From a virus (Duplodnaviria > Heunggongvirae > Uroviricota > Caudoviricetes): a stretch of 64,000 nucleotides of DNA. The position numbers were made by a program, and so were the translations under genes. Within the stretch, counting starts at the first letter, position 1; every line of letters starts with the position of its first letter. The notes below the pieces were generated by a model. That model made no database searches. It saw only the letters and a program-made list of their open reading frames with translations, and was not told where the DNA came from. Positions 1-64,000 of the stretch are shown here, piece after piece. The stretch lies in IMG/VR virus record IMGVR_UViG_2565956726_000008. One strand, written 5' to 3'.

Positions 1-231
1 TTATGTATTATCTTTGGCTGACGTTAAACCAATCTGATCAAAGAACTGCATTACGTCCTGATAGCGGTACATAACGCCACGCCCGGTACCAAGTACATCA
101 ACAGGGGCCGGGAACGGAGTTCCGTTCCGTTCCCACTTTTTACGCCATAAGTAAAACGTTCCCCTGCTAATTCCCCCCAGCATACGGCAGATGGCAGGGC
201 GACTAAGAAGAATTGTTGCCGTTTTATCCAT
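1..231 (-). CDS. AlpA-family excisionase / prophage transcriptional regulator
   Basis: 76 aa; pattern ILLSRPAI...SRGTFYLWRKK...FPAPVDVLG...RYQDVMQFF resembles AlpA/Xis winged-helix proteins; position consistent with an int-xis end. Confidence 0.6.
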   Translation of the reverse strand: MDKTATILLSRPAICRMLGGISRGTFYLWRKKWERNGTPFPAPVDVLGTGRGVMYRYQDVMQFFDQIGLTSAKDNT

Positions 232-886
232 TATTCACCCCCGTGTATTCAACGTGTCCTATACATCCGTCTATAATAGCTTGCGCCATATTGCGATAAT
301 CGCACGAAAATTCGTTGTCGCGGTTAAAATCAATTTCTTTTGCAGCATCTTCACCGATAACCTTAGTAGCAAGTGCAAACGCAATTTCAGCCAGTATTTT
401 TTCTTTCGGATCTACATACAACTTATGAGCGAAATGCTTCCATTCCCCGGCTTGTTCAAAATCAGGCGCATCCATTTCTACAAAAAGAGCAAGGCGATCA
501 CTTATATACTTGTATTTCAGAATAACATATTTCCGACCATCGACAGGATCTAGAAGCTCAAGCCATACTCCGCATGGAGGCTTTTCTCCTGCCATCCATT
601 CCGTAACTTCTGGCGTATCGCAATCATGCCGCTCATCTTCGATTAATTCGTCAATGATTTCACTTTCTTTGTTCATGCCATCATCATCTTTATTAGATAA
701 ATTGGCATATTTATCAAACTTCCAGCTTGCCGCCATAACAGAATAAGTGCCGCGATCAGCGCGAACACCAACTAAATAACATGATCCAAAATTATATTCT
801 TCCCTGCATGTCGATACTTCAAACGATGGGTAGCATTCAGGGTTAGTGCGATGGCTAATCACACCGATTGCTTTTGATTTACTCAT
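224..886 (-). CDS. hypothetical protein (220 aa)
   Basis: Long ORF, start overlaps downstream gene by 8 nt; no motif recognised. Confidence 0.5.
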   Translation of the reverse strand: MSKSKAIGVISHRTNPECYPSFEVSTCREEYNFGSCYLVGVRADRGTYSVMAASWKFDKYANLSNKDDDGMNKESEIIDELIEDERHDCDTPEVTEWMAGEKPPCGVWLELLDPVDGRKYVILKYKYISDRLALFVEMDAPDFEQAGEWKHFAHKLYVDPKEKILAEIAFALATKVIGEDAAKEIDFNRDNEFSCDYRNMAQAIIDGCIGHVEYTGVNNG

Positions 887-1076
887 TTGTTTATCCTCAA
901 TTATGCCACTGGTACATCGTCAACTTTAATAAAATAATGTGGATGATTTCTAATATCTCTCAGGTAGTAGCACTGACACTCTCGCCACTCATTAGCCGCG
1001 CGATTAAGATAAAACACATTACCATTTTCTACCTTGTAATAAATCCCGGTCGGTTTAGCTTTAAAATACTCAACCA

Positions 1077-1508
1077 TTATTGCCCCCAGCGTTTTATAAA
1101 TTCCTCGTTTAATTTCGTATCACCTGACCACTGAACGCCATGCTCAGCGCCGAACGAGTAGATCAGTTCGATTAATTCGCTAAATTCCGCTTTACTCATC
1201 CGGCTGGTTGATGTTCCCAGCACAACAAAGCCTGATTTGTCCAGGTTAGGGACAACGCCATATTTCTTAAGCCCGGCAGTGAATACCGCCTTCCAGTCTT
1301 CCGGCGACAGCCTCTTACCGTACCAATTAACCTGATCACTAATGTCGGTTAGCAACGCCCATAGAAGGCTATTTTGGCTTAGCGAGCGGGTTTTCTCCTG
1401 GATGGTGATTATCAGCGGGCTTTTGCTATCAGGCTGTATTTCCCTTATCTGCCTGATAGCATTTTCTTTCACGGCGTCGTTGACTATCTCAAATCTAATT
1501 TGCCTCAT
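1077..1508 (-). CDS. ninB: NinB-like recombination protein (Orf family)
   Basis: 143 aa; strong by-eye similarity to lambda NinB (IQEKTRSLSQN..LW.., VFTAGLKK..VVPNL..GFVVLG.STSRM...EF.ELIEL...FG.E.GV.WS). Confidence 0.75.
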   Translation of the reverse strand: MRQIRFEIVNDAVKENAIRQIREIQPDSKSPLIITIQEKTRSLSQNSLLWALLTDISDQVNWYGKRLSPEDWKAVFTAGLKKYGVVPNLDKSGFVVLGTSTSRMSKAEFSELIELIYSFGAEHGVQWSGDTKLNEEFIKRWGQ

Positions 1509-1702
1509 AATACACCGTTGCTATTTTTCCATTGCGCCCGCGCATACATGATCGCCCATAAAGAAATGAGCCTTGAACTAGCCATATGGTCGTTTTTTAG
1601 TTTTTTCATATCAACGACGACAGGACGATCAGGATCATCGTCGCGCATGTATTCCGCAATCGTGCTCAGGTCTTCAACTGTTAAATCTAATTCCTTATCC
1701 AT
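1505..1702 (-). CDS. hypothetical protein (65 aa)
   Basis: ORF translationally coupled to neighbours in leftward operon. Confidence 0.4.
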   Translation of the reverse strand: MDKELDLTVEDLSTIAEYMRDDDPDRPVVVDMKKLKNDHMASSRLISLWAIMYARAQWKNSNGVL

Positions 1703-1711
1703 AACGCCACC

Positions 1712-1918
1712 TCACACAATACGCATTGTGTTTCGTAATTCACCGCGCAGCGCCTGCAGTGCATCACGCATTGGTACAAAAACCCGGTTAAATTTTACGT
1801 GTTTATATTTCCGCATCAGTGGCGGTGTATACACCTTTGCGTCGTATACTTCCCACGGATAATAAACGCGCGTATCGTCAATAAACGTTTCAACTGAATA
1901 AAAGATTACCCGTCTCAT
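1712..1918 (-). CDS. hypothetical protein (68 aa)
   Basis: ORF in leftward operon, overlaps upstream stop. Confidence 0.4.
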   Translation of the reverse strand: MRRVIFYSVETFIDDTRVYYPWEVYDAKVYTPPLMRKYKHVKFNRVFVPMRDALQALRGELRNTMRIV

Positions 1919-2478
1919 AATTCCAACCCCGTTTCACCGTTAAGTTTTTCGATCTCAAATACTGGTTTATCCGGCAGCAGGCCGTTATTTTTCCGGTATT
2001 CATTCAGGCGGTTGTTAAATTCAAATACGATAGGACTCGAACAACCATAGAAGCGAGCTGATCTAAAAAAGTATTTCCCATCAAATTTATTAACTGTTAA
2101 TAAATTTTCACTGCCTAACATCTTTAAAACCCGACAAATTTTCCTCTGTTTTATTTCGAGTTTTAATTCTTTTTTAACATCCTCAGCAGAAAAATAATCG
2201 CTACTATTCAGAAATAAAGGCATGATTTTTTTTATTGCCATTTCGCGCACTGACTTCAAGCAATATGATAATCGCGGCCCTCCCATTTCCACAGGAATAA
2301 TAGCGCAGTCAGAAACCATATCACGCAAACTATTAACGATCTCGATTTCAGGACCTGGAATAGATTTAATAATTGTTGCTTCACCAGCAACAGTGGCATC
2401 CTGTAAAAATTTCGCTATTTGTGTTTTATAAATGGTTTTCATTGTTTCTAGCCTCGATTTAAGCGCGAAAACAGCCAC
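1915..2478 (-). CDS. hypothetical protein (187 aa)
   Basis: ORF immediately downstream of helicase gene; no motif recognised. Confidence 0.5.
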   Translation of the reverse strand: MAVFALKSRLETMKTIYKTQIAKFLQDATVAGEATIIKSIPGPEIEIVNSLRDMVSDCAIIPVEMGGPRLSYCLKSVREMAIKKIMPLFLNSSDYFSAEDVKKELKLEIKQRKICRVLKMLGSENLLTVNKFDGKYFFRSARFYGCSSPIVFEFNNRLNEYRKNNGLLPDKPVFEIEKLNGETGLEL

Positions 2479-2520
2479 CAGAAAGCGGTAAACTTTCCGG
2501 TAAGCCGTTTCTCAAGTTAA

Positions 2521-3942
2521 TTAAAAAGATGCGTTATTCTGGTTGTTTCGTGGTGAGAATCGGCTTGCAGACGGACGTTGTTGCATTGACTGGATGCAAG
2601 CTGACGCCGCGCGGGCCTGGTCGCATGGTAAGATGTTGCCGTTGTCGTCAAACCGCTGGTAAACAGTCCCCGTTTTCCCGTGACGGTTTTTCGAAACAAT
2701 GATCTCCATATATTCGCGGGCAACAGACTGTTCATCATAGTACCCGTCGCGGTAGACCATGATGATCCGGTCTGCGTCCTGTTCAAGATTACCGGAATCA
2801 CGCAGATCAGAATTGTTCGGGCGCTTGTTCGGTCGTTCCTCAACGCGGCGGGATAATTGCGCCAGTGCCAACACTGGTACGCGCAATTCTTTCGCCATCA
2901 TCTTCAACGACCATGACAATTGCCCTACAGCGAGATCGTGACGTTCGGCCTTAGCCAGCTTCATCAACCCGATGTAGTCAATCATTACCATACCGAGGTT
3001 GGGATGATCCTGTTTCATCCGTTCCGTTGTGGCGCGTATTTCCTCAACCGTTAATTGAGACGCGTCAACAATCCAAACGTCAAGATTAGCAAGTGCGCTC
3101 ATACCCTGACCAACATGCGCCCACCCCTCATCATCAAGTTTTACAGGATTACGCAGGCAGTCGGTTGATAAATTACCAGCGCCAGCTATAGCGCGTTCAG
3201 TCATCTGATCGAGTGACATTTCAAGCGTGAAGAACAAAACGCCAACCCGCTGATCTTTACTGCCAGGGTAAGGGTGCTCAGCAGCAGCGCGGGCAATCGC
3301 CAGCGCCAACGCAGATTTACCAGACCCAGGGCGTCCGGCGAGAAGTACCAAATCAGTAGCGTTAATACCGCCTAACATTTCGTCGAGCGGTTCTATCCCT
3401 GTTTTGATGTTGTCAGAATTGACACCGCATTCCATGCGCTTGCTTAAAACCTCTGTGTATTCCTGTACCGCATCGCGCAACAGAACAGGAATGATCTTGT
3501 CTTTCGTTACCTTTAATTTTGAATACCGGGAATCAAAATCTTTCATCGTCTCTTTGACGACTTCAAGCGTCCCCGTTTCCAGCTTGTAGCGCATATCGTC
3601 GATGAGTTCTAACATCTGCCGCCGCTGGTGCTCTTCACGTAGTAGCTGCGCATAGCCTTTCAGGTTTGCGGCAGAAGGACACGAACGCGCCGTTTGCATT
3701 AGCGGTACAAAGTTTTCATTGCCAATCTCATCGCCAACCAATAACGCGTCGATAAGATTCCTGTTTCTGGCTTGCGCCCGGATAACTTCAAACGCACGCT
3801 TGTAAAGCGGGATCGTGAACACTTCAGGATCCAGAGTGGCGAGAACATCTTGCGCGTTAGGAGTGAGGCCGCCTAACAGCAGCCCGCCGATAACTGACGC
3901 TTCACGTTCCTGCCGTAGTGAGTTTATTTGCTCGGTTACCAT
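2521..3942 (-). CDS. DnaB-type replicative DNA helicase
   Basis: 473 aa; Walker A GRPGSGKSALAL, Walker B VMIDYIGLM, typical DnaB C-terminal RecA-like core; N-terminal DnaB-N-like region. Confidence 0.85.
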   Translation of the reverse strand: MVTEQINSLRQEREASVIGGLLLGGLTPNAQDVLATLDPEVFTIPLYKRAFEVIRAQARNRNLIDALLVGDEIGNENFVPLMQTARSCPSAANLKGYAQLLREEHQRRQMLELIDDMRYKLETGTLEVVKETMKDFDSRYSKLKVTKDKIIPVLLRDAVQEYTEVLSKRMECGVNSDNIKTGIEPLDEMLGGINATDLVLLAGRPGSGKSALALAIARAAAEHPYPGSKDQRVGVLFFTLEMSLDQMTERAIAGAGNLSTDCLRNPVKLDDEGWAHVGQGMSALANLDVWIVDASQLTVEEIRATTERMKQDHPNLGMVMIDYIGLMKLAKAERHDLAVGQLSWSLKMMAKELRVPVLALAQLSRRVEERPNKRPNNSDLRDSGNLEQDADRIIMVYRDGYYDEQSVAREYMEIIVSKNRHGKTGTVYQRFDDNGNILPCDQARAASACIQSMQQRPSASRFSPRNNQNNASF

Positions 3943-3960
3943 TATGTTATTGCCTCCGGT

Positions 3961-5076
3961 TTACAAAATGGAATATTCAGGGTAATAAACAAAACGCCCG
4001 ATTTCCCCATGATCCGGGCTGTAAATAATCACCGCTGCCATCCGCCGCGACCGCCATCCGCCATTTGTTGAGTAAGCGTCTTTACCCGCTAACGTGCCGT
4101 GATACTCAACAACGCCTAACGATGATTCAATCAGCCGTTGATGATGCCAGTGCCCGCAATGAGCGTAAACCGCCGCAGACTTGCCAAAGTCTTCTCGCCA
4201 GTCAGAGACGCAGGCAGACAACAAATTTTCAGGTTTTTTGATAGTATGACCGTGATGATATGCAAGGAATGTTTTGCCGTACTGTGTGTGGTGGACGATG
4301 GCAGGTGACACATCAACAGTAACGCGCGGTTCGTCTTCGTAAAAAGCCGCCAGCGCCGCACGTAGCCAGATCATTCCTGACTGGTCGTGATTACCTGATA
4401 ACACCTGAATTTCTACATCCTTATGATTCAACATCTTACCCACAGCACGCCGTACCGACCGGATCGCTACATAGACAAGTTTTGCGTAGCGACTATCTTG
4501 ATCAAGAATGTGCCCGCTTGTTGGTGTAACCGGAACCATTCCATCAGAGTGAAGCAGATCGCCACCTAACAGCAATACAGCTTTTTCAGACATCGGCGCT
4601 GCGCCTACAGCGTAGTCAAAGAAGTCATTTAACACGCGCTCAGCGATCCCAGTGTCGTAGCTCTCTCCGCATTCAGCTTTATGAGCAAGCGCCCCGATAT
4701 GCAGATCAAATACCGGATAAAGGGCCAGGCTTTTTTGGAAATCAATTTCCGGCACTGGCACGGCCTCCGCGCGGGGTATTTCTTCCGTGAAGGCGTCACA
4801 AGCAGATTGCATTAGCCTTTCCATTTCATCGCGATCACGGGCTGTTTTAATCCAGCGCATAATCACATTGCCATCTTTATCAACGAGCAATGATTCACCG
4901 TCAACACCGAAGCCAGGAGCGCGGCGAGTGGATATTAAACCGCGCTTCGCCAACCTTGCGCCCAGTCGTTCGACATTGCGTTTTGACATGCCGTATTTTT
5001 CAGCGATCTGTTTATACGTTAAACCGTTGTTATATTCAGCGATTAGTTGTTCATCGCTGATCTTTCTTTGTGACAT
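3961..5076 (-). CDS. N-terminal HTH fused to calcineurin-like metallophosphoesterase
   Basis: 371 aa; N-terminal HTH (LTYKQIAEKYGMSKRNVERL); phosphoesterase motifs DLHIG, GGDLLHSDG, SGNHDQ, HHGH, GHWHH. Confidence 0.7.
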   Translation of the reverse strand: MSQRKISDEQLIAEYNNGLTYKQIAEKYGMSKRNVERLGARLAKRGLISTRRAPGFGVDGESLLVDKDGNVIMRWIKTARDRDEMERLMQSACDAFTEEIPRAEAVPVPEIDFQKSLALYPVFDLHIGALAHKAECGESYDTGIAERVLNDFFDYAVGAAPMSEKAVLLLGGDLLHSDGMVPVTPTSGHILDQDSRYAKLVYVAIRSVRRAVGKMLNHKDVEIQVLSGNHDQSGMIWLRAALAAFYEDEPRVTVDVSPAIVHHTQYGKTFLAYHHGHTIKKPENLLSACVSDWREDFGKSAAVYAHCGHWHHQRLIESSLGVVEYHGTLAGKDAYSTNGGWRSRRMAAVIIYSPDHGEIGRFVYYPEYSIL

Positions 5077-5109
5077 AGTGTTATTTCCTCAGGTTTACAT
5101 TTTGTATAT

Positions 5110-6051
5110 TCATTGGCAGCAAACAATCTCTTTGTATGCTTCTTCTACCATGTAGAATACTTCCGGACTGTAATAGAAAAACTCATTACTACCATTAAAT
5201 TTTACAGGAAAGTTAATTTTATAATCGCTAAAAACCTTATGTATCGTGCTTTCTAATTCTTGTACTTTACAGGTTGGCCCTTCTAACGTTTTCACGATAT
5301 GCAAATCAGGAATTCTAACGCCTGCTTTATGTGCGCTTTTTAATATCTGATTTCTTCGTTTATTCTCCTTAATGCTTACACCAATTTTCATCATCATTGG
5401 CACTTCTGGATCGTCAACCATGATGTAAAGCTTTCCGTGGTTGTGGGATAAAAAACCGTGTTTAGCGCATTTCGGGCAACCTTGCCCGCGTTTAAGGTTG
5501 TTGGGAGTGGCTGACCATTCATAGCTACAAACTTTGCAGCGACACAATACTTTTGTTTTGTCATTAACAATTTCACCAATAACTTCAATATCATGATTAA
5601 CAGTGGAAATAGCCGAAACTTGGTTTTCGTGTGATAACTTTCGATTTTCACAGCGCCTTATGTTATAGCATTTCGGGCAACCGTGCCCATGTTTAAGGTC
5701 ATCAGGAGTTGTCTTCCACCAGTGATTGCAAACATTGCATAGGCAGGCTACTTTTGTTTTGCTGTTAACAATTTTTTCTAACACTTCAACATCAGGATTA
5801 ATTTTAGCAATAGCCGAAACTTGGTCTTCGTGTGATAATGTTTGTTTTTGCGATATTTTTATTGCTTTACATTTTGGGCAACCGCTACCGCGCTTAAGGT
5901 TGTTTGGTATTGCCAACCACAAATGATCACAAACCTTGCAGCGGCATAATACTTTTTTGTCGTTACCTGTAATTTCTCCTAATACATCAACATCATGGTT
6001 AACTTTCGCAATAGCCTTAACATGTTCTTCATGCGTCATCTTGCGCGGCAT
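5110..6051 (-). CDS. Triple zinc-ribbon repeat protein with C-terminal T5orf172/GIY-YIG-like domain
   Basis: 313 aa; three ~67-aa repeats each with C-x-C-x2-C ... G-C-P-K-C; C-terminal GKLYIMVDD...KIGVS resembles T5orf172 motif. Confidence 0.6.
   Translation of the reverse strand: MPRKMTHEEHVKAIAKVNHDVDVLGEITGNDKKVLCRCKVCDHLWLAIPNNLKRGSGCPKCKAIKISQKQTLSHEDQVSAIAKINPDVEVLEKIVNSKTKVACLCNVCNHWWKTTPDDLKHGHGCPKCYNIRRCENRKLSHENQVSAISTVNHDIEVIGEIVNDKTKVLCRCKVCSYEWSATPNNLKRGQGCPKCAKHGFLSHNHGKLYIMVDDPEVPMMMKIGVSIKENKRRNQILKSAHKAGVRIPDLHIVKTLEGPTCKVQELESTIHKVFSDYKINFPVKFNGSNEFFYYSPEVFYMVEEAYKEIVCCQ
5440..6051. repeat. Intragenic tandem triplication, unit about 205 bp
   Basis: Three imperfect direct DNA repeats (each containing catttcgggcaacc...gtttaaggt...) encoding the three zinc-ribbon modules. 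Confidence 0.8.
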
Positions 6052-6201
6052 AATTATTTCCCCTTACCAAATCAAGCAAAACGCCTCAGACTCTCTGCAA
6101 CGCAAAAATCCCACCGCGACACCCGTTTGCACAGGTTGCAGTGTCTTATTGCGTCAGAGGCGCTATCAGGTGGCTAATTTTAGATTTACAGACTGGTAGG
6201 T

Positions 6202-6306
6202 GAGTTATGGATTAACTAGAAGGAACAAACCGCCGAACAAAACGACGTTTACAGCGATTGCCGCAGCGATGGCAAAAGCCACGGCGAAAACGTGTTTACT
6301 ATCCAT
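6202..6306 (-). CDS. small hydrophobic peptide (34 aa)
   Basis: ATG preceded by agagagg RBS; translation MDSKHVFAVAFAIAAAIAVNVVLFGGLFLLVNP is a single predicted transmembrane helix. Confidence 0.3.
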
Positions 6307-6439
6307 TTTAAAATCCTCTCTGTAACGCTCTCTAACGAGCTAATCGCAAAAAGGTAAGCAAGTGTAGCACCACATGCGATTTAGCTCGCTGGTGAGGTTG
6401 TTTTGTGGGTAATTTTGGATTTTTGCGGATCGTGGTTGG

Positions 6440-7486
6440 TCAAAGAGCGCCAGCGCGCGTATCACGTAGCGTTTTTGGTTTAAGCAGGAAATCAAGTGTC
6501 GCAGTGAAGCCATTGCCGAAGTAAAAATCTGAAGCCGTGTTTTTGAACGTTTCGAAGTAGGCGACAAAGCCGTTAATGCTTTTGTCTTTCAGGTAGTCAG
6601 TGAACGCATAGATCTTGCGTTCAAGATCCCGATCCAGTTCGGCAGGTGGTAACAGGCCGTCAAACGTGCTGTTAAATGCTTCCACCACGTCGGCAGCGTT
6701 TACAGTAGCTGATAGCTTGCGCCATTGCTCAGCGTCAGCCAGATACCCATCGAATTTAGTTACCCGGCAAATGTTGATAGGCTTAGGTGTTCCACCACGG
6801 CTGCGCCATTGCGTCAAAGCCCATTCGATTACTAATGTGATCTCATCCTCCGTGTATGCCTTACGTGTTTTTGTTTCTGTCAGTAGTTCGATAAATGGCT
6901 TAGCATCACGACACTTGCATCCAGCTTTGTCGTTGTAGAAGGCCAAGCAACGCAATGCCGCTTCGTTTACGCCATCCTGATTGACCGTTTTTTGTCCATT
7001 TTCGCTAATACACGAAGTGTATATATCTTTTTCTCTTTCTTCTTCTACTTCTAATTCATGACCCTTTCCTGACCCGGTCATGACCCTATCATGACCTTTT
7101 GGTGTTGGATTGATTAACTTCTCTAATTTTAATTGCTCCTTCGCTGTGTTTATAGCAGCCCTATAAGCGCTCTTAGAAGTCATTGATTGGTCCAGCCTTT
7201 TTAATAACTTTAGGCAAGTTATGTGGCCTTGAGAACATTCGAACAAACCAATTTCGATGAAGTATTTCATCATTTCTTCTATACGTTTTTCAGTAGATCC
7301 GACGTTTCGCGCAATGATTCTCGCGTCATGTCGTAGGTCAAAATTCAGATTGTGCTGATCTACGTCATAAGTTATTAGTTCGAGGCAATACCAATAAAGC
7401 CCGTACCCTTCCAGGCCATAATCTAACAAAACGTTTTGAAGTTTTTCATCGCGGTTCGCATCGCTGTCATGCTTAAACCACTTCAT
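6440..7486 (-). CDS. Replication initiation protein (O-like replisome organiser)
   Basis: 348 aa; N-terminal MKWFKHDSDANRDEKLQ...YGLEGYGLYWYCLELI resembles the N-terminal domain of phage replication initiators; sits between Cro-like gene and helicase. Confidence 0.6.
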   Translation of the reverse strand: MKWFKHDSDANRDEKLQNVLLDYGLEGYGLYWYCLELITYDVDQHNLNFDLRHDARIIARNVGSTEKRIEEMMKYFIEIGLFECSQGHITCLKLLKRLDQSMTSKSAYRAAINTAKEQLKLEKLINPTPKGHDRVMTGSGKGHELEVEEEREKDIYTSCISENGQKTVNQDGVNEAALRCLAFYNDKAGCKCRDAKPFIELLTETKTRKAYTEDEITLVIEWALTQWRSRGGTPKPINICRVTKFDGYLADAEQWRKLSATVNAADVVEAFNSTFDGLLPPAELDRDLERKIYAFTDYLKDKSINGFVAYFETFKNTASDFYFGNGFTATLDFLLKPKTLRDTRAGAL

Positions 7487-7489
7487 AGA

Positions 7490-7747
7490 TCATCCCTCCG
7501 GCAACATCACTACATAGACATCACTGAATGCATCAAGACGACAAACAAATCCTTTATCCATTAACGCGGCGAAGGCATCATGTACCGTATGAACAGGAAG
7601 TTCACACATTGCGGCTACTTCTTTGCGTGATGCATCATGTACCCGTCCTTTGTTATCTGCCTTTTCAGCCAGAGCCATTAAGACAAGTTTTTGAATCGGG
7701 CTATTAAGTTTTACGTTCCATGCTTTACTAATCATGTTCATACTCAT
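7490..7747 (-). CDS. HTH DNA-binding early regulator (Cro-position)
   Basis: 85 aa from ATG at 7747 with aggag RBS (longest ORF extends to 7825 with TTG); first gene of leftward operon, divergent from CI-type repressor. Confidence 0.5.
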   Translation of the reverse strand: MSMNMISKAWNVKLNSPIQKLVLMALAEKADNKGRVHDASRKEVAAMCELPVHTVHDAFAALMDKGFVCRLDAFSDVYVVMLPEG

Positions 7748-8052
7748 CGCATTTTCTCCTATGGTTAGAGTGAACGCGCGGGCGGGCATCCCATTAGCAT
7801 TAGATAGCAGTGACTGACCGCTCAACAGATCCCGCCGTTGCGTGATATTTGTTTTTCGCTTCGCAGCGACACCGGATTTTTAAAGAGCATAAGGTAAGTG
7901 CCTTTTTGTGCCTTCAGTTATCTTTTTCCTTGCGTCTTTGCAAGTATGGCCTTACCTTGTCTGCAAGTTTACAAAATGGAATTTTAAGATCAAGGCTTAA
8001 AATACACGTTTTGTGACTTGCATCAAACTTTTTGAGGTTATAGGGTAGCGAC
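7748..8052. promoter_or_regulatory. Immunity region: divergent promoter/operator interval between Cro-like and CI genes
   Basis: 305-bp intergenic; palindromic half-sites CTTGC-N6-GCAAG (7929-7944), CTTG-N3-GCAAG (7956-7967), AAGG-N6-CCTT (7891-7904). Confidence 0.5.
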
Positions 8053-8700
8053 ATGAAAACAAAATGGTATGACTTAGCAAAGCAGCTCATGCGGGCGCAG
8101 GGCATGAGTCAGGATTCACTCGCAGATCTCATGGGGATAACTAAAGGCGGCCTGTCACACTGGCTGAACGGTCGCCGCGAGCCAAATCTTGAAGATATTG
8201 CGCGGATTATGCGGGCGCTTGGTCGTCGGCAGTTCACTGTTACACATGATGGTATGGTCATTGATGATTCTGTTTCTAATACACTTCAGGCCGCACCGCC
8301 GCGTGATTTAGGTAGTTACCCGGTTATTGACTGGAAGGACACAGTAAACAATATGGATGACACAAGGCGATCAGCATTACCACACGTTACGACTAGCGTT
8401 ATTTGTTCAGATGATAGTTACTGGCTGGTTGCCAAAGGTGAATCAATGAACGCGCCGCAGGGGTTGAGCATCCCGGCGGGGACGATGATACTTGTTGACC
8501 CGCACGCGCCAGCTATTGACGGCAAACTGGTTATAGCCCAGCTTGAGGAAGGGCAGATACCGACGTTTAAACAGTTGATTATTGATGGAGGTCAAAGGCT
8601 TTTACGTTCGCTCAATCCGCTGTATCCGCCAATCCCTATGAATCCAGAATCAAAAATTATAGGCGTGGTGGTTGATGCGAAGATCGTAAACCTGCCATAA
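8053..8700 (+). CDS. CI-type repressor (XRE HTH + S24 LexA-like peptidase)
   Basis: 215 aa; N-terminal HTH (MSQDSLADLMGITKGGLSHWLNG), C-terminal S24 fold with AKGESM Ser motif and downstream Lys. Confidence 0.9.
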   Translation: MKTKWYDLAKQLMRAQGMSQDSLADLMGITKGGLSHWLNGRREPNLEDIARIMRALGRRQFTVTHDGMVIDDSVSNTLQAAPPRDLGSYPVIDWKDTVNNMDDTRRSALPHVTTSVICSDDSYWLVAKGESMNAPQGLSIPAGTMILVDPHAPAIDGKLVIAQLEEGQIPTFKQLIIDGGQRLLRSLNPLYPPIPMNPESKIIGVVVDAKIVNLP

Positions 8701-9106
8701 ACATTAGCCGCCGGATGGCGGCTTTTCTTTGCCTGGAAAACGCCAAAACGTAAACAGAAAACGTTATTTATTGTTTAAATATCAATAGCATATAAAATAT
8801 TTTAAAAAAGTATACAAAATGGATTGACTCGATGTTTTACGGGGCGTATATTGCGAGTCAAAGGAAGGTCGCAGGTAACAAAAGCAACTTCCTGGCACTT
8901 TAAAAATCAGGCTTAACACCTTGTCAACCGTGGAGTAACTCCCCGATGGGGGACCGAAAGCGGCACTGATAACAAGGCGCATGGGGTGTTTAAAGCGTTA
9001 CATCCCCCACGAAACCGCACGCAAGGCGACGAGTCAGCTTGCTTGGAGTGAGCAAGGTCACGCCGGGAACGGCGATGATTGCGGGATTAGTTGAAAGATG
9101 TTAAGC

Positions 9107-9144
9107 CGCTCATTAACAATCTGGTCAGCCGCTGGAAGTGCGGC
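9107..9144 (+). promoter_or_regulatory. nut-like site (boxA-like plus boxB-like hairpin)
   Basis: cgctcattaacaa resembles boxA consensus (GCTCTTTAACAA); 8 nt later gccgc-tggaagt-gcggc hairpin; lies upstream of an Arg-rich ORF. Confidence 0.4.
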
Positions 9145-9200
9145 AATTAACGAAGATGATTTTTTATTAAGTATCATCAAGGATATACGGAGATCAGATT

Positions 9201-9491
9201 ATGAGCGTTACAATCATGTATGGCAAATGTGACAGTAAACTGAATGCCAGGGAACGCAGAAAAATAAAAAGAGAAAACGAAAGAAAATCATCACCTGCAA
9301 TCAATAAAACAGACAATGTGGATAAAGCTATTCGATTTGCAAACGAGGAAAGATGCAAACCAAATAGCATTAAAGAACGTCGCAAAGGATCAGTAAAATG
9401 GTATACGGAAAATGAAAGCGGCAGCTACTACCACGCAACGCAACCACGCCATTTAGGGGAAAAACCCCTGGATAAAGTCCGCTACCATTAA
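9201..9491 (+). CDS. putative N-like antitermination protein
   Basis: 96 aa, basic; arginine-rich motif NARERRKIKRENERK near N-terminus; ggag RBS; follows nut-like site. Confidence 0.35.
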   Translation: MSVTIMYGKCDSKLNARERRKIKRENERKSSPAINKTDNVDKAIRFANEERCKPNSIKERRKGSVKWYTENESGSYYHATQPRHLGEKPLDKVRYH

Positions 9492-9520
9492 TACAAAATG
9501 TAAACATCCGGAGATGACAT

Positions 9521-9640
9521 TATGGTTATTCAGGCGCTTCAATTCAAACTGGCAGTAGCGGAAATGCTTCACGATGCCGAAATGTGGAGCGCCGCGAATA
9601 AAGCCTTATACATAGTGTTAACAGCACGGGAGATTAAATA
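9521..9640 (+). CDS. small hypothetical protein (39 aa)
   Basis: ATG with ggag RBS; stop abuts erf start codon. Confidence 0.25.
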
Positions 9641-10282
9641 GTGAAAACAGAGTTACATAAAAAGCTATGGACGATTCAGCAAACGCTGAACGCGCCGAAA
9701 AATCAGCGTAATAATTTTGGTGGATATAATTACAGGTCGGCGGAGGATATTTTAGAGGCGGTTAAACCACTGCTTCAAAATATCACGCTGACTGTTAGTG
9801 ATGAAATTGTCCTGATCGGCAATCGCTATTATGTGAAAGCAACGGCGGCGCTAAGCGACGGTGAAGACGTAATAGCGGTAACTGCTTATGCCAGGGAAGA
9901 AGAAAGCAAGAAGGGTATGGACGCCAGCCAGCTAACAGGAGCAACATCAAGTTACGCGCGGAAATATGCTTTGAACGGTTTATTCTGTATAGATGATGCT
10001 CGCGATCCTGATACTGATGCTTACGCGAAGCAGACAGGCCAGCAGCCGCGACAACAGAAAAACCCACCAAAACAACAACCGCAGCAGCAGAAATCGCCGC
10101 CAAATCCTGATGAAGTATTAGCACGTTTCTGTGATGCGGCAGCGAAAGCGCAGGACGAAAAAGCGCTTAAAGATATTTTTGCTAAATGCTGGAAGTTATT
10201 ACCTGAAAACTCAGAGCAACGACAGAAAGCGAGCGACGTATACCAGATCAGAAAATCAGAGCTTAACGGGGAGATGGGTTAA
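9641..10282 (+). CDS. erf: Erf-family single-strand annealing protein
   Basis: 213 aa; by-eye similarity to P22 Erf (LNAPKNQ...YRS.EDILE.VKPLL, VSDEIVLIG.RYYVKATA, GMDA.Q.TGATSSYARKY.LNGLF.IDDA.D.D). Confidence 0.85.
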   Translation: MKTELHKKLWTIQQTLNAPKNQRNNFGGYNYRSAEDILEAVKPLLQNITLTVSDEIVLIGNRYYVKATAALSDGEDVIAVTAYAREEESKKGMDASQLTGATSSYARKYALNGLFCIDDARDPDTDAYAKQTGQQPRQQKNPPKQQPQQQKSPPNPDEVLARFCDAAAKAQDEKALKDIFAKCWKLLPENSEQRQKASDVYQIRKSELNGEMG

Positions 10283-10686
10283 TGAGCTTAAATTCAATTA
10301 CGCTGGGCGGGAATATCGGAAATGACATGGAAGTCCGCTACACACAAAGCGGGAAAGCGATTGGTAGTTTTCCGTTAGCTGTAACGAATGGCTACGGCGA
10401 TAATAAGCGGACAATGTGGGTCACTTGCCTGGTATTTGGTGAGCGTGCGGAAAAATTAGCGCCACATATCCGCAAGGGTGGAAAAATAGTGGTAAACGGT
10501 CGCCTGGATGTTCGGCAATATGATCGGAACGATGGCACGAAGGGTACGGCGGTAGAAGTGGCGGTTAACGAATTCGAATTCATGAACGTTAACCAGCAAG
10601 GCCAGCAGCAGAAAGCGCCACCGCCACAGCAGAATAACAACGGGAATAATCCTCCGATGGACTTTGACGACGACATCCCGTTTTGA
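10282..10686 (+). CDS. ssb: single-stranded DNA-binding protein
   Basis: 134 aa; OB-fold SSB pattern (LGGNIGNDMEVRYTQSGKA...VTCLVFGERAEKL), Q/G/P-rich linker and acidic C-terminal DFDDDIPF tail. Confidence 0.85.
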   Translation: MSLNSITLGGNIGNDMEVRYTQSGKAIGSFPLAVTNGYGDNKRTMWVTCLVFGERAEKLAPHIRKGGKIVVNGRLDVRQYDRNDGTKGTAVEVAVNEFEFMNVNQQGQQQKAPPPQQNNNGNNPPMDFDDDIPF

Positions 10687-10701
10687 ATCAATAGGTTAGT
10701 A

Positions 10702-10980
10702 ATGGGCGATTATTTAAAAGCGCCGCCGCCACCACGAACAAAAGAGCAAGTATTAAAAGAAGCCCGCGATCAAATCGATCGGGGGCTTTTTTTATGCGGC
10801 ACGGCAGCGGAACGAATGACGAAAAGATTTAGTGACCTGTACGCGAAGCAAATCTGGTTTGACAACTGGCGAGCGAGTTCTTACCCGCTACAGAAAACTG
10901 ATGATATGCAGTGGCCTGAATATGTTGATCCACGAATGCGCAAATATCGCGGGCGTATGGGCCAGGTTATTAACGATTAA
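10702..10980 (+). CDS. hypothetical protein (92 aa)
   Basis: ORF in dense co-directional array; no motif recognised. Confidence 0.4.
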   Translation: MGDYLKAPPPPRTKEQVLKEARDQIDRGLFLCGTAAERMTKRFSDLYAKQIWFDNWRASSYPLQKTDDMQWPEYVDPRMRKYRGRMGQVIND

Positions 10981-10992
10981 TGAGGTATTACC

Positions 10993-11244
10993 ATGACAGC
11001 TACAACATTAAGCGAAAATAACGGGCGCGGTTTTCAGGGGACTGCGGAAACCTCAGACGATGGTGATGTATTTGTCGAATTCGGTGGCGGTAACTATGAA
11101 TTCGAAACGTCGGCGGGCTGGCACGATAAATGGCCTTTCCCGACGCGCAAGGAATTAAGCGATCGAAAAACATTTGGCGAAGATGCCGAACGCCTGGCGA
11201 ATAATAAATGGATGGATAAATTTATTGCGGAGGCTGAAAAATGA
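10993..11244 (+). CDS. hypothetical protein (83 aa)
   Basis: ORF in dense co-directional array. Confidence 0.4.
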   Translation: MTATTLSENNGRGFQGTAETSDDGDVFVEFGGGNYEFETSAGWHDKWPFPTRKELSDRKTFGEDAERLANNKWMDKFIAEAEK

Positions 11245-11354
11245 GTTTTGAAAAAATTGCAGCATTGGCTGCGGCGGTGGCGATCGCGGCGCTATATCTT
11301 AGCTTATCGCTTTATATTACGGTGGCGATCATCAAGCTGATTACAACTATGTGA
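11241..11354 (+). CDS. small membrane peptide (37 aa)
   Basis: ATGA overlap with upstream stop; hydrophobic translation MSFEKIAALAAAVAIAALYLSLSLYITVAIIKLITTM. Confidence 0.35.
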   Translation: MSFEKIAALAAAVAIAALYLSLSLYITVAIIKLITTM

Positions 11355-11361
11355 GGCAATC

Positions 11362-11484
11362 ATGAGAGTCAGTAAGGATATTGTGACGGTCGCGTTTTGC
11401 GTTATTTGTTTCCTGTTTGCGGTTGTGCTTTGTGGCGCACTTGCGGCGGTGATTAGCTTTATTGGTAAGGGGGTGATGTTATGA
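11362..11484 (+). CDS. small membrane peptide (40 aa)
   Basis: Hydrophobic translation MRVSKDIVTVAFCVICFLFAVVLCGALAAVISFIGKGVML; stop overlaps next start. Confidence 0.35.
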   Translation: MRVSKDIVTVAFCVICFLFAVVLCGALAAVISFIGKGVML

Positions 11485-11753
11485 CTCTGTGGGATGCAAA
11501 AGAAAGTGATCTCGTTGTCTTGCCAGCATATCGTAGTGATCTCGGGCTGGTCGTACTGAATAAAACATGTAGCGACATTCAACGCCCGATCCTGGTTAGA
11601 TACTTAGACGGCACGATGATCGAACCGCGTTTCTTCGACAAAGTTGAACTGAAGGCCCGCAATGTTCGCGTTAAGCCTTTCCGGGCTTATGTTGAAAATC
11701 ACTGGCGTAAATTGTTCGCCGGACTGAATGGGATGTTCGGCGTATGGCTATAA
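11481..11753 (+). CDS. hypothetical protein (90 aa)
   Basis: ORF in dense array. Confidence 0.4.
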   Translation: MTLWDAKESDLVVLPAYRSDLGLVVLNKTCSDIQRPILVRYLDGTMIEPRFFDKVELKARNVRVKPFRAYVENHWRKLFAGLNGMFGVWL

Positions 11754-11935
11754 AATTAGTGAAGGTTAAACACCTGAAAGGCGGCGAAAAACTCCGCGCG
11801 TGGTTCGGATATGAATTTATTGCTACTGACTTTTATTTCGGGCCTGGTGGTCAAGTAACAATATTTGATGAAGATTACGACGAGGTGGGGCAATGGCATC
11901 TTGAACAATATGTCGAGGTGTTAAATGAAAATTAA
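11744..11935 (+). CDS. hypothetical protein (63 aa)
   Basis: ORF in dense array. Confidence 0.35.
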   Translation: MAIKLVKVKHLKGGEKLRAWFGYEFIATDFYFGPGGQVTIFDEDYDEVGQWHLEQYVEVLNEN

Positions 11936-12257
11936 ATTCCATAAGGCATATGATAGCGAATCAAACAAGCTATCACTATTTATTGAGTTCGAACGCCGGA
12001 TCATTGTTGTGCCCTGGGCGCGGCGATTCAATGACGCTGGCGGTCGGCGGCAGTTCGCGGTCGATATGCTGTTACGCGGCTGCGGCCTTATGCGTCCGCT
12101 ATCTGATTTAAAACGAATGATGCCGGGATCATTCGGTCAGATTGATGAAATAGAAATAAGCCCGGAAGAACTGAAACGGGAGCGTGATTTATTCCTTTCA
12201 AGCGAAGGAAACCCGTTTAATTCAGAAACCGAAATGAAATGGCATCATCCACTATAA
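11925..12257 (+). CDS. hypothetical protein (110 aa)
   Basis: ORF in dense array. Confidence 0.4.
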   Translation: MKIKFHKAYDSESNKLSLFIEFERRIIVVPWARRFNDAGGRRQFAVDMLLRGCGLMRPLSDLKRMMPGSFGQIDEIEISPEELKRERDLFLSSEGNPFNSETEMKWHHPL

Positions 12258-12268
12258 GGATAAATATC

Positions 12269-12730
12269 ATGAACGACATCAAAACAGCTTATTCACTCGG
12301 CAGCGACGGTATGTTAATCACTCGCTACACTGACGACGCGAGCTTTCACGAAGTGTTAACTAAGGACTATCACGAAGTATTAAAAGATATGAACGCAGGC
12401 GCATATGACGGTGATTTAAATCTGGCGCTACAGGTTGTTGATATTGTGATGGATGCGTCAATCCGCGATTACGTGTCTTTAAGCAGGGAAGAAAAAACAT
12501 CGGTAGCGCGTTATGTATTCTCTCTTACTTTTGTGAAGCGCATGGAGGAAGAATTCGGACGCGTACCAGTGCCGGAAGAGGTTGAACCGCTCGCGTTCGG
12601 AAGTGCTGTTATTTTTCCGTTGAACAAGGATCAGCTTGGTGGTGTTTCACTGCATTCTATGCGCGGCCTGATGAAAAATATCTTTGAGGTTAAGATGTTG
12701 CAGAAATTCATTGAGGAAGGCCACAAATAG
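12269..12730 (+). CDS. hypothetical protein (153 aa)
   Basis: ATG at 12269 with aagga RBS (longer ORF from 12239). Confidence 0.45.
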   Translation: MNDIKTAYSLGSDGMLITRYTDDASFHEVLTKDYHEVLKDMNAGAYDGDLNLALQVVDIVMDASIRDYVSLSREEKTSVARYVFSLTFVKRMEEEFGRVPVPEEVEPLAFGSAVIFPLNKDQLGGVSLHSMRGLMKNIFEVKMLQKFIEEGHK

Positions 12731-12988
12731 GAAGAAGTAAAAGCGCTCATGCCATTGTTTTACGGTGAAATGGTTGGCAATGATATGCGTGCAAATGATT
12801 TCGGCGTACAGGCGGCTATCGCTGTGCTTAATGAGGCACGGGAAAACGCACAGCCAATGCCTGAACAGGGGAAACGTGTACTGCATTAACCGAGTAATTC
12901 CGATCACATAAATATACATTTTGTATTGTGAACGCATATCCGTTTTGTAAGCCGAAATCAAAAGGTTTACGGTGCGGAGGAAGCAAAA

Positions 12989-13207
12989 ATGGAACGCGAA
13001 TTGATGCTTTATTGCGTAGAAGGTGGCGTAGGTCACGATGCCTACGTCGCCGGGAAAGACTATCCAGCCGATGAAGTGCTTTCTAATATGCACTTCAGAG
13101 AAAATGAAAGCCAGGTGTCTGTGTGGAAACGGTGTATTGATGGTATTGAGGTTGTAAGTATCGAACGGTATTTAGGCACGTTTGATTACGGTGTTATTGA
13201 GGCTTAA
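12989..13207 (+). CDS. hypothetical protein (72 aa)
   Basis: ORF with ggagg RBS. Confidence 0.4.
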   Translation: MERELMLYCVEGGVGHDAYVAGKDYPADEVLSNMHFRENESQVSVWKRCIDGIEVVSIERYLGTFDYGVIEA

Positions 13208-13305
13208 TTATGGACGATACATTGTTTTATATGTGCTGTTTCTGGGGTTTTATTGTCTTATGCCTGTTTATCAGGTGGTTTATTGAATACCATATGAGGT
13301 AATGT

Positions 13306-13500
13306 GTGGAACAAGAAACTGATTATCGAATACCTGATGGCCTAAAATTAGTTGGCATTGGTTTCGGGTGTAGATTTGTATCTGACGCAAAAGGAGCGAT
13401 TTATTTAATACGTCTTATTGATGGCGTTCAACATATAAGGCGACTAGGAATTTACATCAAAGCATTCAGAAGGGGTTATTTAAAAACTCATGAAATTTAA
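13306..13500 (+). CDS. hypothetical protein (64 aa)
   Basis: ORF in dense array. Confidence 0.35.
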   Translation: MEQETDYRIPDGLKLVGIGFGCRFVSDAKGAIYLIRLIDGVQHIRRLGIYIKAFRRGYLKTHEI

Positions 13501-13693
13501 ACATTACATGGAATGGAAAATTCCAGAAGCAGCAACAAAGGCAGCGCCAGGAAATTATTCTGGCGTTTATTTTTATATGGATGGCAAATGGTATTTCGGC
13601 AGCAGGCCGGATCACTATTATCAGGAAATATGCAAGCCTCACGTATGGGATATTAAAGAGCGCGTGAAAGGCGGGGTAATTGAGGACGTTTAA
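13490..13693 (+). CDS. hypothetical protein (67 aa)
   Basis: ORF in dense array. Confidence 0.35.
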   Translation: MKFKHYMEWKIPEAATKAAPGNYSGVYFYMDGKWYFGSRPDHYYQEICKPHVWDIKERVKGGVIEDV

Positions 13694-13694
13694 A

Positions 13695-13931
13695 ATGCTT
13701 AAGAGCTTTTTTAACTGGTTGGGGGCGTGGCTTTTGGCTACGCTTTTTGTTTTCCTGGCGGCCCTGACTGTTATCAGTGTTATTATGCTGGGAGCTATGT
13801 TTATTACGTGGTCGCTTCCTGAATTTAACGACATTGGGAATATTCTTTTTGCAGCCCGCGCTTTATTGGCTGTTAGCGCATTCATTGGTTTTTGCTGGAC
13901 TGCCGCGCCGGATTGGACTGACACATGGTGA
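13695..13931 (+). CDS. small membrane protein (78 aa, two predicted TM helices)
   Basis: ATG at 13695 with gagg RBS; hydrophobic stretches WLGAWLLATLFVFLAALTVISVIMLGAMFI and LLAVSAFIGFCW. Confidence 0.4.
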   Translation: MLKSFFNWLGAWLLATLFVFLAALTVISVIMLGAMFITWSLPEFNDIGNILFAARALLAVSAFIGFCWTAAPDWTDTW

Positions 13932-13935
13932 TCCT

Positions 13936-14169
13936 ATGGCCTTATTCAATATGTCAGAGCCGCAATTTAACGCCGTAAAGACTGCCGCCCGCGCCGCGCT
14001 TTCGGCCTGCAAAGCGGAGGTAGAGAAGAACGGCTACAGCGATAAAGCCACGCGGCTGATATTAGATAAGCATTATCGCAAGGTCGCCCCGCTAATCAGT
14101 ATTGAGCGTTTTGTGTGGTTGGTGGGGTATCTGAATAACCGCTGGGGAACAGATCAGGATTATTTCTAA
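13936..14169 (+). CDS. hypothetical protein (77 aa)
   Basis: ATG at 13936 just after upstream stop. Confidence 0.4.
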   Translation: MALFNMSEPQFNAVKTAARAALSACKAEVEKNGYSDKATRLILDKHYRKVAPLISIERFVWLVGYLNNRWGTDQDYF

Positions 14170-14178
14170 GGGGGCGTA

Positions 14179-14718
14179 ATGAAAAATGATTACGGCGGCA
14201 GCCATACGCCGAAAGAAATAAAGGACTTATGGCAAACGCCAAAACCCGTTTTTAGAGGAATGGATCGAGAATTCGAGTTCGTCGCGGATGTGGCGGCAAA
14301 CAAGGCAAACGCATTAATACCGCGATATATAACCGAAGAAATGGACACGCTCCATTATCCGTGGGGAGCGGTGGCGATGCCTGGTGAGTATGTCTGGATG
14401 AATCCGCCATATTCTAATCCGGGGCCATTCGTTGATAAAGCGGCGCTTGAACACAGCCGAAATCATATCGGATGCGTAATGTTATTGCCCGCTGACATTT
14501 CTGTTAGCTGGTTTATGAACGGCGTGGAGACGGCAAACGAATGCCGATTAATCACGCGCGGGCGGCTGGCGTTTATCAATGCTGCAACAGGGAAACCAGT
14601 AAGCGGGAACAATAAGGGGAGCTTGTTCCTGATCTGGCATCCACGATGCAGACATGAATGTATTTTCACGCAGATAACACGTAAAGAGCTATATGCAAGA
14701 GGTGCAGAAAATGAATAA
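14179..14718 (+). CDS. phage Dam-type DNA N6-adenine methyltransferase
   Basis: 179 aa; WQTPKPVF ... FVADVAAN ... VWMNPPYSN (catalytic NPPY motif) typical of small phage Dam methyltransferases. Confidence 0.8.
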   Translation: MKNDYGGSHTPKEIKDLWQTPKPVFRGMDREFEFVADVAANKANALIPRYITEEMDTLHYPWGAVAMPGEYVWMNPPYSNPGPFVDKAALEHSRNHIGCVMLLPADISVSWFMNGVETANECRLITRGRLAFINAATGKPVSGNNKGSLFLIWHPRCRHECIFTQITRKELYARGAENE

Positions 14719-15031
14719 AGCGGCTGAATTGCTGAGACTTGCGGCTGAAACTATCGAGGCAAGAGGGGAGCAAAACGGATACGATCGAAAAGAAGAAAAA
14801 TCAGCGCCAAAAATAGCGGCTATTTTCAACGCTAAGATGAATGCGAATTTAACCCCACTTGATGTATGGGATCTAATGATTTGCCTCAAGGAAGCGCGTT
14901 TAGGGGCTATTCTCGCTAATGGAACTGATCCGCTCGACACTCTTATAGACCTTATTGCTTATAACGCGCTTAAGGCCGAACAGATATTAGCGTATCGGGA
15001 GGAAGAGCTAAATGAAGATGGTGGCAATTGA
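14711..15031 (+). CDS. hypothetical protein (106 aa)
   Basis: ATG at 14711 with gaggtg RBS, 8-nt overlap with methyltransferase gene. Confidence 0.4.
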   Translation: MNKAAELLRLAAETIEARGEQNGYDRKEEKSAPKIAAIFNAKMNANLTPLDVWDLMICLKEARLGAILANGTDPLDTLIDLIAYNALKAEQILAYREEELNEDGGN

Positions 15032-15515
15032 CAGGTTATTAGCCTGCGTTTATGTCGCCGTTTTCGTTATCATCAATCTTATTGTTAACCACTGTGGCCC
15101 GTGGGTAATTCCGATCACCACGGTAGCCGCCGTGTGTGTCAATATGATGATTCGTGATTTTCTGTTATATGACGGCGGCCTTAAATGGTCGGCTACAACA
15201 TGCGCCGCCGCTGGCGCAATCACGGTGCTGATAAATTACGACGCCGGAATGGTGGCGATCGCGTCATTCGTCGCGGTTGTTTCCGGTGCGCTTATTTCTG
15301 GCGGCGTTTACCGGGTTTTACCTGGTGATTTCGATTCTAAACGCTGGCCTGCAAATATAGCGTCCGCCATTGGCGATGCGTTAATTTTCCCAACGCTATC
15401 GTTTATGGCATTCATGCCGGAAATATCAGCTATGCAATTCATCTCAAAAATGGCGGCGGTAACGGTGATCACTATCATCATGCGCCGCTACTTTACGTTC
15501 GAGGGTAGGAAATGA
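15012..15515 (+). CDS. polytopic inner-membrane protein (about 5 TM helices), function unknown
   Basis: 167 aa, strongly hydrophobic; weak by-eye resemblance to YhhQ/DUF165-type transporters, not verifiable here. Confidence 0.5.
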   Translation: MKMVAIDRLLACVYVAVFVIINLIVNHCGPWVIPITTVAAVCVNMMIRDFLLYDGGLKWSATTCAAAGAITVLINYDAGMVAIASFVAVVSGALISGGVYRVLPGDFDSKRWPANIASAIGDALIFPTLSFMAFMPEISAMQFISKMAAVTVITIIMRRYFTFEGRK

Positions 15516-16276
15516 GTGGGCTTAGAAATTGGGTGGTGTGGTCGCTGTACGACGGCAGCGGATACGCCGTTAAAGATTGGGCCGACGCTGGTTATAAATG
15601 CTATTGCTTCAACTATGATGGCGCTAATCACGGCGATTATGAAGGCGTCAAAATCATTCATCCGAACATTGAGTATATCAACGTATGGATTGACAGCCAT
15701 TTCCTGGTAATGTTCTCCCCTGAATTGTCTGTTTATCCAGATCCTGACATTATCCTGGGCTTTCCTCCGTGCGACGATCTTGCGGTGTCCGGCGCTCGCT
15801 GGTTTGCTGATAAGCGGAAAAAAGAACCTTACTTCCAGCAGAAGGCGGCATACAACGCAAAACTGGTAGAAACGCTTGCTGATATGTACCACGTCCCGTG
15901 GATGGTGGAAAATCCGGTAGGTGCGCTGTCAACGTTATGGCGCAAACCTGATTTTATCTTCAACCCGTGCGCTTACGGTGGCTACCTGCCTGAAGACGAC
16001 AAACACCCTGCTTTCCCTGAATACATAGCTGCCCGCGACGCATACACGAAGAAAACTTGTATCTGGTGCGGGAATGGATTTAAGCAGCCGCTATTCCGGC
16101 CTGTACCTATGCCGGATGAATGGGAAGACAGCAAACAGCACGCGAAGTTAGGAGGAAAGTCGAAACGCACTAAGATGATCCGCTCACTAACGCCGCGCGG
16201 CTTTGCCCGTGCTGTATTCTTGGCTAACGACCGGGCCATCACTCGTACTACGCTTAACCGCATTTTACCGGACTAA
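15512..16276 (+). CDS. C5-cytosine methyltransferase-like protein (atypical motifs)
   Basis: 254 aa; candidate motif I SLYDGSGYA, motif IV GFPPCDD (Cys retained, Gln replaced), motif VI ENPVG; short for a C5-MTase. Confidence 0.45.
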   Translation: MSGLRNWVVWSLYDGSGYAVKDWADAGYKCYCFNYDGANHGDYEGVKIIHPNIEYINVWIDSHFLVMFSPELSVYPDPDIILGFPPCDDLAVSGARWFADKRKKEPYFQQKAAYNAKLVETLADMYHVPWMVENPVGALSTLWRKPDFIFNPCAYGGYLPEDDKHPAFPEYIAARDAYTKKTCIWCGNGFKQPLFRPVPMPDEWEDSKQHAKLGGKSKRTKMIRSLTPRGFARAVFLANDRAITRTTLNRILPD

Positions 16277-16278
16277 AG

Positions 16279-16357
16279 TTTACAAAATGGCATCATTGCG
16301 TGATGCGGATCACATAATGGCGCTTTTTGCCTTGTTTGGGGGTATCCATTTTGTATA
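16279..16357. repeat. Intergenic motif pair TTTACAAAATGG / CCATTTTGTATA flanking GTGA-N6-TCACA palindrome
   Basis: tttacaaaatggcat (16279-16293), cgtgatgcggatcaca (16299-16314), atccattttgtatac (16343-16357). Confidence 0.7.
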
Positions 16358-16435
16358 CTTCAAGCAAACAAAATGCTCTTTAAAAATCCGGCAGCGCTGA
16401 AATGCGTAGAAATCACCTGAAAAGGAGAGAGCATT

Positions 16436-16612
16436 ATGTCTTTTGATGATTACCAATGGCATGACGACTATGAACGAGAAAGCGTCATGCGTGCAATGTG
16501 CAATGTATGCAGCACGAAAAAAGGAGAATGTAACGAGTACAACGAATGTGTAGATCACTCGCTAAGGGCCGGACACGCCGAAAGGCTGAACGAAACAGAG
16601 AATCAAAAATAA
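16436..16612 (+). CDS. small Cys-rich protein (58 aa)
   Basis: ATG with aaaggagaga RBS; eight Cys (CNVC...ECNEYNEC). Confidence 0.35.
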   Translation: MSFDDYQWHDDYERESVMRAMCNVCSTKKGECNEYNECVDHSLRAGHAERLNETENQK

Positions 16613-16626
16613 TTGGGGTGGTTTTT

Positions 16627-17232
16627 ATGCAAAACCCTAAGAAACCAATAAGACGCCGTTGCAAATGCTGCGGCGTTTTTTTTGAGCCTAAATATCACAA
16701 TCAAACGTGGTGCAGCGACGAATGCCTGGAAGAACTGAAATTTGACCAGTTATGCCGCGACCGTGAGAAGGCTATGAAGGCTATGGAACGGAAGAAACGC
16801 CGTGATAGCCAGCGGGAAGAACGCAACCGGAAGCGGAAGCAGTTAAATCCGCGTAGCTATTGGTTAAAGCAGGCACAAGCGGTATTTAATGCCTATATCC
16901 GCGAACGTGACGCGCGGTTGCCGTGCATATCCTGCGGGACTTACTACGGTGAGCAATGCGGATACGATGCGGGGCATTACAGGACGGTCGCCGCCGCCGG
17001 ACACCTTCGCTTCAATGAAGATAACGTCCATAAACAATGTAGGCACTGCAATCAGACATTAGACGGAAACATACAAGCCTATCGCCCAGCACTGATTCGA
17101 AAAATTGGCCTCGCCAGGGTGGAAGCGCTGGAGAACAACAATGATACGCATAAATGGACGATCGCAGAATGTAAGGAGCTAATAAACATCTATCAGGCAA
17201 AATTGGACGCCTTAAGGAGAAAGGCAGCATGA
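16627..17232 (+). CDS. ninG: NinG/Rap-family recombination protein
   Basis: 201 aa from ATG 16627; close by-eye match to lambda NinG (W.SDEC, PRSYW.KQAQ.AVNA.IRERD, LPCISCGT, DAGHYRT.AAA..LRFNE.N.HKQC..CN). Confidence 0.85.
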   Translation: MQNPKKPIRRRCKCCGVFFEPKYHNQTWCSDECLEELKFDQLCRDREKAMKAMERKKRRDSQREERNRKRKQLNPRSYWLKQAQAVFNAYIRERDARLPCISCGTYYGEQCGYDAGHYRTVAAAGHLRFNEDNVHKQCRHCNQTLDGNIQAYRPALIRKIGLARVEALENNNDTHKWTIAECKELINIYQAKLDALRRKAA

Positions 17233-17657
17233 ACGAATATACATTTAGCCTACCTTACCCGCCATCGAATAACCGCTATTACCGACATTCGCGCGGTTTT
17301 CACTATATAAGCAAAGTGGGGAAGGAATATCGGGAACAAGTAAGAGACATCATCGAGCTATTAAATTTAAACATTAACCTACCTTGCCGACTGGCAATCG
17401 CCATCTATGCCGCGCCGCCGGATAACCGGATCAGAGATCTGGATAATATCCCTAAATGCCTTTTTGATAGCCTTACCTATGCCGGATTTTGGAAGGATGA
17501 CGGGCAAATTGACTCAATAAAAATTGTCCGCTGCCGGAAGGTAAAAGGCGGACGCTTGTTTATTAAGATCCGCGAACGCGGCGACCTACTACCGGATATT
17601 GACGAATACGCGACTAATATGTGGGGTGACAATGGAGACAATAAACATTGTTGTTAA
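17229..17657 (+). CDS. rusA: RusA-family Holliday junction resolvase
   Basis: 142 aa; PPSNNRYYRHSRG, DLDNIPKCLFDSLTYAGFWKDDGQI typical of RusA. Confidence 0.85.
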   Translation: MNEYTFSLPYPPSNNRYYRHSRGFHYISKVGKEYREQVRDIIELLNLNINLPCRLAIAIYAAPPDNRIRDLDNIPKCLFDSLTYAGFWKDDGQIDSIKIVRCRKVKGGRLFIKIRERGDLLPDIDEYATNMWGDNGDNKHCC

Positions 17658-17869
17658 ATGTACTCAATCAAGCGTCGATTTTTTTTACTGAAGGTAAAAA
17701 ATATTCAGGTTTTATAAAGCATGGGTGCTTTGCTTTCATTCTACAAGACGATCTTGTATCTGATTTCGACGACGCCGACGCATGGCGATTAGTCCAGTAT
17801 TTCCCGTCAAAAAATGAGTATTTTTTGCAGGGGAATTTTAAAACTCGGTTTAAGGTGGTAGAGAAATGA
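17648..17869 (+). CDS. hypothetical protein (73 aa, TTG start)
   Basis: ORF with ggagac upstream; only a non-ATG start is available. Confidence 0.3.
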   Translation: MLLNVLNQASIFFTEGKKYSGFIKHGCFAFILQDDLVSDFDDADAWRLVQYFPSKNEYFLQGNFKTRFKVVEK

Positions 17870-18048
17870 AAAACGAAATTAAAGATCTGCAAATAGATAT
17901 TCAGCGCGATGAGCATGATTTAGCTACAGTCCGACAAATTCAGGCTTTTCATATGCGCGAATTGCTTGCATTGAAAGAGCTTGAGAGGAAGTTAGTCCAG
18001 TCTATTTCTGATCGTAAACGCCTTATTGCTCGTTACGGGGGCAAATAA
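17866..18048 (+). CDS. hypothetical coiled-coil protein (60 aa)
   Basis: ORF coupled to neighbours. Confidence 0.4.
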   Translation: MKNEIKDLQIDIQRDEHDLATVRQIQAFHMRELLALKELERKLVQSISDRKRLIARYGGK

Positions 18049-18770
18049 TGAATCTGGAATCAATTCTTAAATTCCACTTCCCAAAATCACCGCGTTTGTT
18101 AGATGAAAGCCGGGGCACGTCCCCAGACTCGCTTAATACTACTGATGCACTAACCGCAGCAGGTATGGCGCAATCGCGCGTAGAGCTTGGTTATAGCGCT
18201 TTTTTAGGGAAGATGGAACTATCGCAAGCCGAAAAACACAGGGCCGTAGTTTTGCTTACAGAGCGTTTAAGAGCTATGGCAAAAGATTACGAATACGTCA
18301 TGGAGCTGGACGAGGACAAACGCAATGATCTTATTATTCTTGTTGCCGTTTTCGCGTTTCGGGATTACTGCCAGAGTGCCGCGACAGAAAAAACTTGTAT
18401 GGATTGCGGCGGATATAAATTTACGTTTGACGACTACGGAGAAAAACACCTTTGCAAAAAATGCAAGGGGCATGGAAAAGTTCGCAATCATTGTAAACGA
18501 TGCAAGGGGCGCGGCGAGATACCGGATAAAGCAGCCAGTGAAGCAGCGGAAATGCCAGTGTTCAAAACGTGCCAGCATTGCGGCGGGCGCGGGTACTCGC
18601 GTTTCCCTGTAGATCTTGTCCGGCGTGCGGTTAATCAGCTTGTATTTCCGGTAAGCCGATCAACATGGTGGAAAAAATACCGGGTTTTCTATGAAGACGC
18701 CATCGCTGAATTGTTCAAAGAAGAGGCGCGGGCTGATAACGAAATTAAACGAGTGACGCGAGGTGAATGA
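18048..18770 (+). CDS. Q-like late antiterminator candidate with DnaJ-type zinc finger
   Basis: 240 aa; four C-x2-C-x-G-x-G repeats (CMDCGGYKF, CKKCKGHGK, CKRCKGRGE, CQHCGGRGY); sits after ninG-rusA as Q does in lambdoid phages. Confidence 0.45.
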   Translation: MNLESILKFHFPKSPRLLDESRGTSPDSLNTTDALTAAGMAQSRVELGYSAFLGKMELSQAEKHRAVVLLTERLRAMAKDYEYVMELDEDKRNDLIILVAVFAFRDYCQSAATEKTCMDCGGYKFTFDDYGEKHLCKKCKGHGKVRNHCKRCKGRGEIPDKAASEAAEMPVFKTCQHCGGRGYSRFPVDLVRRAVNQLVFPVSRSTWWKKYRVFYEDAIAELFKEEARADNEIKRVTRGE

Positions 18771-19228
18771 TGGATAAACTGGAAATAAACGATCAGTTTG
18801 CTGTTATCTTGTTCGAGGATAAAACAGGCGGTGCATGGTGTAAGAAAGTCACTGGTGCTGAAGCGCGTTTAATATTGGGAATGGCAAGCGCATTAAACGA
18901 TGGCGAATTGCCCGCCGTACCTATTGAGCCTGTTCATATTTATGGGCGGGTAACGACAATGAAGCCTAAATTAAAAGAACATCTTTTTGCAAAACTTGTT
19001 AATGACCTGACGTTATCAGCGCGGTTGTGTGGTGATACACAACAATTACTGGCGTGGATAGCAAGGGATTTGAAAAAATATATTGAGCCTGGCGGGCCTG
19101 GTGACGAAATGACGGTTGATAAGGCCATCGAGCGCCGGACGGCTGAATGGTCAGTAAGTAATACCGGATTAACCGGATACATCGAAGGCTATAACGACTG
19201 TTTACAGGATCATAGCGATGGCAAATAA
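18767..19228 (+). CDS. hypothetical protein (153 aa)
   Basis: ORF overlapping upstream stop. Confidence 0.45.
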   Translation: MMDKLEINDQFAVILFEDKTGGAWCKKVTGAEARLILGMASALNDGELPAVPIEPVHIYGRVTTMKPKLKEHLFAKLVNDLTLSARLCGDTQQLLAWIARDLKKYIEPGGPGDEMTVDKAIERRTAEWSVSNTGLTGYIEGYNDCLQDHSDGK

Positions 19229-19517
19229 ACACTTACATTTGAATTTAAAAGGTGAATACTTCCACGCCATCCGGGCGGGAAAGAAGGTGGAAGAATACCG
19301 GCTTTACAATGAATACTGGCGTAAACGCCTGGAGGGGCGGGAGTACACAAGATTAATCATTAAATGGGGTTATCCATCGGATGATGAGAAAGACCGGATT
19401 ATCGTATTGCCTTACATGGGGTACGAAATCAAGTTGATTCAACATCCACTATTCGGCCCTGATCCGGTGAAGGTATTCGCAATAAAGTGTGATATTTACT
19501 GGCAATACAGATTTTAA
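19218..19517 (+). CDS. hypothetical protein, possibly ASCH/PUA-like (99 aa)
   Basis: ORF; weak by-eye resemblance only. Confidence 0.35.
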   Translation: MANKHLHLNLKGEYFHAIRAGKKVEEYRLYNEYWRKRLEGREYTRLIIKWGYPSDDEKDRIIVLPYMGYEIKLIQHPLFGPDPVKVFAIKCDIYWQYRF

Positions 19518-19530
19518 GGTTTGTTGAGCA

Positions 19531-19746
19531 ATGAAAAAAGCTGGCCTGTCAATTAGCCGCGTATTGTGCGGTGATGAAAACGAGATCCGCATAGAAATTA
19601 AATTTAGCACTGGTAAAGAGATAATTCTTTACACGACACCTGAAAACCTGACGCTGGCGCTTACTGGTAAATCTGAAACGCCGTGCGACGTCCGGTTGCG
19701 CAATATTGAGATCAAGGAAATAGGAAGGGTGAAAAATGAAAAGTAA
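19531..19746 (+). CDS. hypothetical protein (71 aa)
   Basis: ORF in dense array. Confidence 0.35.
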   Translation: MKKAGLSISRVLCGDENEIRIEIKFSTGKEIILYTTPENLTLALTGKSETPCDVRLRNIEIKEIGRVKNEK

Positions 19747-19951
19747 CCGTAAACGCCTGGTAAGGGCGTATGACAAAGCGTTAAAGGCTTTTGATGATCT
19801 GCGACACAATAAGCGCCAGCGCCGCAAATGGGCGCGTATGCTTGTTTATAAGTGGCATTATTTTTATGCTTTTATGGAAAGTGCGCCGCTATTAACACAA
19901 GAACAAGCCGACGAAGTAGCTAACGATAACGTTTATTATATGACGTGGTGA
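19736..19951 (+). CDS. hypothetical protein (71 aa)
   Basis: ORF in dense array. Confidence 0.35.
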   Translation: MKSNRKRLVRAYDKALKAFDDLRHNKRQRRKWARMLVYKWHYFYAFMESAPLLTQEQADEVANDNVYYMTW

Positions 19952-19955
19952 TAAT

Positions 19956-20321
19956 ATGCAAATAATCATTGATTACCTTTGCCACGCTGCAAATACGCTT
20001 TTCGGTTTTTATCAGCAACCATTCCTGAAAGAATGGGACGAAATGCTTAATGACATCCTCGACAAAGGGTTAATAATGGAATTCGGGGAGCTAACAATCA
20101 AATTTAATTACGAAGGCAAAGAATATGACATATGGGTAGGAAACAGATGGTATGCATACGGGCATATTTATTCAATTGGCGGTAAATACATTAAACGAAG
20201 TCAGGAATTTAGACCGCGCTTCCGCACAATGCGACGACTGCATGACCTGCATATGAAGATATTTGGAGATCAGGAGGCACGGGAATTATTCAAAATTTAC
20301 GGGGGTAAATCATGGAGCTAA
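19956..20321 (+). CDS. hypothetical protein (121 aa)
   Basis: ORF in dense array. Confidence 0.4.
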   Translation: MQIIIDYLCHAANTLFGFYQQPFLKEWDEMLNDILDKGLIMEFGELTIKFNYEGKEYDIWVGNRWYAYGHIYSIGGKYIKRSQEFRPRFRTMRRLHDLHMKIFGDQEARELFKIYGGKSWS

Positions 20322-20542
20322 AAATCTGGCAGGCTATCGACGTAGTTGATAATGAATTAACAATGTTTGCCACTGACGGAAAGCGCGTGGTTATCGCTAC
20401 ATGGACGCATAACCATGATGATATTGTTTTTCGTCGCAAGGCTGCGGAGTGGCTTTTCTCTGACAACGGCTACACGATGAATATCATGCAGCTTTCCAGA
20501 ATGAAGGATGAAAAGCTGGTTGATAGTTACACAACTGCATAG
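20312..20542 (+). CDS. hypothetical small protein (76 aa)
   Basis: ORF in dense array. Confidence 0.35.
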   Translation: MELKIWQAIDVVDNELTMFATDGKRVVIATWTHNHDDIVFRRKAAEWLFSDNGYTMNIMQLSRMKDEKLVDSYTTA

Positions 20543-20552
20543 TGGGGCAAAT

Positions 20553-20786
20553 ATGTGTATCTATGAACACAAGCGGGATAAAACCCGCTTTTTTGTTCGT
20601 GCTGGCGTGGCTTACCAGTATCACGACTGCGGATATATCGAGGCGCTTGCTTACGATCTGGACTTCGAACAAGAAAAAGAATGGTTCGATTTCAAAATTT
20701 ACCGGAAGCGTAAACCGACGCGCGACGAGCGACACGCTATCCGGGACTTTTTAATCAGCATAGACCGCTGGGAGACAGAGGAATGA
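20553..20786 (+). CDS. hypothetical protein (77 aa)
   Basis: ATG at 20553 after upstream stop. Confidence 0.35.
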   Translation: MCIYEHKRDKTRFFVRAGVAYQYHDCGYIEALAYDLDFEQEKEWFDFKIYRKRKPTRDERHAIRDFLISIDRWETEE

Positions 20787-21070
20787 GAGCGAAGAAAACA
20801 GCAGATCAGAAAGCGTTAGTTATCACTACAACTGATGTGTCGTTATTCACGAAGGGTGAAGAAATAGATCTTAAATTACTTTTCGGCATGTTTGAGCCAC
20901 ACGAAAAGCCGTGGTTCGTGCATGAAGACAAACAGGGAAATATGCGCGTAGTAGTGCCGGACAAAAACAGCGACATATTTTTTGCTATTCCAGACCCGTT
21001 ACATGACGGTGAATTGCTGGCGGTATTGTTGATCGCTGATGCTGTTACTTATAAAGGGAAAGAAATATGA
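20783..21070 (+). CDS. hypothetical protein (95 aa)
   Basis: ORF in dense array. Confidence 0.4.
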   Translation: MRAKKTADQKALVITTTDVSLFTKGEEIDLKLLFGMFEPHEKPWFVHEDKQGNMRVVVPDKNSDIFFAIPDPLHDGELLAVLLIADAVTYKGKEI

Positions 21071-21294
21071 AAGTTAAATTCTTGCACAATCACGGCTACC
21101 CATCATTAAAACGCGTGGTAGGGGAAACGGTAGACGTTGTTCATTCTGATGATGTGACCTGCGTCATTTTGGGTAAAGACCTTATCGCTCACGGTGCTGA
21201 TGATTACTACATTAACCCGGCGTGGTCATATACGTTTAGCCTGGGCGACTTCGTAGGCGATAAGGGGCGCGGCTTGCAAGTAGTCGAGGGTTAA
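21067..21294 (+). CDS. hypothetical small protein (75 aa)
   Basis: ORF in dense array. Confidence 0.35.
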   Translation: MKVKFLHNHGYPSLKRVVGETVDVVHSDDVTCVILGKDLIAHGADDYYINPAWSYTFSLGDFVGDKGRGLQVVEG

Positions 21295-21298
21295 TATC

Positions 21299-21514
21299 AT
21301 GGACGTTTACGAAGATTTATACCTTCAAACAAATACCAGCACTTTTTATTTTTTGAAAAACGGCGTCGTATATCGCAGCGATGACGGGGTAATAATGAAA
21401 GAGTGGCTATTTAAACGCAAAGACCTACTTGATGACCTGGTTTTTGCCGGGATATTCCGTAAACGTCCGGCTAACCTGGAAGAAGAAATGCTGATCGACG
21501 AGGTATTAAAATGA
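21299..21514 (+). CDS. hypothetical small protein (71 aa)
   Basis: ORF in dense array. Confidence 0.35.
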   Translation: MDVYEDLYLQTNTSTFYFLKNGVVYRSDDGVIMKEWLFKRKDLLDDLVFAGIFRKRPANLEEEMLIDEVLK

Positions 21515-21762
21515 AAATCAAGGTAAGTTATTTCAGGGCGAAAGATAAGGCCACTGGACGGATGATGGCTATTCTGGTTAACGAAGCGAATTATATGTTC
21601 TTCCTTCAACCGTGGTGCATTGCCGATCTTAATGACGATTATCGCCGCCACGCTGCGCGTAGTGCTGTAGGCATGAAAGGCTGGCAGCCGCGCGACATGG
21701 AAAACTATAGCGAGTGGAAATTGGTGGTAAAATACACGGTCGATTATAAAGGGGTTTTCTGA
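21511..21762 (+). CDS. hypothetical protein (83 aa)
   Basis: ORF in dense array. Confidence 0.4.
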   Translation: MKIKVSYFRAKDKATGRMMAILVNEANYMFFLQPWCIADLNDDYRRHAARSAVGMKGWQPRDMENYSEWKLVVKYTVDYKGVF

Positions 21763-21986
21763 TGTTTGTAAAATGTATAAAGTCTCGTTTCCCTAATCTT
21801 TTTGTGGTTGATGAGATTTACGACATAGAAACGCTAATAAGCAGAACTAACGATATTCAGTACATTTATGATGAAGATGGCGATCCGTGGTTTTTTTATA
21901 ACGATCTCAATGGTAGCGGATTCGTTGATGGCGTTGGCGGTAATGGTGTGCCAGTTGCGCTATTTATAAATGCAAATAAGGAATGA
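21762..21986 (+). CDS. small protein, paralog family (G-x-I-Y ... DD-x-G-x-W)
   Basis: 74 aa; EIYDIE...YIYDEDGDPWFFY shared pattern. Confidence 0.45.
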   Translation: MFVKCIKSRFPNLFVVDEIYDIETLISRTNDIQYIYDEDGDPWFFYNDLNGSGFVDGVGGNGVPVALFINANKE

Positions 21987-22198
21987 ATATCATGTATGTT
22001 AGATGCACTGAATCAAAATCATCATGCTTTGAGGTTGGCGGAATATATACCGTAGCTCACCTGACTGGTGATGAACTTAACACCCAATACATTAAAGACG
22101 ACCACGGAGACGCGTGGCGCTATTGGGATTGTTACGCACGGGGACACGTTACCAGTCATTTCGGTATGGAAGCGATCGTGCGTTTTGTTAAATGGTAA
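21983..22198 (+). CDS. small protein, paralog family
   Basis: 71 aa; GGIYTVAHL...YIKDDHGDAWRYW. Confidence 0.45.
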   Translation: MNIMYVRCTESKSSCFEVGGIYTVAHLTGDELNTQYIKDDHGDAWRYWDCYARGHVTSHFGMEAIVRFVKW

Positions 22199-22207
22199 GG
22201 GGTAAGC

Positions 22208-22465
22208 ATGAAGCATTTATATTTTGAGGTATTGCAGACGCGAGACCGCAATATTTTTGAAGAAGGGAAGATCTATTGCGGCGTTCAACTCCACGGCGCA
22301 CCGGGCGGTGATGGTGCAATGGCGATAACTGGCGATGATGATAAGGTTTATTTCGCTTATGTTAGCCATATCAATAACGCCGCTGGTCTGTATATTTATC
22401 GCATAGTGCATGATTTCCGTGAGATCGCGGAGTTTTGCGCCCGCGAAGGCAGTAAACCGGAATAA
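22208..22465 (+). CDS. small protein, paralog family
   Basis: 85 aa; GKIYCGVQL...ITGDDDKVYFAY. Confidence 0.45.
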   Translation: MKHLYFEVLQTRDRNIFEEGKIYCGVQLHGAPGGDGAMAITGDDDKVYFAYVSHINNAAGLYIYRIVHDFREIAEFCAREGSKPE

Positions 22466-22475
22466 GTGAGGGGTT

Positions 22476-22715
22476 ATGAACCGGAACCATAGATACCAGT
22501 GCACATACTCACTATGCAGCGCGTTTTTTAAGAATGGCAAGATCTACGAAGTCGGCGCGGCATTGGTTGATGCAAAGGATCAGGAATATATTCACGCCAT
22601 TACTGACGACCAGGGCCGGTTATGGCGCTTTTATAAAATGGGGTACGGTACGGCGCTTGTTTATGCGCGTAATAGTAGTGGTGCTTTTGCTGCATTTTCA
22701 TATGTCGGGGCGTAA
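22476..22715 (+). CDS. small protein, paralog family
   Basis: 79 aa; GKIYEVGAAL...ITDDQGRLWRFY. Confidence 0.45.
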   Translation: MNRNHRYQCTYSLCSAFFKNGKIYEVGAALVDAKDQEYIHAITDDQGRLWRFYKMGYGTALVYARNSSGAFAAFSYVGA

Positions 22716-22717
22716 AA

Positions 22718-22933
22718 ATGATTTTAACGTGTCACGGATCTGATCTTGATTGTTTCGAAGACGGTTGTCAGTACGAAGCGGAAAAGCCAGGCGGATTACC
22801 GAAAAAACCGTTTTTAGTCGTTACAGACACTTACGGTCACTTATGGTATGCAGCGCCCAGCAAGGCGCGTGGCTGGTGGCTGATTCAGAATGAAGATCGC
22901 GAGGTTGTAGTGGCCCTCAGGCAGGACGAATAA
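22718..22933 (+). CDS. small protein, paralog family (divergent)
   Basis: 71 aa; FLVVTDTYGHLWYA. Confidence 0.4.
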   Translation: MILTCHGSDLDCFEDGCQYEAEKPGGLPKKPFLVVTDTYGHLWYAAPSKARGWWLIQNEDREVVVALRQDE

Positions 22934-22956
22934 AAAGCGTGATCTACCCCGCAAAG

Positions 22957-22999
22957 TTTACAAAATGGCATTGTTTCAGCAGTGCCATTTTGTTATAAA
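22957..22999. repeat. Intergenic palindrome TTTACAAAATGGCA-N12-TGCCATTTTGTTATAAA
   Basis: Near-perfect inverted repeat in the 100-bp gap between small-ORF arrays. Confidence 0.7.
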
Positions 23000-23034
23000 G
23001 AAGCTGAAGAGAGAACGATGCGGAGGGTAGAAAA

Positions 23035-23313
23035 ATGAAACGCTGGATTAACAAAGAAGTCGAATCTCGCTTAAACGCATTTTGGGAGATGGTGGAGAAA
23101 GAAGACCCAGCACACGCTGCAAGCCCTTACCTGAACAACATCGAATATCACTACATTGCAGCAAACAACGCGGAGTTCGAAGAAGAAGGTGGAGCCGACA
23201 AGTTCGCACAAAGCAACGCATTCAACAACGCAAACGAAATGATGATGGCAGTCATCGAACAGGCAGAGGAAGACTACGAATGCAAATCACTTGAATTTGC
23301 ACGCATGGCATAA
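23035..23313 (+). CDS. hypothetical acidic protein (92 aa)
   Basis: ORF with ggag RBS downstream of palindrome. Confidence 0.4.
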   Translation: MKRWINKEVESRLNAFWEMVEKEDPAHAASPYLNNIEYHYIAANNAEFEEEGGADKFAQSNAFNNANEMMMAVIEQAEEDYECKSLEFARMA

Positions 23314-23322
23314 GGGGGAACC

Positions 23323-23463
23323 ATGAACGCTAACGCTAAATATCCGGCCTGGGTTTTCGAACTATACGCCCGCTACTTTGAAGTATTGGCACCAGGTGAA
23401 GAAGCATTAAGCATTGACGAATACGCGGAGTGCTTAGGATTTAGAGGAGGAGAAGAAGAATAA
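23323..23463 (+). CDS. small hypothetical protein (46 aa)
   Basis: ATG with aaggggga RBS. Confidence 0.3.
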   Translation: MNANAKYPAWVFELYARYFEVLAPGEEALSIDEYAECLGFRGGEEE

Positions 23464-23502
23464 ACACGGGGCAGAATGGCCCCATCAAACGGAGTAGAAA
23501 TT

Positions 23503-23757
23503 ATGGTTGTGATCAGACTATGGCGCGGAGTTAGTAGGCTTGATGGCACATACAGCCGTGTAATTGAGGTTGTTAACAATAGTAGGTTTTATGAACTGGA
23601 ATACAGCGAAAAAAGGGAGAATGAATATTTGAGCGAATCGACCCCTATGTGGTGCAAAGTGGCTGGCCTTTCTTCACTTATGCGTTGCGGGTTTTATACA
23701 GATTATAACACGCTAACAGATGCCGAACTGGTGGCAACTCTTTACGGAGGAGAATAA
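23503..23757 (+). CDS. hypothetical protein (84 aa)
   Basis: ATG at 23503 with ggag RBS. Confidence 0.4.
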   Translation: MVVIRLWRGVSRLDGTYSRVIEVVNNSRFYELEYSEKRENEYLSESTPMWCKVAGLSSLMRCGFYTDYNTLTDAELVATLYGGE

Positions 23758-23760
23758 ACA

Positions 23761-24084
23761 ATGACTAAATTTATCAGTGTTAAAGTTTTCCGTGGCACTA
23801 TTCCAGAAAGTGAAAAATACGGCGAATTTAGTGGAATGCCTGGCGCATGTTTCCGTGTAGCTACAGAAGACGATAACCGTGTTAAATGTTTCCACATATC
23901 AGAACCGCCTTTCGATCCAGAACATCTTAAACATCCAGGTAAAATTAAAACGCTTATTTTCGCTTTTCTGACGATTAATTCTTACCCTGATCTTGAGGTT
24001 GATTTAGTCGGCGCGGAACTGGTCGCAGAATACAAAATAACCCCGGCAGAAAGCGGAGATTCTGAAATTGAGCGCATCAAATAA
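23761..24084 (+). CDS. hypothetical protein (107 aa)
   Basis: ORF in dense array. Confidence 0.4.
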   Translation: MTKFISVKVFRGTIPESEKYGEFSGMPGACFRVATEDDNRVKCFHISEPPFDPEHLKHPGKIKTLIFAFLTINSYPDLEVDLVGAELVAEYKITPAESGDSEIERIK

Positions 24085-24319
24085 ACCTTACAAAATCCGG
24101 TGTAAAGTGGAATATCCTGGCTTTACGACTGGATGCGAATACCTGGGCCATATGGGGTATGGCCCGTTCGGCGAGTTAGGAATGAATACGATTGACGACG
24201 ACGGCGACAACAGGACGCTTGATCTTGATAGCGATGATTTCGAATACATCCCGCCAGTCACTTACCGCGTCGTCGATGATTTCCTGGCTGAACATGAAGA
24301 CGAGGATGATGATGATTGA
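24068..24319 (+). CDS. hypothetical acidic protein (83 aa)
   Basis: ORF; acidic C-terminus EDEDDDD. Confidence 0.4.
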   Translation: MSASNKPYKIRCKVEYPGFTTGCEYLGHMGYGPFGELGMNTIDDDGDNRTLDLDSDDFEYIPPVTYRVVDDFLAEHEDEDDDD

Positions 24320-24512
24320 ATGCCTTATCGCTGTGATTGTTTTGCTTTATATCGCTGGCGCGATCCTGATGTCATGTTTTATTAAGTTTAGCGGCGCTGA
24401 ACCTGGTGGCCTTGAGATTCCTTTTTGGCCTGTGACTGTGTTTATCGCTTTCTTCGATGCAACGCTAGTGCAGATTAAGCGAGCCATTAAGGAGCGTAAA
24501 AATGGGAAATAG
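24306..24512 (+). CDS. small membrane protein (about 68 aa, 2 TM)
   Basis: Hydrophobic translation IECLIAVIVLLYIAGAILMSCFI ... WPVTVFIAFF. Confidence 0.4.
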   Translation: MMMIECLIAVIVLLYIAGAILMSCFIKFSGAEPGGLEIPFWPVTVFIAFFDATLVQIKRAIKERKNGK

Positions 24513-24726
24513 CGACCATCAATATGACGGCGTTTATCAGTCATTGGTGTCACGCGCTTATTATCGCCTTGAAGGTGAACACGTAATGATGCGATCACGC
24601 CAGTTTGAACTGTGGCATGAAACGGTTTTACCTGTGACAGCGAAAGAAGTTATCACGATGTTTAATCACGGACATTGGAGCAAGATTGGCGATATTAAGT
24701 TCAGGATGTTTAAAGAGGGCGATTAA
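24502..24726 (+). CDS. small protein, paralog family (divergent)
   Basis: 74 aa. Confidence 0.35.
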   Translation: MGNSDHQYDGVYQSLVSRAYYRLEGEHVMMRSRQFELWHETVLPVTAKEVITMFNHGHWSKIGDIKFRMFKEGD

Positions 24727-24909
24727 ATGATTGAAGATGGTATATACGCCGTGAACCTCATTGATGAAATGTTTTACCGCGTGGAGGGTAATGATATTCG
24801 TATCAGTATCGATGGTGGCGAGTGGAAAGAGCCATTCATGGATATGACGCGGGAAATAATTGAAATCATGCTTTATAACGGCGACGTGGTGAAGGTTAGC
24901 GACCTGTGA
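24727..24909 (+). CDS. small protein, paralog family
   Basis: 60 aa; DGIYAVNLIDEMFYRVEGNDIRI. Confidence 0.4.
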   Translation: MIEDGIYAVNLIDEMFYRVEGNDIRISIDGGEWKEPFMDMTREIIEIMLYNGDVVKVSDL

Positions 24910-25082
24910 ACGAGATCGAAGACGGCATCTATTTGCATAAGGTATTTAACATCGTCTATTTACTTAAAGGTAATAAGGTGATGATAAGACCTGATGACGA
25001 TCCACATTGGGAATCAAGCGGCATGGATCGCGAACACATGCAAACATTGCTTGATAATGGCCTGATATACAGAAAGCAGTAA
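24906..25082 (+). CDS. small protein, paralog family (GTG start)
   Basis: 58 aa; EDGIYLHKVF ... PDDDPHWE. Confidence 0.35.
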   Translation: MNEIEDGIYLHKVFNIVYLLKGNKVMIRPDDDPHWESSGMDREHMQTLLDNGLIYRKQ

Positions 25083-25104
25083 AGCCGTATTTGTTGGGGG
25101 TAAT

Positions 25105-25332
25105 ATGGAAGAAAGGGTTTTGCTGTCATCAATATGGCATCGGTTCGGAAGTGAAAAAGGTTACTCACCTGCTTGCTGGCTGGATAGTAAAAGCGGAAAG
25201 GAGTATCAAAACGAGTGCGAATTTAGAAGGGAGTGGCGAGGCGGTAAGGAAGTGCAAGGATATTTTGCACCAAAACACGTTGCCGTCAAATACAAAGAAT
25301 GGCTTGTTCGTTTGCTTGGACCTTATCGTTAA
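25105..25332 (+). CDS. hypothetical protein (75 aa)
   Basis: ORF with RBS; last gene before lysis cassette. Confidence 0.4.
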   Translation: MEERVLLSSIWHRFGSEKGYSPACWLDSKSGKEYQNECEFRREWRGGKEVQGYFAPKHVAVKYKEWLVRLLGPYR

Positions 25333-25340
25333 CGCCGTAT

Positions 25341-25369
25341 TTGTAGAGCGCAAACAAACAGATTAAAAT
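25341..25369 (+). promoter_or_regulatory. candidate sigma70-type promoter upstream of lysis cassette
   Basis: TTGTAG-17 nt-TAAAAT; followed within about 30 nt by a terminator-like hairpin. Confidence 0.3.
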
Positions 25370-25397
25370 ATTTCCTAACAATGCGAAATTGTAATTA

Positions 25398-25419
25398 CCC
25401 GGCCCCGCGCCGGGTTTTT
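25398..25419 (+). terminator. hairpin plus T-run immediately upstream of holin gene
   Basis: cccggc-cccgc-gccggg followed by ttttt. Confidence 0.45.
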
Positions 25420-25439
25420 GCTTTGTTGGAGGAAAATCT

Positions 25440-25640
25440 ATGTTCGACAGAATACGGGAGGCGTGTGCGTATGTGACTGGGGCCGTAACTGCTTTTTTCG
25501 GCGCGATAACCATCAATGACATCGCTGTTTTCGTTGGTATCTTATCAACCGTAGGCACATTTGCCGTTAATTATTACTTCAAATCACAGGAGAACAAGCG
25601 GGCGCAAGAGGAACACGACGCGCGAATGGGGAACAAGTAA
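25440..25640 (+). CDS. holin, pinholin (S21)-like
   Basis: 66 aa; two hydrophobic segments then basic tail; NYYFK resembles S21 pinholin; directly precedes a SAR endolysin. Confidence 0.65.
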   Translation: MFDRIREACAYVTGAVTAFFGAITINDIAVFVGILSTVGTFAVNYYFKSQENKRAQEEHDARMGNK

Positions 25641-26132
25641 ATGATTAGCCAATCGCTAAAGAATAAGATTATTGCTGCGGCGGCTGGTGGGGCTATCGCT
25701 ATTGCGGCGGTGATGATAAAAGATCTTGAGGGTGTGGAGTACAAGCCATACAGAGATGTCATCGGTGTTTACACGATATGTTATGGACACGTCGGAAAAG
25801 ACATCATGCTGGGTAAGACTTACACGCAATCAGAATGCGATGCTTTGTTGAACAAAGATCTTCATAAAACCGCAAAAGCGATTGACCCCTACATTAAAGT
25901 CGAAATATCAGATTTTACCCGCGCTGCGCTTTATTCATTCGCCTATAACGTAGGCGCTACCAACTTCAAAACATCAACCTTATTGAAGCTACTCAATGAC
26001 GGCAAGAAATCAGAAGCGTGCGCACAGCTTAAACGCTGGATTTATGCTGGCGGTAAGCAGTGGCAAGGGTTAATAAACCGCCGTGATGTTGAATATGCCG
26101 TTTGCGAATGGGGTGAAACATGGAAAAGGTGA
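25641..26132 (+). CDS. SAR endolysin (GH24 lysozyme)
   Basis: 163 aa; N-terminal signal-anchor-release segment [17 protein letters not shown], catalytic E...D...T region [21 protein letters not shown]. Confidence 0.85.
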
Positions 26133-26590
26133 AGACGTTAATTATCGCCGCCATTGTTTGTATTGTTGTTGGGCTTGTTGCCGCGCTTAGTCATTGCCAG
26201 TCAGTGATAAACACAATGCAAAGCGAGCTAACGACCACGCAAGGCGCACTAAAAACAGCGAGTAACACTATTCAGCAGATGAAGGAGCGAAACGCCGAAC
26301 TGTCAAAACTTGATAAGAGGTATCACGATGAAATTAAAGCTATCAGATCTGACATTGCCGATCTGCGCACTGGTATTGATAGCGGCGCTATCCGGTTGCA
26401 CGTCAACGCCGAACCAGTGCGATTGCTCGACAATACCGGAACCGCCAGCCGCATTGATGGAGCCACCTGTAGACTCACTCCAGACGCTGAATCGGCTTAT
26501 CTATCCCTCAGAGAACAATTAAAAGAAAAAGACGCGAAGATCACCGGATTGCAGGACTACATCAATACGCAGTGCTTACGCAAAGAATAA
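26120..26590 (+). CDS. Rz-type i-spanin
   Basis: 156 aa; N-terminal TM helix, coiled-coil periplasmic domain; contains embedded out-of-frame lipoprotein ORF. Confidence 0.7.
26328..26522 (+). CDS. Rz1-type o-spanin (lipoprotein) embedded in Rz
   Basis: 64 aa in +1 frame; own RBS agaggt; lipobox LSGC; Pro-rich mature region. Confidence 0.6.
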   Translation: MKLKLSDLTLPICALVLIAALSGCTSTPNQCDCSTIPEPPAALMEPPVDSLQTLNRLIYPSENN

Positions 26591-26858
26591 CAGCGCGTGG
26601 ACGTGTCGCCGTTTCCGCCAGCCAGCCATAACCGGGACAATCCTTCCCGCGAGCGACGGCGGAAATTCAAAAACACGTAATACCGGATCAACAGTCCCAT
26701 TAACAGGTCGGGCGCTACCTGGGTAGAAGAAAGCGCCATTCACCAATTTTATAAAATTCTGGAAACGGTACTGATGAAGCGCCGTTCTCAGTGTTTTATG
26801 TCATTCCTGCCGCTGTATAAACAGGAAGTAAAAGCAAACCAGACAGGAGATTATTCTG

Positions 26859-36462: not shown

Positions 36463-36927
36463 ATGCCTATCAAGGGGGTTAAACGCGTCCGTGAGAGATT
36501 AAAGCAGGAACTAAAGGAAATCACCGATAAAAAGACGCACGAAGTTTTATGGCGCGTCGGTATGCTGGCTGGTGGCTTCGCGGCTAATATGACGCCAGTC
36601 GATACGGGCTTCTTAATTAACAGTCAGTTCCAGTACATAGGGAACACGGCGGACGGTATGCAATTACGCCTGGGATATACGGCCCGCTACGCTGAATGGG
36701 TGCACAATATGCCGGGTACATTAAAAGGCCAGCCGCGCGAAGATTTCGGCAAAACGAATAACCTTTCAGATTTCGGACCGAAACAGGTAATTAGTTTTGG
36801 TGGTGGTACTGGAAAGGGTAATTATTGGGATCCAAATGCGGAGCCTGGATTCTTGCGTAAGGCATTCGAAGATCCTAACCACGCCGATGATATTTATAAA
36901 GAAATTGTAGAAGGTTACAAAGTATGA
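36463..36927 (+). CDS. HK97 gp10-like head-tail joining protein
   Basis: 154 aa; MTPVDTGFLINS pattern typical of HK97 gp10 family. Confidence 0.55.
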   Translation: MPIKGVKRVRERLKQELKEITDKKTHEVLWRVGMLAGGFAANMTPVDTGFLINSQFQYIGNTADGMQLRLGYTARYAEWVHNMPGTLKGQPREDFGKTNNLSDFGPKQVISFGGGTGKGNYWDPNAEPGFLRKAFEDPNHADDIYKEIVEGYKV

Positions 36928-37310
36928 AACGCAGCGAAGTTTACGACGAAATAAGGGATTGGATTCAATCCCACGGATACGATGAAGGCTATATTTTGCA
37001 GGCCCGTTTCTGGAATGAGCGAAGTAATTCGAATAATGACAGATACATCGTGATCCAGCAAAACGGCGGCGCGGCTGGTGAGGAAGCAATAACCCGTGAT
37101 TATTTCCGCATCCTGGTTATTTCAGCGCGTAATGATGCAAATATCAGTGAGGTGGAAGACCTTGCCGATGCCATCCGTCAAAGTATGTTAACAGAATATA
37201 AAACTGATAAAATTACACACATGAAGCCAGTTGGCGCTATTCCTGCAATACAGACAAGAGAAGGGCGCTTTATTTTTACCGTAGCCTTTCAAACCATCAT
37301 ATCAAGATAA
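36924..37310 (+). CDS. tail completion protein candidate (128 aa)
   Basis: ORF in connector/tail cluster. Confidence 0.45.
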   Translation: MKRSEVYDEIRDWIQSHGYDEGYILQARFWNERSNSNNDRYIVIQQNGGAAGEEAITRDYFRILVISARNDANISEVEDLADAIRQSMLTEYKTDKITHMKPVGAIPAIQTREGRFIFTVAFQTIISR

Positions 37311-37323
37311 GAGGTAAATTAAC

Positions 37324-37800
37324 ATGTCTCAGACTTGCGAAAAAGGCACGTTTACAGGCCGTGACGTTGCTGTATTCTTCGCTATCGCTTGTCCAAATGC
37401 GAAGCCGGAAGTTGGAGCGTACAAAGCGTTAGGCATGATGCGTGGTAAAACACTTTCCGTTGAATGGGAAACCGCTGACGCCACCGCCGATAAATCAGCC
37501 GATTACACGAAAGAATCAATGGTTACTTACAAATCCGTTTCTTTCTCCGGCGACGGTGTGTCCCGCACTGAAGAAATCCATAATCAGAAAGCGCTGAAAC
37601 GCCACGTAATTACGCCAGGTGAAACCACCGGATCACAACCTTATGTATGGCTGAAGATCGTTTCTCCTGTAGACGTAACTGAAGGCCCATTCCTTTGCAC
37701 TTCCTTTAAAGAAGAAGATCCGCATGATGATGTTTCCACCTGGTCTATTGAGTGCGAAAGCGCTGGCAAGGTAACGGTAGGCGACGTTCCGCCAGCATAA
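37324..37800 (+). CDS. putative major tail protein
   Basis: 158 aa; strong RBS; followed by terminator hairpin; position ahead of chaperone and tape measure. Confidence 0.45.
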   Translation: MSQTCEKGTFTGRDVAVFFAIACPNAKPEVGAYKALGMMRGKTLSVEWETADATADKSADYTKESMVTYKSVSFSGDGVSRTEEIHNQKALKRHVITPGETTGSQPYVWLKIVSPVDVTEGPFLCTSFKEEDPHDDVSTWSIECESAGKVTVGDVPPA

Positions 37801-37817
37801 CAGCCAATATTAACAAT

Positions 37818-37842
37818 CGGGGCCATTTGGCCCCTTTTCTTT
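37818..37842 (+). terminator. Rho-independent terminator / attenuator
   Basis: ggggccatttggcccc + ttttctttt. Confidence 0.6.
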
Positions 37843-37846
37843 TAAG

Positions 37847-38533
37847 GTGAATACTATGATCCATGTTCGTACAGGACAATTTGCTGCCGTGGTGAACGGT
37901 AAGCGCTATGAGTTTAATCCTTGCTTTGCTGCGATGGCTAAAATCGGCAACGATAGTGAGCTTGTCGAATATTTCGCACTTATCCACGGCGGCAAATATC
38001 CATCACGATTGCCAGCAGATCCAGACCTCCGCAATCGCATTATGGCGCGGTGTTATGGTGAGATAGTACAAACGTCAATGCGCATCCTGAAATGTTGCTC
38101 AGACGACGAAATAGCCCCGTTATTGGGTGAATGTAGGTCAACTTCTTCCGGCAAGTTACGACTAAAACCCGGACTGATGCCGACCAGTGACGTTATCACG
38201 CTGGCACAACATTGCATGTACCACGGTTTAATCGGTGACGGGCCAGAAGAAGACGCCGGAGAGATCCGGGAAGGGGAATATAAGCCGACTTTTAACGTGC
38301 TGGAATTCGTTTATTCTGCCGTAGCTCACCTGGGATTATCTGAATCAGAAGCGTGGAATATGACAATGACCGGATATAGGGCCGCTGTACGCGCTAAAAC
38401 GCCGCCAGAAGCAAGAAACAAACAAAAACGCCCAAATGTATTGCTGGATAAAAAGGCTTATGACGATGGAATGAATGGTGCTATGGAGATACTAAAAAGA
38501 ATGAAAAATCGCGAGCAAGAAAAAACCCGGTAG
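37847..38533 (+). CDS. tail assembly chaperone candidate
   Basis: about 225 aa; position between major tail and tape measure genes; start GTG 37847 or ATG 37856. Confidence 0.4.
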   Translation: MNTMIHVRTGQFAAVVNGKRYEFNPCFAAMAKIGNDSELVEYFALIHGGKYPSRLPADPDLRNRIMARCYGEIVQTSMRILKCCSDDEIAPLLGECRSTSSGKLRLKPGLMPTSDVITLAQHCMYHGLIGDGPEEDAGEIREGEYKPTFNVLEFVYSAVAHLGLSESEAWNMTMTGYRAAVRAKTPPEARNKQKRPNVLLDKKAYDDGMNGAMEILKRMKNREQEKTR

Positions 38534-38548
38534 ATCCGGGCGTTTTTG
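38526..38548. terminator. bidirectional terminator hairpin
   Basis: aaaacccggtagatccgggcgtttttgtt between convergent genes. Confidence 0.7.
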
Positions 38549-38558
38549 TTAAGTTCGC

Positions 38559-38879
38559 TTATGCTATTTTTTCGTAAAGCACATTCATCTGGGTGCGAAT
38601 CACTGTTAATATATTGATTGCTGCGTTCTTATTAATGCGTTTATTCGCTACTATTTTTGTTTTCCCATCAATAACAACCAGATCTGCGTGCAATACATGG
38701 TTGAAGTTGACAATGTAATAATACTGTTTATCGCCAACATGTTGAACATATGCACCATTTAGATTTCCTTTATACCCACAATCACGCTCTGCGACACCGA
38801 AGTCAAATTCGCGGTTCATCTTGCGATTATATGCTACTTGTTTATGTTCCCATTTTCTCATCCATTCATCGCGTTTCAT
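38559..38879 (-). CDS. moron: hypothetical protein (106 aa)
   Basis: Minus-strand ORF inside plus-strand tail module. Confidence 0.5.
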   Translation of the reverse strand: MKRDEWMRKWEHKQVAYNRKMNREFDFGVAERDCGYKGNLNGAYVQHVGDKQYYYIVNFNHVLHADLVVIDGKTKIVANKRINKNAAINILTVIRTQMNVLYEKIA

Positions 38880-38888
38880 GTTTCACCC

Positions 38889-39548
38889 TTAATTCCAGTT
38901 GCAAGCGTTTTTCACTTTGTCGATGTGGTTATAAAGACCATCAATGTTAAACACTGCTTTCTCAATGTCGCCAGCTTCCGGCACTGCTTCAATGATAAAT
39001 TGTTTTTCGTTAACCAGTTTTTTAATCATTGGGATGGCTTTTTTGCCGTCCCATAATCCAAGAGCTTTATAATTAGTTGACCGCCACCACTCAGTAGCTA
39101 CAGCTTTGTGATCGCCGATCCGGTAGTTAATATAAGTAGTGTCCCCAGCGTCAGTTACATGGTTTGACCATGCTACGAACATTTTTGTTTTATTACCCTG
39201 GCAAGCGATTGTTAATACAGGTTTGTTTTCATCCCGTGCTTTCAGTGTAGGGAAAGCATCAAGACTTCCGCTGAAATGTTCTGCTTTCACGAAAAGGAAC
39301 ACGTTTTTTGTGTCCTGCATATCATCTTTTCTTTCGACCACAAGCCACTGTTTACCAGCTTTTTCTTTTGCTAACTGTGCCTCATATGCGGCTTGTTTTG
39401 CTTGTTGTTCTGCAAGCCATTTAGCATTTTTCTCTGCTAATGCTTGTTGTTCTTGAGTGGTCACTATAGGCGCTTTTTCATTATCCTCATTGCAACCAAC
39501 CAGACCCAATACCGCCGCAATCATTGCCACTTTTGCTAACCGTTTCAT
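38889..39548 (-). CDS. moron: lipoprotein (219 aa)
   Basis: Signal peptide MKRLAKVAMIAAVLGLVGC with lipobox LVGC; Ala/Gln/Lys-rich coiled segment. Confidence 0.65.
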   Translation of the reverse strand: MKRLAKVAMIAAVLGLVGCNEDNEKAPIVTTQEQQALAEKNAKWLAEQQAKQAAYEAQLAKEKAGKQWLVVERKDDMQDTKNVFLFVKAEHFSGSLDAFPTLKARDENKPVLTIACQGNKTKMFVAWSNHVTDAGDTTYINYRIGDHKAVATEWWRSTNYKALGLWDGKKAIPMIKKLVNEKQFIIEAVPEAGDIEKAVFNIDGLYNHIDKVKNACNWN

Positions 39549-39593
39549 AACCCACCACGCTAACTTGATTTACTGACCATTCCCTTTGGCTTC

Positions 39594-39655
39594 TTTATAC
39601 AAAATGGAGTCGTTGAAGTAAAGCCATTTTGTATAAAATAGATACACAGATCACA
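39594..39655. repeat. Intergenic palindrome TTTATACAAAATGG-N16-CCATTTTGTATAAAA plus ACACAGATCACA
   Basis: Lies 20-80 bp upstream of tape measure start. Confidence 0.7.
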
Positions 39656-39675
39656 TTTTTGCATGAGGTTAAATC

Positions 39676-42018
39676 ATGGATACCAGTGTAGGTACAATTT
39701 ATTACGAAGTTGATGCGAAAACTAGTCAACTTCTCGTTGCACAACGACAGGCAGACCAGGCCTTTGGGCGTATAGAGCGCGGCGCAAAACAGGCTGACCG
39801 CCAGGTAAACACCCTGAAAACATCCATCAAGGCACTGACCAGGGTTATCCATTTGCTAATTGCTGCGGAGGCCGTGCGTCAATTCATGGATATGGCGGAG
39901 CAAGCAAAAATGCTTCGCGTAAAAATCAAAATGCTTACGGGCGATGCGGAGTCCGCCGGACGGGTTTTTGATGGCCTGAAAGCAATATCAAAAGAAACAG
40001 GCCAAAGCATGAAGGATACCGGGGATCTGTGGCAAGGCTTAGCTATCTCACTGAAGAACACGTCCGCCACTGAAGGGCAATTGCTTAACCTGGTAGGTAC
40101 GATTCAGAAAATGGGGGCATTAGGCGGCGCGTCAGCGGAACAGATGTCTAACTCAATGCGTCAATTCCGTCAGTCTATCGACGGCGGTGTTCTTCGTGCC
40201 GAAGAATTTAACAGCCTGCTTGAAAATACGCCGACCATCGTACAAACAATGGCCCGCCATATGGGATTATCAATGGGCCAGTTCCGCGCCGAAATGCTGG
40301 ACGGCAAGATCACGGCTGAAAGGATGGTTAACGCAATACAGGCGGCTACGCAGGAAACAAACGATAAGTTTGCTCAGTTGCCGCGCACATCCGGCATGGC
40401 TATCAATGAGCTTAAAGTAGAAATTATGGGCCTTGTTGAGCAGTTGGATGATCTTTTTGGCGTGTCAGATGGCGTTGTTTCAGCTATCGACTTGATCACG
40501 AAAGGCGTTAAAGGGCTTGGCGATGGCGCTAAATTCGCTAAAACCTGCTTCGACACACTCAAAACGGCTGGTAGCGAATTTATCGACATGTTTGATGATG
40601 TGGCTGTTAAGGCTGGAGAGGTGGCAGAGAAGATCATCGCAATGGTGACGCCAATCAAGGCGCTAATGGATGGCTATAAATGGATGAAGGAGGTAGTAGG
40701 AGAGCAAACCGACGAATATAACAGCAACTACGAGAAGAAATACGGGAAGACCGTTGGCAAGGTCATGCAACTACAGGATGATCTGACCGCAGCAATCCAG
40801 GCTACAGAAGAAGCAAGGAAAAATGAACAGAATGCTGCCAATGACGGAGCGATTACCGGATTCGACAAGCCAGTAGACAAGCCGAAAAAACAGAAAAAAG
40901 AGAAGAAATCGGAAGCTGATCGGCTTGGTGACAAAGGTATAAGCGTTTCTGATCAGTACAACAAAGACGCCGCCGCCATGCGCAAAGCGTTGGAGAACGG
41001 CAAGGCCATTGATGCTGCATTTGCCCAGGGTAAAATCACGCTCCTTGAGTACCGCGCCGCGCAAAAAGGGATCGGCAAGGAACTGAAAGAAGAATTAGCA
41101 CAAATTCCGGTAGATGAATTGCGTGATAAATGGTCACAAATAGTAAGCCCGATGGATCAGCTAAAAGGCGAAGTTGACCCCATCCAGCAGGCGCAAAATG
41201 AATGGGCCATCCGTAAGCAAATGCTTATAGACCTGGGCGCTACTGAAGCGCAACAGAAACAGGAATTGTTAGCCTATGAGCAACAGATCCGCGATCTGAA
41301 ATGGGAACAATGGCAGGCGCAAAGCGACACAAACGGCCTTATCGGTGATTGTGTTAATGGCCTTAAAGGCGGAATGAGTAATGCGCTTGTTGGCCTGTTA
41401 AACGGCACTCAATCATTGAGTGATGTTTTTGCTAACTTAGGAAGCAATATACTCGGCAATATCGGTAACAGACTCTCAGACATAGCTGCAAACTGGATAG
41501 CAGATCAGATCATGATGGAGACACAAAGCAAGGCCACGCAAACAAGTACAACAGCAAGCGCGGTAGCAGCTCAGGGAAGCATTGCTGCGGCGGCGGCCCC
41601 AGCAGCGGCGGCAACTGCGGCGTCAACTGGCGGTAGCTGGGCGGCGGCTGGTTCGGCGGCGCTCACTGCGATCATGTCGCTGGCTACGTCAATTTTCGGC
41701 GGCGGTCGCTTTAATGGTGGTAGCGTCATTGGTGGTAATATGTACCGCGTAGGGGAACACAACAGGCCGGAGCTATTCCAGACATCTAACGGCAATCAAT
41801 ATATGATCCCTGGCGAGAACGGCAGAGTTATTCCGGGCCGTGATATTGGCGGCGGTGGCGGTATTAGTATGCCTGTCAGTATCAGCATTCAGACCACGAA
41901 CGGATTCAGCGACGAAGACAGCCGCAGACTTGAATTAACAATGGAACGTGTAGCCATGAAAATGATAACAAGGGAATCTCAAAGACCAGGCGGAATGTTG
42001 CAACCTCGCCGCAAATAA
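39676..42018 (+). CDS. tail tape measure protein
   Basis: 780 aa; long alpha-helical protein with Ala/Gly-rich C-terminal region; upstream of M/L/K/I/J-like genes. Confidence 0.75.
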   Translation: MDTSVGTIYYEVDAKTSQLLVAQRQADQAFGRIERGAKQADRQVNTLKTSIKALTRVIHLLIAAEAVRQFMDMAEQAKMLRVKIKMLTGDAESAGRVFDGLKAISKETGQSMKDTGDLWQGLAISLKNTSATEGQLLNLVGTIQKMGALGGASAEQMSNSMRQFRQSIDGGVLRAEEFNSLLENTPTIVQTMARHMGLSMGQFRAEMLDGKITAERMVNAIQAATQETNDKFAQLPRTSGMAINELKVEIMGLVEQLDDLFGVSDGVVSAIDLITKGVKGLGDGAKFAKTCFDTLKTAGSEFIDMFDDVAVKAGEVAEKIIAMVTPIKALMDGYKWMKEVVGEQTDEYNSNYEKKYGKTVGKVMQLQDDLTAAIQATEEARKNEQNAANDGAITGFDKPVDKPKKQKKEKKSEADRLGDKGISVSDQYNKDAAAMRKALENGKAIDAAFAQGKITLLEYRAAQKGIGKELKEELAQIPVDELRDKWSQIVSPMDQLKGEVDPIQQAQNEWAIRKQMLIDLGATEAQQKQELLAYEQQIRDLKWEQWQAQSDTNGLIGDCVNGLKGGMSNALVGLLNGTQSLSDVFANLGSNILGNIGNRLSDIAANWIADQIMMETQSKATQTSTTASAVAAQGSIAAAAAPAAAATAASTGGSWAAAGSAALTAIMSLATSIFGGGRFNGGSVIGGNMYRVGEHNRPELFQTSNGNQYMIPGENGRVIPGRDIGGGGGISMPVSISIQTTNGFSDEDSRRLELTMERVAMKMITRESQRPGGMLQPRRK

Positions 42019-42025
42019 ACTAAAT

Positions 42026-42051
42026 CCCGGTGCAATGCCGGGGTTATTTTT
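42026..42051. terminator. bidirectional Rho-independent terminator
   Basis: cccggtgcaatgccgggg + ttattttt; same stem-loop sequence as the terminator after the capsid gene. Confidence 0.8.
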
Positions 42052-42104
42052 CGTATTTATAAACGACCATTCCGCGCGATATATCCCCTTTCGAATATCT
42101 CGAC

Positions 42105-42359
42105 TCACTTATGAGTGCCTTTCACGCCACATAACTTGTTATAGGCATGGTGCTCAACAATTAACCAAACCTTCAAATCTTCGCTAAACAGCCTCCAATC
42201 AAGATTGATATCCATTTTGTATCCGTAACCGTCGCGTAACTTTTTGGGGTAAACTTCTTTTCTCAGAAAGGCTTTAAGTAATTCCTTACCTTTCTTGATG
42301 ATCCGGTCCTGTGCGTTTTTCTGTGCTTTCAGATTTCTGTCAATCGCTACCAGTTTCAT
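42105..42359 (-). CDS. moron: RelE/YafQ-like toxin candidate (84 aa)
   Basis: By-eye resemblance of C-terminal half (DINLDWRLF...GTHK) to YafQ (EPDWILIY...TGTH); second gene of a two-gene minus-strand cassette. Confidence 0.35.
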   Translation of the reverse strand: MKLVAIDRNLKAQKNAQDRIIKKGKELLKAFLRKEVYPKKLRDGYGYKMDINLDWRLFSEDLKVWLIVEHHAYNKLCGVKGTHK

Positions 42360-42377
42360 AACTCACCCCATCATCCT

Positions 42378-42533
42378 TAGTTAAGTGCCTTCAGGAAGAA
42401 GTCCCGGTATTCATCTTCTTTCGCATTCATCATGAATTGACCGTATTTGAATGCGTCGTCGAAACCCTTAACGATTGCTATTTCCACTTGTTCGAATGCG
42501 TTATTTAGCATTACTACTACATAGCGTTTCATT
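42378..42533 (-). CDS. moron: small protein (51 aa), antitoxin candidate
   Basis: ATG with aaggagg RBS; translation MKRYVVVMLNNAFEQVEIAIVKGFDDAFKYGQFMMNAKEDEYRDFFLKALN. Confidence 0.35.
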
Positions 42534-42601
42534 TTGGGCCTCCTTCGTTGGTACTACTTTCTTCTTGCTTTCTATATACATCTTGTTGCGTGCTATGTGA
42601 A

Positions 42602-42685
42602 GCCATTTTGTAAACTAGCTATAATCATTGTGACAATGATCTTATTTTTCGCGTAGAAGCGCGTAAAGATATATACAAAATGTAA
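42602..42685. repeat. Intergenic motif pair GCCATTTTGTAAA ... ATATACAAAATGTAA
   Basis: Copies of the recurrent motif upstream of the M-like gene. Confidence 0.6.
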
Positions 42686-42699
42686 CTTGTGGGGGTTTT

Positions 42700-43053
42700 A
42701 TGCCGGAAGTGTTCAGATGGACGCCGCAAAGAAGCTACAGCGTGACCAGGAAGCCAGACGTATCTGTTGTTAAGCTGGGCGATGGTTATGAGCAAAGACA
42801 GGTAAAAGGTATCAATCCATTGCTTGATAGCTACACCCTGGTGTTTAAAGGCAGTAGCGCCGGATGTGGTGATGGTGGAAACGTAGCAATCCAGGCGGAA
42901 GCATTCTTGAGGGCGCGCGGCGCGGTCGAGGCTTTTTACTGGTCGCCGTCAATGGATAACGTGCAAAGGCTTTTTGTCTGTCGGCAATGGAGCATGACTA
43001 AAGACGGGCCTTTGTACACGCTAAACGCAACGTTTGAGCAAGTTGTTGGCTAA
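42700..43053 (+). CDS. minor tail protein, lambda M-like
   Basis: 117 aa; by-eye match to lambda gpM family. Confidence 0.7.
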   Translation: MPEVFRWTPQRSYSVTRKPDVSVVKLGDGYEQRQVKGINPLLDSYTLVFKGSSAGCGDGGNVAIQAEAFLRARGAVEAFYWSPSMDNVQRLFVCRQWSMTKDGPLYTLNATFEQVVG

Positions 43054-43250
43054 TGGGGGTTGTTATGTACGGGACTTGTGTAGTTGACAAAACTTACGCT
43101 TTTACATTGTTTGACGACTATGAGATCAACGACCTTACTGTAAAAGCTGACAACGGCGATATATGGTATCTTCACGACGTTGGTGATGGGTACGTTGGGT
43201 GTAGATCCCGGGAAGGGAAGGAGGTTTTATTTTTGGTTGATGGCGTATAA
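43053..43250 (+). CDS. small protein, paralog family copy inside tail module
   Basis: 65 aa; ADNGDIWYLHDVGDG matches DD-x-G-x-W family motif. Confidence 0.4.
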   Translation: MGVVMYGTCVVDKTYAFTLFDDYEINDLTVKADNGDIWYLHDVGDGYVGCRSREGKEVLFLVDGV

Positions 43251-43256
43251 ACACGA

Positions 43257-43285
43257 CCCCGCGCGAAGCGGGGTTATTTTTATTC
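43257..43285 (+). terminator. Rho-independent terminator
   Basis: ccccgcgcgaagcgggg + ttatttttatt. Confidence 0.75.
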
Positions 43286-43406
43286 TATTTCCATTAATGC
43301 TATATTTTCTGCTATCGTTTTCCAGTCCAGATCTACAGCATGAACGCCAAATACTATCAACCCCATTATTATTAGCGCCAAAACTTCTATTTTTATAATC
43401 AGTCAC

Positions 43407-43655
43407 CTATAAGTTATCACGCAGATAATTAACGCCCTTATCAGTGACGAATGAATGGTTAACCTGGTTTTCATCCGTCATGATGATGAATAACTTTTCA
43501 TGTAGGTATTTCGCTTTCGGGTACAGCGTTAAACAGACCTGGTACAGTATCCCGCGCTCAATCAGCAAATCAATAAATTCGTGTTCATGATAACCGATGA
43601 GGCGGGCGGCCTGTTTCAACGTGTACACATAATCACCGTGATTGCGCCGCCCCAT
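43407..43655 (-). CDS. moron: hypothetical protein, possibly DNA-binding (82 aa)
   Basis: Minus-strand ORF; third gene of three-gene cassette. Confidence 0.45.
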   Translation of the reverse strand: MGRRNHGDYVYTLKQAARLIGYHEHEFIDLLIERGILYQVCLTLYPKAKYLHEKLFIIMTDENQVNHSFVTDKGVNYLRDNL

Positions 43656-43664
43656 GTTGCCGCC

Positions 43665-44012
43665 TTATTTATCGAATGCTGAAAGGTTATCGATACAGAA
43701 ATCTTTCGCCGCTTTTTCGTATTCGCGTTTTGCTTCTGGATCGTCAGCCGGGAAACCTTTTGCGTGTATTTCACCAGGGCAAGACTGGTCCATAGAATCT
43801 GCATAATAAGCAGTGAAGCTACCATTAATATCTTTCGGGTTCATATCTTCCACCTCATCAACTATCTGTACCGGATTAGCAGCATATTTCACTGGATGGC
43901 CTAAACTACATTCAAGAATCCTGCCTTCTTCCAGGGCTACTTCTTCGCTATCAAATAATCCGAAACACTCCTTGCTACCACTTAACCACACATCAAGACT
44001 GTATTTTTTCAT
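43665..44012 (-). CDS. moron: hypothetical acidic protein (115 aa)
   Basis: ATG at 44012 with gagg RBS; overlaps upstream gene by 20 nt. Confidence 0.45.
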   Translation of the reverse strand: MKKYSLDVWLSGSKECFGLFDSEEVALEEGRILECSLGHPVKYAANPVQIVDEVEDMNPKDINGSFTAYYADSMDQSCPGEIHAKGFPADDPEAKREYEKAAKDFCIDNLSAFDK

Positions 44013-44181
44013 TTTTGTTAGCCTCATATTTGACAGGTTCGATCTGGTATCCCAAAAGGCGGTCATCCTCAGCAAGTAAAAGCGCGTCAACCAATGCTTC
44101 ACCCTCGTCGTCATACAGGGCGATAACCTTTTCCCTACCGTCTGTCATGAATACCGTCAACTTCCATAGCTTTTCAGTCAT
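43993..44181 (-). CDS. moron: hypothetical small protein (62 aa)
   Basis: ATG at 44181 with strong ggagg RBS. Confidence 0.45.
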   Translation of the reverse strand: MTEKLWKLTVFMTDGREKVIALYDDEGEALVDALLLAEDDRLLGYQIEPVKYEANKNEKIQS

Positions 44182-44195
44182 AACGCACCTCCGCG

Positions 44196-44292
44196 CCATT
44201 TTGTTAACTATGCTTCCGTTTGAGTAAAATATACATATTGTAAAAACCGCGATCAATCCATTTTGGTATGATTTAGCGTGACGCAGATCACA
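44196..44292. repeat. Intergenic motif copies GCCATTTTGTTAAC, ATCCATTTTGG and CGTGACGCAGATCACA
   Basis: Upstream of L-like gene start. Confidence 0.6.
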
Positions 44293-44310
44293 GAATGACA
44301 AGGTGAGAAA

Positions 44311-45015
44311 ATGCGCAATATTCCGAGAGAAATGATTATTGATTCCGTCGATGCCGGAGTCGGCGCGGTAATTGACTTGTTTGAATTAGACCTCACGCCC
44401 CTGGGTGGCGAGGTTATCCGCTTCCATTCCGGCGTGAATGGCTATTACGGCCCGGTTATCTGGAAGGGGGTGGCTTACAACAGCTACCCTATCGAGGCCA
44501 CTGGCTTCGAAATGAAAAACGAGGGTGTCTATTCACGCCCGCAAATGGTTGTAGCCAACATTGGCGGCCTAATCACCGGGATGAATAACGATTTCAACGA
44601 CCTGCGAGGAATGAAAGTTACACGCCGCCAGGTGGAAGTAAAATACCTGGACGCCATCAACTTCCCCAACGGCAACCCGGATGCAGATCCGTCTATCGAG
44701 GCGGTGTCTTTTTACGTCGTTGAGGCGATGAGCGAAGAAACAGCCGACCAGGTGCAATATGAGCTGTCAACGCCAATTGATGCTGACAAGGCGGTTATCC
44801 CAGGGCGCACAATCCTTGCTGACGTTTGCCAATGGCAATATCGCGGCGACGGTTGCGGATACAGTGGCGGCCCTGTAGCTACTGATAAAGACGAATCGAC
44901 CAGCGATCCAAAGCTGGATAAATGCAGCCACCGCCTGAGCGGTTGCCGTTTACGTTTCCCGCGCCCGAATCCGTTACCAATTTCATGTTTCCCAGGATCG
45001 AGCAAGGTGGGTTGA
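44311..45015 (+). CDS. minor tail protein, lambda L-like
   Basis: 234 aa; by-eye match to lambda gpL including C-terminal Cys cluster CQWQYRGDGCGYSG ... CSHRLSGC. Confidence 0.75.
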   Translation: MRNIPREMIIDSVDAGVGAVIDLFELDLTPLGGEVIRFHSGVNGYYGPVIWKGVAYNSYPIEATGFEMKNEGVYSRPQMVVANIGGLITGMNNDFNDLRGMKVTRRQVEVKYLDAINFPNGNPDADPSIEAVSFYVVEAMSEETADQVQYELSTPIDADKAVIPGRTILADVCQWQYRGDGCGYSGGPVATDKDESTSDPKLDKCSHRLSGCRLRFPRPNPLPISCFPGSSKVG

Positions 45016-45017
45016 TT

Positions 45018-45749
45018 ATGGCACTTGAAGATAAAATGATTCGCTATGCAGCAGCCCACCCGCGCGAGGAAGTGTGCGGGCTGGTGATAGATAACGATTA
45101 TTTTTACCCGTGCGCTAACGTGTCTGAAACGCCGCACAACAGCTTTAAAATCTCGCCTGACGATTATATCAAAGCTGACGAATTGGGCGTTATAACAGCC
45201 GTTTTCCACTCTCACGTTGAAGATATTCCGGTATTGTCGGCACGGGATCGACAACAGCAGGTTATTTCCGGCCTGCCGTGGTTTTTATGTTCCGGTGGCA
45301 GGGTTAGAAAATTCCGCCCGGTAGCGCACCTGTTAGGCCGAAAATTTGAGCACGGGAAAACAGACTGCTACGCGCTTTTCCGCGACGCATATCACCTTTG
45401 TGGCGTGGATCTACCGGACTTCGAGCGCCTTGATGGCTGGTGGCTGCGTGGGGAAAACCTGTACATAAAAAACCTGCCATTGAACGGGTTTTTCATGGTT
45501 GATGCGCAAAGCATTCAGCCTGGTGACGTGATTATTCGCCAGCCGTTCAAGGGTGCTGACCCATGTCACGCGATGATTTACCTGGGCGATAACACTGTTT
45601 TGCATCATGACAATGCCGGACTGCTAAGCCGCCGCGAGCAAATGCGGCCCGCGTATGTTCGACAAACGCATTCAATATGGAGATCTGACAAATGCTCAAA
45701 TTTAGATTTACGGGCAATCTTCGAAGATATTACGGCAAAGTGTGTTTAA
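45018..45749 (+). CDS. tail assembly protein, lambda K-like (JAMM/MPN + NlpC/P60)
   Basis: about 243 aa from ATG 45018 with aaggtggg RBS; HSHVEDIP and Cys/His peptidase-like region. Confidence 0.7.
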   Translation: MALEDKMIRYAAAHPREEVCGLVIDNDYFYPCANVSETPHNSFKISPDDYIKADELGVITAVFHSHVEDIPVLSARDRQQQVISGLPWFLCSGGRVRKFRPVAHLLGRKFEHGKTDCYALFRDAYHLCGVDLPDFERLDGWWLRGENLYIKNLPLNGFFMVDAQSIQPGDVIIRQPFKGADPCHAMIYLGDNTVLHHDNAGLLSRREQMRPAYVRQTHSIWRSDKCSNLDLRAIFEDITAKCV

Positions 45750-46222
45750 ACGTTGATACGCCAGCACAAGGACTTAGCCTATTGACCGCGCAGAATCAGG
45801 AGTTCAAGAAGGCTTTTTTAAATACACCTTTGCGGTTACGGATTGCCGGGAAAGATTATAACGAAAAGACGGCCCCGGCAGCGGTTAATAGTAAATACCC
45901 TGACGGAACTACCGTCATTATTGCGCCAGTAGTTGAAGGCGGTATTGCTGGGATTGGTGTTGTAGGCTGGATCCTGATTGGTGTTTCGGTGGTTAGCGTT
46001 GCGTTCTCAATCTTTATGTCCCGCAACATGAAGATAAAAACATCGGCAGAAAGCGCACAAGATAACACCATAACGAACAACACCTACACCAGCATTGAAA
46101 ACAAGGTGGGCCAGGGTAGACCAGTGCCAATACTATTAGGTGAAATGAAAATAGGTTCAAACGTCGGATCGTTAGGCATAGACACAAGCAACAATAGAGA
46201 CGCCTTAGACGTTGTAAGTTAA
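45692..46222 (+). CDS. tail assembly protein, lambda I-like
   Basis: 176 aa; hydrophobic Gly/Ile-rich central segment and ILLGEMKIGSNVGS resembling lambda gpI. Confidence 0.65.
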   Translation: MLKFRFTGNLRRYYGKVCLNVDTPAQGLSLLTAQNQEFKKAFLNTPLRLRIAGKDYNEKTAPAAVNSKYPDGTTVIIAPVVEGGIAGIGVVGWILIGVSVVSVAFSIFMSRNMKIKTSAESAQDNTITNNTYTSIENKVGQGRPVPILLGEMKIGSNVGSLGIDTSNNRDALDVVS

Positions 46223-46235
46223 CAGGAGAAAAACC

Positions 46236-49200
46236 ATGAGTAGCGGCGGCGGCAAAGCCAAAACACCAACATTATTGAACGATAACCTGTATCACAAACA
46301 GTTTTATCGTGTTTTAGATATTCTCAGCGAAGGGCCGATATACGGTCCGGTAAACCAGAAAGCGCCATTGAATGACGTGATGCTTAATGACACTCCTGTT
46401 ACTGACGCAAACGGGAATACATCAATTCCGGGGATTAGTATAGCCTGGCGCAACGGCACGGCTGACCAATCGCCGATTAATGGTTTTAACGCCATTGAGT
46501 CAACCGTTATTGTCAACGCAAAGGTAACTCACGACACACCAATAATCAGGACTGTTTCAGATCCAAACGTTACCCGCGTCAGGTTGAATCTTGGTGTTGA
46601 TGCTCTCGTTCAGTCAGATGAAAAGGGCAATCAATATAATACATCCGTCATGTTGATGGTTGATGTTAAACCGTCATCATCTTCTACGTGGTCGCTGATT
46701 AAAGACATACACATTGGCCCTGGTAAACAAAGCGGTGAATACCTGGAAGCTCACATCATTAAAGCGCCGGATGAAAAACCGTTTGATATTCGCGTTCGTC
46801 GCATAACACCAGACAGCAACGGCGATCTATTGCGGAATGATACGCGGTGGAGTAGTTACAGCGAAATAATAGATGATAATCTGTCTTATCCTCATACCGC
46901 TGTAGCTGGCGCCGTAATTGACCATGATCAGTATACTGATACGCCTACCCGCACCTATCACCTTCGCGGCCTGATTGTTGATGTGCCTGACAACTACAAC
47001 CCTGAAACGCGCACATATTCAGGTTTATGGCTTGGTGGATTTAAAAAGGCGTATACCAATAACCCTGCATGGCTTTTCCGGTATCTGGTTAAAAACGAGC
47101 GCTTTGGACTTGCTCGACATGCTGGTTACATTGATGTTGATGATGGCGCTTTGTACGTGCTTTCTCAATACTGCGATCAGTTGGTTGATGATGGCTATGG
47201 TGGCCTTGAACCTCGCATGACGCTTAACGCTTACATTACGGAGCAAATGAGCGCCCGCGACCTACTGGATAACATCGCAGGTATGTTCCGTGGTATCGCG
47301 TTATGGGACGGACAACGTCTTACCGTGATGATTGATGCGCCACAAGATCCAATCGCCACCATCACAAATGCAAACGTCGTTGATGGCGCGTTTACTCGTT
47401 CAAGTATCGCACGCGCAGAATGCTACAACGCCGTGATCGTATCCTGGACTGACCCTGAAAACGGCTGGGAGCAATCAAAAGAATATGTCGCAGATGATAA
47501 ACTAATCGCCCGTGATGGTTATAACGAAACCACGTTGGAGGCGTTCGGTTGCACTTCACGCGGGCAAGCGCACCGCGCTGGTAAATGGCTGATCGAAACA
47601 GCGAAACGCGAGCCGTCAAAATTCACATTTAAAATGGCCCGTGACGCCATTCACTTTACGCCGGGGGATATAATCGAGATCCTCGATAATAATCGCGCAG
47701 GCGCTCGTTTAGGCGGTCGCATCGTGGCGAACAATGGCAGAGCGATCACGGTCGACAAGGTTGATTCTGAATATATCGCGGCTGGCGACACCATCAGCTT
47801 ACTTGATAGCGATGGTAAATTTAAAAAACACCAGATCATCGGAGTTAACGGGAACATTATCACCCTTGCAGCCGCCCCGGCGTGGATTCGTAACGGCACT
47901 GTTTTTGCTGTATCAACCAACGCAGCAAAACCCGTTTTATGTCGAATCACCAGTGTAGCAGAAACAGAAAATAACAGCGTATACACCATCGAGGCCGCAC
48001 AGCATGATCCACATAAGCAGGCCGTAGTCGATAATGGCGCAATCTTCGAGATCAATAACGACACGCTTAATCACTTCCGCGTGCCGAACATTGAAAATCT
48101 GAAGGTGTTAAACGTTGGATCTGAAACGGTTCAATGTCGCGCAACATGGGAAACACAGACGACAACGCGTCGCCTGACCTTTGAGATTCGCGTGTATAAC
48201 GCCGAAGGCGCTGTAGTTAAAAGCTACGAAACCACGAATTACAGTTATGATTTTTATGGCATTGATGCTGGCAACTACTCATTAGGCATTCGTGGCAGAA
48301 ATGACACGGGCATGAAGGGTGCGGAAAGCATTGTCGATCTGGTTATTGGCGCACCAGCGGCCCCAGTTGGCGTTAATTGGGTTCCCGGTGTATTCCAGGC
48401 TACAGTTTACCCGATCAGCAGAACAACGCTCACCACTGATACCAGTTACGAGTTTTATTACTCAGGTGAAACGCAGATCACTGATCCGGCATCAATAACC
48501 ACTAAAGCACAATATACCGGGCGTGGTCATCAGTGGACGTTTGGCGGCATGAATACAGGTCACACATATTACGTTTATGTGCGCGCGCGTAACGCTTTTG
48601 GTGTGTCTGACTTTGTGGAAGCGTCAGGTAAGCCAACAGAAAACTTTGATGAAATTACCGATTACGTCACCAAAGACGTAATGAATTCCAAACAATTTAA
48701 AGAAATGGTTGGTGACATTAAAGATCTAGGCGACCGCACTGATCTTATCGAAAGCGCTACGAATGACCTTAAAACTGCTACTGACAACCTCAAAACTGCA
48801 ACTGATAATCTGACCAACATAACTGACGATTTAAGGACTGAAACTGACAACCTAACCATAGAAACAGGATCAATAAAAGCTGATACTGATACGCTCAAAA
48901 AAGAAACGGAAGATCTTTATAAAAAAGTTAAGGAAAACGCCGATGATATTGGACAGCATGAGTCGAGAATCGACTCGCTGGAGGTGTCTAGCGAAAAAGT
49001 TGGCAGCGAACTGGCGCAAGCAAAAGCAAGTCTGCAAAACGCCTCACTTGCTCTTATTAATAACTCGCTTGCACAGACTAACACTCGCGTAACTCTTACC
49101 GCTCAGTACAAGAAAGGCAGGACAGAGACGAAAGCGGAAATTGACCGCATTGACAACGTTATCGCTGAAGAGAAAAAAGCGACAGCGGAATCACTGGAAA

Positions 49201-51098
49201 CCATCACGGCAGAAATGAATGTGATGGACACAAACCTTAAAGGTCAGATCTCTAATGTGCAACGCGCAGTAGCTGACGAGGCCAGCGCCCGCGCTGAAGC
49301 TATTAACGGTGTAAATGCCTCAATAAGCAATCTTGACAAGAAAACTGACGCCAGCGTAAACCGTCTTGATCAGGCAATTGCAGACGAAACAAGTGCGCGT
49401 ACTCAGGCTATCAGCGACGTGAACGCAAGTATCTCAACACTTGACAAGAAAACTGACGCCAGCGTTAAGCGCCTCGATAATGCAATATCAGATGAAACGC
49501 AGGCAAGAAGCGACGCAATAACAGTGGTTAAAGCTGATTTAACAACGCTTGAAAATAACACAAATGCCAGTGTTAGCCGTCTTGATCAAGCTATCGCTGA
49601 TGAATCAAGCGCACGTGCTCAGGCGATATCAGGTATCAGCGCGACGCTTGGCGGCGTTAAAAGTGAGGTTGATAAAAACAGCGACGAGATAGATCAGGCG
49701 AAAGCAAGTCTGCAAAACGCATCTCTGGCGCTTATTAATAACTCAATGGCGCAAAGCAAGATGAGCACTGTTATTGAGGCGAAATACAGGAAAGGACAAA
49801 CAAAAACAAAAGCGGAAATAGCAAGGGTAGACACAGCAATCGCAGATGAGGCGAGCGCACGCGCAGAAGCTATTAGCGGGGTTAATGCGTCAATTTCCAC
49901 GCTCGATAGCAAGGTGACAAGCAACGTAACCAGGATGGATAAAGCGATCGCAGATGAGAAGAATGCACGCACTGACGCAATCAGCAGCCTTAACTCATCG
50001 CTTACCAGTACGATTAATTCGAAAGTATCCGAAGTGTCAACTGCACTTTCTACGCATGAAACATCAAGCGCGGAAAAATTTGGCCAGATCTCGGCATCTT
50101 TCGACGATGTAAACTCAAGCATCACGGAATGGTCACAGGCTATGGCAACGGCAGACGAGGCATTGTCAACCAGAATCGACCAGTTGAAAGTAACTATTAA
50201 CGGAAACACAACGGCGATAGAAACGACATCAAAAGCACTGACTGACTTCAAAGGTAACGTTGATGCGTCATATTCAATTAAGATTGCCACTGATAAAAAC
50301 GGTATGAAATACGCTACAGGAATGTCGCTCGGCCTTACTGGTAGCGGGACTAACGTTCAATCGCAGTGTATTTTCCTCGTTGACCGTTTCGTGCTTATGA
50401 CTGCGGCAGGTGGCTCCTATCAGACCCCGTTCTATGTTACTAACGGTGCTTGCTACATCCGTGATGCGTGGATCAGAGACGCATCAATCACTACCGCGAA
50501 GATTGCGCAGCAAATTCAGTCAACCAACTATAAAGCTGGTTCGGCTGGCTGGATGCTAAATAAAAACGGCAATGCGGAGTTCAACAACGTCACTGTACGC
50601 GGTACGGTGTACGCAACATCTGGTAAATTCACTGGTGAGATTCAGGCCACAAGCGGGAAGTTTAAAGGTACAGTAGAGGCAAAGTCATTTGTCGGTGACG
50701 TTGCTAACATGGGGGTTGGTCCAGATCGAGTGCTTGGGCATAACGGAAGTTATAGCGCAACCATCACATATAAAGACAGCACGGATAATGCATTGACGAA
50801 ATCAGTTATGCTTATGGCGACTATTTCATTAATGTCTGGTGAATATAGATCCACTTATAACGTAACGTTTAGTTGCGGAGATAAAAACAAAACAATTTCA
50901 TATTACGTGCCTTATGGTGGATGCACATTAACAGTGCAATGCGCTTTTTCTGGTTTAAAAGCATCAGATATTATCGGGAAAATATATTGTCCTCAAACAT
51001 CATCATCTGAAGGATACGCATATTGTACCGCGTTGTATTCTCCAACAATGATAGTAGCAAGAGGCACCGGATCATTTAGAACATCAACGACAGCATAA
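46236..51098 (+). CDS. central tail fibre / host specificity protein, lambda J-like
   Basis: 1620 aa; N-terminal two-thirds collinear by eye with lambda gpJ; C-terminal part carries repeated coiled modules and a distinct distal domain. Confidence 0.85.
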   Translation: MSSGGGKAKTPTLLNDNLYHKQFYRVLDILSEGPIYGPVNQKAPLNDVMLNDTPVTDANGNTSIPGISIAWRNGTADQSPINGFNAIESTVIVNAKVTHDTPIIRTVSDPNVTRVRLNLGVDALVQSDEKGNQYNTSVMLMVDVKPSSSSTWSLIKDIHIGPGKQSGEYLEAHIIKAPDEKPFDIRVRRITPDSNGDLLRNDTRWSSYSEIIDDNLSYPHTAVAGAVIDHDQYTDTPTRTYHLRGLIVDVPDNYNPETRTYSGLWLGGFKKAYTNNPAWLFRYLVKNERFGLARHAGYIDVDDGALYVLSQYCDQLVDDGYGGLEPRMTLNAYITEQMSARDLLDNIAGMFRGIALWDGQRLTVMIDAPQDPIATITNANVVDGAFTRSSIARAECYNAVIVSWTDPENGWEQSKEYVADDKLIARDGYNETTLEAFGCTSRGQAHRAGKWLIETAKREPSKFTFKMARDAIHFTPGDIIEILDNNRAGARLGGRIVANNGRAITVDKVDSEYIAAGDTISLLDSDGKFKKHQIIGVNGNIITLAAAPAWIRNGTVFAVSTNAAKPVLCRITSVAETENNSVYTIEAAQHDPHKQAVVDNGAIFEINNDTLNHFRVPNIENLKVLNVGSETVQCRATWETQTTTRRLTFEIRVYNAEGAVVKSYETTNYSYDFYGIDAGNYSLGIRGRNDTGMKGAESIVDLVIGAPAAPVGVNWVPGVFQATVYPISRTTLTTDTSYEFYYSGETQITDPASITTKAQYTGRGHQWTFGGMNTGHTYYVYVRARNAFGVSDFVEASGKPTENFDEITDYVTKDVMNSKQFKEMVGDIKDLGDRTDLIESATNDLKTATDNLKTATDNLTNITDDLRTETDNLTIETGSIKADTDTLKKETEDLYKKVKENADDIGQHESRIDSLEVSSEKVGSELAQAKASLQNASLALINNSLAQTNTRVTLTAQYKKGRTETKAEIDRIDNVIAEEKKATAESLETITAEMNVMDTNLKGQISNVQRAVADEASARAEAINGVNASISNLDKKTDASVNRLDQAIADETSARTQAISDVNASISTLDKKTDASVKRLDNAISDETQARSDAITVVKADLTTLENNTNASVSRLDQAIADESSARAQAISGISATLGGVKSEVDKNSDEIDQAKASLQNASLALINNSMAQSKMSTVIEAKYRKGQTKTKAEIARVDTAIADEASARAEAISGVNASISTLDSKVTSNVTRMDKAIADEKNARTDAISSLNSSLTSTINSKVSEVSTALSTHETSSAEKFGQISASFDDVNSSITEWSQAMATADEALSTRIDQLKVTINGNTTAIETTSKALTDFKGNVDASYSIKIATDKNGMKYATGMSLGLTGSGTNVQSQCIFLVDRFVLMTAAGGSYQTPFYVTNGACYIRDAWIRDASITTAKIAQQIQSTNYKAGSAGWMLNKNGNAEFNNVTVRGTVYATSGKFTGEIQATSGKFKGTVEAKSFVGDVANMGVGPDRVLGHNGSYSATITYKDSTDNALTKSVMLMATISLMSGEYRSTYNVTFSCGDKNKTISYYVPYGGCTLTVQCAFSGLKASDIIGKIYCPQTSSSEGYAYCTALYSPTMIVARGTGSFRTSTTA

Positions 51099-51100
51099 AA

Positions 51101-51129
51101 AACGGGGCATAAGCCCCGTTTTTTTTTAT
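51101..51129. terminator. bidirectional Rho-independent terminator
   Basis: aacggggc-ataa-gccccgtt + ttttttttt between convergent genes. Confidence 0.85.
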
Positions 51130-51138
51130 GCATTGTTT

Positions 51139-51384
51139 TTATTTTTTACACCCATCATTTACACCAGAAAAATGGATAGGTAAATTACATTCACTGTCAA
51201 TAATTTTACCTTGTAGTTGTTTTTCTTTCCATGAGTCAGTATTGAAATAACTCGAACGTTGGTTATCAAGGCCAGTATCACCATATTGAGCAGTGCCAGC
51301 ATCACTCTTATCTGTCGAATTTACAGAAGCAAAAGCACCAAAAGACAGAGCTGATAAGATGCAAGCAACAATTAGTTTTTTCAT
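51139..51384 (-). CDS. moron: small secreted protein (81 aa)
   Basis: ATG at 51384 with aaggtga RBS; signal peptide MKKLIVACILSALSFGAFA; two Cys near C-terminus. Confidence 0.55.
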   Translation of the reverse strand: MKKLIVACILSALSFGAFASVNSTDKSDAGTAQYGDTGLDNQRSSYFNTDSWKEKQLQGKIIDSECNLPIHFSGVNDGCKK

Positions 51385-51518
51385 TGTATTCACCTTACTG
51401 TTTGTTTTACTGTCATTTGTTGTTCGTGATGATCCACCCATCCGATGAGCAAATCACCGCAGAAGCTATCATTTCGTATGTTGATATAGATCAAAAAATA
51501 CACTATGTATAAGCCCAA

Positions 51519-51543
51519 AGTGTAACACAGATCACAAAATGGT
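51519..51543. repeat. Intergenic motif TGTAACACAGATCACAAAATGG
   Basis: Combines GTAA-N6-TCACA palindrome and ACAAAATGG motif, 40 bp upstream of side tail fibre start. Confidence 0.6.
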
Positions 51544-51581
51544 AGAATTGTTTAGTTAATTAACAAAACGGAGTTATTGCG

Positions 51582-53378
51582 ATGATTTACACAACAGGCA
51601 CTATAGCTGTTAGCGGAAACACAGTTACCGGGGCAGGGACTGAATTCAACGCCGCATTATCTCTGATCAGAGTGGGTTGCACTCTTATTGCCATTAGCGA
51701 TCCGGTGCAGATTTTTTCAATCACAAAGGTAAAAAGCGCAACAAGTTTGTCGGTAACTCCTGCGGCAAGTCCGGCTATTCCGGCTGGAACTAAATTTAGC
51801 ATCCTGCTTTCAGATTCGATCTCTGTGGATGGTCTTGCTCAGGATGTTGCCGAAACACTGCGTTACTACCAGGGCAAAGAATCAGAAATAGCTGACGCTG
51901 TGGAGTTTTTCAGCGACAACAAAGATGTGATTTCAGCATCAAAATTAGCATTAGCATCAGCTACCACTGCAACCAATGCGGCAACAACAGCGACAAGCGC
52001 CGCCGATTCAGCCAAGACATACAGAGACGAAGCCCACGAATACGCCAATCAGACCGCACAGCCTTACGCGTATGTTTTGCAACCGCTGCCGGACGTATGG
52101 ATACCGTTTAACGATTCTCTCGATATGATCACGGGCTACGGCCCTGGTACTAAAAAAGTAACCATTAATGGGGAAGAAAAAACAATATCATCAGATAAAG
52201 TTGTTTCTTTCTCACGCGCAAGCACTGCTACTTACATTAACAAATCAGGTGTTTTAACTGTGGCTGGTATTAATGAGCCACGTTTTGAACGCGAAGGATT
52301 ACTGATTGAGGGGACGCGCACAAACCTGTTAATAAACAGTACAGACCCTTCGAAGTGGAATAAGTCAACTTCACTGGACGTTACAGAAACAGGCACAGAT
52401 AGTTTTGGGTTTAATTATGGCCGGTTTGTCGTACAGGATTCGATTGTTGGTACAAGTAAAGCGCATACCATTATCGGACTGTATTCGAGTGCCGGAGGGG
52501 TTGATACTTCAGGGGACGAAAAGCATGTAACTATATCCTGTCGGGTAAAAAGTGAAGTTGATAATATCGCCGTTCGTATTTTATTTGAACATTATGATGG
52601 GGAGGTAAGGACATCAATAGGAGCAGCAAACCTGAACCTTACCACCCGCATAATTAGCAAGACAGGTCAGACAAGCCGTGTTACAGCAAGGTCTGTTAAG
52701 GATGATGCAACTGGCTGGATATTTTTTGAGGCTACATTAAAAGCAGATACAACAGAAAATACGGTTGGTGGTTTCGTCCAGTATTCTCCGGATACAGGTC
52801 AGATGGTGGCATCAGGGGATTGTCTCGATGTAACCACTCCACAGATTGAGGCTGGTGCAGGCGCATCATCTTTTATTGTTACGGGGTCGGCACCAGCAAC
52901 GCGGGCAAGCGATATGGTGACAGTCCCAATCAAGAATAACCTTTATAATCTTCCTTTTACGGTTCTTTGTGAGGTACATAAGAACTGGTATAAAACGCCA
53001 AATGCAGCGCCGCGTGTTTTTGATACCGGCGGTCATCAAACCGGAGCGGCGATCGTAATGGGGTTTGGTTCATCAGGTGGGTACGACGGTTTTCCGTATT
53101 GTGATATAGGTGGTTCAAACCGACGAATAAATGAAAATGCCGGGCTGGAAAAAATACTTATTGGTATGCGGGTAAAGTCCGAACGGTCCACATGTGTAGT
53201 CAGTAACGGTAAGTTAAGCAGCGAAACAAAAACAACCTGGACTTATATTCAAAGCTCCGCAACTATTCGTATCGGTGGTCAGACAACGACAGGACAACGT
53301 CATTTATTTGGTCATGTTAGAAATTTTCGAGTATGGCATAAGGCATTAACTGATGCGCAATTAAGCGAAATTGTTTAA
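51582..53378 (+). CDS. side tail fibre protein
   Basis: 598 aa; Ala/Thr/Ser-rich fibre-like repeats; position after J. Confidence 0.65.
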   Translation: MIYTTGTIAVSGNTVTGAGTEFNAALSLIRVGCTLIAISDPVQIFSITKVKSATSLSVTPAASPAIPAGTKFSILLSDSISVDGLAQDVAETLRYYQGKESEIADAVEFFSDNKDVISASKLALASATTATNAATTATSAADSAKTYRDEAHEYANQTAQPYAYVLQPLPDVWIPFNDSLDMITGYGPGTKKVTINGEEKTISSDKVVSFSRASTATYINKSGVLTVAGINEPRFEREGLLIEGTRTNLLINSTDPSKWNKSTSLDVTETGTDSFGFNYGRFVVQDSIVGTSKAHTIIGLYSSAGGVDTSGDEKHVTISCRVKSEVDNIAVRILFEHYDGEVRTSIGAANLNLTTRIISKTGQTSRVTARSVKDDATGWIFFEATLKADTTENTVGGFVQYSPDTGQMVASGDCLDVTTPQIEAGAGASSFIVTGSAPATRASDMVTVPIKNNLYNLPFTVLCEVHKNWYKTPNAAPRVFDTGGHQTGAAIVMGFGSSGGYDGFPYCDIGGSNRRINENAGLEKILIGMRVKSERSTCVVSNGKLSSETKTTWTYIQSSATIRIGGQTTTGQRHLFGHVRNFRVWHKALTDAQLSEIV

Positions 53379-53388
53379 GGTGGTTAAC

Positions 53389-53655
53389 ATGAAAGACGTT
53401 AGCTTGCAATTTACTGACAAACAGCAATACAACGACATTGTGATTAATAGCGGCTGGCTGGATGCCAATTGGTCAACCGTGTTTATTGATGATATCGGTT
53501 TTGTCCTTGTATTCGACGATCCAGAAAGCGAGACACCTGTACTTATTGGGAAAAAAGGTTATTACGTCAACGTGCGTATAACTGGTGACGATGTTGATAT
53601 TTCTCAGCTTGAGCCTTTCATCGTTCCAGATCCAGGCGTCCGCGCATGGGCTTAA
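53389..53655 (+). CDS. hypothetical protein, possible fibre accessory/assembly factor (88 aa)
   Basis: ATG at 53389 with aaggtgg RBS; last phage ORF before host DNA. Confidence 0.4.
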   Translation: MKDVSLQFTDKQQYNDIVINSGWLDANWSTVFIDDIGFVLVFDDPESETPVLIGKKGYYVNVRITGDDVDISQLEPFIVPDPGVRAWA

Positions 53656-53696
53656 TGATGCGGCAGTGATAGCATGGTGATGTTGAAAGCATCGCC

Positions 53697-53730
53697 GAGA
53701 AACGAGGCTAACGCCTCGTTTCTTTTTGTG
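53697..53730 (+). terminator. Rho-independent terminator at end of late operon
   Basis: gagaaacgaggc-taa-cgcctcgtttc + tttttgtg. Confidence 0.7.
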
Positions 53731-54102
53731 TACCAAATAGTGACCAAATATCAAAAACTAAAATCAAAAACAACATAACATTATGTTTTATAAATGATTA
53801 TTCGTTACACTAATCATTCCAGACAGGACTGGTGAGTAAGTCCAGGGTATTGAAGTTGTGCGTAATCATTGAGATCCCGTTATTTTTATCAATTTTTGTT
53901 GCTATCCGATCGCAAAAAAGCCACGTCATATGATCAGATAATTCTGATAATGATAGACGCTATTTAACACTTCACACGGTTTGTATATGGAAAAGCATTT
54001 TGCTTTTTGTATTCAATTTAGACAGAATTTTATTAATCATTTCAGGGTAATGGGGTGATGAGATGTTGCGTAACAGGGCCAGAAGGCTAGACTACAAAAT
54101 AA

Positions 54103-55107
<1,005 letters not shown>

Positions 55108-55381
55108 CAAAAGCAATTTTTCCGGCTATCTGTATACAAAAACGCCGCAAAGTTTGAGCGAAGTCAATAAACTCTCTACCCATTCAGGGCAATATCTCTC
55201 TTGCAGGTGAATGCAACGTCAAGCGATGGGCGTTGCGCTCCATATTGTCTTACTTCCTTTTTTGAATTACTGCATAGCACAATTGATTCGTACGACGCCG
55301 ACTTTGATGAGTCGGCTTTTTTTTGCCTGTTATTTATCAGCGTCTACCCTTTAAGAGTCCACCCAATGACCGGAGGGAAAT

Positions 55382-55555
55382 ATGACGACACTTATTTATT
55401 TGCAAATTCCTGTCCCTGAACCGATTCCTGGCGATCCTGTTCCAGTGCCCGATCCGATCCCTCGCCCGCAACCCATGCCTGACCCACCACCCGATGAAGA
55501 ACCGATTAAATTGTCGCATCGTGAGCGTAGATCTGCGAGGATACGCGCCTGCTAA
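55382..55555 (+). CDS. small proline-rich protein (57 aa), uncertain
   Basis: ATG with ggagggaaat RBS; PVPEPIPGDPVPVPDPIPRPQPMPDPPPDEEP. Confidence 0.25.
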   Translation: MTTLIYLQIPVPEPIPGDPVPVPDPIPRPQPMPDPPPDEEPIKLSHRERRSARIRAC

Positions 55556-55584
55556 CTTTGCGTCGATGACCACGAGAATAGATT

Positions 55585-64000: not shown

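Follow-up and report, generated by a model that had tools for sequence, protein, structure and literature searches.

The window analysed here, a stretch of DNA of 64,000 nt, contains a prophage related to phages of the mEpimmI (mEp021) group and a host/Rac part with zntB, dbpA, ttcA, intR and recE. The prophage encodes a lambda-CI-type immunity repressor, Rep, with Pfam matches to HTH_3 (5e-13) and Peptidase_S24 (4e-19) and similarity to the lambda repressor 3bdn (E = 1e-19). Predicted promoters PL and PR flank the rep gene, and gp14 is the first gene of PL, in the position of Cro. The first-pass annotation had pointed to a recurrent AT-rich motif of about 12 bp, and every coordinate it listed holds a copy within 1–3 bases, although the copy at 44258 is weak and that at 51535 is a portion of ATCACAAAATGG. 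The features are collected in Table 1; promoters are consensus matches only, and the positions of nutR2 and t4 follow PMC11893012.

Table 1. Positions of the repressor gene, putative operators, predicted promoters and CRP-like dyads in the window
Feature	Position	Strand	Sequence or elements	Context
Single operator-type site	3960–3974	+	TTTACAAAATGGAAT	Between 371-aa gene stop and DnaB-type helicase gene start, leftward operon; conserved in 30 distinct relatives
Palindromic site	5094–5108	-	TATACAAAATGTAAA	20 nt upstream of 371-aa gene start; foreign PWM 14.9 and 14.3 bits (two strands)
Predicted PL, leftward		-	-10 TAAACT 7966–7971; -35 TTGATC 7988–7993	16-nt spacer
OL1 operator (putative)	7968–7982	+	TTTACAAAATGGAAT	Overlaps -10 of predicted PL
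OL2 operator (putative, weaker)	8003–8017	-	GTCACAAAACGTGTA	gp14/rep intergenic, 35 bp from OL1; foreign PWM 10.0 bits
Rep, CI-type immunity repressor, proposed motif binder	8053–8700	+		HTH_3 + Peptidase_S24
OR2 operator (putative)	8811–8825	+	TATACAAAATGGATT	End forms first two bases of PR -35; foreign PWM 15.5 bits
OR1 operator (putative)	8836–8850	-	TTTAC-GGGGC-GTATA	Over PR -10
Predicted PR			-35 TTGACT 8824–8829; -10 TATATT 8847–8852	17-nt spacer; promoter scan 10/12 matches
Site	9490–9504	+	AATACAAAATGTAAA	N-like gp17 stop codon; foreign PWM 14.2 and 15.4 bits; conserved
Operator pair (putative)	12913–12951		TATACATTTTGTATT 12913–12927; CTTACAAAACGGATA 12937–12951 (-)	Centres 24 bp apart
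Operator triplet (putative)	16279–16357		TTTACAAAATGGCAT 16279–16293 (+); ATCACATAATGGCGC 16309–16323 (+); TATACAAAATGGATA 16343–16357 (-)	Encloses predicted t4 terminator hairpin
CRP-like dyad	16300–16314		GTGATGCGGATCACA	Apex of predicted t4 terminator hairpin
Predicted promoter before nutR2			-35 TTGTTT 16332–16337; -10 TATACT 16354–16359	16-nt spacer; -10 overlapped by third site of triplet, just upstream of nutR2 boxA (16374–16386)
Inverted operator pair (putative)	22957–22996			40-bp span over predicted rightward promoter
Predicted rightward promoter			-35 TTGTTT 22971–22976; -10 TATAAA 22994–22999	17-nt spacer; ahead of gene at 23035
Inverted operator pair (putative)	39596–39635			40-bp span between VasI-like gene (38889–39548, -) and tape-measure gene
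Predicted leftward promoter, 39.6 kb			-35 TTTACT 39622–39617; -10 TATAAA 39599–39594	17-nt spacer
Predicted rightward promoter, 39.6 kb			-10 TATAAA 39632–39637	
Operator cluster (putative)	42575–42686		TATACATCTTGTTGC 42575–42589 (+); TTTACAAAATGGCTT 42600–42614 (-); TATACAAAATGTAAC 42672–42686 (+)	Between second reverse-strand cassette and M-like tail gene
Predicted leftward promoter, 42.6 kb			-35 TTCACA 42601–42596; -10 TATATA 42578–42573	17-nt spacer
Two sites upstream of L-like tail gene	44193–44244		TTAACAAAATGGCGC 44193–44207 (-); TATACATATTGTAAA 44230–44244 (+; 18.2 bits)	First site 14 nt upstream of small ORF heading cassette with KilAC/ANT-domain gene
CRP-like dyad	44278–44292		GTGACGCAGATCACA	19 nt upstream of L-like start; arms kept, centre variable (34 relatives)
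Operator triplet (putative)	51497–51574		TATACATAGTGTATT 51497–51511 (-); ATCACAAAATGGTAG 51531–51545 (+); TTAACAAAACGGAGT 51560–51574 (+)	Between reverse-strand ORF (51139–51441) and tail-fibre gene; centres 34 and 29 bp apart
CRP-like dyad	51522–51536		GTAACACAGATCACA	Overlaps operator-type site at 51531

The most over-represented 8- to 12-mer of the window is TWTACAAAATGG, and sub-words of TTTACAAAATGG are its most frequent 8-, 9-, 10-, 11- and 12-mers. There are five exact copies of TTTACAAAATGG in the window; with up to two mismatches allowed, it has 25 matches versus 11.6 ± 3.4 expected, a count reached in none of 100 shuffles. A position weight matrix (PWM) of the 12-mer gives 27 matches of at least 9 bits versus 6.4 expected. 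The motif is absent from the host and Rac part, as first noted, because every one of these PWM matches falls below position 53,600. Strong copies all lie in the prophage and nearly all between genes: with gene positions carried over from the curated mEp021 annotation through synteny, 11 of the 13 copies with at most one mismatch are intergenic, in a genome that is ~90% coding.

The motif recurs in about 10 clusters or promoter regions across 48 kb of the phage genome, including the tail gene region. Clusters contain two or three sites with centres 24–37 bp apart, and the sites cover part of the -10 of predicted sigma-70 promoters or directly adjoin their -35. Four of the loci have an identical 40-bp layout, TATAC-N30-GTATA, which brackets the -35 and its spacer; OR2 and OR1 span such a length (8811–8850). 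The inverted pairs that had been reported are present at 22957/22985 and 39596/39624, with an identical gap of 16 nt. At predicted PR and the predicted leftward promoters at 39.6 and 42.6 kb, the arrangement is motif-N1-(-35)-N17-(-10), and each site of the 39596 pair lies at about -41 for one of two divergent predicted promoters and at about -16 for the other. Copies at 3960, 5097, 42672, 44196 and 51560 adjoin ribosome-binding sites without a convincing promoter. Around rep, the longest word common to the PL and PR control regions is TACAAAATGGA.

In most sites of the mEpimmI group, the left half is TATAC, TTTAC or ATCAC, followed by an unvarying A-rich centre, AAAAT, and by GG. They lack two-fold symmetry and carry a conserved TGG where a GTATA half would be expected, which is odd for a CI-type dimer.

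Comparison with related phages bears the pattern out: the sites are syntenic in about 45 phages of the mEpimmI group and 3–4 times more conserved than their flanks. Over 15 site classes, mean diversity is ~0.03 at motif positions versus 0.10–0.12 in the flanks. The motif is under selection. T.TAC and TGG are invariant among relatives. The PR spacer varies, but the motif block there is no less constant than the -35 and -10 hexamers. In the OR2 region, AAAAAAGTATACAAAATG is invariant in 33 distinct relatives, and the OL2 region is likewise invariant. The left half of OR1 is only ever TTTAC, ATCAC or TATAC, next to an invariant GTATA. The site at 9490 is conserved too. Rep itself is 91–100% identical across all mEpimmI relatives.

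Six homologous repressors, 38–51% identical to Rep and with a similar recognition helix, are found in classical cro/rep switches. Five of them have the helix G(I/V)(T/S)(K/Q)G(G/A)(L/V)(S/G)HW; that of L230 reads VTPGGMGHW. Each switch contains three TATAC-N5-GTATA-like sites ~30 bp apart, one copy being AATACAAAATGGAAC. The cro/rep intergenic regions of L096/L098, L227, L228, L229 and L231 hold three copies of (T/A)ATAC(A/G)-N4-G(T/G), 26–33 nt apart, and that of L230, with its divergent helix TPGGMGHW, holds TGTAC-N5-GTACA three times. By comparison, the gp14/rep switch region of the window has one strong and one weak site. A foreign PWM built solely from the switch sites of L098, L227, L228 and L229 finds 12 window sites at ≥12 bits versus 2.95 expected (maximum of 8 in 40 simulations) and nine at 14 bits versus 1.1 expected. 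All matches lie in the prophage and most coincide with the sites first annotated; TATACATTTTGTATT comes closest to the family consensus, with 21.4 bits. A relative with the same genome layout (L224–L226) has a Rep 55% identical to that of the window, with an identical recognition helix, and the same motif dispersed, with two of the copies lying ahead of an antirepressor gene. Its gene in the Cro position is unrelated to gp14 of the window. Because the motif persists beside an unrelated Cro-position gene, gp14 is not required and Rep fits. In phages with unrelated backbones, this type of site goes with the Rep family.

These comparisons suggest that the 12-mer is the operator of Rep, to which we assign a probability of about 0.7, and they favour the promoter or operator role among those first proposed: the sites are specific to the phage group, are of the operator type seen with the CI-type repressor family and lie on or beside predicted sigma-70 promoters. 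The Rep family would recognise the 15-bp pseudo-palindrome TATAC-N5-GTATA, of which the 12-mer would be the group version, and a lytic Cro-type partner would presumably use the same sites. On this view, the clusters would identify PL, PR and the 22.9-kb promoter, together with a third early promoter immediately before nutR2, and also the regions of divergent promoters at the borders of reverse-strand cassettes with the tape-measure, M-like, L-like and fibre genes. In a lysogen, Rep would occupy every cluster and shut these promoters; upon induction, RecA-stimulated self-cleavage of Rep would release them all together. We infer from the sequences that Rep binds these sites, that the promoters are active and whether Rep represses or activates them; a centre near -41, as some sites have, would fit activation rather than repression if lambda PRM is a guide. 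The literature that could be searched yielded no earlier account of these operators.

Two other readings of the motif are unlikely. Host RNA polymerase might read it directly as a promoter element, without a dedicated phage protein: the reverse reading yields CCATTTTG together with a -10 hexamer (TAWACT, TATAAA or TATATT), and at nearly all sites the reverse complement with its flank provides -10-like hexamers with T1, A2 and mostly T6. The forward copy would place its A-tract as a proximal UP-element subsite, and it is found exactly at -48 to -37 in three predicted promoters; ACAAAATGG resembles the proximal UP subsite consensus AAAAAARNR. However, the information resides mainly in CCATTTTGT and not in the hexamer, neither a -10 nor an UP element needs the invariant T.TAC and TGG, and the G falls at -13 rather than at the extended -10 position -14. 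Moreover, a leader would not fit at the copies at 3960, 5097, 42672 and 44196, and the same site type stands in triplets in the homologous-repressor switches of unrelated phages. Equally improbable is a different binder, such as gp14, another conserved early protein or a host factor, with CRP as the candidate for the GTGA-N6-TCACA dyads. The asymmetry of most sites would suit a monomeric protein better than a CI dimer, and three dyads agree with 9 of the 10 CRP core positions, while in relatives their arms are conserved and their centres vary. Against this, L224 keeps the motif without a gp14 counterpart, we know of no host-factor consensus that fits the 12-mer, and the motif is missing from the host part of the window. 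Outside this phage group, exact inverted pairs were found only in viral contig L115 and in unrelated taxa, and the site type tracks the Rep family.

Still less credence is due to two readings at the level of RNA or genome structure. The inverted pairs could form stem-loops, in RNA or as cruciforms, that serve as terminators, processing sites or antitermination signals, since they fold at -15 to -20 kcal/mol with z-scores of -4.8 to -6.1, and in mEp010 two A>G changes in the 22957 pair keep G-U pairing on the + strand. Yet in 17 distinct sequences upstream of the tape-measure gene, 10 of the 12 base pairs never vary and the other two only break (11 unpaired cells), with no two-sided change and a covariation score of 0, which speaks against the stem-loops suggested in the first-pass annotation. 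The stems are AU-rich without a U-tract, single copies make up half of the sites, spacers range from 16 to 57 nt and both orientations relative to transcription occur. It is just as doubtful that the motif is a modular recombination linker that would promote exchange of reverse-strand cassettes at their borders, comparable to PeSL cassettes in T4-type phages. Ahead of the tape-measure gene, unrelated reverse-strand cassettes of different phages do join the conserved backbone ~20–45 nt from the motif pair, but the motif occurs only on the promoter-proximal side of each reverse-strand cassette, the distal side ending at a terminator. The sites at PL, PR, 3960, 5097, 9490 and 12913 are not at variable cassettes, and 12–15 bp is short for homologous exchange. 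The module-boundary role is at most a by-product of conserved regulatory DNA.

As putative operators of Rep, the sites resemble OL/OR of lambda in several respects: Rep shares the fold and the HTH + S24 domain structure of CI, its family consensus is a 15-bp pseudo-palindrome, and next to the repressor gene, groups of two or three sites cover the -10 and -35 of predicted early promoters. Neighbouring lambda operators are ~24 bp apart and bound cooperatively by CI dimers, and the spacing of centres in the window is comparable. Unlike in lambda, the clusters extend well beyond the immunity region, the switch region has only one strong site, a fixed AAAATGG replaces the second half-site in most sites, and rep lies between PL and PR in the same direction as PR. 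Operators of P1 C1 are scattered genome-wide, single or paired and largely asymmetric, and control unrelated transcription units, among them that of an antirepressor. The window likewise has many scattered single or paired asymmetric sites for what would be one immunity repressor, but C1 has a 17-bp consensus, ATTGCTCTAATAAATTT, is not a lambda-CI/S24 protein and belongs to a plasmid prophage. With the stoperators of L5/Bxb1 (gp71/gp69), the sites share their number, a length of 12–13 bp, a location in short intergenic gaps of early and late regions and conservation far above that of the surroundings. Stoperators have a strong single-orientation bias relative to transcription and act on elongation, whereas most window sites overlap promoter hexamers and inverted pairs occur; the repressor families are unrelated. 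The start-associated sequences (SAS) of cluster K mycobacteriophages are also short conserved intergenic motifs, and five window copies abut ribosome-binding sites; however, the window motif lies 10 to >100 nt from start codons and has paired inverted copies at promoters. Since both orientations occur, the sites are neither start-associated repeats, as had been considered, nor L5-type stoperators.

The CRP-like dyad is a separate and weaker element than the 12-mer, with three good copies. GTGA-N6-TCACA has 20 matches with at most one mismatch versus 12 ± 4 expected, a marginal enrichment. Out of four palindromes reported at first, those at 16300, 44278 and 51522 fit the 15-nt pattern GTRAYRCRGATCACA exactly, but the tape-measure copy (39641–39655) has only the right half, ATCACA. 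The next start codon lies at 21, 19, 46 and 122 nt, so that not all are 25–55 bp from starts, as had been stated. The three dyads are plausible CRP sites by sequence. Unlike ordinary CRP sites, one of them tops a predicted terminator hairpin, and the ATCACA end doubles as a variant operator half-site, so the CRP-like element is partly something else.

The prophage part of the window (positions 1 to ~53,600) is ~85% identical to mEp021, mEp010, mEp044, mEp554, mEp013, mEp515 and MagusPhagus and has the gene order of mEp021; the group, named 'mEpimmI', comprises Nus-dependent non-lambdoid coliphages (PMC11893012). The remainder contains the host genes zntB, dbpA and ttcA and the Rac prophage (intR, recE). 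The first-pass annotation described a recurrent AT-rich word of about 12 bp, TATAC-AAAAT-GG, located mostly between genes and only in phage DNA, and this description holds. There are five exact copies of TTTACAAAATGG in the window, and at up to two mismatches 25 matches are found versus 11.6 +/- 3.4 expected. The commonest 8- to 12-mers of the whole window are sub-words of TTTACAAAATGG. A position weight matrix (PWM) built from the 13 best copies gives 27 matches of at least 9 bits in the window versus 6.4 expected, none of them past 53.6 kb. According to the curated mEp021 record, 11 of the 13 copies with at most one mismatch fall in the gaps separating annotated genes. Synteny of the sites extends to mEp021, mEp010, MagusPhagus and ~45 IMG/VR relatives, and across 15 site classes the mean nucleotide diversity is ~0.03 within the 12-mer versus 0.10-0.12 in the 15-30 nt on each side. 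Strong sites are found at 3.9, 5.1, 9.5, 12.9, 16.3, 22.9, 39.6, 42.6, 44.2 and 51.5 kb and are thus not confined to the immunity region; no motif sites are present in terminator-only gaps or ahead of the lysis genes.

All promoters named here are predicted, as matches to the consensus. The motif sites cluster with centre spacings of 24-37 bp, and several clusters lie over such promoters (see table). TACAAAATGGA is the longest word common to the two control regions flanking rep, the gene for the CI-type repressor. At PR, the block AAAAAAGTATACAAAATG is unchanged across 33 distinct sequences, as are the -35 and -10 elements, but not the promoter spacer, which is free to vary. The left half of the operator over the PR -10 element is TTTAC, ATCAC or TATAC in relatives, and nothing else. 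The 40-bp layout TATAC-N30-GTATA of PR is found again at 22957-22996, 39596-39635 and 42575-42614, and the arrangement motif-N1-(-35)-N17-(-10) is shared by three predicted promoters, namely, PR and two leftward ones at 39.6 kb (TTTACT/TATAAA) and 42.6 kb (TTCACA/TATATA). Predicted PL is positioned ~70 nt upstream of the nutL boxA, and the start of the predicted nutR2-region promoter would be a few bases upstream of the nutR2 boxA. A promoter of its own for nutR2 could be the reason for the third nut site in mEp021-type phages. Two weak motif-like words, CAAAACGT and GAAAACGT, are found at 8741-8765, separated by 13 nt, with the PR operator 50-70 nt downstream; neither varies among relatives, and both could act as auxiliary sites.

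Control regions, operators and other features of the prophage, with operators of homologous switches
Feature	Position	Strand	Details
Leftward operon			includes replication genes
nutL boxA	7877-7889	-	
PL (predicted)		leftward	TTGATC, 16-nt spacer, TAAACT; motif at 7968 covers -10; second site at 8003
Rep, CI-type repressor	8053-8700	+	Pfam HTH_3 and Peptidase_S24; homologue of lambda CI
PR operator at -35	8811-8825		TATACAAAATGGATT
PR (predicted)	-35 8824-8829; -10 8847-8852		TTGACT, 17-nt spacer, TATATT; 10/12 consensus positions, among the best promoter matches of the region
PR operator over -10	8836-8850		TTTAC-GGGGC-GTATA; 25 bp from the operator at -35
nutR1 boxA	9107-9119		
Rightward early operon			N-like gp17, erf, ssb, methylases, NinG, RusA, Q protein (PF03589)
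nutR2-region triplet	16279-16357		spacings 30 and 34 bp; encloses the t4 terminator
Sigma-70 promoter (predicted)	-35 16332-16337; -10 16354-16359		TTGTTT, 16-nt spacer, TATACT; between t4 and nutR2 boxA; third site of the triplet overlaps -10
nutR2 boxA	16374-16386		TGCTCTTTAAAAA
Beyond the early operon			many small genes, next lysis, head and tail genes
Reverse-strand cassettes		-	four, short, inserted among tail genes
Fibre-region triplet	upstream of fibre gene		spacings 34 and 29 bp
Foreign-PWM sites, at least 12 bits	5094, 7009, 8811, 9490, 12913, 16343, 39596, 39621, 42209, 42672, 44230, 51497		
Chi sites	22872, 25683, 27725, 35599, 36364, 36568, 45436	+	
Tatumella operators (L229)			AGTATACATTTCGTATC / AATATACATTTTGTGTC / TTTATACGGATTGTATT
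Citrobacter operators (L227)			AATACATAACGTACT / AATACAAAATGGAAC / AATACGGATTGTAAT
Serratia operators (L231)			TATACATATCGTATT / TATACATATTGTGTC / TATACAAAACGTATA
Enterobacter operators (L228)			three before rep, three after rep
IMG/VR contig operators (L096/L098)			AAGTATACAT, three copies
Shewanella operators (L230)			TGTAC-N5-GTACA, three copies; recognition helix differs (TPGGMGHW)

An indication of what the motif is comes from homologues of Rep, which itself matches the lambda repressor structure 3bdn (1e-19). We gathered homologous repressors with 38-55% identity to Rep. Six of them, on unrelated phage backbones, are each part of a classical divergent cro/rep switch, and each switch contains three copies of one site, 26-33 nt apart, within the cro/rep intergenic region of ~100 nt. 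Since the sites of these switches take the form TATAC-N5-GTATA, the family operator is a 15-bp pseudo-palindrome, and in five of the six switches the repressors have similar recognition helices of the form G(I/V)(T/S)(K/Q)G(G/A)(L/V)(S/G)HW. One of the Citrobacter operators is identical in sequence to the recurrent motif. Judged from sequence, TATAC-AAAAT-GG is thus a version of this family operator whose left half follows the consensus, whose centre is fixed and A-rich, and whose right half is degenerate. The commonest form in the window, TATAC-AAAAT-GGnnn, has no second half, and most sites keep TGG in its place; a search for two-fold symmetry hidden inside the 12-mer found none.

A second PWM was derived from 17 operators of four foreign switches (L098, L227, L228 and L229), with no input from the window or other mEpimmI phages. 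At a threshold of 12 bits, it detects 12 sites in the window versus 2.95 expected (maximum of eight in 40 simulations), and at 14 bits nine versus 1.1. It recovers the loci already described and adds fully palindromic sites that had been missed, at 12913 (TATACATTTTGTATT), 44230 (TATACATATTGTAAA) and 51497 (TATACATAGTGTATT). Operator-type matches, either chance or functional, are also seen inside coding sequence, at 7009-7023 (- strand, TATACACTTCGTGTA) in the replication-initiator gene and at 42209-42223 (GATACAAAATGGATA) in an 84-aa reverse-strand ORF.

A sister group with the genome layout of mEpimmI is represented by three Logan contigs, L224-L226 (SRR23253299, SRR16327198 and SRR29703794). 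Their Rep is 55% identical overall to that of the window, with an identical recognition helix, and the motif is likewise dispersed, two copies being directly upstream of an ANT/pRha antirepressor gene. The gene in the Cro position (HTH_3, 75 aa) has no similarity to gp14, the first product of PL in the window. Because helix and motif are shared and gp14 is not, the motif is independent of gp14 and goes with the DNA-binding domain of Rep. For covariation of repressor and motif within one backbone, the relatives offer no contrast: Rep is 91-100% identical in all 44 IMG/VR relatives, and therefore a heteroimmune sibling with a different helix is absent among them.

Several other roles had been proposed for the motif. 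The inverted pairs fold well, as expected if they acted as RNA stem-loops or intrinsic terminators, but among 17 distinct sequences from upstream of the tape-measure gene, 10 of the 12 base pairs are invariant and the other two only break, giving a covariation score of 0, and the stems are AU-rich and lack a U-tract. The only terminator-like hairpin is t4 (~16290-16328), located between two motif copies. The proposal of an RNA element is therefore not supported. Resemblance to start-associated repeats, as in cluster K phages, was also suggested. In the latter, the sequences have a fixed, sense-oriented position directly upstream of start codons, whereas here both strands are used within co-directional operons (3960 versus 5097; 16279 versus 16346), inverted pairs occur and the distance to the ATG ranges from 10 to 122 nt, with many copies at divergent promoters. 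This suggestion thus fails on both orientation and spacing. Five copies (3960, 5097, 42672, 44196 and 51560) adjoin ribosome-binding sites without a convincing promoter.

A bare promoter element would leave two features unexplained, namely, the invariance of T.TAC and TGG and the triplets in foreign cro/rep switches. A role as a linker for recombination at cassette borders can be no more than a side effect: only one side of the variable cassettes joins the backbone close to the motif. Of the earlier proposals, that of promoter or operator elements is retained, given the clusters over predicted promoters and the operator type of the repressor family, and that of module-boundary sequences only as a possible by-product.

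Other candidates were rejected as well. As a -35 element, TTTACA has no -10 element at 16-18 nt in any of its five sites. Consensus sites for sigma-54, IHF, TyrR, OmpR, CpxR and DnaA and the GadE box, compared by eye, fit fragments at most, and the 434-type operator ACAA-N6-TTGT does not fit. The boxA/boxB elements of nutL, nutR1 and nutR2 adjoin the motif yet differ from it. For a Q-loading or late-promoter element, Q is a PF03589 antiterminator needing a single site only, and neither the motif nor the CRP-like dyad is present in the region that precedes the t5 terminator and the holin gene. A direct repeat, GCCGTATTTGT, is found just upstream of t5 (25399-25420) and the holin gene, at 25085-25097 and 25335-25347, ~250 nt apart, and may be part of the late promoter or Q-loading region.

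Operators of CI-type repressors are of a known kind; what is unusual here is that ~10 loci carry them, the tail region among these, and that the form with TGG is asymmetric. As in lambda-type CI/Cro systems, clusters of two to three sites, spaced compatibly with the helical repeat, cover predicted early promoters next to the gene of a repressor with HTH and LexA-like S24 self-cleavage domains. The lambda sites, however, are confined to the immunity region. Lambda-type operators are also (pseudo)palindromes of 15-17 bp, suited to an HTH dimer; palindromy is clear in the switches of the homologues, and five sites of the window are palindromic (5094, 8836, 12913, 44230 and 51497). Dispersed operators are known from P1 C1, and stoperators from mycobacteriophages; judged by layout, these are the nearest analogues, although repressor families and orientation rules differ. 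L5-type stoperators are similarly numerous repressor sites placed in the short gaps between genes of both early and late operons, but they have one orientation relative to transcription and a gp71-type repressor, unlike the two orientations, inverted pairs and lambda-CI/S24 Rep found here. The P1 network shares the dispersed layout only; its C1-type repressor and 17-bp consensus ATTGCTCTAATAAATTT belong to another family and another motif.

We propose that Rep dimers would occupy the clusters cooperatively, blocking the -10 or -35 elements of PL, PR, the promoter of nutR2 and the divergent promoters where cassettes meet tail genes, and that self-cleavage of Rep upon induction would free all clusters together. 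The TGG in place of the second half-site is at odds with a simple dimer; the conserved lysine-rich N-terminal arm may make contacts that account for it. In lambda, CI activates PRM from a site centred at about -41. By analogy, Rep may activate some promoters from sites centred at about -41. The fullest reading, to which we assign a probability of roughly 0.3, is that a lambda-CI-type repressor runs a prophage-wide regulon of ~10 operator clusters. The cassettes, one of which contains an antirepressor-domain gene, and the promoters of downstream tail genes would then be under immunity control rather than constitutive lysogenic-conversion units, Rep would repress the divergent partner of promoters that it activates from -41, CI C-terminal domains could loop distant clusters together, and the third nut site would be needed because nutR2 has its own Rep-controlled promoter.

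Phages of the mEpimmI group are reported to occur among human gut coliphage isolates as often as lambdoid phages and to share one immunity, and Rep021, the mEp021 repressor, probably recognises operators unlike those of lambda CI (PMC11893012). The same paper describes nut sites, terminators and Rep021 immunity, and no operators (PMC11893012); our full-text literature search for the motif sequence returned unrelated eukaryotic papers only and no phage paper. The analysis supplies a testable candidate operator, TATACAAAATGG, with the family form TATAC-N5-GTATA, and a map of ~10 control regions. If Rep binds these sites, it would be a lambda-type repressor in charge of a dispersed network, as seen otherwise in P1 and mycobacteriophages, tail-operon inserts would be wired into the lysis-lysogeny switch, and an operator-controlled promoter would give the third nut site a simple rationale. 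The operator model also makes it possible to search for related prophages by sequence and to predict immunity groups. A search for exact inverted pairs in one genome per species gave 59 matches, all in unrelated taxa and none in enterobacterial genomes, which look like chance AT-rich palindromes. The corresponding scan of viral contigs returned the mEpimmI group and one other short contig (L115, IMGVR_UViG_3300042564_006922), the only one outside the group, with an exact TACAAAATGG...CCATTTTGTA pair separated by a 21-nt gap.

The second motif described initially, the CRP-like dyad GTGA-N6-TCACA, fared less uniformly. Three good copies (16300, 44278 and 51522) fit GTRAYRCRGATCACA exactly and match 9 of 10 core positions of the CRP consensus TGTGA-N6-TCACA; relatives differ in the centres of these copies but conserve the arms. 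The tape-measure copy (39641) has the ATCACA half only and no left half, and enrichment of GTGA-N6-TCACA is no more than marginal. When nAATGG follows it, ATCACA is also a variant operator left half, as at 16309 (ATCACATAATGG), at 51531 (ATCACAAAATGG) and in the PR -10 operator of relatives, and the 16300 dyad is at the same time the apex of the t4 hairpin. CRP sites have their centres at positions such as -41.5 or -61.5 from a transcription start; judged from the predicted -10 elements, the dyads would lie at about +5 to +15, a misfit with activation. Binding of CRP at 16300, 44278 and 51522 is possible.

Some genes near the sites deserve mention. The product of the gene upstream of the tape-measure gene (38889-39548, - strand) belongs to the VasI family (VasI/EvfG domain of type VI secretion, 5.6e-16), and the slot of this gene is filled by unrelated cassettes in relatives. 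The cassette between the M-like and L-like tail genes encodes an 82-aa protein with a KilAC/ANT antirepressor domain (43407-43655, - strand; 1e-6), and operator-type sites 44193 and 44230 lie upstream of it. In the replication operon, a 313-aa protein (5110-6051, - strand) has treble-clef zinc-finger/CapR-homology repeats together with a T5orf172 (GIY-YIG-like) domain. Finally, Chi (GCTGGTGG) occurs seven times on the + strand of the prophage and never on the - strand, with ~0.8 expected per strand, and five of the seven sites share the longer word GCTGGTGGCTG. This orientation bias suggests oriented protection of phage DNA against RecBCD.

Follow-up and report, generated by a model that had tools for sequence, protein, structure and literature searches.

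A putative T5orf172-class homing endonuclease gene and a conserved HTH-phosphoesterase gene, probably unrelated in function, in the replication operon of an E. coli prophage

Gene organisation of the replication locus

The window analysed here, a 64,000-nucleotide stretch of Caudoviricetes DNA (IMG/VR record IMGVR_UViG_2565956726_000008), covers the early rightward operon of an E. coli prophage of the mEp021 type (mEp_immI), in which the replication initiator is followed by a 313-aa gene, a 371-aa gene and the helicase (Table 1). The 313-aa and 371-aa genes are co-oriented with a spacing of 33 bp, and the helicase, the downstream neighbour, starts 18 bp past the phosphoesterase stop codon. The original prediction had placed two open reading frames between an O-like initiator and a DnaB-type helicase, and this stands: the list of open reading frames gives exactly the same coordinates and lengths for both, and their neighbours are matched by Pfam and PHROG profiles. 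Relatives carry an HNH-AP2 gene downstream of the phosphoesterase gene; the T5orf172 gene sits upstream of it. The mEp_immI genome paper contains no discussion of either the 313-aa or the 371-aa gene.

Table 1. Genes and sequence features at the replication locus (positions within the window)
Feature	Position	Strand	Evidence or description
DnaB-type replicative helicase	2521-3942	-	Pfam DnaB_C (E=3e-76) and DnaB N-terminal domain
371-aa HTH-metallophosphoesterase, phrog_704	3961-5076	-	Open reading frame list
313-aa putative free-standing homing endonuclease	5110-6051	-	Open reading frame list
Presence/absence cassette, 980 bp	5115-6094		Endonuclease reading frame plus ~43 bp upstream with ribosome-binding site; blastn junction mapping, junction sequences
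DNA-level tandem repeat coding for zinc-finger modules	5527-6030		Tandem Repeats Finder
Replication initiator, 348 aa	6440-7486	-	Lin1244_N N-terminal domain and O-like C-terminal part; Pfam and PHROG matches
Iteron-like repeats inside initiator gene	7056-7096		Repeat search

Architecture and distribution of the 371-aa phosphoesterase

The 371-aa protein is laid out as an HTH (aa 8-44), a beta-hairpin (56-80), a helix (82-98) and a metallophosphoesterase (MPE) core (~114-365), which has the beta-sandwich MPE fold and in which the ordered motifs DxH, GD, GNH(D/E), H, GH and GHxH are all present. The metal-site residues (D124-x-H126, G172-D173-x-x-H176, G228-N229-H230-D231, H275/H277 and G308-H309-x-H311) are invariant among 44 close homologues, in 8 phage lineages and in 40 representatives of 30-58% identity, and residues 8-44 form a three-helix bundle in the AlphaFold model, thus confirming the fusion of an HTH to a complete MPE motif set that had been proposed at the outset. 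Pfam matches to the HTH itself are sub-threshold (E about 1e-3), with relatives of the protein matching many different HTH families.

In a PHROG search, residues 4-367 align with positions 2-387 of the 390-position phrog_704 profile (E=8.5e-140). Pfam Metallophos is not matched by the 371-aa protein at E<0.01, and 11 of 40 distant family representatives match this profile (PF00149; best E 7e-6). Members of PHROG 704 from Drexlerviridae, Jerseyvirus, Eracentumvirus and other groups share both the HTH-plus-MPE architecture and the length of the 371-aa protein, and the family name, 'DNA repair exonuclease / putative phosphoesterase', is an annotation only. Unlike the members from virulent phages, to which the protein is 39-67% identical, the gene described here belongs to a temperate phage and lies between an initiator and a DnaB helicase. 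A sequence search of PDB chains returned nothing meaningful and no close solved or characterised relative, and an NCBIfam search returned no family for the protein.

The HTH-phosphoesterase family was found by tblastn in 2,044 of 50,697 phage records, about 4%, and clustering at 50% identity yields 5,530 clusters, nearly all of them 370-420 aa long. A search for domain fusions among 150 phrog_704-type representatives gave none that were informative, the uniform architecture at about 370-420 aa thus offering no Rosetta-stone clue to function. No neighbour is constant across lineages, and a DnaB or T5orf172 neighbour is usually absent. The gene is often found among genes of DNA metabolism (exonuclease, PNK, dNMP kinase, ligase); in Drexlerviridae its neighbours are helicase, VRR-NUC and Dam genes. 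A literature search on the function of the family gave genome-annotation papers at most and no functional study.

Zinc modules and nuclease domain of the 313-aa protein

The 313-aa protein contains three in-register repeats of ~66 aa, each with a CxCxxC...CxxC arrangement of cysteines (36/38/41/58/61, 103/105/108/125/128 and 170/172/175/192/195), forming zinc modules at about aa 5-70, 72-137 and 139-204 that precede a nuclease domain at aa ~205-300. Pfam profiles of DUF4379 (three copies, 74.9 bits; cut-off 24.5) and CapR (three copies, 59.8 bits; cut-off 24.2) match the modules, which also show the two Cys pairs ~15-26 residues apart that accompany these profiles, while T5orf172 matches residues 208-298 (26.5 bits; cut-off 20) and MUG113 is a further match (24.5 bits; cut-off 22.3). 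The predicted model adopts a GIY-YIG alpha/beta fold, its best structural matches being the GIY-YIG nucleases SLX1 and I-TevI, and also resembles the DUF4379 protein mt-SAF33. Scores above the cut-offs and the modelled fold together uphold the earlier description of the protein as three zinc ribbons joined to a T5orf172/GIY-YIG-like domain. Identity to I-TevI and SLX1 is <15%, their DNA-binding modules are different, and T5orf172 is a Pfam family separate from theirs within the same clan. The domain and motif matches of both the 313-aa and the 371-aa protein are far above chance.

Four residues of the nuclease domain (Y209, G224, R232 and E290) show no variation across 37 alleles, and R232 and E290 are taken as the catalytic Arg and Glu by motif order, following the published Odn alignment. 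The tandem repeat underlying the zinc modules has a period of 201 bp, with 2.5 copies and 71% matches. Searches with the protein found nothing meaningful among PDB chain sequences and no family in NCBIfam; homologues are present in 901 phage records, T5 among them, where they are annotated as endonuclease or homing endonuclease, and phage examples from outside the mEp group are just 23-45% identical.

Zinc ribbons combined with a T5orf172 domain are the architecture of a protein class whose members have been described as putative homing endonucleases (Netter et al. 2021, PMC8096241; Barth, Dunham and Seed 2023, PMC10448857), in which zinc fingers occur on 87% of T5orf172 homing endonucleases, are often repeated, and shift in number by recombination (Barth et al., PMC10448857). 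The ICP1 proteins gp174, gp165, gp121, gp53 and gp130 likewise have repeated N-terminal CxxC...CxxC modules (CapR/DUF723/DUF4379) and a C-terminal T5orf172 domain, and their genes resemble the 313-aa gene in being free-standing, in lying beside conserved phage genes and in having a repeat number altered by recombination. The 313-aa protein differs from the ICP1 set in belonging to a temperate E. coli prophage lineage and in reaching up to ~6 modules among its alleles. Another ICP1 protein, the origin-directed nuclease Odn (Gp88), shares the T5orf172 domain with its conserved Arg and Glu, although the 313-aa protein, unlike Odn, uses zinc fingers; Odn cleaves DNA in vitro and loses this activity when the corresponding Glu is mutated (PMC8263062). 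The impression that the two genes belong to no known system is therefore not sustained, the 313-aa gene falling into the described homing endonuclease class (PMC8096241, PMC10448857) and the 371-aa gene into phrog_704.

An optional cassette beside a constant phosphoesterase gene

Blastn junction mapping places 14 bp in MagusPhagus where the window has the 980-bp cassette, and in mEp515 an unrelated Bro-N/KilAC gene lies between junctions identical to those of the cassette. Prophages of the STEC306 type, like MagusPhagus, have an empty slot. The content of this slot was surveyed in 35 complete E. coli genomes having the same replication module: the zinc-ribbon gene occupies it in 12, a Bro/KilAC/Ant gene in eight and a DUF559 gene in one, seven slots are empty, and the remaining seven genomes have a different upstream region. 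The phosphoesterase and the helicase are present in all 35, whatever the slot holds. The 313-aa gene thus shows the presence or absence at a fixed site in otherwise collinear genomes that marks homing genes, and the same small region is one that draws several mobile nuclease genes. Close alleles of the gene, at 53-72% amino-acid identity, are far more diverged than the flanks of the slot (87-91% nucleotide identity); all of them lie in this one slot, which indicates site fidelity and is no direct evidence that the gene moved recently.

The number of modules among the aligned alleles is 1, 3 or ~6, with one module in mEp013 and ~6 in mEp021. Alleles differ most within the zinc modules, at about ten positions per module that are in register and are located after the first CxxC and in WxxxPxx, LKxG and GxG. 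While the zinc modules vary, conservation extends over the nuclease domain and the flanking genes.

One module or two separate genes

The two genes had been put forward as a possible defence or anti-defence unit, and more generally as a nuclease-phosphoesterase pair acting as one functional module. They are adjacent, co-oriented and close together, the close zinc-ribbon alleles of this phage lineage always lie just upstream of the phosphoesterase, and the T5orf172 domain matches the PADLOC candidate PDC-S57, albeit weakly (E=5.5e-5, 20.9 bits). A joint function is nevertheless very improbable: the zinc-ribbon gene is missing from 23 of the 35 E. coli genomes, as well as from MagusPhagus and mEp515, while phosphoesterase and helicase stay constant. 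Some 2,000 phages have a phosphoesterase gene of this family, usually with no zinc-ribbon/T5orf172 neighbour, and in the Vibrio K-series phages having both families the two genes are about 7 kb apart. The PADLOC-DB 2.0 models contain no match for the phosphoesterase, the PDC-S57 match being the only one for the T5orf172 domain; with no convincing match there and an optional slot next to a constant gene, the idea of a two-gene defence unit is not supported. Co-occurrence of the genes beyond this phage does hold in so far as they are found together elsewhere, but only in the same phage lineage and in the same polymorphic slot.

The reading favoured here, and in our judgement a probable one, is that two unrelated genes of known kinds lie side by side: a T5orf172-class homing-type endonuclease and a core HTH-phosphoesterase of phage DNA metabolism.

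Possible roles of the phosphoesterase

Most likely, the 371-aa protein would be a DNA-tethered phosphodiesterase or nuclease in phage DNA metabolism. It would bind DNA via its HTH and, as an active-looking two-metal enzyme, may hydrolyse the bonds of phosphodiesters or terminal phosphates on DNA, contributing to the trimming or healing of ends in replication, recombination or nucleotide salvage; since a close solved or characterised relative is absent, the substrate proposed is a guess. Instead of binding the substrate, the HTH could serve contacts with proteins or regulation, and the family could have a role that has not been anticipated. A replication accessory role, as first suggested for both genes, seems reasonable for the phosphoesterase alone.

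The GDxxH and GNHD pattern of the protein is that of the Mre11/SbcD nuclease branch. Membership of that branch was considered and rejected, the capping domain being absent and no Rad50/SbcC partner being found in the scanned open reading frames of the window; the likeness to Mre11/SbcD and to the proofreading subunit DP1 of PolD is at superfamily level (13-18% identity), and the N-terminal HTH is an addition in the 371-aa protein.

The position of the 371-aa gene, immediately before the helicase as for lambda P, suggests a helicase loader of the replication module, but this is extremely improbable and was rejected for the lambda P, DnaC/DnaI and G39P types alike. Neither Pfam, PHROGs nor NCBIfam reveals any similarity to loader families, the invariant metal ligands would be needless in a pure adaptor, and in most lineages the gene has no DnaB-type helicase next to it; a standard loader lacking metal-binding residues, the outcome against which the original prediction had been set, is not what the profiles show. 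Nucleic-acid end healing is quite unlikely, though a good deal less so. Metallophosphoesterase domains heal nucleic-acid ends in Clostridium thermocellum Pnkp and lambda phosphatase, and by these precedents the phosphoesterase might act on 2',3'-cyclic or 3'-phosphates together with PNK and ligase, as in RNA and DNA repair by bacterial Pnkp and T4 Pnk/ligase, or else hydrolyse a nucleotide signal. PNK and dNMP kinase genes lie near the phosphoesterase in Webervirus and a Yersinia phage, and their order, MPE-PNK-dNMP kinase, recurs in Erwinia phage Tapenade within the longer series exonuclease-endonuclease-MPE-PNK-dNMP kinase-ligase.

Host takeover provides a further precedent in Gp48 of mycobacteriophage A10ZJ24. 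This metallophosphoesterase, encoded by the phage, was shown to have phosphodiesterase activity and to take part in infection, where it disrupts the genomic DNA of the host and silences defence genes (PMC12287305). A comparable counter-defence nuclease degrading host DNA would accord with the prevalence of the phosphoesterase family in virulent phages, in their early and middle regions, and a dNMP kinase gene that sometimes comes next would fit nucleotide salvage. Gp48, however, has no HTH and carries motif I at residue 10, which makes it a different family, and Mycobacterium is missing from the ten host genera that are commonest in the tblastn list. Gp48 damages host DNA in a lytic setting, whereas the 371-aa gene is part of a temperate early replication operon, where a general host-DNA shredder would presumably be incompatible with lysogeny; a takeover function is accordingly improbable for the 371-aa protein.

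Homing or domestication of the 313-aa endonuclease

For the 313-aa protein, the favoured homing-type reading would have the three CapR/DUF4379-type zinc modules bind a DNA target and the GIY-YIG-fold nuclease domain cut near it. We infer that, upon repair of the cut in an endonuclease-less relative, the gene would be copied into the intergenic slot immediately preceding the phosphoesterase gene. Repetition of the modules at the DNA level lets recombination alter their number.

It is possible, if rather unlikely, that the protein lacks, or has lost, the character of a selfish homing element, and serves instead as a domesticated weapon, that is a nuclease against competing phages or satellites, or as a CapR-like DNA-binding repressor. 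Within the same domain families, Odn of ICP1 and CapR set the precedents; expression of the gene is from the early operon, its alleles at the one locus have diverged much more than their flanks, and the same positions vary in every zinc module, which resembles changing target specificity. The retained catalytic residues argue against a pure repressor, however, and a clean cassette at a fixed intergenic site by a conserved gene is the classic pattern of a free-standing homing gene. A more specific form of the idea, tentative and unlikely, credits the zinc-finger array not with a fixed homing specificity but with a DNA-recognition code that is modular and evolves fast, and regards the protein as an inter-phage exclusion nuclease with a quickly changing target. 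Variation focused on in-register module positions is unexpected if the target is one fixed empty site. Were this true, the recognition code of the zinc array would be decipherable like that of TALE or C2H2 arrays.

Implications for phage gene exchange

For annotation, a false 'unknown two-gene system' is removed, and a concrete reading is gained for a slot that is polymorphic among gut E. coli prophages of a prevalent group. The HTH-phosphoesterase, whose function is putative, ranks among those phage proteins with intact catalytic residues that are more widespread, and it lends itself to deletion in the temperate phages of the mEp group, for which E. coli K-12 is a host. The clustering of mobile nuclease genes agrees with the published view that nucleases of this kind mark the limits of genetic exchange, and exchange marked in this way may explain how a 66%-identical phosphoesterase came to be common to this temperate phage and virulent T1-like phages.

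Genomic context of the two genes

Both ORFs singled out in the original prediction, encoding a phosphoesterase of 371 aa and a zinc-ribbon protein of 313 aa, are present on the minus strand at the positions tabulated below, and the domains it named for the two proteins were called correctly. The region shares ~89% identity with a set of temperate coliphages, the mEp021 group (mEp021, mEp013, mEp515, mEp010, mEp044, mEp554 and MagusPhagus), described in the literature as 'mEp_immI' phages, Nus-dependent and non-lambdoid. Within the initiator gene, four overlapping copies of the 11-bp unit TCATGACCCnn (7056-7096) recur at 11-bp spacing, are partly palindromic and look like the iterons of a replication origin, a placement known from lambda O. 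Genes for an Erf-family annealing protein and an SSB lie in the leftward operon (9641-10686). The mEp-type prophage terminates before ~54 kb, host-like genes follow, and the end of a second, Rac-like prophage lies beyond them. No tRNA gene was found within the window.

Features of the window and of related phage loci (handles beginning with L denote related loci, with their own coordinates)
Feature	Coordinates	Strand or placement	Basis or remark
DnaB-type helicase	2521-3942	downstream	DnaB_C E=3e-76
Phosphoesterase, 371 aa	3961-5076	minus	ORF listing
Zinc-ribbon/T5orf172 protein, 313 aa	5110-6051	minus	ORF listing
Initiator, 348 aa	6440-7486	upstream in transcription	Lin1244_N E=5e-11; O-like PHROGs
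HTH protein, 111 aa	7490-7825	upstream in transcription of the 313-aa and 371-aa ORFs
cI-type repressor	8053-8700	divergent
Erf annealing protein	9641-10282
CorA-family transporter, DbpA-type DEAD-box helicase, PP-loop protein	within 54124-63460		host-like genes ahead of the Rac-like prophage end
Integrase	58074-59309		Rac-like prophage end
RecT	60058-60924		Rac-like prophage end
RecE/exonuclease VIII	60860-63460		Rac-like prophage end
Phosphoesterase-PNK-dNMP kinase, Webervirus	L006 4498-6750
Phosphoesterase-PNK-dNMP kinase, Yersinia phage	L011 3989-6281
Phosphoesterase-PNK-dNMP kinase, Erwinia podovirus	L012 3498-6815
HNH gene 3' of phosphoesterase, mEp021	L004 4973-5476
HNH gene 3' of phosphoesterase, mEp515	L002 2973-3527
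HNH gene 3' of phosphoesterase, a Jerseyvirus	L007 5671-6171
HNH gene 3' of phosphoesterase, a Vibrio phage	L008 5708-6217

The putative zinc-ribbon endonuclease and its variable site

Pfam matches above curated cut-offs place DUF4379 (74.9 bits) and CapR (59.8 bits) on three stretches each of the 313-aa protein, with T5orf172 (26.5 bits, residues 208-298) at the C-terminus and a further match to MUG113, and PHROGs assigns it to 'endonuclease' families. The three repeats of ~66 aa align without gaps, each carrying CxCxxC...CxxC, and the DNA that encodes them is repeated in tandem with a period of 201 bp and 71% matches. Y209, G224, R232, E267, H271 and E290 are invariant across alleles, in the order expected for GIY...YIG...R...E motifs. 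CapR is a DNA-binding domain of zinc-finger type that also occurs in a set of putative homing endonucleases with T5orf172 (Netter et al., PMC8096241), one T5orf172 protein, Odn, cleaves DNA and is inactivated by a Glu-to-Ala mutation (Barth et al., PMC8263062), and zinc fingers of the CapR/DUF723/DUF4379 type occur in 87% of T5orf172 homing endonucleases, where they are often repeated and change in number by recombination between repeats (Barth, Dunham and Seed, PMC10448857). Because its domains and repeated zinc fingers match these descriptions, the 313-aa protein fits the described class of putative homing endonucleases; 901 phage records, T5 included and covering a wide range of host genera, contain homologues, which are usually annotated as endonucleases or homing endonucleases.

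The gene occupies a polymorphic site just upstream of the phosphoesterase gene. A 980-bp cassette (5115-6094), comprising the ORF and its ribosome-binding region, corresponds to 14 bp in MagusPhagus, with flanks 88-90% identical, while mEp515 carries an unrelated Bro-N/KilAC-type gene between the same junctions, and the alleles of mEp013 and mEp021 have one (178 aa) and about six (495 aa) zinc modules, respectively. Of the 5,426 complete genomes of E. coli searched, 35 contain the replication module, all with phosphoesterase and helicase. The site held a zinc-ribbon gene in 12, a Bro/KilAC/Ant gene in eight and a DUF559 gene in one and was empty in seven; the remaining seven have a different upstream region. 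Close alleles (53-72% identity) occupied this site in every case found; a relative of 41% identity lay in another context. These observations favour a site prone to acquiring accessory and mobile genes, and a reading of the 313-aa gene as a probable free-standing element of homing-endonuclease type, T5orf172 class.

Alleles at this site diverge far more than their flanks. In 37 alleles, variability within the zinc modules (residues 5-204) peaks at matching positions of all three, namely the loop ahead of the first Cys, the residue following CxxC, WxxxPxx, LKxG and GxG. The nuclease domain is the more conserved part (mean entropy 0.84 vs 1.0-1.26 bits). Such in-register variation suggests changing DNA specificity, which an arms race or weapon role may explain better than homing to one constant site.

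Distribution and neighbours of the phosphoesterase

Along its whole length the 371-aa protein matches phrog_704 ('DNA repair exonuclease'; E=8.5e-140), and close homologues in many phages are named 'putative phosphoesterase'. By tblastn it was found in 2,044 of 50,697 phage records, including Drexlerviridae (60-67% identity), Jerseyvirus (39-44%), Eracentumvirus podoviruses and phages of Vibrio, Campylobacter, Rhodobacter, Flavobacterium and Synechococcus. Searching 1.84 billion representatives with a profile gave 5,530 clusters at E<=1e-3, the best 150 being nearly all 370-420 aa long with full-length matches. The metal-binding residues D124, H126, D173, H176, N229, H230, H275 and H311 do not vary even in homologues with 30% identity, and H309 is almost constant. 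Pfam Metallophos does not reach the window protein itself; it matches 11 of 40 distant family members. The GDxxH and GNHD motif variants are probably those of the Mre11/SbcD branch, not of protein phosphatases. No Rad50/SbcC-like partner turned up in the window: its two longest ORFs code for the tape measure protein and for a tail protein resembling J, and none of the other ORFs scanned gave such a match. No PADLOC model matched the phosphoesterase. A 131-bp segment of the gene (4247-4377) has 80% DNA identity to virulent BEK/BEC coliphages in a region otherwise unmatched, which may be a trace of temperate-virulent phage exchange.

In Drexlerviridae the gene closes an operon that also encodes a helicase, VRR-NUC and a Dam methylase, directly before the lysis genes and with no DnaB helicase near it in these loci. 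Polynucleotide kinase (PNK) and dNMP kinase follow it in Webervirus and a Yersinia phage, and the order in Erwinia phage Tapenade is 5'-3' exonuclease, endonuclease, phosphoesterase, PNK, dNMP kinase and DNA ligase. DNA methylases adjoin it in Rhodobacter, Synechococcus and Flavobacterium phages, an HNH gene follows it in Jerseyvirus and Vibrio phages, and in Vibrio phages with both families the T5orf172 gene lies ~7 kb away.

An HNH-AP2 endonuclease gene stands between phosphoesterase and helicase in mEp021 and mEp515 and is absent from the corresponding window site (~3943-3985). It has homologues (41% and 31% identity) just after the phosphoesterase in a Jerseyvirus and a Vibrio phage, which makes three unrelated phage groups, so that the 3' side of the phosphoesterase gene seems to be the target of a second lineage of mobile nucleases. 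Mobile nucleases thus appear to land preferentially at the phosphoesterase gene.

Interpretation

The original prediction joined the two genes as a paired, unassignable module that could serve defence, anti-defence or replication. This reading is unsupported; two genes independent of each other fit the evidence better, with the phosphoesterase as a core enzyme in this phage lineage and in many others. We commit to a probable DNA-directed role for it because of its nuclease-type motif variants, its DNA-metabolism neighbours in several lineages and its position here in a replication operon: the HTH would tether the enzyme to DNA, where its two-metal centre would hydrolyse phosphodiester or terminal phosphate bonds in the service of replication, recombination or nucleotide salvage. 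General degradation of host DNA has been shown for mycobacteriophage Gp48 (PMC12287305), a protein unrelated to the window phosphoesterase, but such a role fits poorly with a gene that lies in the early operon of a temperate phage and is predicted to be expressed from it. Within the DNA-directed reading, the enzyme might make or tidy DNA ends for replication that depends on recombination, an attractive but speculative idea, given that the phage encodes Erf, SSB, NinB and NinG, with no cognate exonuclease among the ORFs scanned.

A role as landing place could also explain the high similarity of the phosphoesterase between temperate mEp and virulent T1-like phages. Both proteins belong to known kinds, and the residual interest lies in a very widespread phage phosphoesterase of putative function and in a modular zinc-finger array.

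What the first reader, a model, noticed from the sequence alone, without database searches (positions are those of the whole stretch)
5440..6051. Recent in-gene tandem triplication (about 205-bp unit) generating three zinc-ribbon modules
The three zinc-ribbon repeats are also visible as three imperfect direct DNA repeats of about 205 bp, so the triplication is recent enough to be recognisable at nucleotide level. Such arrays can expand or contract by slipped recombination and may vary between isolates, altering the number of DNA- or RNA-binding modules.
Basis: seen in the sequence. Interest (0 to 1): 0.4.

Follow-up and report, generated by a model that had tools for sequence, protein, structure and literature searches.

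The report
Zinc-finger array of phage homing endonuclease
The three DNA repeats are real, but they are an old array of three diverged zinc-finger DNA-binding modules in a mobile prophage nuclease gene, a known gene type whose module number does change between E. coli strains.

Summary
The repeat is real. There are three in-frame units of exactly 201 bp (67 codons), not about 205 bp, at window 5449-6051. They lie in the minus-strand gene 5110..6051 (313 aa). Self-comparison peaks only at offsets 201 and 402 (z 12 and 9).

It is not a recent triplication. The units are 62-69% identical in DNA and 46-57% in protein. Their synonymous divergence (dS 0.74-1.5) equals or exceeds that between whole phages of this group. 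Unit 1 is closer to units in phage mEp021 than to units 2 and 3. Across 386 units from 120 homologues, only 5 have their closest relative in the same protein.

The gene is a free-standing T5orf172 (GIY-YIG-fold) homing-endonuclease-like gene with three CapR/DUF4379 zinc-finger modules. It sits on a 980-bp cassette in the replication region of an mEp021-group E. coli prophage. The site is empty in mEp010.

Related alleles carry 1 to 6 modules. Two DNA-verified pairs are (nearly) identical in sequence except for an exact 201-bp or 402-bp unit indel.

The architecture and its recombination dynamics were described in 2023 for Vibrio phage ICP1, so this is a new member of a known kind.

The parts
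5110..6051 (-). Whole gene, 313 aa: three CapR/DUF4379 zinc-finger units followed by a C-terminal T5orf172 (GIY-YIG superfamily) domain. Homing-endonuclease-like.
   Evidence: ORF list. Pfam DUF4379, CapR, T5orf172 and MUG113, all above their curated cut-offs. PHROG 681 'endonuclease', E 8.7e-56. An identical protein, P0003, occurs in E. coli on 28 contigs.
5851..6051 (-). Repeat unit 1 (codons 1-67): helix, three short strands, short helix, then linker. Zinc ligands CKVC...CPKC.
   Evidence: In-register split of the protein. AF2 model: H7-17, E21-23, E34-38, E44-47, H49-53, pLDDT about 90.
5650..5850 (-). Repeat unit 2 (codons 68-134). The most divergent unit.
   Evidence: H74-84, E88-90, E101-105, E111-114, H116-120.
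5449..5649 (-). Repeat unit 3 (codons 135-201). It abuts the nuclease domain.
   Evidence: H141-151, E155-157, E168-172, E178-181, H183-187.
5113..5448 (-). C-terminal T5orf172 / GIY-YIG-fold domain (residues 202-313). Contains LYI (Y209), KIG (K222-G224), R232, E267, H271 and E290-F-F.
5115..6094 (.). 980-bp cassette (gene plus about 43 bp upstream) that is absent from the otherwise collinear site in phage mEp010 and replaced by unrelated genes in mEp044, mEp515 and mEp554.
   Evidence: blastn of window 4950-6300 against mEp010: window 4950-5114 matches 3338-3502 and window 6095-6299 matches 3517-3720, leaving 14 bp between them. mEp044 matches stop at 5108 and resume at 6090.
5608..5624 (.). 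17-nt stretch AATAGCCGAAACTTGGT, identical in units 3 and 2. One of the two partners at the junction of the 201-bp deletion seen in the two-unit allele L008.
   Evidence: Sequence read directly. L008 equals the window over 1402 bp with 0 mismatches and one 201-bp gap placed at 5625-5825.
5809..5825 (.). Second copy of the 17-nt identical stretch, the other partner of the deletion junction.
6060..6066 (-). Shine-Dalgarno-like AAGGGGA, 8 nt upstream of the ATG at 6051. It lies inside the cassette.
   Evidence: Read from the sequence. No experiment.

Best explanation
Window 5110..6051 (-) encodes a free-standing homing-endonuclease-like protein of the T5orf172 branch of the GIY-YIG superfamily. 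Its N-terminal 201 residues are a 'beads-on-a-string' array of three CapR/DUF4379 treble-clef zinc-finger modules, each of 67 aa, joined by flexible linkers. The C-terminal 112 residues are the nuclease domain.

The 201-bp DNA periodicity is the residue of old module duplications plus purifying selection on a conserved scaffold. It does not mark a recent event. The three modules are as different from each other as random modules of the family.

Inferred mechanism: each module contacts a DNA sub-site. The hypervariable positions lie in the loop before the first zinc knuckle and between the two knuckles. The array as a whole is proposed to set the target, and the tethered GIY-YIG-type domain cuts nearby, as in I-TevI and Odn. 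The proposed cut either copies the 980-bp cassette into phages with an empty or different allele, or damages competing elements.

Module number and order change by recombination between the diverged units, within a gene and between alleles. Observed junctions use 17 nt and 3 nt of exact identity inside homeologous stretches. This yields alleles with 1 to 6 modules and makes the array the fastest-evolving part of the locus.

Shown here: the repeat and its register, the domain identities and folds, cassette presence and absence, array hypervariability, and unit indels in (near-)identical backgrounds. Inferred: zinc and DNA binding, nuclease activity, homing, and the recombination pathway.
For: Repeat and register.

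Domains: Pfam DUF4379 74.9 bits and CapR 59.8 bits (three stretches each), T5orf172 26.5 bits. PHROG 681 'endonuclease'.

Age: dS 0.74-1.5 between units, against 0-0.7 for flanking genes between phages. Unit 1 is closer to mEp021 units. Only 5 of 386 units have their nearest relative in the same protein.

Mobility: empty site in mEp010. Unrelated cassettes occupy the slot in mEp044, mEp515 and mEp554.

Hypervariability: the array is 56-79% identical between prophages whose flanks are 90-100% identical and whose nuclease domain is mostly 85-95% identical. Per-position entropy separates a conserved scaffold from positions 25, 26, 37, 41-43, 45, 46, 49 and 51, which exceed 2.3 bits.

Copy-number change: 1 unit in mEp013, 6 in mEp021. 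By motif count the best 120 homologues carry 2 to 6 units. L008 equals the window minus 201 bp, with 0 mismatches in 1402 bp. L013 and L014 differ by 1 mismatch in 5735 bp plus an exact 402-bp indel. A genuinely recent duplication exists in mEp021, where units 5 and 6 are 93% nt identical.

Literature: the CapR zinc finger binds DNA and the four cysteines are required (PMC8096241). A T5orf172 domain cleaves DNA in Odn, and E180A abolishes cleavage (PMC8263062). Repeated CapR/DUF723/DUF4379 domains and recombination between degenerate repeats in T5orf172 HEGs are described in PMC10448857.
Against: No cleavage, DNA-binding or homing data exist for this protein or any close relative. The target site is unknown.

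The catalytic-residue assignment rests on motif order and fold, not on a residue-level superposition. A profile search of PDB sequences gave only chance hits.

One of the two DNA-verified indel examples (L008) is a single 1.4-kb metagenome scaffold and could in principle be an assembly error. A 17-nt shared stretch is, however, shorter than usual assembler k-mers.

CapR itself shows that such proteins can be domesticated as pure DNA-binding regulators.

A weak PADLOC hit (PDC-S57, E 5.5e-5) leaves a defence role open.
Confidence: 0.75

Rival explanations
1. One reading: a recent in-gene tandem triplication of one zinc-ribbon unit, still recognisable in DNA because little time has passed.
For: The repeat is detectable at nucleotide level. 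Synonymous codon identity slightly exceeds what the protein sequences and codon usage predict (z 2.7-5.0). Units 2 and 3 share a 17+12-nt near-identical stretch.
Against: dS between units is 0.74-1.5, which is at or above the divergence between phages of the group. Unit 1 is closer to units in mEp021 (80-81%) than to units 2 and 3 (73%). Each unit has closer protein relatives in other alleles. Family-wide, units in one protein are no more alike than random pairs. For contrast, a truly recent duplication in mEp021 (units 5 and 6) shows 93% nt identity.
Confidence: 0.03
2. Same protein architecture, but the gene is no longer a selfish homing element. It is domesticated by the prophage as a sequence-specific weapon or regulator. 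It could act as an Odn-like nuclease against competing phages or satellites, or as a CapR-like repressor. The fast-changing zinc-finger array would then track changing targets in an arms race.
For: Precedents exist in ICP1 and PLE: Odn (PMC8263062) and CapR (PMC8096241). The array is hypervariable while the flanks and nuclease domain are conserved, as expected for changing targets. The gene sits in the early/replication operon next to RepO-like and DnaB genes. The same slot holds antirepressor-like Bro-N/ANT and Rha genes in sister phages. There is a weak PADLOC hit to PDC-S57.
Against: Presence/absence at a precise intergenic site with an empty allele is the classical signature of a free-standing HEG. 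The catalytic-type residues are invariant, which argues against a pure repressor. No target has been identified.
Confidence: 0.3
3. The DNA periodicity has no common descent at DNA level. It merely reflects three protein modules with a constrained amino-acid scaffold, so the similarity comes from coding constraint.
For: Resampling synonymous codons while keeping the protein sequences already gives 55-59% nt identity, against 62-69% observed. dS for U1-U2 and U1-U3 is near saturation.
Against: Observed identity exceeds the codon-resampled expectation in all three pairs: 1, 8 and 0 of 2000 resamples reach it. The modules are clearly homologous proteins, so common descent of their DNA is implied. 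Units recombine with each other.
Confidence: 0.1
4. The modules bind RNA rather than DNA, as DUF4379 proteins do in kinetoplastid mitoribosome assembly intermediates.
For: The only solved structures matching a unit are DUF4379 proteins in trypanosome mitoribosome assembly complexes: phmmer 6sga_Fd at E 0.077, and Foldseek 6yxx_E2, 9hny_Fd and 6sga_Fd.
Against: The modules are fused to a DNA-nuclease fold. The CapR homologue binds promoter DNA in gel shifts (PMC8096241). The gene behaves as a DNA-level mobile cassette.
Confidence: 0.03

Closest known systems
T5orf172 homing endonuclease genes with repeated CapR/DUF723/DUF4379 zinc-finger domains in Vibrio phage ICP1 and other phages (Barth, Dunham and Seed 2023, PMC10448857)
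   Same: The architecture is the same: N-terminal repeated zinc-finger DNA-binding modules and a C-terminal T5orf172 domain. Both show degenerate nucleotide-level repeats. Both show in-frame loss of a repeat by recombination between repeats: ICP1 gp174 loses 228 bp, and here the indels are 201 and 402 bp. Both show module exchange between genes.
   Different: The host phage here is a temperate, Nus-dependent mEp021-group coliphage integrated as a prophage, not a virulent vibriophage. The unit is a regular 67-aa (or 61-63-aa) module with CxxC-16-CxxC. The range of 1 to 6 units at a single orthologous locus, and the family-wide evidence that units in one array are unrelated, were worked out here.
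CapR of the Vibrio cholerae satellite PLE (Netter et al. 2021, PMC8096241)
   Same: The zinc-finger domain is homologous: Pfam CapR hits all three units. The four-cysteine motif is required for DNA binding in CapR.
   Different: CapR is a domesticated transcriptional repressor of the ICP1 capsid operon and carries one such domain. The window protein has three modules and a T5orf172 domain with invariant catalytic-type residues.
Odn (ICP1 gp88), an origin-directed T5orf172 nuclease (Barth et al. 2021, PMC8263062)
   Same: It has a T5orf172 nuclease domain tethered to a separate sequence-specific DNA-binding domain. The conserved Arg and Glu are present. It is the experimental proof that this domain type cleaves DNA.
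   Different: Odn uses a RepA_N origin-binding domain instead of zinc-finger repeats, and it acts as an anti-satellite defence.
I-TevI of phage T4 (GIY-YIG homing endonuclease)
   Different: I-TevI is intron-encoded. It has a canonical GIY-YIG motif, one zinc finger plus a minor-groove helix and a helix-turn-helix, and no tandem repeats.
Eukaryotic tandem C2H2 zinc-finger arrays such as PRDM9 (comparison from general knowledge, not tested here)
   Same: It works alike in outline. Tandem zinc modules have a conserved scaffold and a few hypervariable positions, and the array changes length by unequal recombination, which changes DNA specificity.
   Different: The fold is unrelated (treble clef against beta-beta-alpha). 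PRDM9 units are nearly identical in DNA (minisatellite-like), whereas these units are only 62-78% identical. No base-recognition code is known here.

Membership tests
T5orf172 / GIY-YIG superfamily nuclease domain | Sequence match to the Pfam T5orf172 (PF10544) or MUG113 (PF13455) models above the curated cut-off | tested here: met
   T5orf172: 26.5 bits against a cut-off of 20, residues 208-298. MUG113: 24.5 bits against 22.3.
T5orf172 / GIY-YIG superfamily nuclease domain | GIY-YIG alpha/beta fold (three-stranded sheet flanked by helices) | tested here: met
T5orf172 / GIY-YIG superfamily nuclease domain | Conserved catalytic Arg in helix 1 and catalytic Glu (I-TevI R27 and E75; Odn E180) | tested here: inconclusive
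   R232 lies in the first helix. E290 lies in 'NEFF', comparable to I-TevI 'ENFW'. Both are invariant in 44 homologues. The equivalence is by motif order only. The profile search against PDB sequences gave no usable alignment.
T5orf172 / GIY-YIG superfamily nuclease domain | DNA cleavage activity | not testable with these tools
   Shown only for Odn (PMC8263062).
CapR / DUF4379 treble-clef zinc-finger DNA-binding domain | Match to the Pfam CapR (PF21817) and DUF4379 (PF14311) models | tested here: met
   DUF4379: 74.9 bits against a cut-off of 24.5. CapR: 59.8 bits against 24.2. Three stretches each.
CapR / DUF4379 treble-clef zinc-finger DNA-binding domain | Two cysteine pairs (zinc knuckles) in every unit | tested here: met
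   CKVC...CPKC, CNVC...CPKC and CKVC...CPKC. The four Cys are 100% conserved in 375 distinct units, all selected by that Cys motif. The spacing is CxxC-16-CxxC, whereas CapR is described as CxxC-24/26-CxC (PMC8096241).
CapR / DUF4379 treble-clef zinc-finger DNA-binding domain | Zinc binding and sequence-specific DNA binding | not testable with these tools
   Shown for PLE CapR by gel shift and Cys-to-Ser mutants (PMC8096241).
Free-standing homing endonuclease gene | Discrete cassette in an intergenic site with presence/absence polymorphism among otherwise collinear genomes | tested here: met
   The 980-bp cassette 5115-6094 is absent from mEp010, with 88% identical flanks. Different cassettes occupy the slot in mEp044, mEp515 and mEp554.
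Free-standing homing endonuclease gene | Cleavage of the cassette-less allele and biased inheritance (homing) | not testable with these tools
   No data exist. Barth et al. 2023 also caution that homing cannot be inferred from sequence alone (PMC10448857).
   62-69% nt identity, dS 0.74-1.5. Unit 1 is closer to mEp021 units. Only 5 of 386 units have their nearest relative in the same protein.
   L008 against the window: 0 mismatches in 1402 bp plus a 201-bp indel. L013 against L014: 1 mismatch in 5735 bp plus a 402-bp indel. Three further protein pairs are 96-100% identical apart from a 63- or 67-aa indel.

The most novel reading that the evidence does not exclude
The 67-aa modules could form a combinatorial, partly programmable DNA-recognition system. 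Each module would read a short sub-site through the roughly ten hypervariable positions (25, 26, 37, 41-43, 45, 46, 49 and 51 of the 56-aa core). Prophages would retarget the nuclease by shuffling, gaining or losing modules drawn from a shared pool that spans temperate and virulent coliphages. This would be a bacterial-virus analogue of zinc-finger or TALE arrays, with a decipherable residue-to-base code.
Probability: 0.15. Interest if true: 0.7.

Novelty: new member of a known kind. Interest (0 to 1): 0.3.

Why it matters
As a claim of a recent triplication, the finding does not hold. The architecture and its repeat-mediated recombination are already published for ICP1-type phages.

What is added is a clean natural series at one orthologous locus of a temperate coliphage group. 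The slot is empty in one phage, holds unrelated cassettes in others, and holds the nuclease gene with 1, 2, 3, 4, 5 or 6 zinc-finger modules elsewhere. Two DNA-verified pairs differ only by whole-unit indels. A map separates scaffold positions from hypervariable positions.

That makes the mEp021 group, which grows on E. coli K-12, a convenient system for two questions. One is how module number and the variable residues set target specificity in T5orf172 nucleases. The other is whether these genes home, exclude rivals or regulate.

For genome annotation, the practical points are two. Such genes should be labelled T5orf172/GIY-YIG nucleases with CapR-type zinc fingers rather than 'zinc-ribbon domain-containing protein'. 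Their length differences between isolates are real biology.

Tried and rejected
1. The period of 205 bp is rejected. Offset 205 gives background identity (21.8%), and only 201 and 402 peak.

2. 'Two-unit' E. coli prophage alleles suggested by the short megablast spans of H25-H29 were an alignment artefact. The annotated CDS there is 912 bp with three units.

3. I guessed that mEp515 and mEp554 (744-bp gene in the slot) carried two-unit HEGs. Translation showed a Bro-N/ANT-type protein without zinc units.

5. Sequence and profile searches of the PDB gave no usable homologue and no residue-level alignment to GIY-YIG enzymes.

6. NCBIfam gave only sub-threshold chance hits.

7. PADLOC gave one weak hit (PDC-S57, E 5.5e-5) to the nuclease domain. 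This is not enough to call it a defence gene.

8. Rfam, the promoter/terminator scan and the repeat search in the 388-bp spacer upstream of the gene showed nothing above chance that belongs to the repeat.

9. No other CapR-type units exist elsewhere in the window.

10. Assembly collapse was considered as the source of the two-unit allele L008. It is judged unlikely because the junction identity is only 17 nt, and because a second example comes from long isolate contigs. It is not excluded for L008 itself.

Full report
OBSERVATION

The stretch 5440-6051 lies inside one minus-strand ORF, 5110..6051, of 313 aa. Tandem Repeats Finder reports period 201, 2.5 copies, 71% matches and score 457 at 5527-6030. 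The repeat finder reports three 164-nt copies at 5468-5631, 5669-5832 and 5870-6033, spaced 201 and 201, at 70-73% identity.

Only offsets 201 and 402 stand out, with 57.4% and 49.2% identical positions. The other offsets average 26.2% (sd 2.5), giving z = 12.4 and 9.2. Offset 205 is at background. No shuffle reached more than 35.5%.

The repeat is therefore real and far beyond chance. Its period is exactly 67 codons. In frame the units are 5851-6051, 5650-5850 and 5449-5649.

WHAT THE GENE IS

Pfam finds three DUF4379 'treble clef zinc finger' stretches (E 5.8e-21), three CapR-homology stretches (E 3e-16) and a C-terminal T5orf172/MUG113 domain. All are above the curated cut-offs. PHROGs places the protein in family 681, 'endonuclease' (E 8.7e-56).

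An AlphaFold2 model built on 44 three-unit homologues has pLDDT 86.4 but pTM 0.41. It shows three copies of helix, three short strands and a short helix. pLDDT drops to 60-66 in the three blocks between domains. This is a beads-on-a-string protein.

From the literature, the CapR zinc finger binds DNA and needs its four cysteines (PMC8096241). A T5orf172 domain cuts DNA in Odn, and E180A abolishes cutting (PMC8263062).

CONTEXT

The first 20 kb of the window are 80-83% covered at 86-88% identity by the mEp021-group phages mEp044, mEp515, mEp554, mEp013 and mEp010. These are temperate, Nus-dependent, non-lambdoid coliphages (PMC11893012). The identical protein occurs in E. coli assemblies on 28 contigs.

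The gene sits in the leftward early/replication operon. The order is: cI-like repressor (8053-8700, +), a small regulator, a Lin1244/RepO-like gene (6440-7486), a 388-bp spacer, this gene, a 371-aa hypothetical gene, and DnaB helicase.

Comparing the same slot across phages gives the following.
- mEp010 is empty. Window 4950-5114 and 6095-6299 match mEp010 positions that lie 14 bp apart.
- mEp515 and mEp554 carry a Bro-N/ANT-type gene.
- mEp044 carries a Rha/ANT gene plus a Bro-N gene.
- mEp013 carries the same nuclease gene with one zinc unit (178 aa).
- mEp021 carries it with six units (495 aa).

The nuclease gene plus about 43 bp upstream, window 5115-6094, is therefore a discrete 980-bp cassette with presence/absence polymorphism. 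This is the usual signature of a free-standing homing endonuclease gene.

IS THE TRIPLICATION RECENT? NO

1. Whole units are 62.2, 62.7 and 69.2% identical in DNA and 46-57% in protein. Nei-Gojobori dS is 1.40 (U1-U2), 1.52 (U1-U3) and 0.74 (U2-U3), with dN/dS 0.25-0.45.

2. On the same scale, the flanking 371-aa and RepO-like genes differ between this prophage and three E. coli prophages or mEp013 by dS 0-0.7, with one outlier of 1.0. The T5orf172 part differs by 0.3-0.5, with one outlier of 2.25. The units are thus as old as, or older than, the phage group.

3. Over the 168-nt cores the three units are 73, 73 and 78% identical. Unit 1 is 80-81% identical to four mEp021 units. At protein level the best matches of U1, U2 and U3 in other, non-identical alleles are 80, 71 and 75%, against 54-64% among themselves.

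4. Family-wide, I took 386 units from the best 120 homologues. Only 5 units have their closest relative in the same protein. Within-protein pairs average 0.62 identity and all pairs average 0.60.

5. Resampling synonymous codons while keeping the protein sequences already yields 55-59% DNA identity. The observed excess is real but modest (z 2.7-5.0).

For contrast, a genuinely recent duplication looks like units 5 and 6 of mEp021, at 93% nt identity.

DOES THE ARRAY EXPAND AND CONTRACT? YES

The best 120 homologues, almost all from E. coli, fall on a length ladder. By motif count, 20 have two units, 51 three, 39 four, 6 five and 3 six. This is a lower bound, because degenerate units are missed.

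Protein P0023 equals the window protein minus exactly 67 residues. Its scaffold L008 is identical to the window over 1402 bp, with 0 mismatches, except for one 201-bp gap. The junction lies in the 17-nt stretch AATAGCCGAAACTTGGT shared by units 3 and 2, at 5608-5624 and 5809-5825. Units 2 and 3 differ at dS 0.74, so the three-unit form cannot be a fresh duplication of the two-unit form. The event was a deletion.

A second case comes from isolate assemblies. L013 (GCA_918366125.1, 257-kb contig) and L014 (141-kb contig, with 12 similar places not shown) differ by 1 mismatch in 5735 bp and an exact 402-bp, two-unit indel. The crossover lies in 3 nt of exact identity inside a homeologous stretch.

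Three further protein pairs are 96-100% identical apart from a 63- or 67-aa indel.

HYPERVARIABILITY

I compared this prophage with three E. coli relatives in 100-bp bins. The flanks are 90-100% identical and the nuclease-domain part is mostly 85-95% identical. The zinc-finger array is only 56-79% identical.

Among 375 distinct units, the scaffold is almost invariant. It comprises H2, I9, N13, E17, I22, K28, V29, the cysteines, W40, P44, L47, K48, G50, G52 and P54. Positions 25, 26, 37, 41-43, 45, 46, 49 and 51 carry 2.4-3.5 bits of entropy. They lie in the loop before the first zinc knuckle and between the two knuckles. I infer that these set DNA specificity. This is not tested.

MECHANISM (best estimate)

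The protein is a tethered nuclease. The module array binds a composite DNA site and the GIY-YIG-type domain cuts nearby. In a mixed infection or induction the break would be repaired from the cassette-bearing genome, which is homing. Alternatively the break would disable a rival.

Recombination between diverged units changes module number and order, and hence probably the target. It occurs within and between alleles, and may be helped by the phage's own Erf-type recombinase annotated in relatives.

The main rival, at about 0.3, is that the gene is domesticated as an exclusion nuclease or regulator, as Odn and CapR are in the ICP1-PLE system.

COMPARISON WITH WHAT IS KNOWN

Barth, Dunham and Seed (2023, PMC10448857) already reported several of these points. 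Most T5orf172 HEGs carry CapR, DUF723 or DUF4379 zinc fingers, often several in a 'beads on a string' arrangement. Degenerate nucleotide repeats exist in them. ICP1 gp174 lost 228 bp in frame by recombination between such repeats. Modules move between genes.

The present gene is a new member of that kind in a temperate coliphage group. Its annotation as 'zinc-ribbon domain-containing protein' understates what it is.

VERDICT

'Recent' is refuted. Copy-number plasticity is supported. The finding is a new member of a known kind, with interest of about 0.3.

Noticed in passing
window 6205-6306 (-): A conserved 33-aa, strongly hydrophobic small ORF (MDSKHVFAVAFAIAAAIAVNVVLFGGLFLLVNP) lies in the 388-bp spacer between the RepO-like gene and the nuclease gene. 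A nearly identical ORF is called in related prophages (L012 2259-2360). ORFs of the same length (102 bp) are annotated at the corresponding place in mEp010, mEp013 and mEp044, including the cassette-less mEp010, so it is not part of the cassette. It may be a single-pass membrane peptide. Function unknown.
   Followed up: partly
window 5109-6094, compared with L001, L002, L003, L009, L010, L011: The slot between the 371-aa gene and the small ORF is a cassette hot spot. It is empty in mEp010. It holds Bro-N/ANT antirepressor-like genes in mEp515 and mEp554, and Rha/ANT plus a Bro-N gene in mEp044. It holds the T5orf172 nuclease with 1, 3 or 6 zinc units elsewhere. mEp021, mEp515 and mEp010 also carry an extra gene annotated as HNH or homing endonuclease between the 371-aa gene and DnaB. 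The window lacks it.
   Followed up: partly
window 5125-5600; L007 2468-3460: The nuclease-domain half of the gene is about 70% nt identical to putative homing endonucleases of virulent Vequintavirus (rV5-like) coliphages. One is WalterGehring bas51_0186, next to nrdD. Its array is chimeric: two DUF723-like units plus one unit of the type seen here. This suggests module and domain exchange between temperate and virulent phages.
   Followed up: partly
search result (phage collection): Nine 137-143-kb records named 'Campylobacter phage' (A147, D1, D#, A135, A142, A141 and others), with no annotation, give the same hit as E. coli Vequintavirus phages at identical identity. They look like mislabelled or contaminant rV5-like coliphage genomes.
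   Followed up: no
L013 2501-3637 (protein P0018): In this four-unit allele the third unit has a degenerate first zinc knuckle (CFCNVHKIEF in place of CxCxxC). Some modules in longer arrays may therefore be decaying. The regex unit counts are lower bounds for this reason.
   Followed up: no
window 55203-55320 (+) and 59630-59808 (+): Rfam finds the FnrS sRNA and the RalA antitoxin sRNA above gathering score. A Lar/RalR-like zinc motif lies near 59977. The right end of the window is therefore host chromosome with a Rac-like prophage remnant, outside the mEp021-like prophage.
   Followed up: no
window 18396-18600 (+): A run of CxxC motifs (DnaJ-type zinc-finger-like) lies in a late-regulator-region ORF. 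It is unrelated to the CapR-type units. It turned up in the motif scan of all six frames.
   Followed up: no

Follow-up and report, generated by a model that had tools for sequence, protein, structure and literature searches.

A recurrent asymmetric motif is a probable operator of the immunity repressor in an mEp021-like prophage

The 64,000-nucleotide stretch of viral DNA analysed here (IMG/VR record IMGVR_UViG_2565956726_000008, the window) is, judged by its sequence, an mEpimmI (mEp021-like) prophage of Escherichia coli, and the gap at positions 7748-8052, between the repressor gene rep and the leftward replication operon, is its main on/off region for immunity and early control. The reading that we consider probable is that this gap is the equivalent of the OR early control region, that the asymmetric motif within it is a high-affinity operator of the repressor Rep which recurs at dispersed promoters and intergenic gaps, and that the palindromes in the same gap do not serve as operators. 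Across the window the motif would most likely be a Rep operator at about 16-20 dispersed sites, and since this likely operator recurs at about a dozen places, one repressor probably silences many separate promoters.

The locus is 88-94% identical in DNA sequence to phages of the mEp021 group, and rep itself 90-94%. The rep product carries an N-terminal HTH_3 domain (5e-13) and a C-terminal Peptidase_S24 domain (4.4e-19), the latter being the self-cleavage and oligomerisation domain, and its residues 15-208 match the lambda repressor structure 3bdn (E 1e-19). For cloned Rep021, immunity is the one property that has been published (PMC11893012). A preliminary description made from the letters of the DNA alone had called 7748-8052 an immunity region with divergent control, which agrees with our analysis: the gap is non-coding, separates divergent genes (one running leftward from 7747, the other rightward from 8053) and flanks a CI-type repressor gene. 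It had also named a Cro-like regulator, which is not supported: the product of the first leftward gene (7490-7747) looks like a replication-initiator domain, with a match to the N-terminal part of such proteins (phrog_4617, E 3.9e-23), and a search for Cro-type open reading frames across 7748-8052 gave no plausible candidate. A divergently transcribed Cro sharing operators with the repressor was not found in the window, whereas the lineage of the heteroimmune relative L173 does carry an HTH_3 Cro. Nearby genes encode a gp17 homolog, N-like and of the arginine-rich type (9201-9491), and a nuclease-like protein with an N-terminal HTH (3961-5076).

The motif TTTACAAAATGG occupies 7968-7979, one base away from the position first reported for it (7967-7978); all the sequences reported at that stage are present. 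Its core can be written as (A/T)TAC-AAAAT-GG(A/C)n and is asymmetric. Its recurrence throughout the genome, likewise proposed at first inspection, is strongly non-random, with 11 copies of at most one mismatch in the window compared with 0.68 ± 0.75 expected, a number reached by none of 100 shuffles. About 11 sharp copies stand apart from the background in a position-weight scan, and the 11-mer family pattern matches 26 times against about 3.9 estimated from base frequencies. In mEp021, 13 of 16 matches to a looser pattern are intergenic, while non-coding DNA makes up only 12.5% of that genome; in the window, many of the repressor-type sites lie in short intergenic gaps (3961, 5095, 9491, 44194 and others) of both the early and the late regions. 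Syntenic intergenic copies are conserved across 44 relatives, mEp021 and also the L173 lineage, the repressor of which is only 56% identical. The in-region copy is kept in all 44 relatives and varies only at motif positions 7 and 12, reading TTTACAgAATGG or TTTACAtAATGG in many of them; the difference at position 7 is a counterpoint to an operator reading. The motif is also the best word common to both regions flanking rep: AAGTWTACAAAATGG, shared by 7965-7979 and 8808-8822, matches at 13 of 14 positions, the runner-up at 11 of 14.

In the strong sites of the window 15 positions are conserved, and GG always stands where a symmetric dimer site would carry GT. Such asymmetry is unusual for a homodimeric lambda-type repressor and counts against the operator reading. 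The copies at 3961 and 7969 are oriented against the transcription of their operon, those at 9491 and 44194 with it, and the pairs are inverted. In 4 of 12 copies a -35 begins exactly 1 nt beyond the motif and is joined by a 17-bp spacer to a -10, with a score of 9/12 or better, a geometry with a background rate of 0.26%. About five promoters have the motif directly against the -35 and a second site over the -10, and centers 24-25 bp apart are found at PR and in four other pairs (N16 inverted pairs included).

Several other roles for the motif were discarded. Read as a -35, TTTACA is in most copies without a -10 at a distance of 16-18 bp; read as intrinsic terminators, the inverted pairs have no U-run behind the stem, and one of them is placed between divergent genes; the ATG within the motif as a start codon opens downstream frames of 2-5 codons or frames that differ between copies. 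Matches to the 9-mer core only (8059, 31590, 35520, 51534, 59966) are without the 5' part of the motif and were counted as chance or coding. A scan of viral contigs with the 14-mer AGTTTACAAAATGG was uninformative, giving mostly unrelated single matches of the kind that a collection so large will yield, and no relevant publication on the motif came up in a literature search. To our knowledge, none of the IHF, Fis, TyrR, FNR, DnaA and LexA consensuses, compared informally, fits it.

Homologs of the repressor with 38-56% identity have almost the same recognition helix (ITKGGLSHWLNGRREP and variants). Where their genes show the classical cI-cro arrangement, ATAC-N5-GTAT sites occur in two groups: three of them, at spacings of 33 and 25-27 bp, lie between cI and cro, and another two or three follow cI at spacings of 23-26 bp; in the partial prophage sequences compared, the pattern occurs only at these OR and OL positions. 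These candidate operators, assigned from position and repetition, have the symmetry that is absent from the strong window sites (TAC-AAAAT-GG), and some of them (ATAC-AAAAT-GGAA, ATAC-AAAAC-GGAT) are nearly identical to the motif. The motif most likely belongs, as an asymmetric form, to the ATAC-N5-GTAT family of operators found with repressors of this clade. In L173 the recognition helix is identical, so this comparison showed conservation of the site and not co-variation. The suggestion that the immunity regulator also acts at the dispersed copies is largely supported by these comparisons, because the motif tops the words common to the flanks of rep, matches the OR/OL sites of the homologs and takes a fixed position at promoters; the palindromes and the Cro-like gene put forward with it are not supported.

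Within 7748-8052 we predict PL, the leftward early promoter, with a leader containing the published nutL, and a promoter from which rep would be transcribed without a leader (Table 1). The -35 of PL reads TTGAYC in relatives and its -10 is invariant, while the 6-7 nt between operator and -35 vary freely; a homologous promoter (TTGAAC-N16-TAAACT) precedes cro in L173, and a stricter consensus promoter scan found no promoter at the predicted PL. Both hexamers of the rep promoter are invariant in relatives, and the same arrangement of -10, N6 and ATG is seen as TATAAT-N6-ATG in the prophage locus L172 and as TAGGAT-N6-ATG in L173. The rep start has no Shine-Dalgarno sequence at the proper distance, and the mRNA is predicted to be leaderless. 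The weak site O_B, centered 35 bp from the center of the strong site O_A, is the second-best word common to both flanks of rep; it is invariant in relatives, and its position reads TCAC-AAAAT-GGCG in L173. The boxB stem of nutL is invariant among 22 distinct relatives, and the boxA/boxB pair recurs at nutR2, from 16374 onwards. In keeping with N-dependent antitermination, boxA and boxB lie downstream of an early promoter and the N-like gp17 homolog is encoded nearby; for mEp021, a nutL upstream of the repressor gene and the antitermination function itself have been published (PMC11893012).

Table 1. Features of the immunity region and candidate Rep operators elsewhere in the window. Promoters and operators are predicted; arrows give minus-strand direction.
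Feature	Position	Strand	Remarks
Single operator copy, gap between nuclease-like and helicase genes	3961-3973	+	Directly upstream of helicase Shine-Dalgarno
Single near-palindromic operator ATAC-AAAAT-GTAA	5095-5107		33-bp gap between two leftward-operon genes; mEp021 equivalent 7722
nutL	7856-7889	-	boxA TGCTCTTTAAAAATCC (7889->7874); boxB hairpin TCGCT-GCGA-AGCGA (7869->7856); read from sequence
AAGG-N6-CCTT dyad	7891-7904		Directly 5' of boxA in minus-strand PL leader; complementary to 7948-7958 (GGCCTTACCTT)
CTTGC-N6-GCAAG palindrome	7929-7944		About +15 to +30 of predicted PL transcript; could form 4-5 bp RNA hairpin
CTTG-N3-GCAAG palindrome	7956-7967		Probably spans predicted PL start; its AAG is the operator's conserved 5' flank
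Strong candidate Rep operator O_A (AAG-TTAC-AAAAT-GGAA)	7965-7981	+	In-region motif copy; covers PL spacer and -10
Predicted PL	7966-7991	-	-35 TTGATC (7991->7986), 16-bp spacer, -10 TAAACT (7971->7966); start near 7960
Weak operator-like O_B (ACAC-GTTTT-GTGA; minus strand TCAC-AAAAC-GTGT)	8004-8016		Adjoins rep promoter -35; weak call
Predicted rep maintenance promoter	8018-8055	+	-35 TTGCAT (8018-8023), 17-bp spacer, -10 TAGGGT (8041-8046); +1 is the A of ATG, 8053
rep, lambda-CI-type repressor	8053-8700	+	Pfam HTH_3 and Peptidase_S24
Early rightward promoter PR, two candidate operators	8808-8852	+	Promoter scan 10/12; conserved in relatives
Single operator ATAC-AAAAT-GTAA	9491-9503		Right after stop codon of N-like gp17; equivalents mEp021 12608, L173 11281
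Operator pair ATAC-ATTTT-GTAT and TTAC-AAAAC-GGAT	12914-12950		Centers 24 bp apart; upstream of small gene at 12989
Two inverted operator copies (16280-16292, 16344-16356) around terminator t4	16280-16389	+	nutR2 boxA 16374-16389 follows
Inverted operator pair	22958-22999	+	Centers 25 bp apart; encloses predicted promoter TTGTTT (22971-22976)-N17-TATAAA (22994-22999) for gene 23035
Inverted operator pair (39597-39609, 39622-39634)	39594-39636	-	Centers 25 bp apart; conserved in mEp021 at 37648/37675
Operator 42601-42613 abutting -35 of predicted promoter	42573-42615	-	TTCACA (42601->42596)-N17-TATATA (42578->42573); mEp021 equivalent 42049
Control region of opposite-strand operon	44194-44269	-	mEp021 equivalents 43921 and 43956

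On the other side of rep, the distal candidate operator of PR (AAG-TATAC-AAAAT-GGAT, core 8812-8824) abuts the -35 TTGACT (8824-8829) and the proximal one (TTAC-GGGGC-GTAT, 8837-8849) overlaps the -10 TATATT (8847-8852), with 25 bp between their centers; a possible third site, TTAC-GTTTT-GGCG, lies on the minus strand at about 8741-8753. Repression of PR is not self-evident, because the only strong site is at -41 and the -10-proximal site has a G+C-rich center; -41 is the position from which lambda CI activates PRM. Among the sites further away, the copy at 3961 has a syntenic counterpart in the 44 relatives, mEp021 and L173, and the 12914-12950 pair recurs in relatives, +4.6 to +5.4 kb away from the start of rep. 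Of the two copies around the terminator t4, which is annotated in mEp021, the second lies over the -10 and spacer of P_R2, a predicted promoter (TTGTTT 16332-16337, N16, TATACT 16354-16359); in the 44 relatives the TTGT of its -35 and the operator/-10 are conserved and the spacer is variable. The pair at 39.6 kb encloses a predicted leftward promoter (TTTACT 39622->39617, N17, TATAAA 39599->39594; 9/12 at the fixed geometry) that would serve the opposite-strand genes 38889-39548 and 38559-38879 within the tail cluster. The promoter at 42.6 kb would likewise serve two small opposite-strand genes (42532-42377, 42359-42105), with a further copy at 42673-42685. At 44.2 kb, an imperfect distal operator (about 44256-44269) accompanies the -35 TTGATC (44256->44251), a proximal operator (TTAC-AATAT-GTAT, 44243->44231) lies over the -10 TATATT (44233->44228), and a further operator, located in the leader (44206->44194), lies 5 nt before the Shine-Dalgarno sequence; the operon ends, in the mEp021 annotation, with a "putative antirepressor" gene. 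The initial remark that the dispersed copies lie near morons is correct in part, as others occur upstream of nutR2 and within the operons for early replication and recombination.

The preliminary description had presented the palindromes of the gap as distinct half-site types, and the possibility that they are the true repressor or Cro operators, with the in-region motif copy incidental, was weighed against their sequence context. CTTGC-N6-GCAAG does resemble a classical dimer operator in size and symmetry and keeps its arms while its spacer varies, and ACTTGCA occurs three times in 90 bp. As a class, however, the palindromes are barely above chance, because shuffled sequences reach the observed counts in 5-9% of cases: exact 4-bp arms with 3-6 bp spacers occur 10 times (5.0 ± 2.6 in shuffles, 5% of which reach 10) and exact 5-bp arms 5 times (2.0 ± 1.7, 9% of which reach 5). 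The spacings of the three differ, and none recurs in the PR region, which must be repressed too. CTTGC-N6-GCAAG is perfect in 38 of the 44 same-immunity relatives, its outer pair being broken in the other 6, and in L173 only a shortened TTG-N4-CAA remnant of one palindrome is left; CTTG-N3-GCAAG is kept in 43 of 44, and the AAGG/CCTT arms are kept across all 44 with a variable 6-nt spacer (8 variants including a flanking base). The palindromes lie downstream of the predicted PL start, and two of the three coincide with RNA stems predicted in the PL leader. RNAalifold predicts pairing between 7958-7948 and 7902-7891 that includes a single compensatory change (GC to UA, in locus L152), while the UUGC/GCAA stem predicted at 7929-7944 is invariant and so offers no covariation; Rfam gave no RNA family match for 7748-8052. 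Operator function of the palindromes, which lie in the PL leader, is very unlikely in our estimate. A further dyad with the look of a P22-type operator (TTTTAAG-N7-CTTAAAA, 7983-8003) was dropped because phages of the same immunity group do not conserve it.

Two other explanations concern the motif itself. It could be a building block of promoters that host RNA polymerase reads unaided, in one orientation an A-rich upstream element directly against the -35 and in the other a TG-extended -10 (CCATTTTG-TAWACT); the dispersed copies would then be plain promoters, with no dedicated repressor. The resemblance of its reverse complement to a -10 (TAWACT) means that part of the motif pattern could indeed reflect promoter sequence: the reverse complement ends in -10-like hexamers (TAAACT, TATACT, TATAAA), the variable positions are those variable in -10 elements, a -35 adjoins four or five copies at constant spacing, and PL and P_R2 use the motif as spacer and -10. 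We nevertheless think this unlikely, as the 12 to 15 invariant positions are far above what a promoter element needs, the same sites build triple arrays at the cI-cro regions of homologs, and most copies have no -35. Several copies, moreover, leave a promoter neither space nor a partner: the copy at 3961 is separated by two bases from the GGAGG Shine-Dalgarno of the helicase gene, that at 44196 lies 5 nt from a Shine-Dalgarno, those at 9491 and 5095 sit in tiny intergenic gaps, and that at 16280 points into the 3' end of a gene. Alternatively, another sequence-specific protein could bind the motif (a Cro-like early regulator, a host factor or the HTH-nuclease of 3961-5076), in which case Rep would be confined to different sequences close to rep. 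A long asymmetric site would fit a monomeric or two-domain binder such as P1 C1 or L5 gp71 (PMC8546580, PMC9283540), the mEpimmI phages are without a recognisable Cro, and the 3961-5076 protein does have an N-terminal HTH. Against this, the core matches the OR/OL sites of homologs in otherwise unrelated prophages that are without those proteins, and the motif occupies both promoter regions flanking rep, which makes a different binder quite unlikely. A Cro-type binder would, moreover, not exclude Rep, because in lambdoid phages Cro and CI share operators.

Operator function of the motif for Rep is the reading we carry forward, and the resulting model takes Rep binding, the promoter assignments and the sign of regulation from the observed sequences, their enrichment, conservation, geometry and family relationship. 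Rightward, the weak promoter in front of rep (TTGCAT-N17-TAGGGT) would start the repressor mRNA at its own ATG, leaderless as for lambda cI; leftward, PL (TTGATC-N16-TAAACT) would transcribe a leader of about 210 nt with nutL and then the replication operon. Rep bound to the strong in-region copy, in the PL spacer and -10, would block RNA polymerase, and the weak copy would adjoin the -35 of the rep promoter. At PR and four or five other promoters, one operator would abut the -35 (center near -41) and a second cover the -10 (center near -16); since these centers are 24-25 bp apart, as in lambda OR1/OR2, two Rep dimers may shut the promoter cooperatively. Apart from PR, the promoters with operators would serve opposite-strand gene clusters of the late region, including the putative-antirepressor operon, and single copies in short gaps of the early operons may be roadblocks or may anchor DNA loops formed by the repressor. 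A more far-reaching and distinctly tentative version, which we think could well be wrong, is that a lambda-type CI repressor here runs a distributed immunity network like those of P1 and L5 instead of a two-locus switch, with some 20 operators, three early promoters each with its own nut site, several autonomous late-region promoters (one for the antirepressor operon), single sites as roadblocks or looping anchors and possibly activation from -41 in the lysogen, as by lambda CI at PRM.

Phages of the mEpimmI group are reportedly as common as lambdoid phages in human gut isolates, and we know of no description of the operators of their repressor, though its immunity has been demonstrated. A 2025 paper suggested that Rep may recognise operator sequences different from those of lambda CI. 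A defined operator, mapped to about 20 sites, would provide a regulatory model of the group that can be tested and would offer a reason for the three nut sites, each with its own operator-controlled promoter. It would also recast the opposite-strand "morons" of the tail region as probable repressor-controlled early genes and not lysogenic-conversion genes, and it would be a rare case of a lambda-fold repressor acting through dispersed, asymmetric sites.

The system resembles lambda in the fold and domains of its repressor (HTH and self-cleaving S24), in a repressor gene placed between two early promoter regions that share an operator sequence, in the predicted leaderless repressor mRNA, in adjacent operators 24-25 bp apart and in N-like antitermination with nut sites downstream of early promoters (PMC11893012). 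It differs in that the candidate operators are asymmetric and occur at about a dozen loci beyond OL/OR, that the OR equivalent has one strong site and not three, that the mEp021-like window is without a Cro gene and that there are three nut sites, each after a predicted promoter with an operator. The uncharacterised enterobacterial prophage loci L172, L176 and L177 share the recognition helix and the ATAC-N5-GTAT family, often with an A/T-rich center, but in the stretches compared their sites lie only between cI and cro and just after cI. In its dispersed layout the system resembles that of P1, another temperate phage of E. coli with a single immunity repressor, the 22 dispersed C1 operators of which have an asymmetric 17-bp consensus (PMC8546580) and the circuit of which includes antirepressor control; C1, however, is an unrelated protein without S24, its operator sequence (ATTGCTCTAATAAATTT) is unrelated, and P1 is a plasmid prophage. 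A second parallel is found in the stoperators bound by gp71 of L5 in Cluster A mycobacteriophages, more than 20 asymmetric sites at promoters and in short intra-operon gaps of early and late regions (PMC9283540), positions comparable to those of the single copies at 3961, 5095, 9491 and 44194. In L5, however, the repressor is monomeric and has two DNA-binding domains, and its sites point the way that transcription runs (PMC9283540), whereas the protein described here is lambda-CI-like (HTH_3 and S24) and the orientation of its candidate sites does not follow transcription.

By sequence comparison, the DNA around 7748-8052 shares 88-94% identity with temperate coliphages of the mEp021 group ('mEpimmI'). 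The region itself, 305 bp long, is the intergenic gap between a leftward gene (7747-7490) and rep (8053-8700, + strand), whose product, Rep, carries HTH_3 and Peptidase_S24 domains and has a structural match in the lambda repressor (3bdn, E 1e-19). Its mEp021 orthologue, Rep021, confers immunity against the mEp021 phage group, and nutL of an N-like antitermination system lies upstream of the repressor gene in mEp021; the paper characterising the group describes no operators of the repressor (PMC11893012). The leftward gene had been called Cro-like in the preliminary description; the match of its product is instead to replication-initiation proteins, in their N-terminal DNA-binding domain (phrog_4617, E 3.9e-23). 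As 7748-8052 also contains no Cro-type reading frame, the mEpimmI group seems, judged from sequence, to lack a Cro beside the repressor gene, unlike the lineage of the homologue locus L173, where an HTH_3 Cro occupies the position of the first leftward gene.

The first two leftward genes (7490-7747 and 6440-7486) resemble a replication initiator divided in two, with a winged-helix N-terminal domain (phrog_4617) in the first and a Lin1244-type protein in the second. The 371-aa product of 3961-5076 has an HTH at its N terminus joined to an SbcD/Mre11-type nuclease (phrog_704). In mEp021 (L002, 6080-6583) an HNH endonuclease gene has entered precisely at the junction of this gene with the candidate operator copy next to the helicase gene, and some of the original C-terminal codons survive as a remnant. 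Towards the far end of the window, in the stretches 55203-55320 and 59630-63460, Rfam places two small RNAs, FnrS of the host and RalA of the rac prophage, and frames of 866 aa (60860-63460) and 288 aa (60058-60924) may, by their length and location, correspond to rac recE and recT. The mEpimmI prophage would thus end before ~55 kb, beside rac, which fits the published ydaM insertion site.

A copy of a recurrent motif had been reported in the region; it is present, one base away from the position then given, at 7968-7979, and varies in other group members as TTTACA(A/G/T)AATG(G/T). In the window, TTTACAAAATGG has 11 matches at no more than one mismatch against 0.68 expected. A weight-matrix scan yields about 11 high copies (21-33 bits; background 10-13 bits) and, at 15 bits, one more copy that has a 1-nt insertion; extended, the consensus reads AAG-T(T/A)TAC-AAAAT-GG-(A/C), and three of the motif-copy sets are inverted pairs. 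The family pattern [AT]TAC[AG]WWW[TC]G[GT] gives 26 hits, representing 21 distinct sites, where base frequencies predict ~3.9; about five hits fall in coding sequence, as many as chance predicts.

Its presence in both early promoter regions, the related sites at operator positions in repressor homologues and the dispersed sites of L173 make the motif a candidate Rep operator, and we think that this is its role. It is by far the best word common to both regions flanking the repressor gene (13/14 positions; runner-up 11/14), a sharing that looks like that of lambda OL and OR. Protein search and locus retrieval gave repressor homologues of 56%, 51%, 50% and 38% identity with nearly identical recognition helices (ITKGGLSHWLNGRREP, ITKGAVSHW..., ITQGGLGHW..., VSKGAVGHW...). 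In three of these loci, which have the classical cI-cro arrangement, each cI-cro gap holds three ATAC-N5-GTAT sites whose centres lie at intervals of 33 and 25-27 bp, against ~0.3 expected per gap from a loose-pattern background of 0.003 per bp, and two or three more sites, 23-26 bp apart, lie just after cI. Near-motif sites in the homologue loci read ATAC-AAAAT-GGAA, ATAC-AAAAC-GGAT and ATAC-AAAAT-GTAT, and within the available stretches of those prophages a stricter 11-mer pattern is confined to the cI-cro gap and the post-cI region. L173, the 56% homologue, combines an mEpimmI-like gene order and a retained Cro gene with three motif-like sites in its cI-cro gap and dispersed copies syntenic with those of the window.

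The main alternative, that the motif is promoter sequence only, draws on its geometry, as the motif read forward abuts a -35 and, read on the opposite strand, finishes in a hexamer resembling a -10. Most copies, however, have no -35, several leave no space for a promoter, and promoter sequence alone hardly accounts for the site arrays of the homologues. The motif may also be bound by a protein other than Rep. It has GG where a symmetric site would have GT, and 15 conserved positions, a marked asymmetry that the sites of lambda-type dimers do not usually show.

Exactly one base separates 4 of 12 forward-oriented copies from a -35, followed by a 17-bp spacer and a -10 (score at least 9/12; background rate at this fixed geometry 0.26%), and copy 22957 shows the same geometry at 8/12. 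Each of these promoters carries a second operator-like site over its spacer and -10, the -10 beginning within the GTAT half, and the distance between site centres is always 24-25 bp, as in adjacent lambda operators. This is the arrangement expected if two repressor dimers bound cooperatively across the promoter. Lambda CI activates PRM from -41, and Rep centred at -41 could either repress or activate.

Features of the control region and of the dispersed sites
Feature	Position	Strand	Detail
Motif copies	3960, 7968, 8811, 16279/16346, 22957/22985, 39596/39624, 42603, 44196		all within prophage
PR (predicted rightward early promoter)			-35 TTGACT, -10 TATATT; one base after motif copy
Predicted promoter at 39624 copy		-	TTTACT/TATAAA
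Predicted promoter at 42603 copy		-	TTCACA/TATATA
Predicted promoter at 44258 copy		-	TTGATC/TATATT
Second site at PR			TTAC-GGGGC-GTAT
Second site at 44.2 kb promoter			TTAC-AATAT-GTAT
Second site at N16 inverted pairs			partner motif copy
Single copy	3961		tiny gap in leftward replication operon, directly before helicase Shine-Dalgarno
Single copy	5095		tiny gap in leftward replication operon
Single copy	9491		directly after N-like gene
Pair	12914/12938		
Pair	16280/16344		flanks terminator t4
Pair	22958/22983		
Sites at three opposite-strand gene clusters in tail region	39.6, 42.6, 44.2 kb		
Predicted PL (leftward early promoter)	-35 7991->7986, -10 7971->7966	-	TTGATC-N16-TAAACT; basis: conservation in relatives
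Weak operator-like site	8004-8016		invariant in relatives; adjoins -35 of predicted rep promoter
Predicted rep promoter	8018-8023, 8041-8046	+	TTGCAT-N17-TAGGGT
nutL boxA	7889->7874	-	just 3' of the palindromes in the predicted PL leader
nutL boxB	7869->7856	-	

Within the region, PL has its spacer and -10 overlapped by the motif copy, whose core is 7969-7981. In relatives the -35 (TTGAYC) and -10 are fixed and the bases from -35 to operator vary freely; in L173 a homologous TTGAAC-N16-TAAACT precedes cro. PL is absent from the hits of a stricter promoter consensus scan and so is still a prediction. From the predicted rep promoter, the first transcribed base would be the A of the start codon ATG, and the -10-N6-ATG layout of this promoter is likewise present in L172 and L173.

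Control of dispersed sites by an immunity regulator had been raised as a possibility. The copies are kept at syntenic positions in 44/44 relatives, whose alternative replication modules carry extra ones, and in mEp021 13 of 16 looser-pattern hits are intergenic in a genome that is 12.5% non-coding. Site orientation does not track transcription direction. The 44.2 kb cluster is the operon whose mEp021 counterpart terminates in a 'putative antirepressor'; in L173, an inserted Rha/ANT-type antirepressor gene follows two motif copies in direct repeat, spaced by 39 bp (8557-8610), a second case of an antirepressor-type gene behind motif sites. A perfect 17-bp palindrome, ATCATTGT-G-ACAATGAT (42620-42640), overlaps a consensus TATAAT next to copy 42603, with two small opposite-strand genes on one side and the tail gene at 42700 on the other, and is a putative operator-like site of a different type. 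Within 16332-16389, a third early promoter, P_R2 (TTGTTT-N16-TATACT), is predicted between t4 and nutR2, its spacer and -10 covered by an operator copy; in the 44 relatives its -35 TTGT and -10/operator are fixed and the spacer varies. If P_R2 is real, every published nut site would lie behind a separate promoter under operator control, a possible reason for there being three nut sites in this group.

The three palindromes of the preliminary description are all found in the region, where such repeats are hardly more frequent than chance: 10 with 4-bp arms and 3-6 bp spacers (5.0 +/- 2.6 in shuffles) and 5 with 5-bp arms (2.0 +/- 1.7). Among 44 close relatives from IMG/VR, CTTGC-N6-GCAAG is perfect in 38, with a varying spacer, and loses its outer pair in 6; CTTG-N3-GCAAG is preserved in 43, and AAGG-N6-CCTT is preserved with a highly variable spacer. 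None recurs in the second early promoter region, 3' of the repressor gene, and all lie downstream of the predicted leftward start site. RNAalifold on 22 distinct leaders folds UUGC/GCAA into a small hairpin, invariant and thus without covariation, and pairs 7891-7902 (the AAGG/CCTT segment) with 7948-7958, with one compensatory change, in the relative L152. From these counts, positions and pairings, the palindromes may, tentatively, make more sense as elements of the PL leader RNA immediately 5' of nutL boxA. The 11-bp long-range complementarity (AAGGTAAG-T-GCC with GGC-CTTACCTT) encloses the CTTGC...GCAAG hairpin and stops right before boxA; at nutR1, a stem GGAAG...CTTCC likewise lies just 5' of boxA.

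Among known systems, lambda is alike in repressor protein and local layout. The dispersed distribution of sites is like that of P1, whose C1 repressor, with 22 dispersed asymmetric operators (PMC8546580), is unrelated. It is also like that of the operators and stoperators of mycobacteriophage L5, in which orientation follows transcription (PMC9283540), although the L5 repressor is unrelated and the sites of the window depart from this orientation rule.

Follow-up and report, generated by a model that had tools for sequence, protein, structure and literature searches.

The window (the whole 64,000-nucleotide stretch that was analyzed) carries, in this order, a cI-like repressor gene (8053-8700), a terminator, a promoter (8824-8852), a leader, boxA and boxB elements and a 96-amino-acid ORF (9201-9491). 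The repressor, encoded on the plus strand, comprises HTH and S24 peptidase domains (Pfam HTH_3, 5e-13; Peptidase_S24, 4e-19) and is the homologue of mEp021 gp15/Rep021, to which it is 96% identical. The repressor transcript ends at an intrinsic terminator (8706-8723, plus strand), a 7-bp stem with six G-C pairs followed by TTTTCTTT, which is also annotated in the mEp021 and mEp013 records. Between cI and this terminator, the position that rexAB would occupy is empty. A sequence-only reading had placed a structured block of about 300 bp at a rexAB-equivalent position, which is inaccurate in that the block sits in the leader, downstream of the early promoter, and measures 213 nt. Its description as GC-rich holds relative to the AT-rich promoter flank only (GC of 0.50-0.57 versus 0.25-0.40).

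The predicted sigma-70 early promoter, TTGACT-17-TATATT, is located at 8824-8852 on the plus strand, agrees with 10 of 12 consensus positions and has a predicted transcription start at about 8856-8860. Even the most distant relatives keep TTGAC and CGTATA.T unchanged, and the promoter spacer is variable. The -35 hexamer adjoins an operator-like 16-mer, AAGTATACAAAATGGA (8808-8823, plus strand; repeat families D8 and D10), which is taken to be the repressor's operator. The 14-mer AGTWTACAAAATGG occurs eight times in the window, against 0.04 expected. The untranslated leader is 340 nt long. Its minimum-energy fold includes a 5' stem-loop, AGGAAG...CUUCCU (8862-8893, plus strand), and a hairpin, GAUGAU...AUCAUC (9155-9178, plus strand), that lies between boxB and the ribosome-binding site and is deleted from the RM9245-type leader.

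The region is 94-98% identical in nucleotide sequence to mEp021, mEp010, mEp515 and MagusPhagus, and this close identity, together with synteny, places it in the mEpimmI group. The 96-amino-acid ORF (plus strand) is preceded by a Shine-Dalgarno GGAG at 9189-9192 and encodes a homologue of mEp021 Gp17 with 94% identity. As in lambda N-like proteins, the product is small and basic with an N-terminal arginine-rich motif, NARERRKIKRENERK, as the earlier reading had noticed, and it matches the family profile PHROG 271 "anti-termination protein N-like" (E = 1e-11). Its R17, R19, R20 and R24 are invariant in 14 relatives; the window homologue has K21, where most members have R21. The ORF is not a Pfam N_peptide member by that family's own threshold, because its score (E = 0.02, 15.8 bits) is below the cut-off of 27.9. 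The Gp17 family falls into only 32 clusters, with alignment identities of 63% or more throughout.

A boxA-like sequence, cgctcattaacaa, and a hairpin downstream of it had been proposed upstream of this ORF, and both are present where stated. The boxA (9107-9119, plus strand; cGCTCATTAACAa) has one mismatch to the consensus. Within it, GCTCATTAACA is a 10/11 match to the gamma-proteobacterial boxA consensus GYTCTTTAANA (PMC5725501), and the same sequence occurs in mEp021, whose nutR1 is reported to be functional. In the folded leader, boxA is predicted to be unpaired with a probability of 0.8-0.99. Eight nucleotides further on, the boxB hairpin GCCGC-UGGAAGU-GCGGC (9128-9144, plus strand) is predicted to form with a pairing probability of about 1.0. 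As is typical of boxB, it is short and rich in G-C, has a purine-rich, GNRA-like loop and lies just downstream of boxA, and relatives have GCUAC-UGAAAU-GUAGC, GCAC-UGAAAA-GUGC or CGC-UGAAAU-GCG in its place. The site is also located as N-type nut sites are, in the early transcript downstream of the predicted, operator-flanked promoter.

Two further sites in the window share this boxA-spacer-boxB grammar. The nutL site is on the minus strand (7856-7889), with boxA TGCTCTTTAAAAA at 7889-7877 and boxB UCGCU-GCGA-AGCGA at 7869-7856. The nutR2 site is on the plus strand (16374-16407), with boxA TGCTCTTTAAAAA and boxB CGC-UGAAAU-GCG. The loops of boxB in nutL, nutR2 and relatives are thus GCGA, UGAAAU or UGAAAA. 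Because its boxA and boxB are identical in mEp021, and because it is the sole nut-like site 5' of gp17 common to all family members, the 9107-9144 element is, as judged by this comparison, the published nutR1. A 2023 paper on mEp021 reportedly gives nutR2, in its abstract, as "more than 7.9 kbp downstream of nutR1"; the 7,947 bp that separate the equivalent of boxA 9107-9119 from nutR2 in mEp021 agree with this figure. PMC11893012 presents Gp17 of mEp021 as an experimentally shown early antiterminator that acts on nutL, nutR1 and nutR2, with nutR1 upstream of gp17. The suggested PL-nutL-N type of arrangement on the plus strand, with promoter, nut site and N-like gene, is therefore read correctly, given the PHROG 271 match and the 94% identity to Gp17; of the label nutL, the nut site itself stands and only the name differs, the published one being nutR1. 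Two other pairings considered for this part of the leader, between GCACUU (8895-8900) and the AAGUGC of boxB and between the nut spacer (9116-9124) and 9192-9200, were dropped, as neither is conserved in relatives.

From near-identity to the published system, the nut-gp17 part very probably operates in the manner of lambda N and nutL. The arginine-rich motif of Gp17 would bind the boxB loop on the nascent RNA and host Nus factors would bind boxA, after which RNA polymerase would resist downstream terminators. The Gp17/nutR1 module itself is already known from mEp021, and so adds nothing new.

What lies between promoter and nut site is a discrete structured insert of 213 nt (8895-9107). Leaders of this family occur in only two states: among 52 leaders, 37 are long and 14 are short, and no third kind of insert was found at this site. 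The insert is exactly absent from mEp013 and E. coli PAR, which have a perfect boxA in its place. Viable cultured siblings exist in both states, with mEp021, mEp010 and mEp515 carrying the insert and mEp013, mEp044 and mEp554 lacking it. Its 5' end is an upstream, degenerate boxA copy, GCACTTTAAAAATCAGG (8895-8911, plus strand), which is a 10/11 match to GYTCTTTAANA with a mismatch in the conserved core; none of its 17 columns varies among insert carriers, and 15 of the 17 positions are identical to the boxA and spacer of nutL and nutR2. The state of the native boxA follows that of the leader. It is perfect in all 10 unique insert-less leaders (GCTCTTTAA(C/T)A). In nearly all insert-bearing leaders (27 of 28 unique) it is imperfect, in four different ways. 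Because neither boxA copy of the long leader matches GYTCTTTAANA in full, binding of Nus factors to the upstream copy is not assured.

When the whole window was compared with Rfam 15 at gathering score, 8650-9550 gave no hit; hits in 8650-9550 at E up to 10 are only at chance level, and none is in the insert. Neither tRNA nor tmRNA was found. In the accessible portion of PMC11893012, the insert and its absence from mEp013, mEp044 and mEp554 are not mentioned, and the terms "gp16", "sRNA" and "non-coding" have 0 occurrences. The insert is thus apparently undescribed and constitutes the new part of the finding.

The insert core is a helix-closed, multi-branch domain (8910-9107, plus strand), in which 8910-8918 pairs with 9099-9107. 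Seventeen pairs over about 20 nt make up the closing helix, whose outer part is predicted to form with a probability of about 1.0, with boxA unpaired and boxB formed. The 198-nt core has a minimum free energy of -77.4 kcal/mol, which puts it in the top 0.4% of equal-length windows in the 64 kb after correction for GC. Folding had been suggested as a check on the proposed structure, and the leader indeed has z = -4.06 against shuffles. Individual stem-loops named in the earlier reading are found as well: cttgct and agcaag at 9038-9056, ccttgt at 8919-8924 and acaagg at 8972-8977. The latter two could form the stem proposed for them in an alternative fold only, which is 6.8 kcal/mol above the minimum-energy fold.

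The other suggested check, covariance among homologues, has a mixed outcome. Compensatory substitutions are confined to the hairpin CUUGCU(U)-GGAGU-(G)AGCAAG (9038-9056, plus strand), in which three pairs differ on both sides, one further pair becomes a wobble pair and none is broken. The covariation is thereby limited to what is in essence a single helix, and probably to a single event in one lineage. The insert also has three one-sided substitutions that create or remove a G-U pair, and these are neutral only on the plus strand. Most insert pairs never vary, and 5 of the 11 variable pairs are broken in some sequences, two of these in the inner closing helix. Power to detect covariation is low, because more distant homologues were sought with little gain. 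The Gp17 family is narrow, as given above, and there are no relatives among the species representatives; scans of IMG/VR and metagenomes gave only near-identical copies.

The mEp021 record has this part of the leader encode a 37-amino-acid "hypothetical protein", gp16, corresponding to 8981-9094 (plus strand). Of the 21 variants examined, 20 keep the ORF open, and the GenBank annotation of the insert-less mEp013 has an unrelated 37-amino-acid ORF upstream. In 31 E. coli genomes annotated by RefSeq, no feature lies under 8981-9094, and neither Pfam nor PHROG gives a match for the ORF. Variable sites in its frame are distributed 8:4:5 over the codon positions, replacements are non-conservative (the hairpin changes turn L-A-S-Q-G into I-T-I-W-C), and one variant loses the stop codon. 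The third-position excess, conservative replacements and well-placed ribosome-binding site expected of a small protein gene are therefore not features of gp16. An AAGG is only 3 nt 5' of the ATG, the start codon is buried in a helix according to the predicted fold, and conservation is equal across the 86 nt of insert upstream of the ORF. A protein is thus highly improbable, and we reject it on the 8:4:5 pattern, the non-conservative changes and the stop-loss variant. Because the annotated gp16 shows no coding signature, the earlier statement that the block contains no protein gene is supported, and the database annotation, which is probably not of a gene, is corrected.

The insert is 5-10 times less diverged than both flanks, with a nucleotide diversity of 0.017 in its core versus 0.065-0.107 in the flanks. 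Compared with the RM9245 type, it has four differences in 194 nt outside one hairpin, whereas cI has a dS of 0.56, and the 5' leader, the nut-to-ATG segment and gp17 differ by 16%, 47% and 27%, respectively. In mEp021 and L026 the low-divergence block runs past the right-hand end of the insert. A recent exchange of the cassette, as opposed to selection, could account for the low divergence.

Recent transfer is also what would be expected if the insert were selfish or neutral DNA, such as a MITE-like element or a cassette recombined between flanking boxA-like repeats, with no function for the phage, and near-identical inserts are indeed found between phages whose flanks differ by 10-50%. The insert has the terminal inverted repeats of MITEs and IS elements, with 13-nt arms at 8910-8922 (GGCTTAACACCTT) and 9095-9107 (AAGATGTTAAGCC) that are complementary at 12 of 13 positions (92%), and 17-nt flanking direct repeats (GCACTTTAAAAATCAGG and GCTCATTAACAATCTGG) that are identical at 13 of 17. 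Its presence and absence are scattered over lineages with different gp17 and boxB types, and the damaged native boxA of insert-bearing leaders would suit such an origin. Neutral DNA might be tolerated here because its inverted termini fold back in the RNA and the nut site stays intact. However, multiple loci and a perfect short target-site duplication, as known for MITEs and IS elements, are not seen. Each genome that has the insert (31 of 5426 in E. coli) has it once and at this locus, and no copy was found in 72,556 plasmids or in other phage types. An exact 22-mer of the insert has no match in 185,579 species-representative genomes, a search that would miss diverged copies. As target duplications the repeats would be unusually long, and they are imperfect; no transposase is associated. 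In addition, pairing in the 9038-9056 hairpin is kept by compensatory changes, and about 70-90% of family members carry the insert. We therefore view a functionless insert as a possibility, though an unlikely one.

We favor, with some reservation, the reading of the insert as a non-coding cassette in its own right, which phages can do without and which acts as RNA from the plus strand, as suggested by the compensatory and G-U changes and by the substitution pattern in the gp16 frame. The whole explanation, in which 8830-9200 belongs to an mEp021-type (mEpimmI) E. coli prophage as its untranslated early leader, with this insert in it, is likely to be correct. Any role of the insert would be accessory, because phages without it are viable.

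Perhaps the insert serves as an auxiliary nut element or as a decoy for one. Its boxA-like head, and those of its hairpins that have GNRA-type loops, would capture Nus factors or Gp17 and thereby tune antitermination or the translation of gp17, or place them under autoregulation. Besides the head and its 15/17 identity to the boxA and spacer of nutL and nutR2, two hairpins are suggestive of boxB: GCCG-GGAA-CGGC (9062-9073; GAAA in variants) resembles GCCGC-UGGAAGU-GCGGC, as does the 9038-9056 hairpin with its loop (U)GGAGU(G), and the native boxA is imperfect in insert-bearing leaders. These resemblances are short, however, the upstream boxA has its core mismatch, and the linkage of hairpin variant to gp17 type is trivially explained by proximity, which makes such an element improbable.

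Alternatively, the RNA might be the precursor of a trans-acting phage small RNA; a small regulatory RNA had also been considered in the earlier reading. Cutting of the closing helix, for example by RNase III, would yield, early in the lytic cycle, a stable RNA of about 170-200 nt that acts on host or phage targets or against a host defense. The 17-pair helix around a compact domain fits such a precursor, as do the high conservation of the insert and the position of a boxA directly 5' of the helix arm, which resembles the layout of rRNA operons with their excised stable RNAs (PMC4807359). The 9038-9056 hairpin, variable where the rest of the RNA is invariant, could confer specificity. Nonetheless, the RNA matches no known sRNA family in Rfam, and inside 8860-9107 there is no plus-strand promoter- or terminator-like site of the kind that an independent sRNA gene has. 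The nearest plus-strand promoter-like match (9091-9120) is weak (9/12), straddles the 3' edge of the insert and points downstream. A trans-acting product is accordingly rather unlikely.

The mechanism that we think most likely for the dispensable cassette, and propose only tentatively and by analogy, is a role in cis in which it protects the leader from Rho and sets its processing or stability. Long non-coding 5' UTRs provoke Rho termination, which boxA relieves, and in rRNA operons the 5' arm of a long-range RNase III stem follows closely on a boxA (PMC4807359). Transcription from 8824-8852 would proceed through the 5' hairpin, the insert (8895-9107) and nutR1 into gp17. Within the insert, the degenerate boxA copy would be followed by the 196-nt multi-branch domain. 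By closing this domain, the long-range helix would join both flanks and therefore leave the downstream nut site free. The boxA-like element and compact fold would shield the long untranslated 5' region from Rho, and the closing helix of about 20 bp, similar to a substrate of RNase III, would determine how the leader is processed or how stable it is, and hence the amount and timing of Gp17.

A bolder proposal, which we consider doubtful, is that the insert represents a new self-contained phage RNA cassette, comprising a Nus-recruiting boxA head and a 196-nt helix-closed RNA. According to this model, it might be excised as a stable regulatory or anti-defense RNA, or serve as a sensor or an auxiliary platform for loading, setting the dosage of Gp17 and thereby influencing the choice between lysis and lysogeny, and it would spread as a unit among mEpimmI phages by recombination at boxA. 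As a strongly conserved structured RNA, the insert sits at the very point where a temperate phage commits to early gene expression, and so could matter. Sibling phages with and without it, whose leaders are otherwise near-identical, are natural controls that bear on how long untranslated leaders escape Rho, on whether boxA chaperones the folding of non-ribosomal RNA and on the dose of an N-like protein.

Among known systems, the closest is the mEp021 module (Gp17, nutL, nutR1 and nutR2; Negrete-Mendez et al. 2025, PMC11893012), which is the same system with identical boxA and boxB. The gene order is also the same: repressor, terminator, promoter, nut, gp17, erf and ssb. The module is reportedly treated by Valencia-Toxqui et al. 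(2023, Arch Virol 168:92) as well.

The put RNAs of phage HK022 are cis-acting antiterminator RNAs of about 70 nt with two stem-loops. They lie downstream of PL and PR, need no phage protein and take the place of the N system. Like put, the insert is a structured RNA in the early leader of a temperate coliphage, at the usual position of nut. In contrast to HK022, the window has a complete N-like system and the insert is dispensable; there is also no Rfam match in the region.

The rRNA operon likewise has a boxA directly 5' of a long-range helix arm that encloses structured RNA, with a second boxA following (PMC4807359), and the nutR1 boxA of short-type leaders, TGCTCTTTAACAA, equals the rrn boxA. 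Unlike the operon, the insert encloses 196 nt that are not rRNA, and its upstream boxA has a mismatch in the core.

The lambda PL-nutL-N region has the same one-strand layout, with repressor, operator and promoter, a leader containing boxA and boxB, and a small arginine-rich antiterminator gene. The lambda N system and the window share no sequence similarity, and in contrast to lambda, the mEp021-type group is non-lambdoid and has three nut sites. The lambda N leader is said to contain an RNase III-sensitive structure that governs translation of N (Kameyama et al. 1991; Wilson et al. 1997). That structure lies between nutL and the N ribosome-binding site, whereas the insert lies upstream of nut and has its own boxA-like head. 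In both leaders, however, a large structured element is a plausible point of post-transcriptional control.

The 215-aa repressor gene (8053-8700; HTH_3 and Peptidase_S24 domains) is followed, all on the plus strand, by a strong intrinsic terminator (8706-8723), an AT-rich spacer, a predicted sigma-70 promoter (TTGACT-17-TATATT, 8824-8852) whose -35 hexamer is abutted by the 16-mer AAGTATACAAAATGGA, a leader of about 340 nt that contains no convincing gene, and a 96-aa ORF (9201-9491) with GGAG 8 nt ahead of its start. This order comes from a reading of 7500-10200 together with an ORF listing, and each element named in the sequence-only reading is found where that reading placed it. Its description of the leader as GC-rich is apt relative to the promoter flank (0.50-0.57 versus 0.25-0.40), but not as an absolute statement. 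An asymmetric 14-mer, AGTWTACAAAATGG, occurs eight times in the window, compared with 0.04 copies expected (3958, 7966, 8809, 16277, 22955, and, on the minus strand, 16346, 42603 and 44196). Four copies are at three early promoter/nut regions and four are dispersed across the prophage. The 14-mer may be a repressor operator that also has copies beyond the immunity region, or a different regulator may bind it.

The region 8700-9500 is 94-98% identical to mEp021, mEp010, mEp515 and MagusPhagus, and is present in 35 of 5426 complete E. coli genomes. The repressor is 96% identical to mEp021 gp15. The 96-aa protein is 94% identical to mEp021 gp17, and matches PHROG 271, "anti-termination protein N-like" (E = 1e-11), and, weakly, Pfam N_peptide. 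According to Negrete-Mendez et al. 2025 (PMC11893012), which cites Valencia-Toxqui et al. 2023, the lambda-N-like Gp17 is responsible for early antitermination of mEp021. It has three target sites: nutL precedes the repressor gene, nutR1 precedes gp17, and nutR2 lies farther downstream. The same paper reports conservation of Gp17 arginines 17, 19, 20 and 24. It places nutR1 comparably in all 48 members of the family and describes this site as more variable than either nutL or nutR2. All three published sites are located in the window: nutL at 7889-7856 on the minus strand (boxA TGCTCTTTAAAAA, boxB UCGCU-GCGA-AGCGA), nutR1 at 9107-9144 on the plus strand, and nutR2 at 16374-16407 on the plus strand (boxA TGCTCTTTAAAAA, as in nutL; boxB CGC-UGAAAU-GCG). 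The published system, the three sites, the identity to Gp17 and the PHROG match thus bear out the promoter-nut-N interpretation; both the nut site and the N-like gene, as well as the way they are arranged, have been published before. From sequence near-identity, we infer that nut and Gp17 act in the window as published for mEp021.

The site that had been called nutL is real and differs from the published nutR1 in name only. It is the sole nut-like site (downstream boxA plus boxB) common to every leader examined, its diversity among carrier haplotypes is high (0.088), and it is identical to that of mEp021, which together identify it as nutR1. The boxA plus spacer is identical in nutL and nutR2, TGCTCTTTAAAAATCCGG. 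Two copies of the putative operator (16277 and 16346) precede nutR2 and hint at a third early promoter under repressor control. The fold of lowest energy pairs the spacer between boxA and boxB of nutR1, AAUCUGGUC (9116-9124), with GAUCAGAUU (9192-9200), which is between the gp17 Shine-Dalgarno sequence and start codon (unpaired probability ~0). This predicted pairing could link nut-site occupancy to gp17 translation; it is weaker in mEp021 and mostly lost in leaders of the RM9245 type and of the L040 type. Full-length matches to FnrS sRNA (55203-55320) and Rac-prophage RalA antitoxin sRNA (59630-59808) indicate that the window leaves the mEp021-type prophage and continues into E. coli chromosomal DNA beside Rac, in agreement with the ydaM-region integration site reported for the mEp021 phage group (PMC11893012).

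The leader contains a discrete insert of 213 nt (8895-9107). In an alignment of leaders from the window, mEp021, mEp013, E. coli PAR and E. coli RM9245, those of mEp013 and PAR lack exactly these ~213 nt. Their leaders read GGTTACTT up to the junction and GCTCTTTAA(T/C)AATCTGGTCA-boxB after it, with a perfect rrn-type boxA. At the same place the window has CTTCCTG, then the insert as GCACTTTAAAAATCAGG-CTTAAC...GTTAAGCC, then GCTCATTAACAATCTGGTCA-boxB. The head of the insert (8895-8911) repeats boxA plus spacer in degenerate form, identical to the nutL/nutR2 version at 15 of 17 positions; the core has 13-nt inverted termini at its ends, and the native boxA (9107-9119) follows. A set of 52 leaders drawn from IMG/VR, metagenomes, genomes and phages shows only two states (37 with the block, 14 without), and mEp044 and mEp554 also lack it (nucleotide search, 76% coverage, ~585 nt spanned). 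Judged by the consensus GYTCTTTAANA (PMC5725501), boxA is perfect in 10 of 10 unique leaders without the insert. The native boxA is imperfect in 27 of 28 unique leaders with it, in four different forms, and the upstream copy has the same imperfect form in all 28. The resemblance of the head to nutL and nutR2 would suit an auxiliary or decoy nut, a reading that we consider improbable. The head begins GCACUU (8895-8900) rather than GCUCUU, and the departing base creates perfect complementarity to AAGUGC (9137-9142), the loop and 3' stem of boxB. This complementarity is absent from RM9245-type leaders and from one further variant (L017), and is therefore probably due to chance.

The block is found in 31 of 5426 complete E. 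coli genomes, in one copy each and always at this locus, and no annotated feature underlies it in these 31. Neither 72,556 plasmids nor phages other than the mEp type carry it, and an exact 22-mer from it has no match in 185,579 species-representative genomes. This distribution implies that the block is not a multi-copy mobile element and is restricted to the mEp-type phage group. Relatives of Gp17 comprise only 32 protein clusters, all with an aligned identity of 63% or more, and none is among the species-representative genomes.

Mean pairwise diversity among 29 unique carrier haplotypes is 0.000 in the upstream boxA copy and 0.017 in the insert core, versus 0.065 in cI, 0.067 in the 5' leader, 0.073 in the terminator and spacer, 0.088 in nutR1 and 0.107 in gp17. 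Relative to the RM9245 type (cI dS 0.56), divergence is 12% in the spacer, 16% in the 5' leader, 47% in the nut-to-ATG interval and 27% in gp17, and there are only 4 differences in the 194 positions of the insert that lie outside one hairpin. Relative to another leader, L026 (cI dS 0.48), all 213 nt of the insert are identical. Such an island could reflect either purifying selection or cassette transfer of the block. In mEp021 and L026, low divergence reaches rightward past the insert, so a mosaic history accounts for part of the conservation. Ascertainment bias appears limited, because BLAST against the E. coli genomes is sensitive to ~70% identity and no copies below 93% were found. Transfer as a block would fit a neutral or selfish cassette, and the single copy at a single locus weighs against mobility; we regard this explanation as rather doubtful. 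Metagenome contig OQVL01004386.1 (L050) carries an insert identical to that of the window, with total divergence from mid-boxB (window ~9138) onward and a gp17 region that is 66% different. It is either a recombinant with another downstream module or an assembly chimera.

The insert includes an annotated 37-aa ORF, gp16 (8981-9094). Changes in the hairpin at 9038-9056 recast its peptide ..QLAWSEQGH.. as ..QITWIEWCH.., its variable sites are distributed 8:4:5 over codon positions 1:2:3, and its stop codon is lost in one variant. The ATG is within a helix and lacks a properly spaced Shine-Dalgarno sequence, and searches of protein families gave no match. Thus gp16 is very probably not a gene, as the sequence-only reading had it in finding no protein gene in this interval, and despite the annotation it is hardly credible that the block encodes a protein.

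The leader has folding z-scores of -4.06 (plus strand) and -3.26 (minus strand), and the 198-nt core (-77.4 kcal/mol) is in the top 0.4% of 3192 equal-length windows after GC correction. The RNAalifold consensus of 16 distinct sequences consists of a 17-pair closing helix, two sub-domains closed by CGUGG/CCACG and CCGCA/UGCGG, and five hairpins, one with a GGAA/GAAA tetraloop. Compensatory change is confined to the hairpin at 9038-9056, where three pairs are changed on both sides, a fourth becomes a wobble pair, and all are retained. Two further pairs show one-sided changes via G-U. Some sequences break one or more of five other pairs, of which two belong to the inner closing helix, and most pairs are invariant and hence uninformative. 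The comparison with homologues is mixed, and support for the fold is real but thin, probably reflecting few evolutionary events. The G-U-type changes are neutral on the plus strand only, consistent with transcription of the RNA from the early promoter. The ccttgt/acaagg stem proposed earlier exists as an alternative that costs +6.8 kcal/mol and competes with the inner closing helix, and no variation discriminates between the two folds. In the predicted ensemble, the native boxA is unpaired and boxB is formed. Changes of 9062 G to A (G-C becomes A-C) and 9067 G to A (loop GGAA becomes GAAA) co-occur in 8 of 20 sequences, and the two positions on either side of the loop in the hairpin at 8983-9006 (8990 and 8999) co-vary from U/U to C/C or A/C. 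These joint changes may reflect non-canonical or tertiary contacts. The strongest GC-corrected folding signal of the window is at 14960-15440 on the plus strand (residual z to -3.6; z = -4.91 versus shuffles), within ORFs 14693-15031 and 15012-15515, and so may be incidental to coding sequence.

Rfam, tRNA and tmRNA searches gave no match in this interval, and the insert is outside every curated RNA family compared. It is undescribed as far as the accessible literature shows, and the accessible part of PMC11893012 does not use "gp16", "sRNA" or "non-coding". The whole is best filed as an N-type antitermination leader with an extra structured-RNA cassette. The insert is somewhat likely to be a functional element at the RNA level, an umbrella estimate over all functional-RNA readings; our weights are rough and are not intended to total one. 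The compact fold could belong to an excised trans-acting RNA, a reading that we think unlikely; no promoter or terminator was found inside the insert. In the published nut-Gp17 mechanism, the arginine-rich motif of Gp17 binds boxB, Nus factors occupy boxA, and polymerase passes downstream terminators. In the insert, the boxA-like head leads into a predicted long-range helix around a compact domain, setting the flanks side by side. In the cis-acting reading, the insert would be a self-protecting leader cassette that folds itself with the help of Nus factors. The closing helix may be processed, which would set leader stability and Gp17 dose. This specific mechanism is a tentative proposal that we judge possible. 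Cultured phages exist with and without the insert, which makes it directly testable.

The cis-acting cassette is favored by analogy. A long non-coding 5' UTR provokes Rho termination, which boxA relieves (PMC4807359). In rRNA operons, boxA immediately precedes the 5' arm of an RNase III stem formed over a long range, and Nus factors are thought to aid the meeting of the two arms (PMC4807359). The insert resembles this arrangement in having a boxA-like head ahead of a predicted long-range helix.
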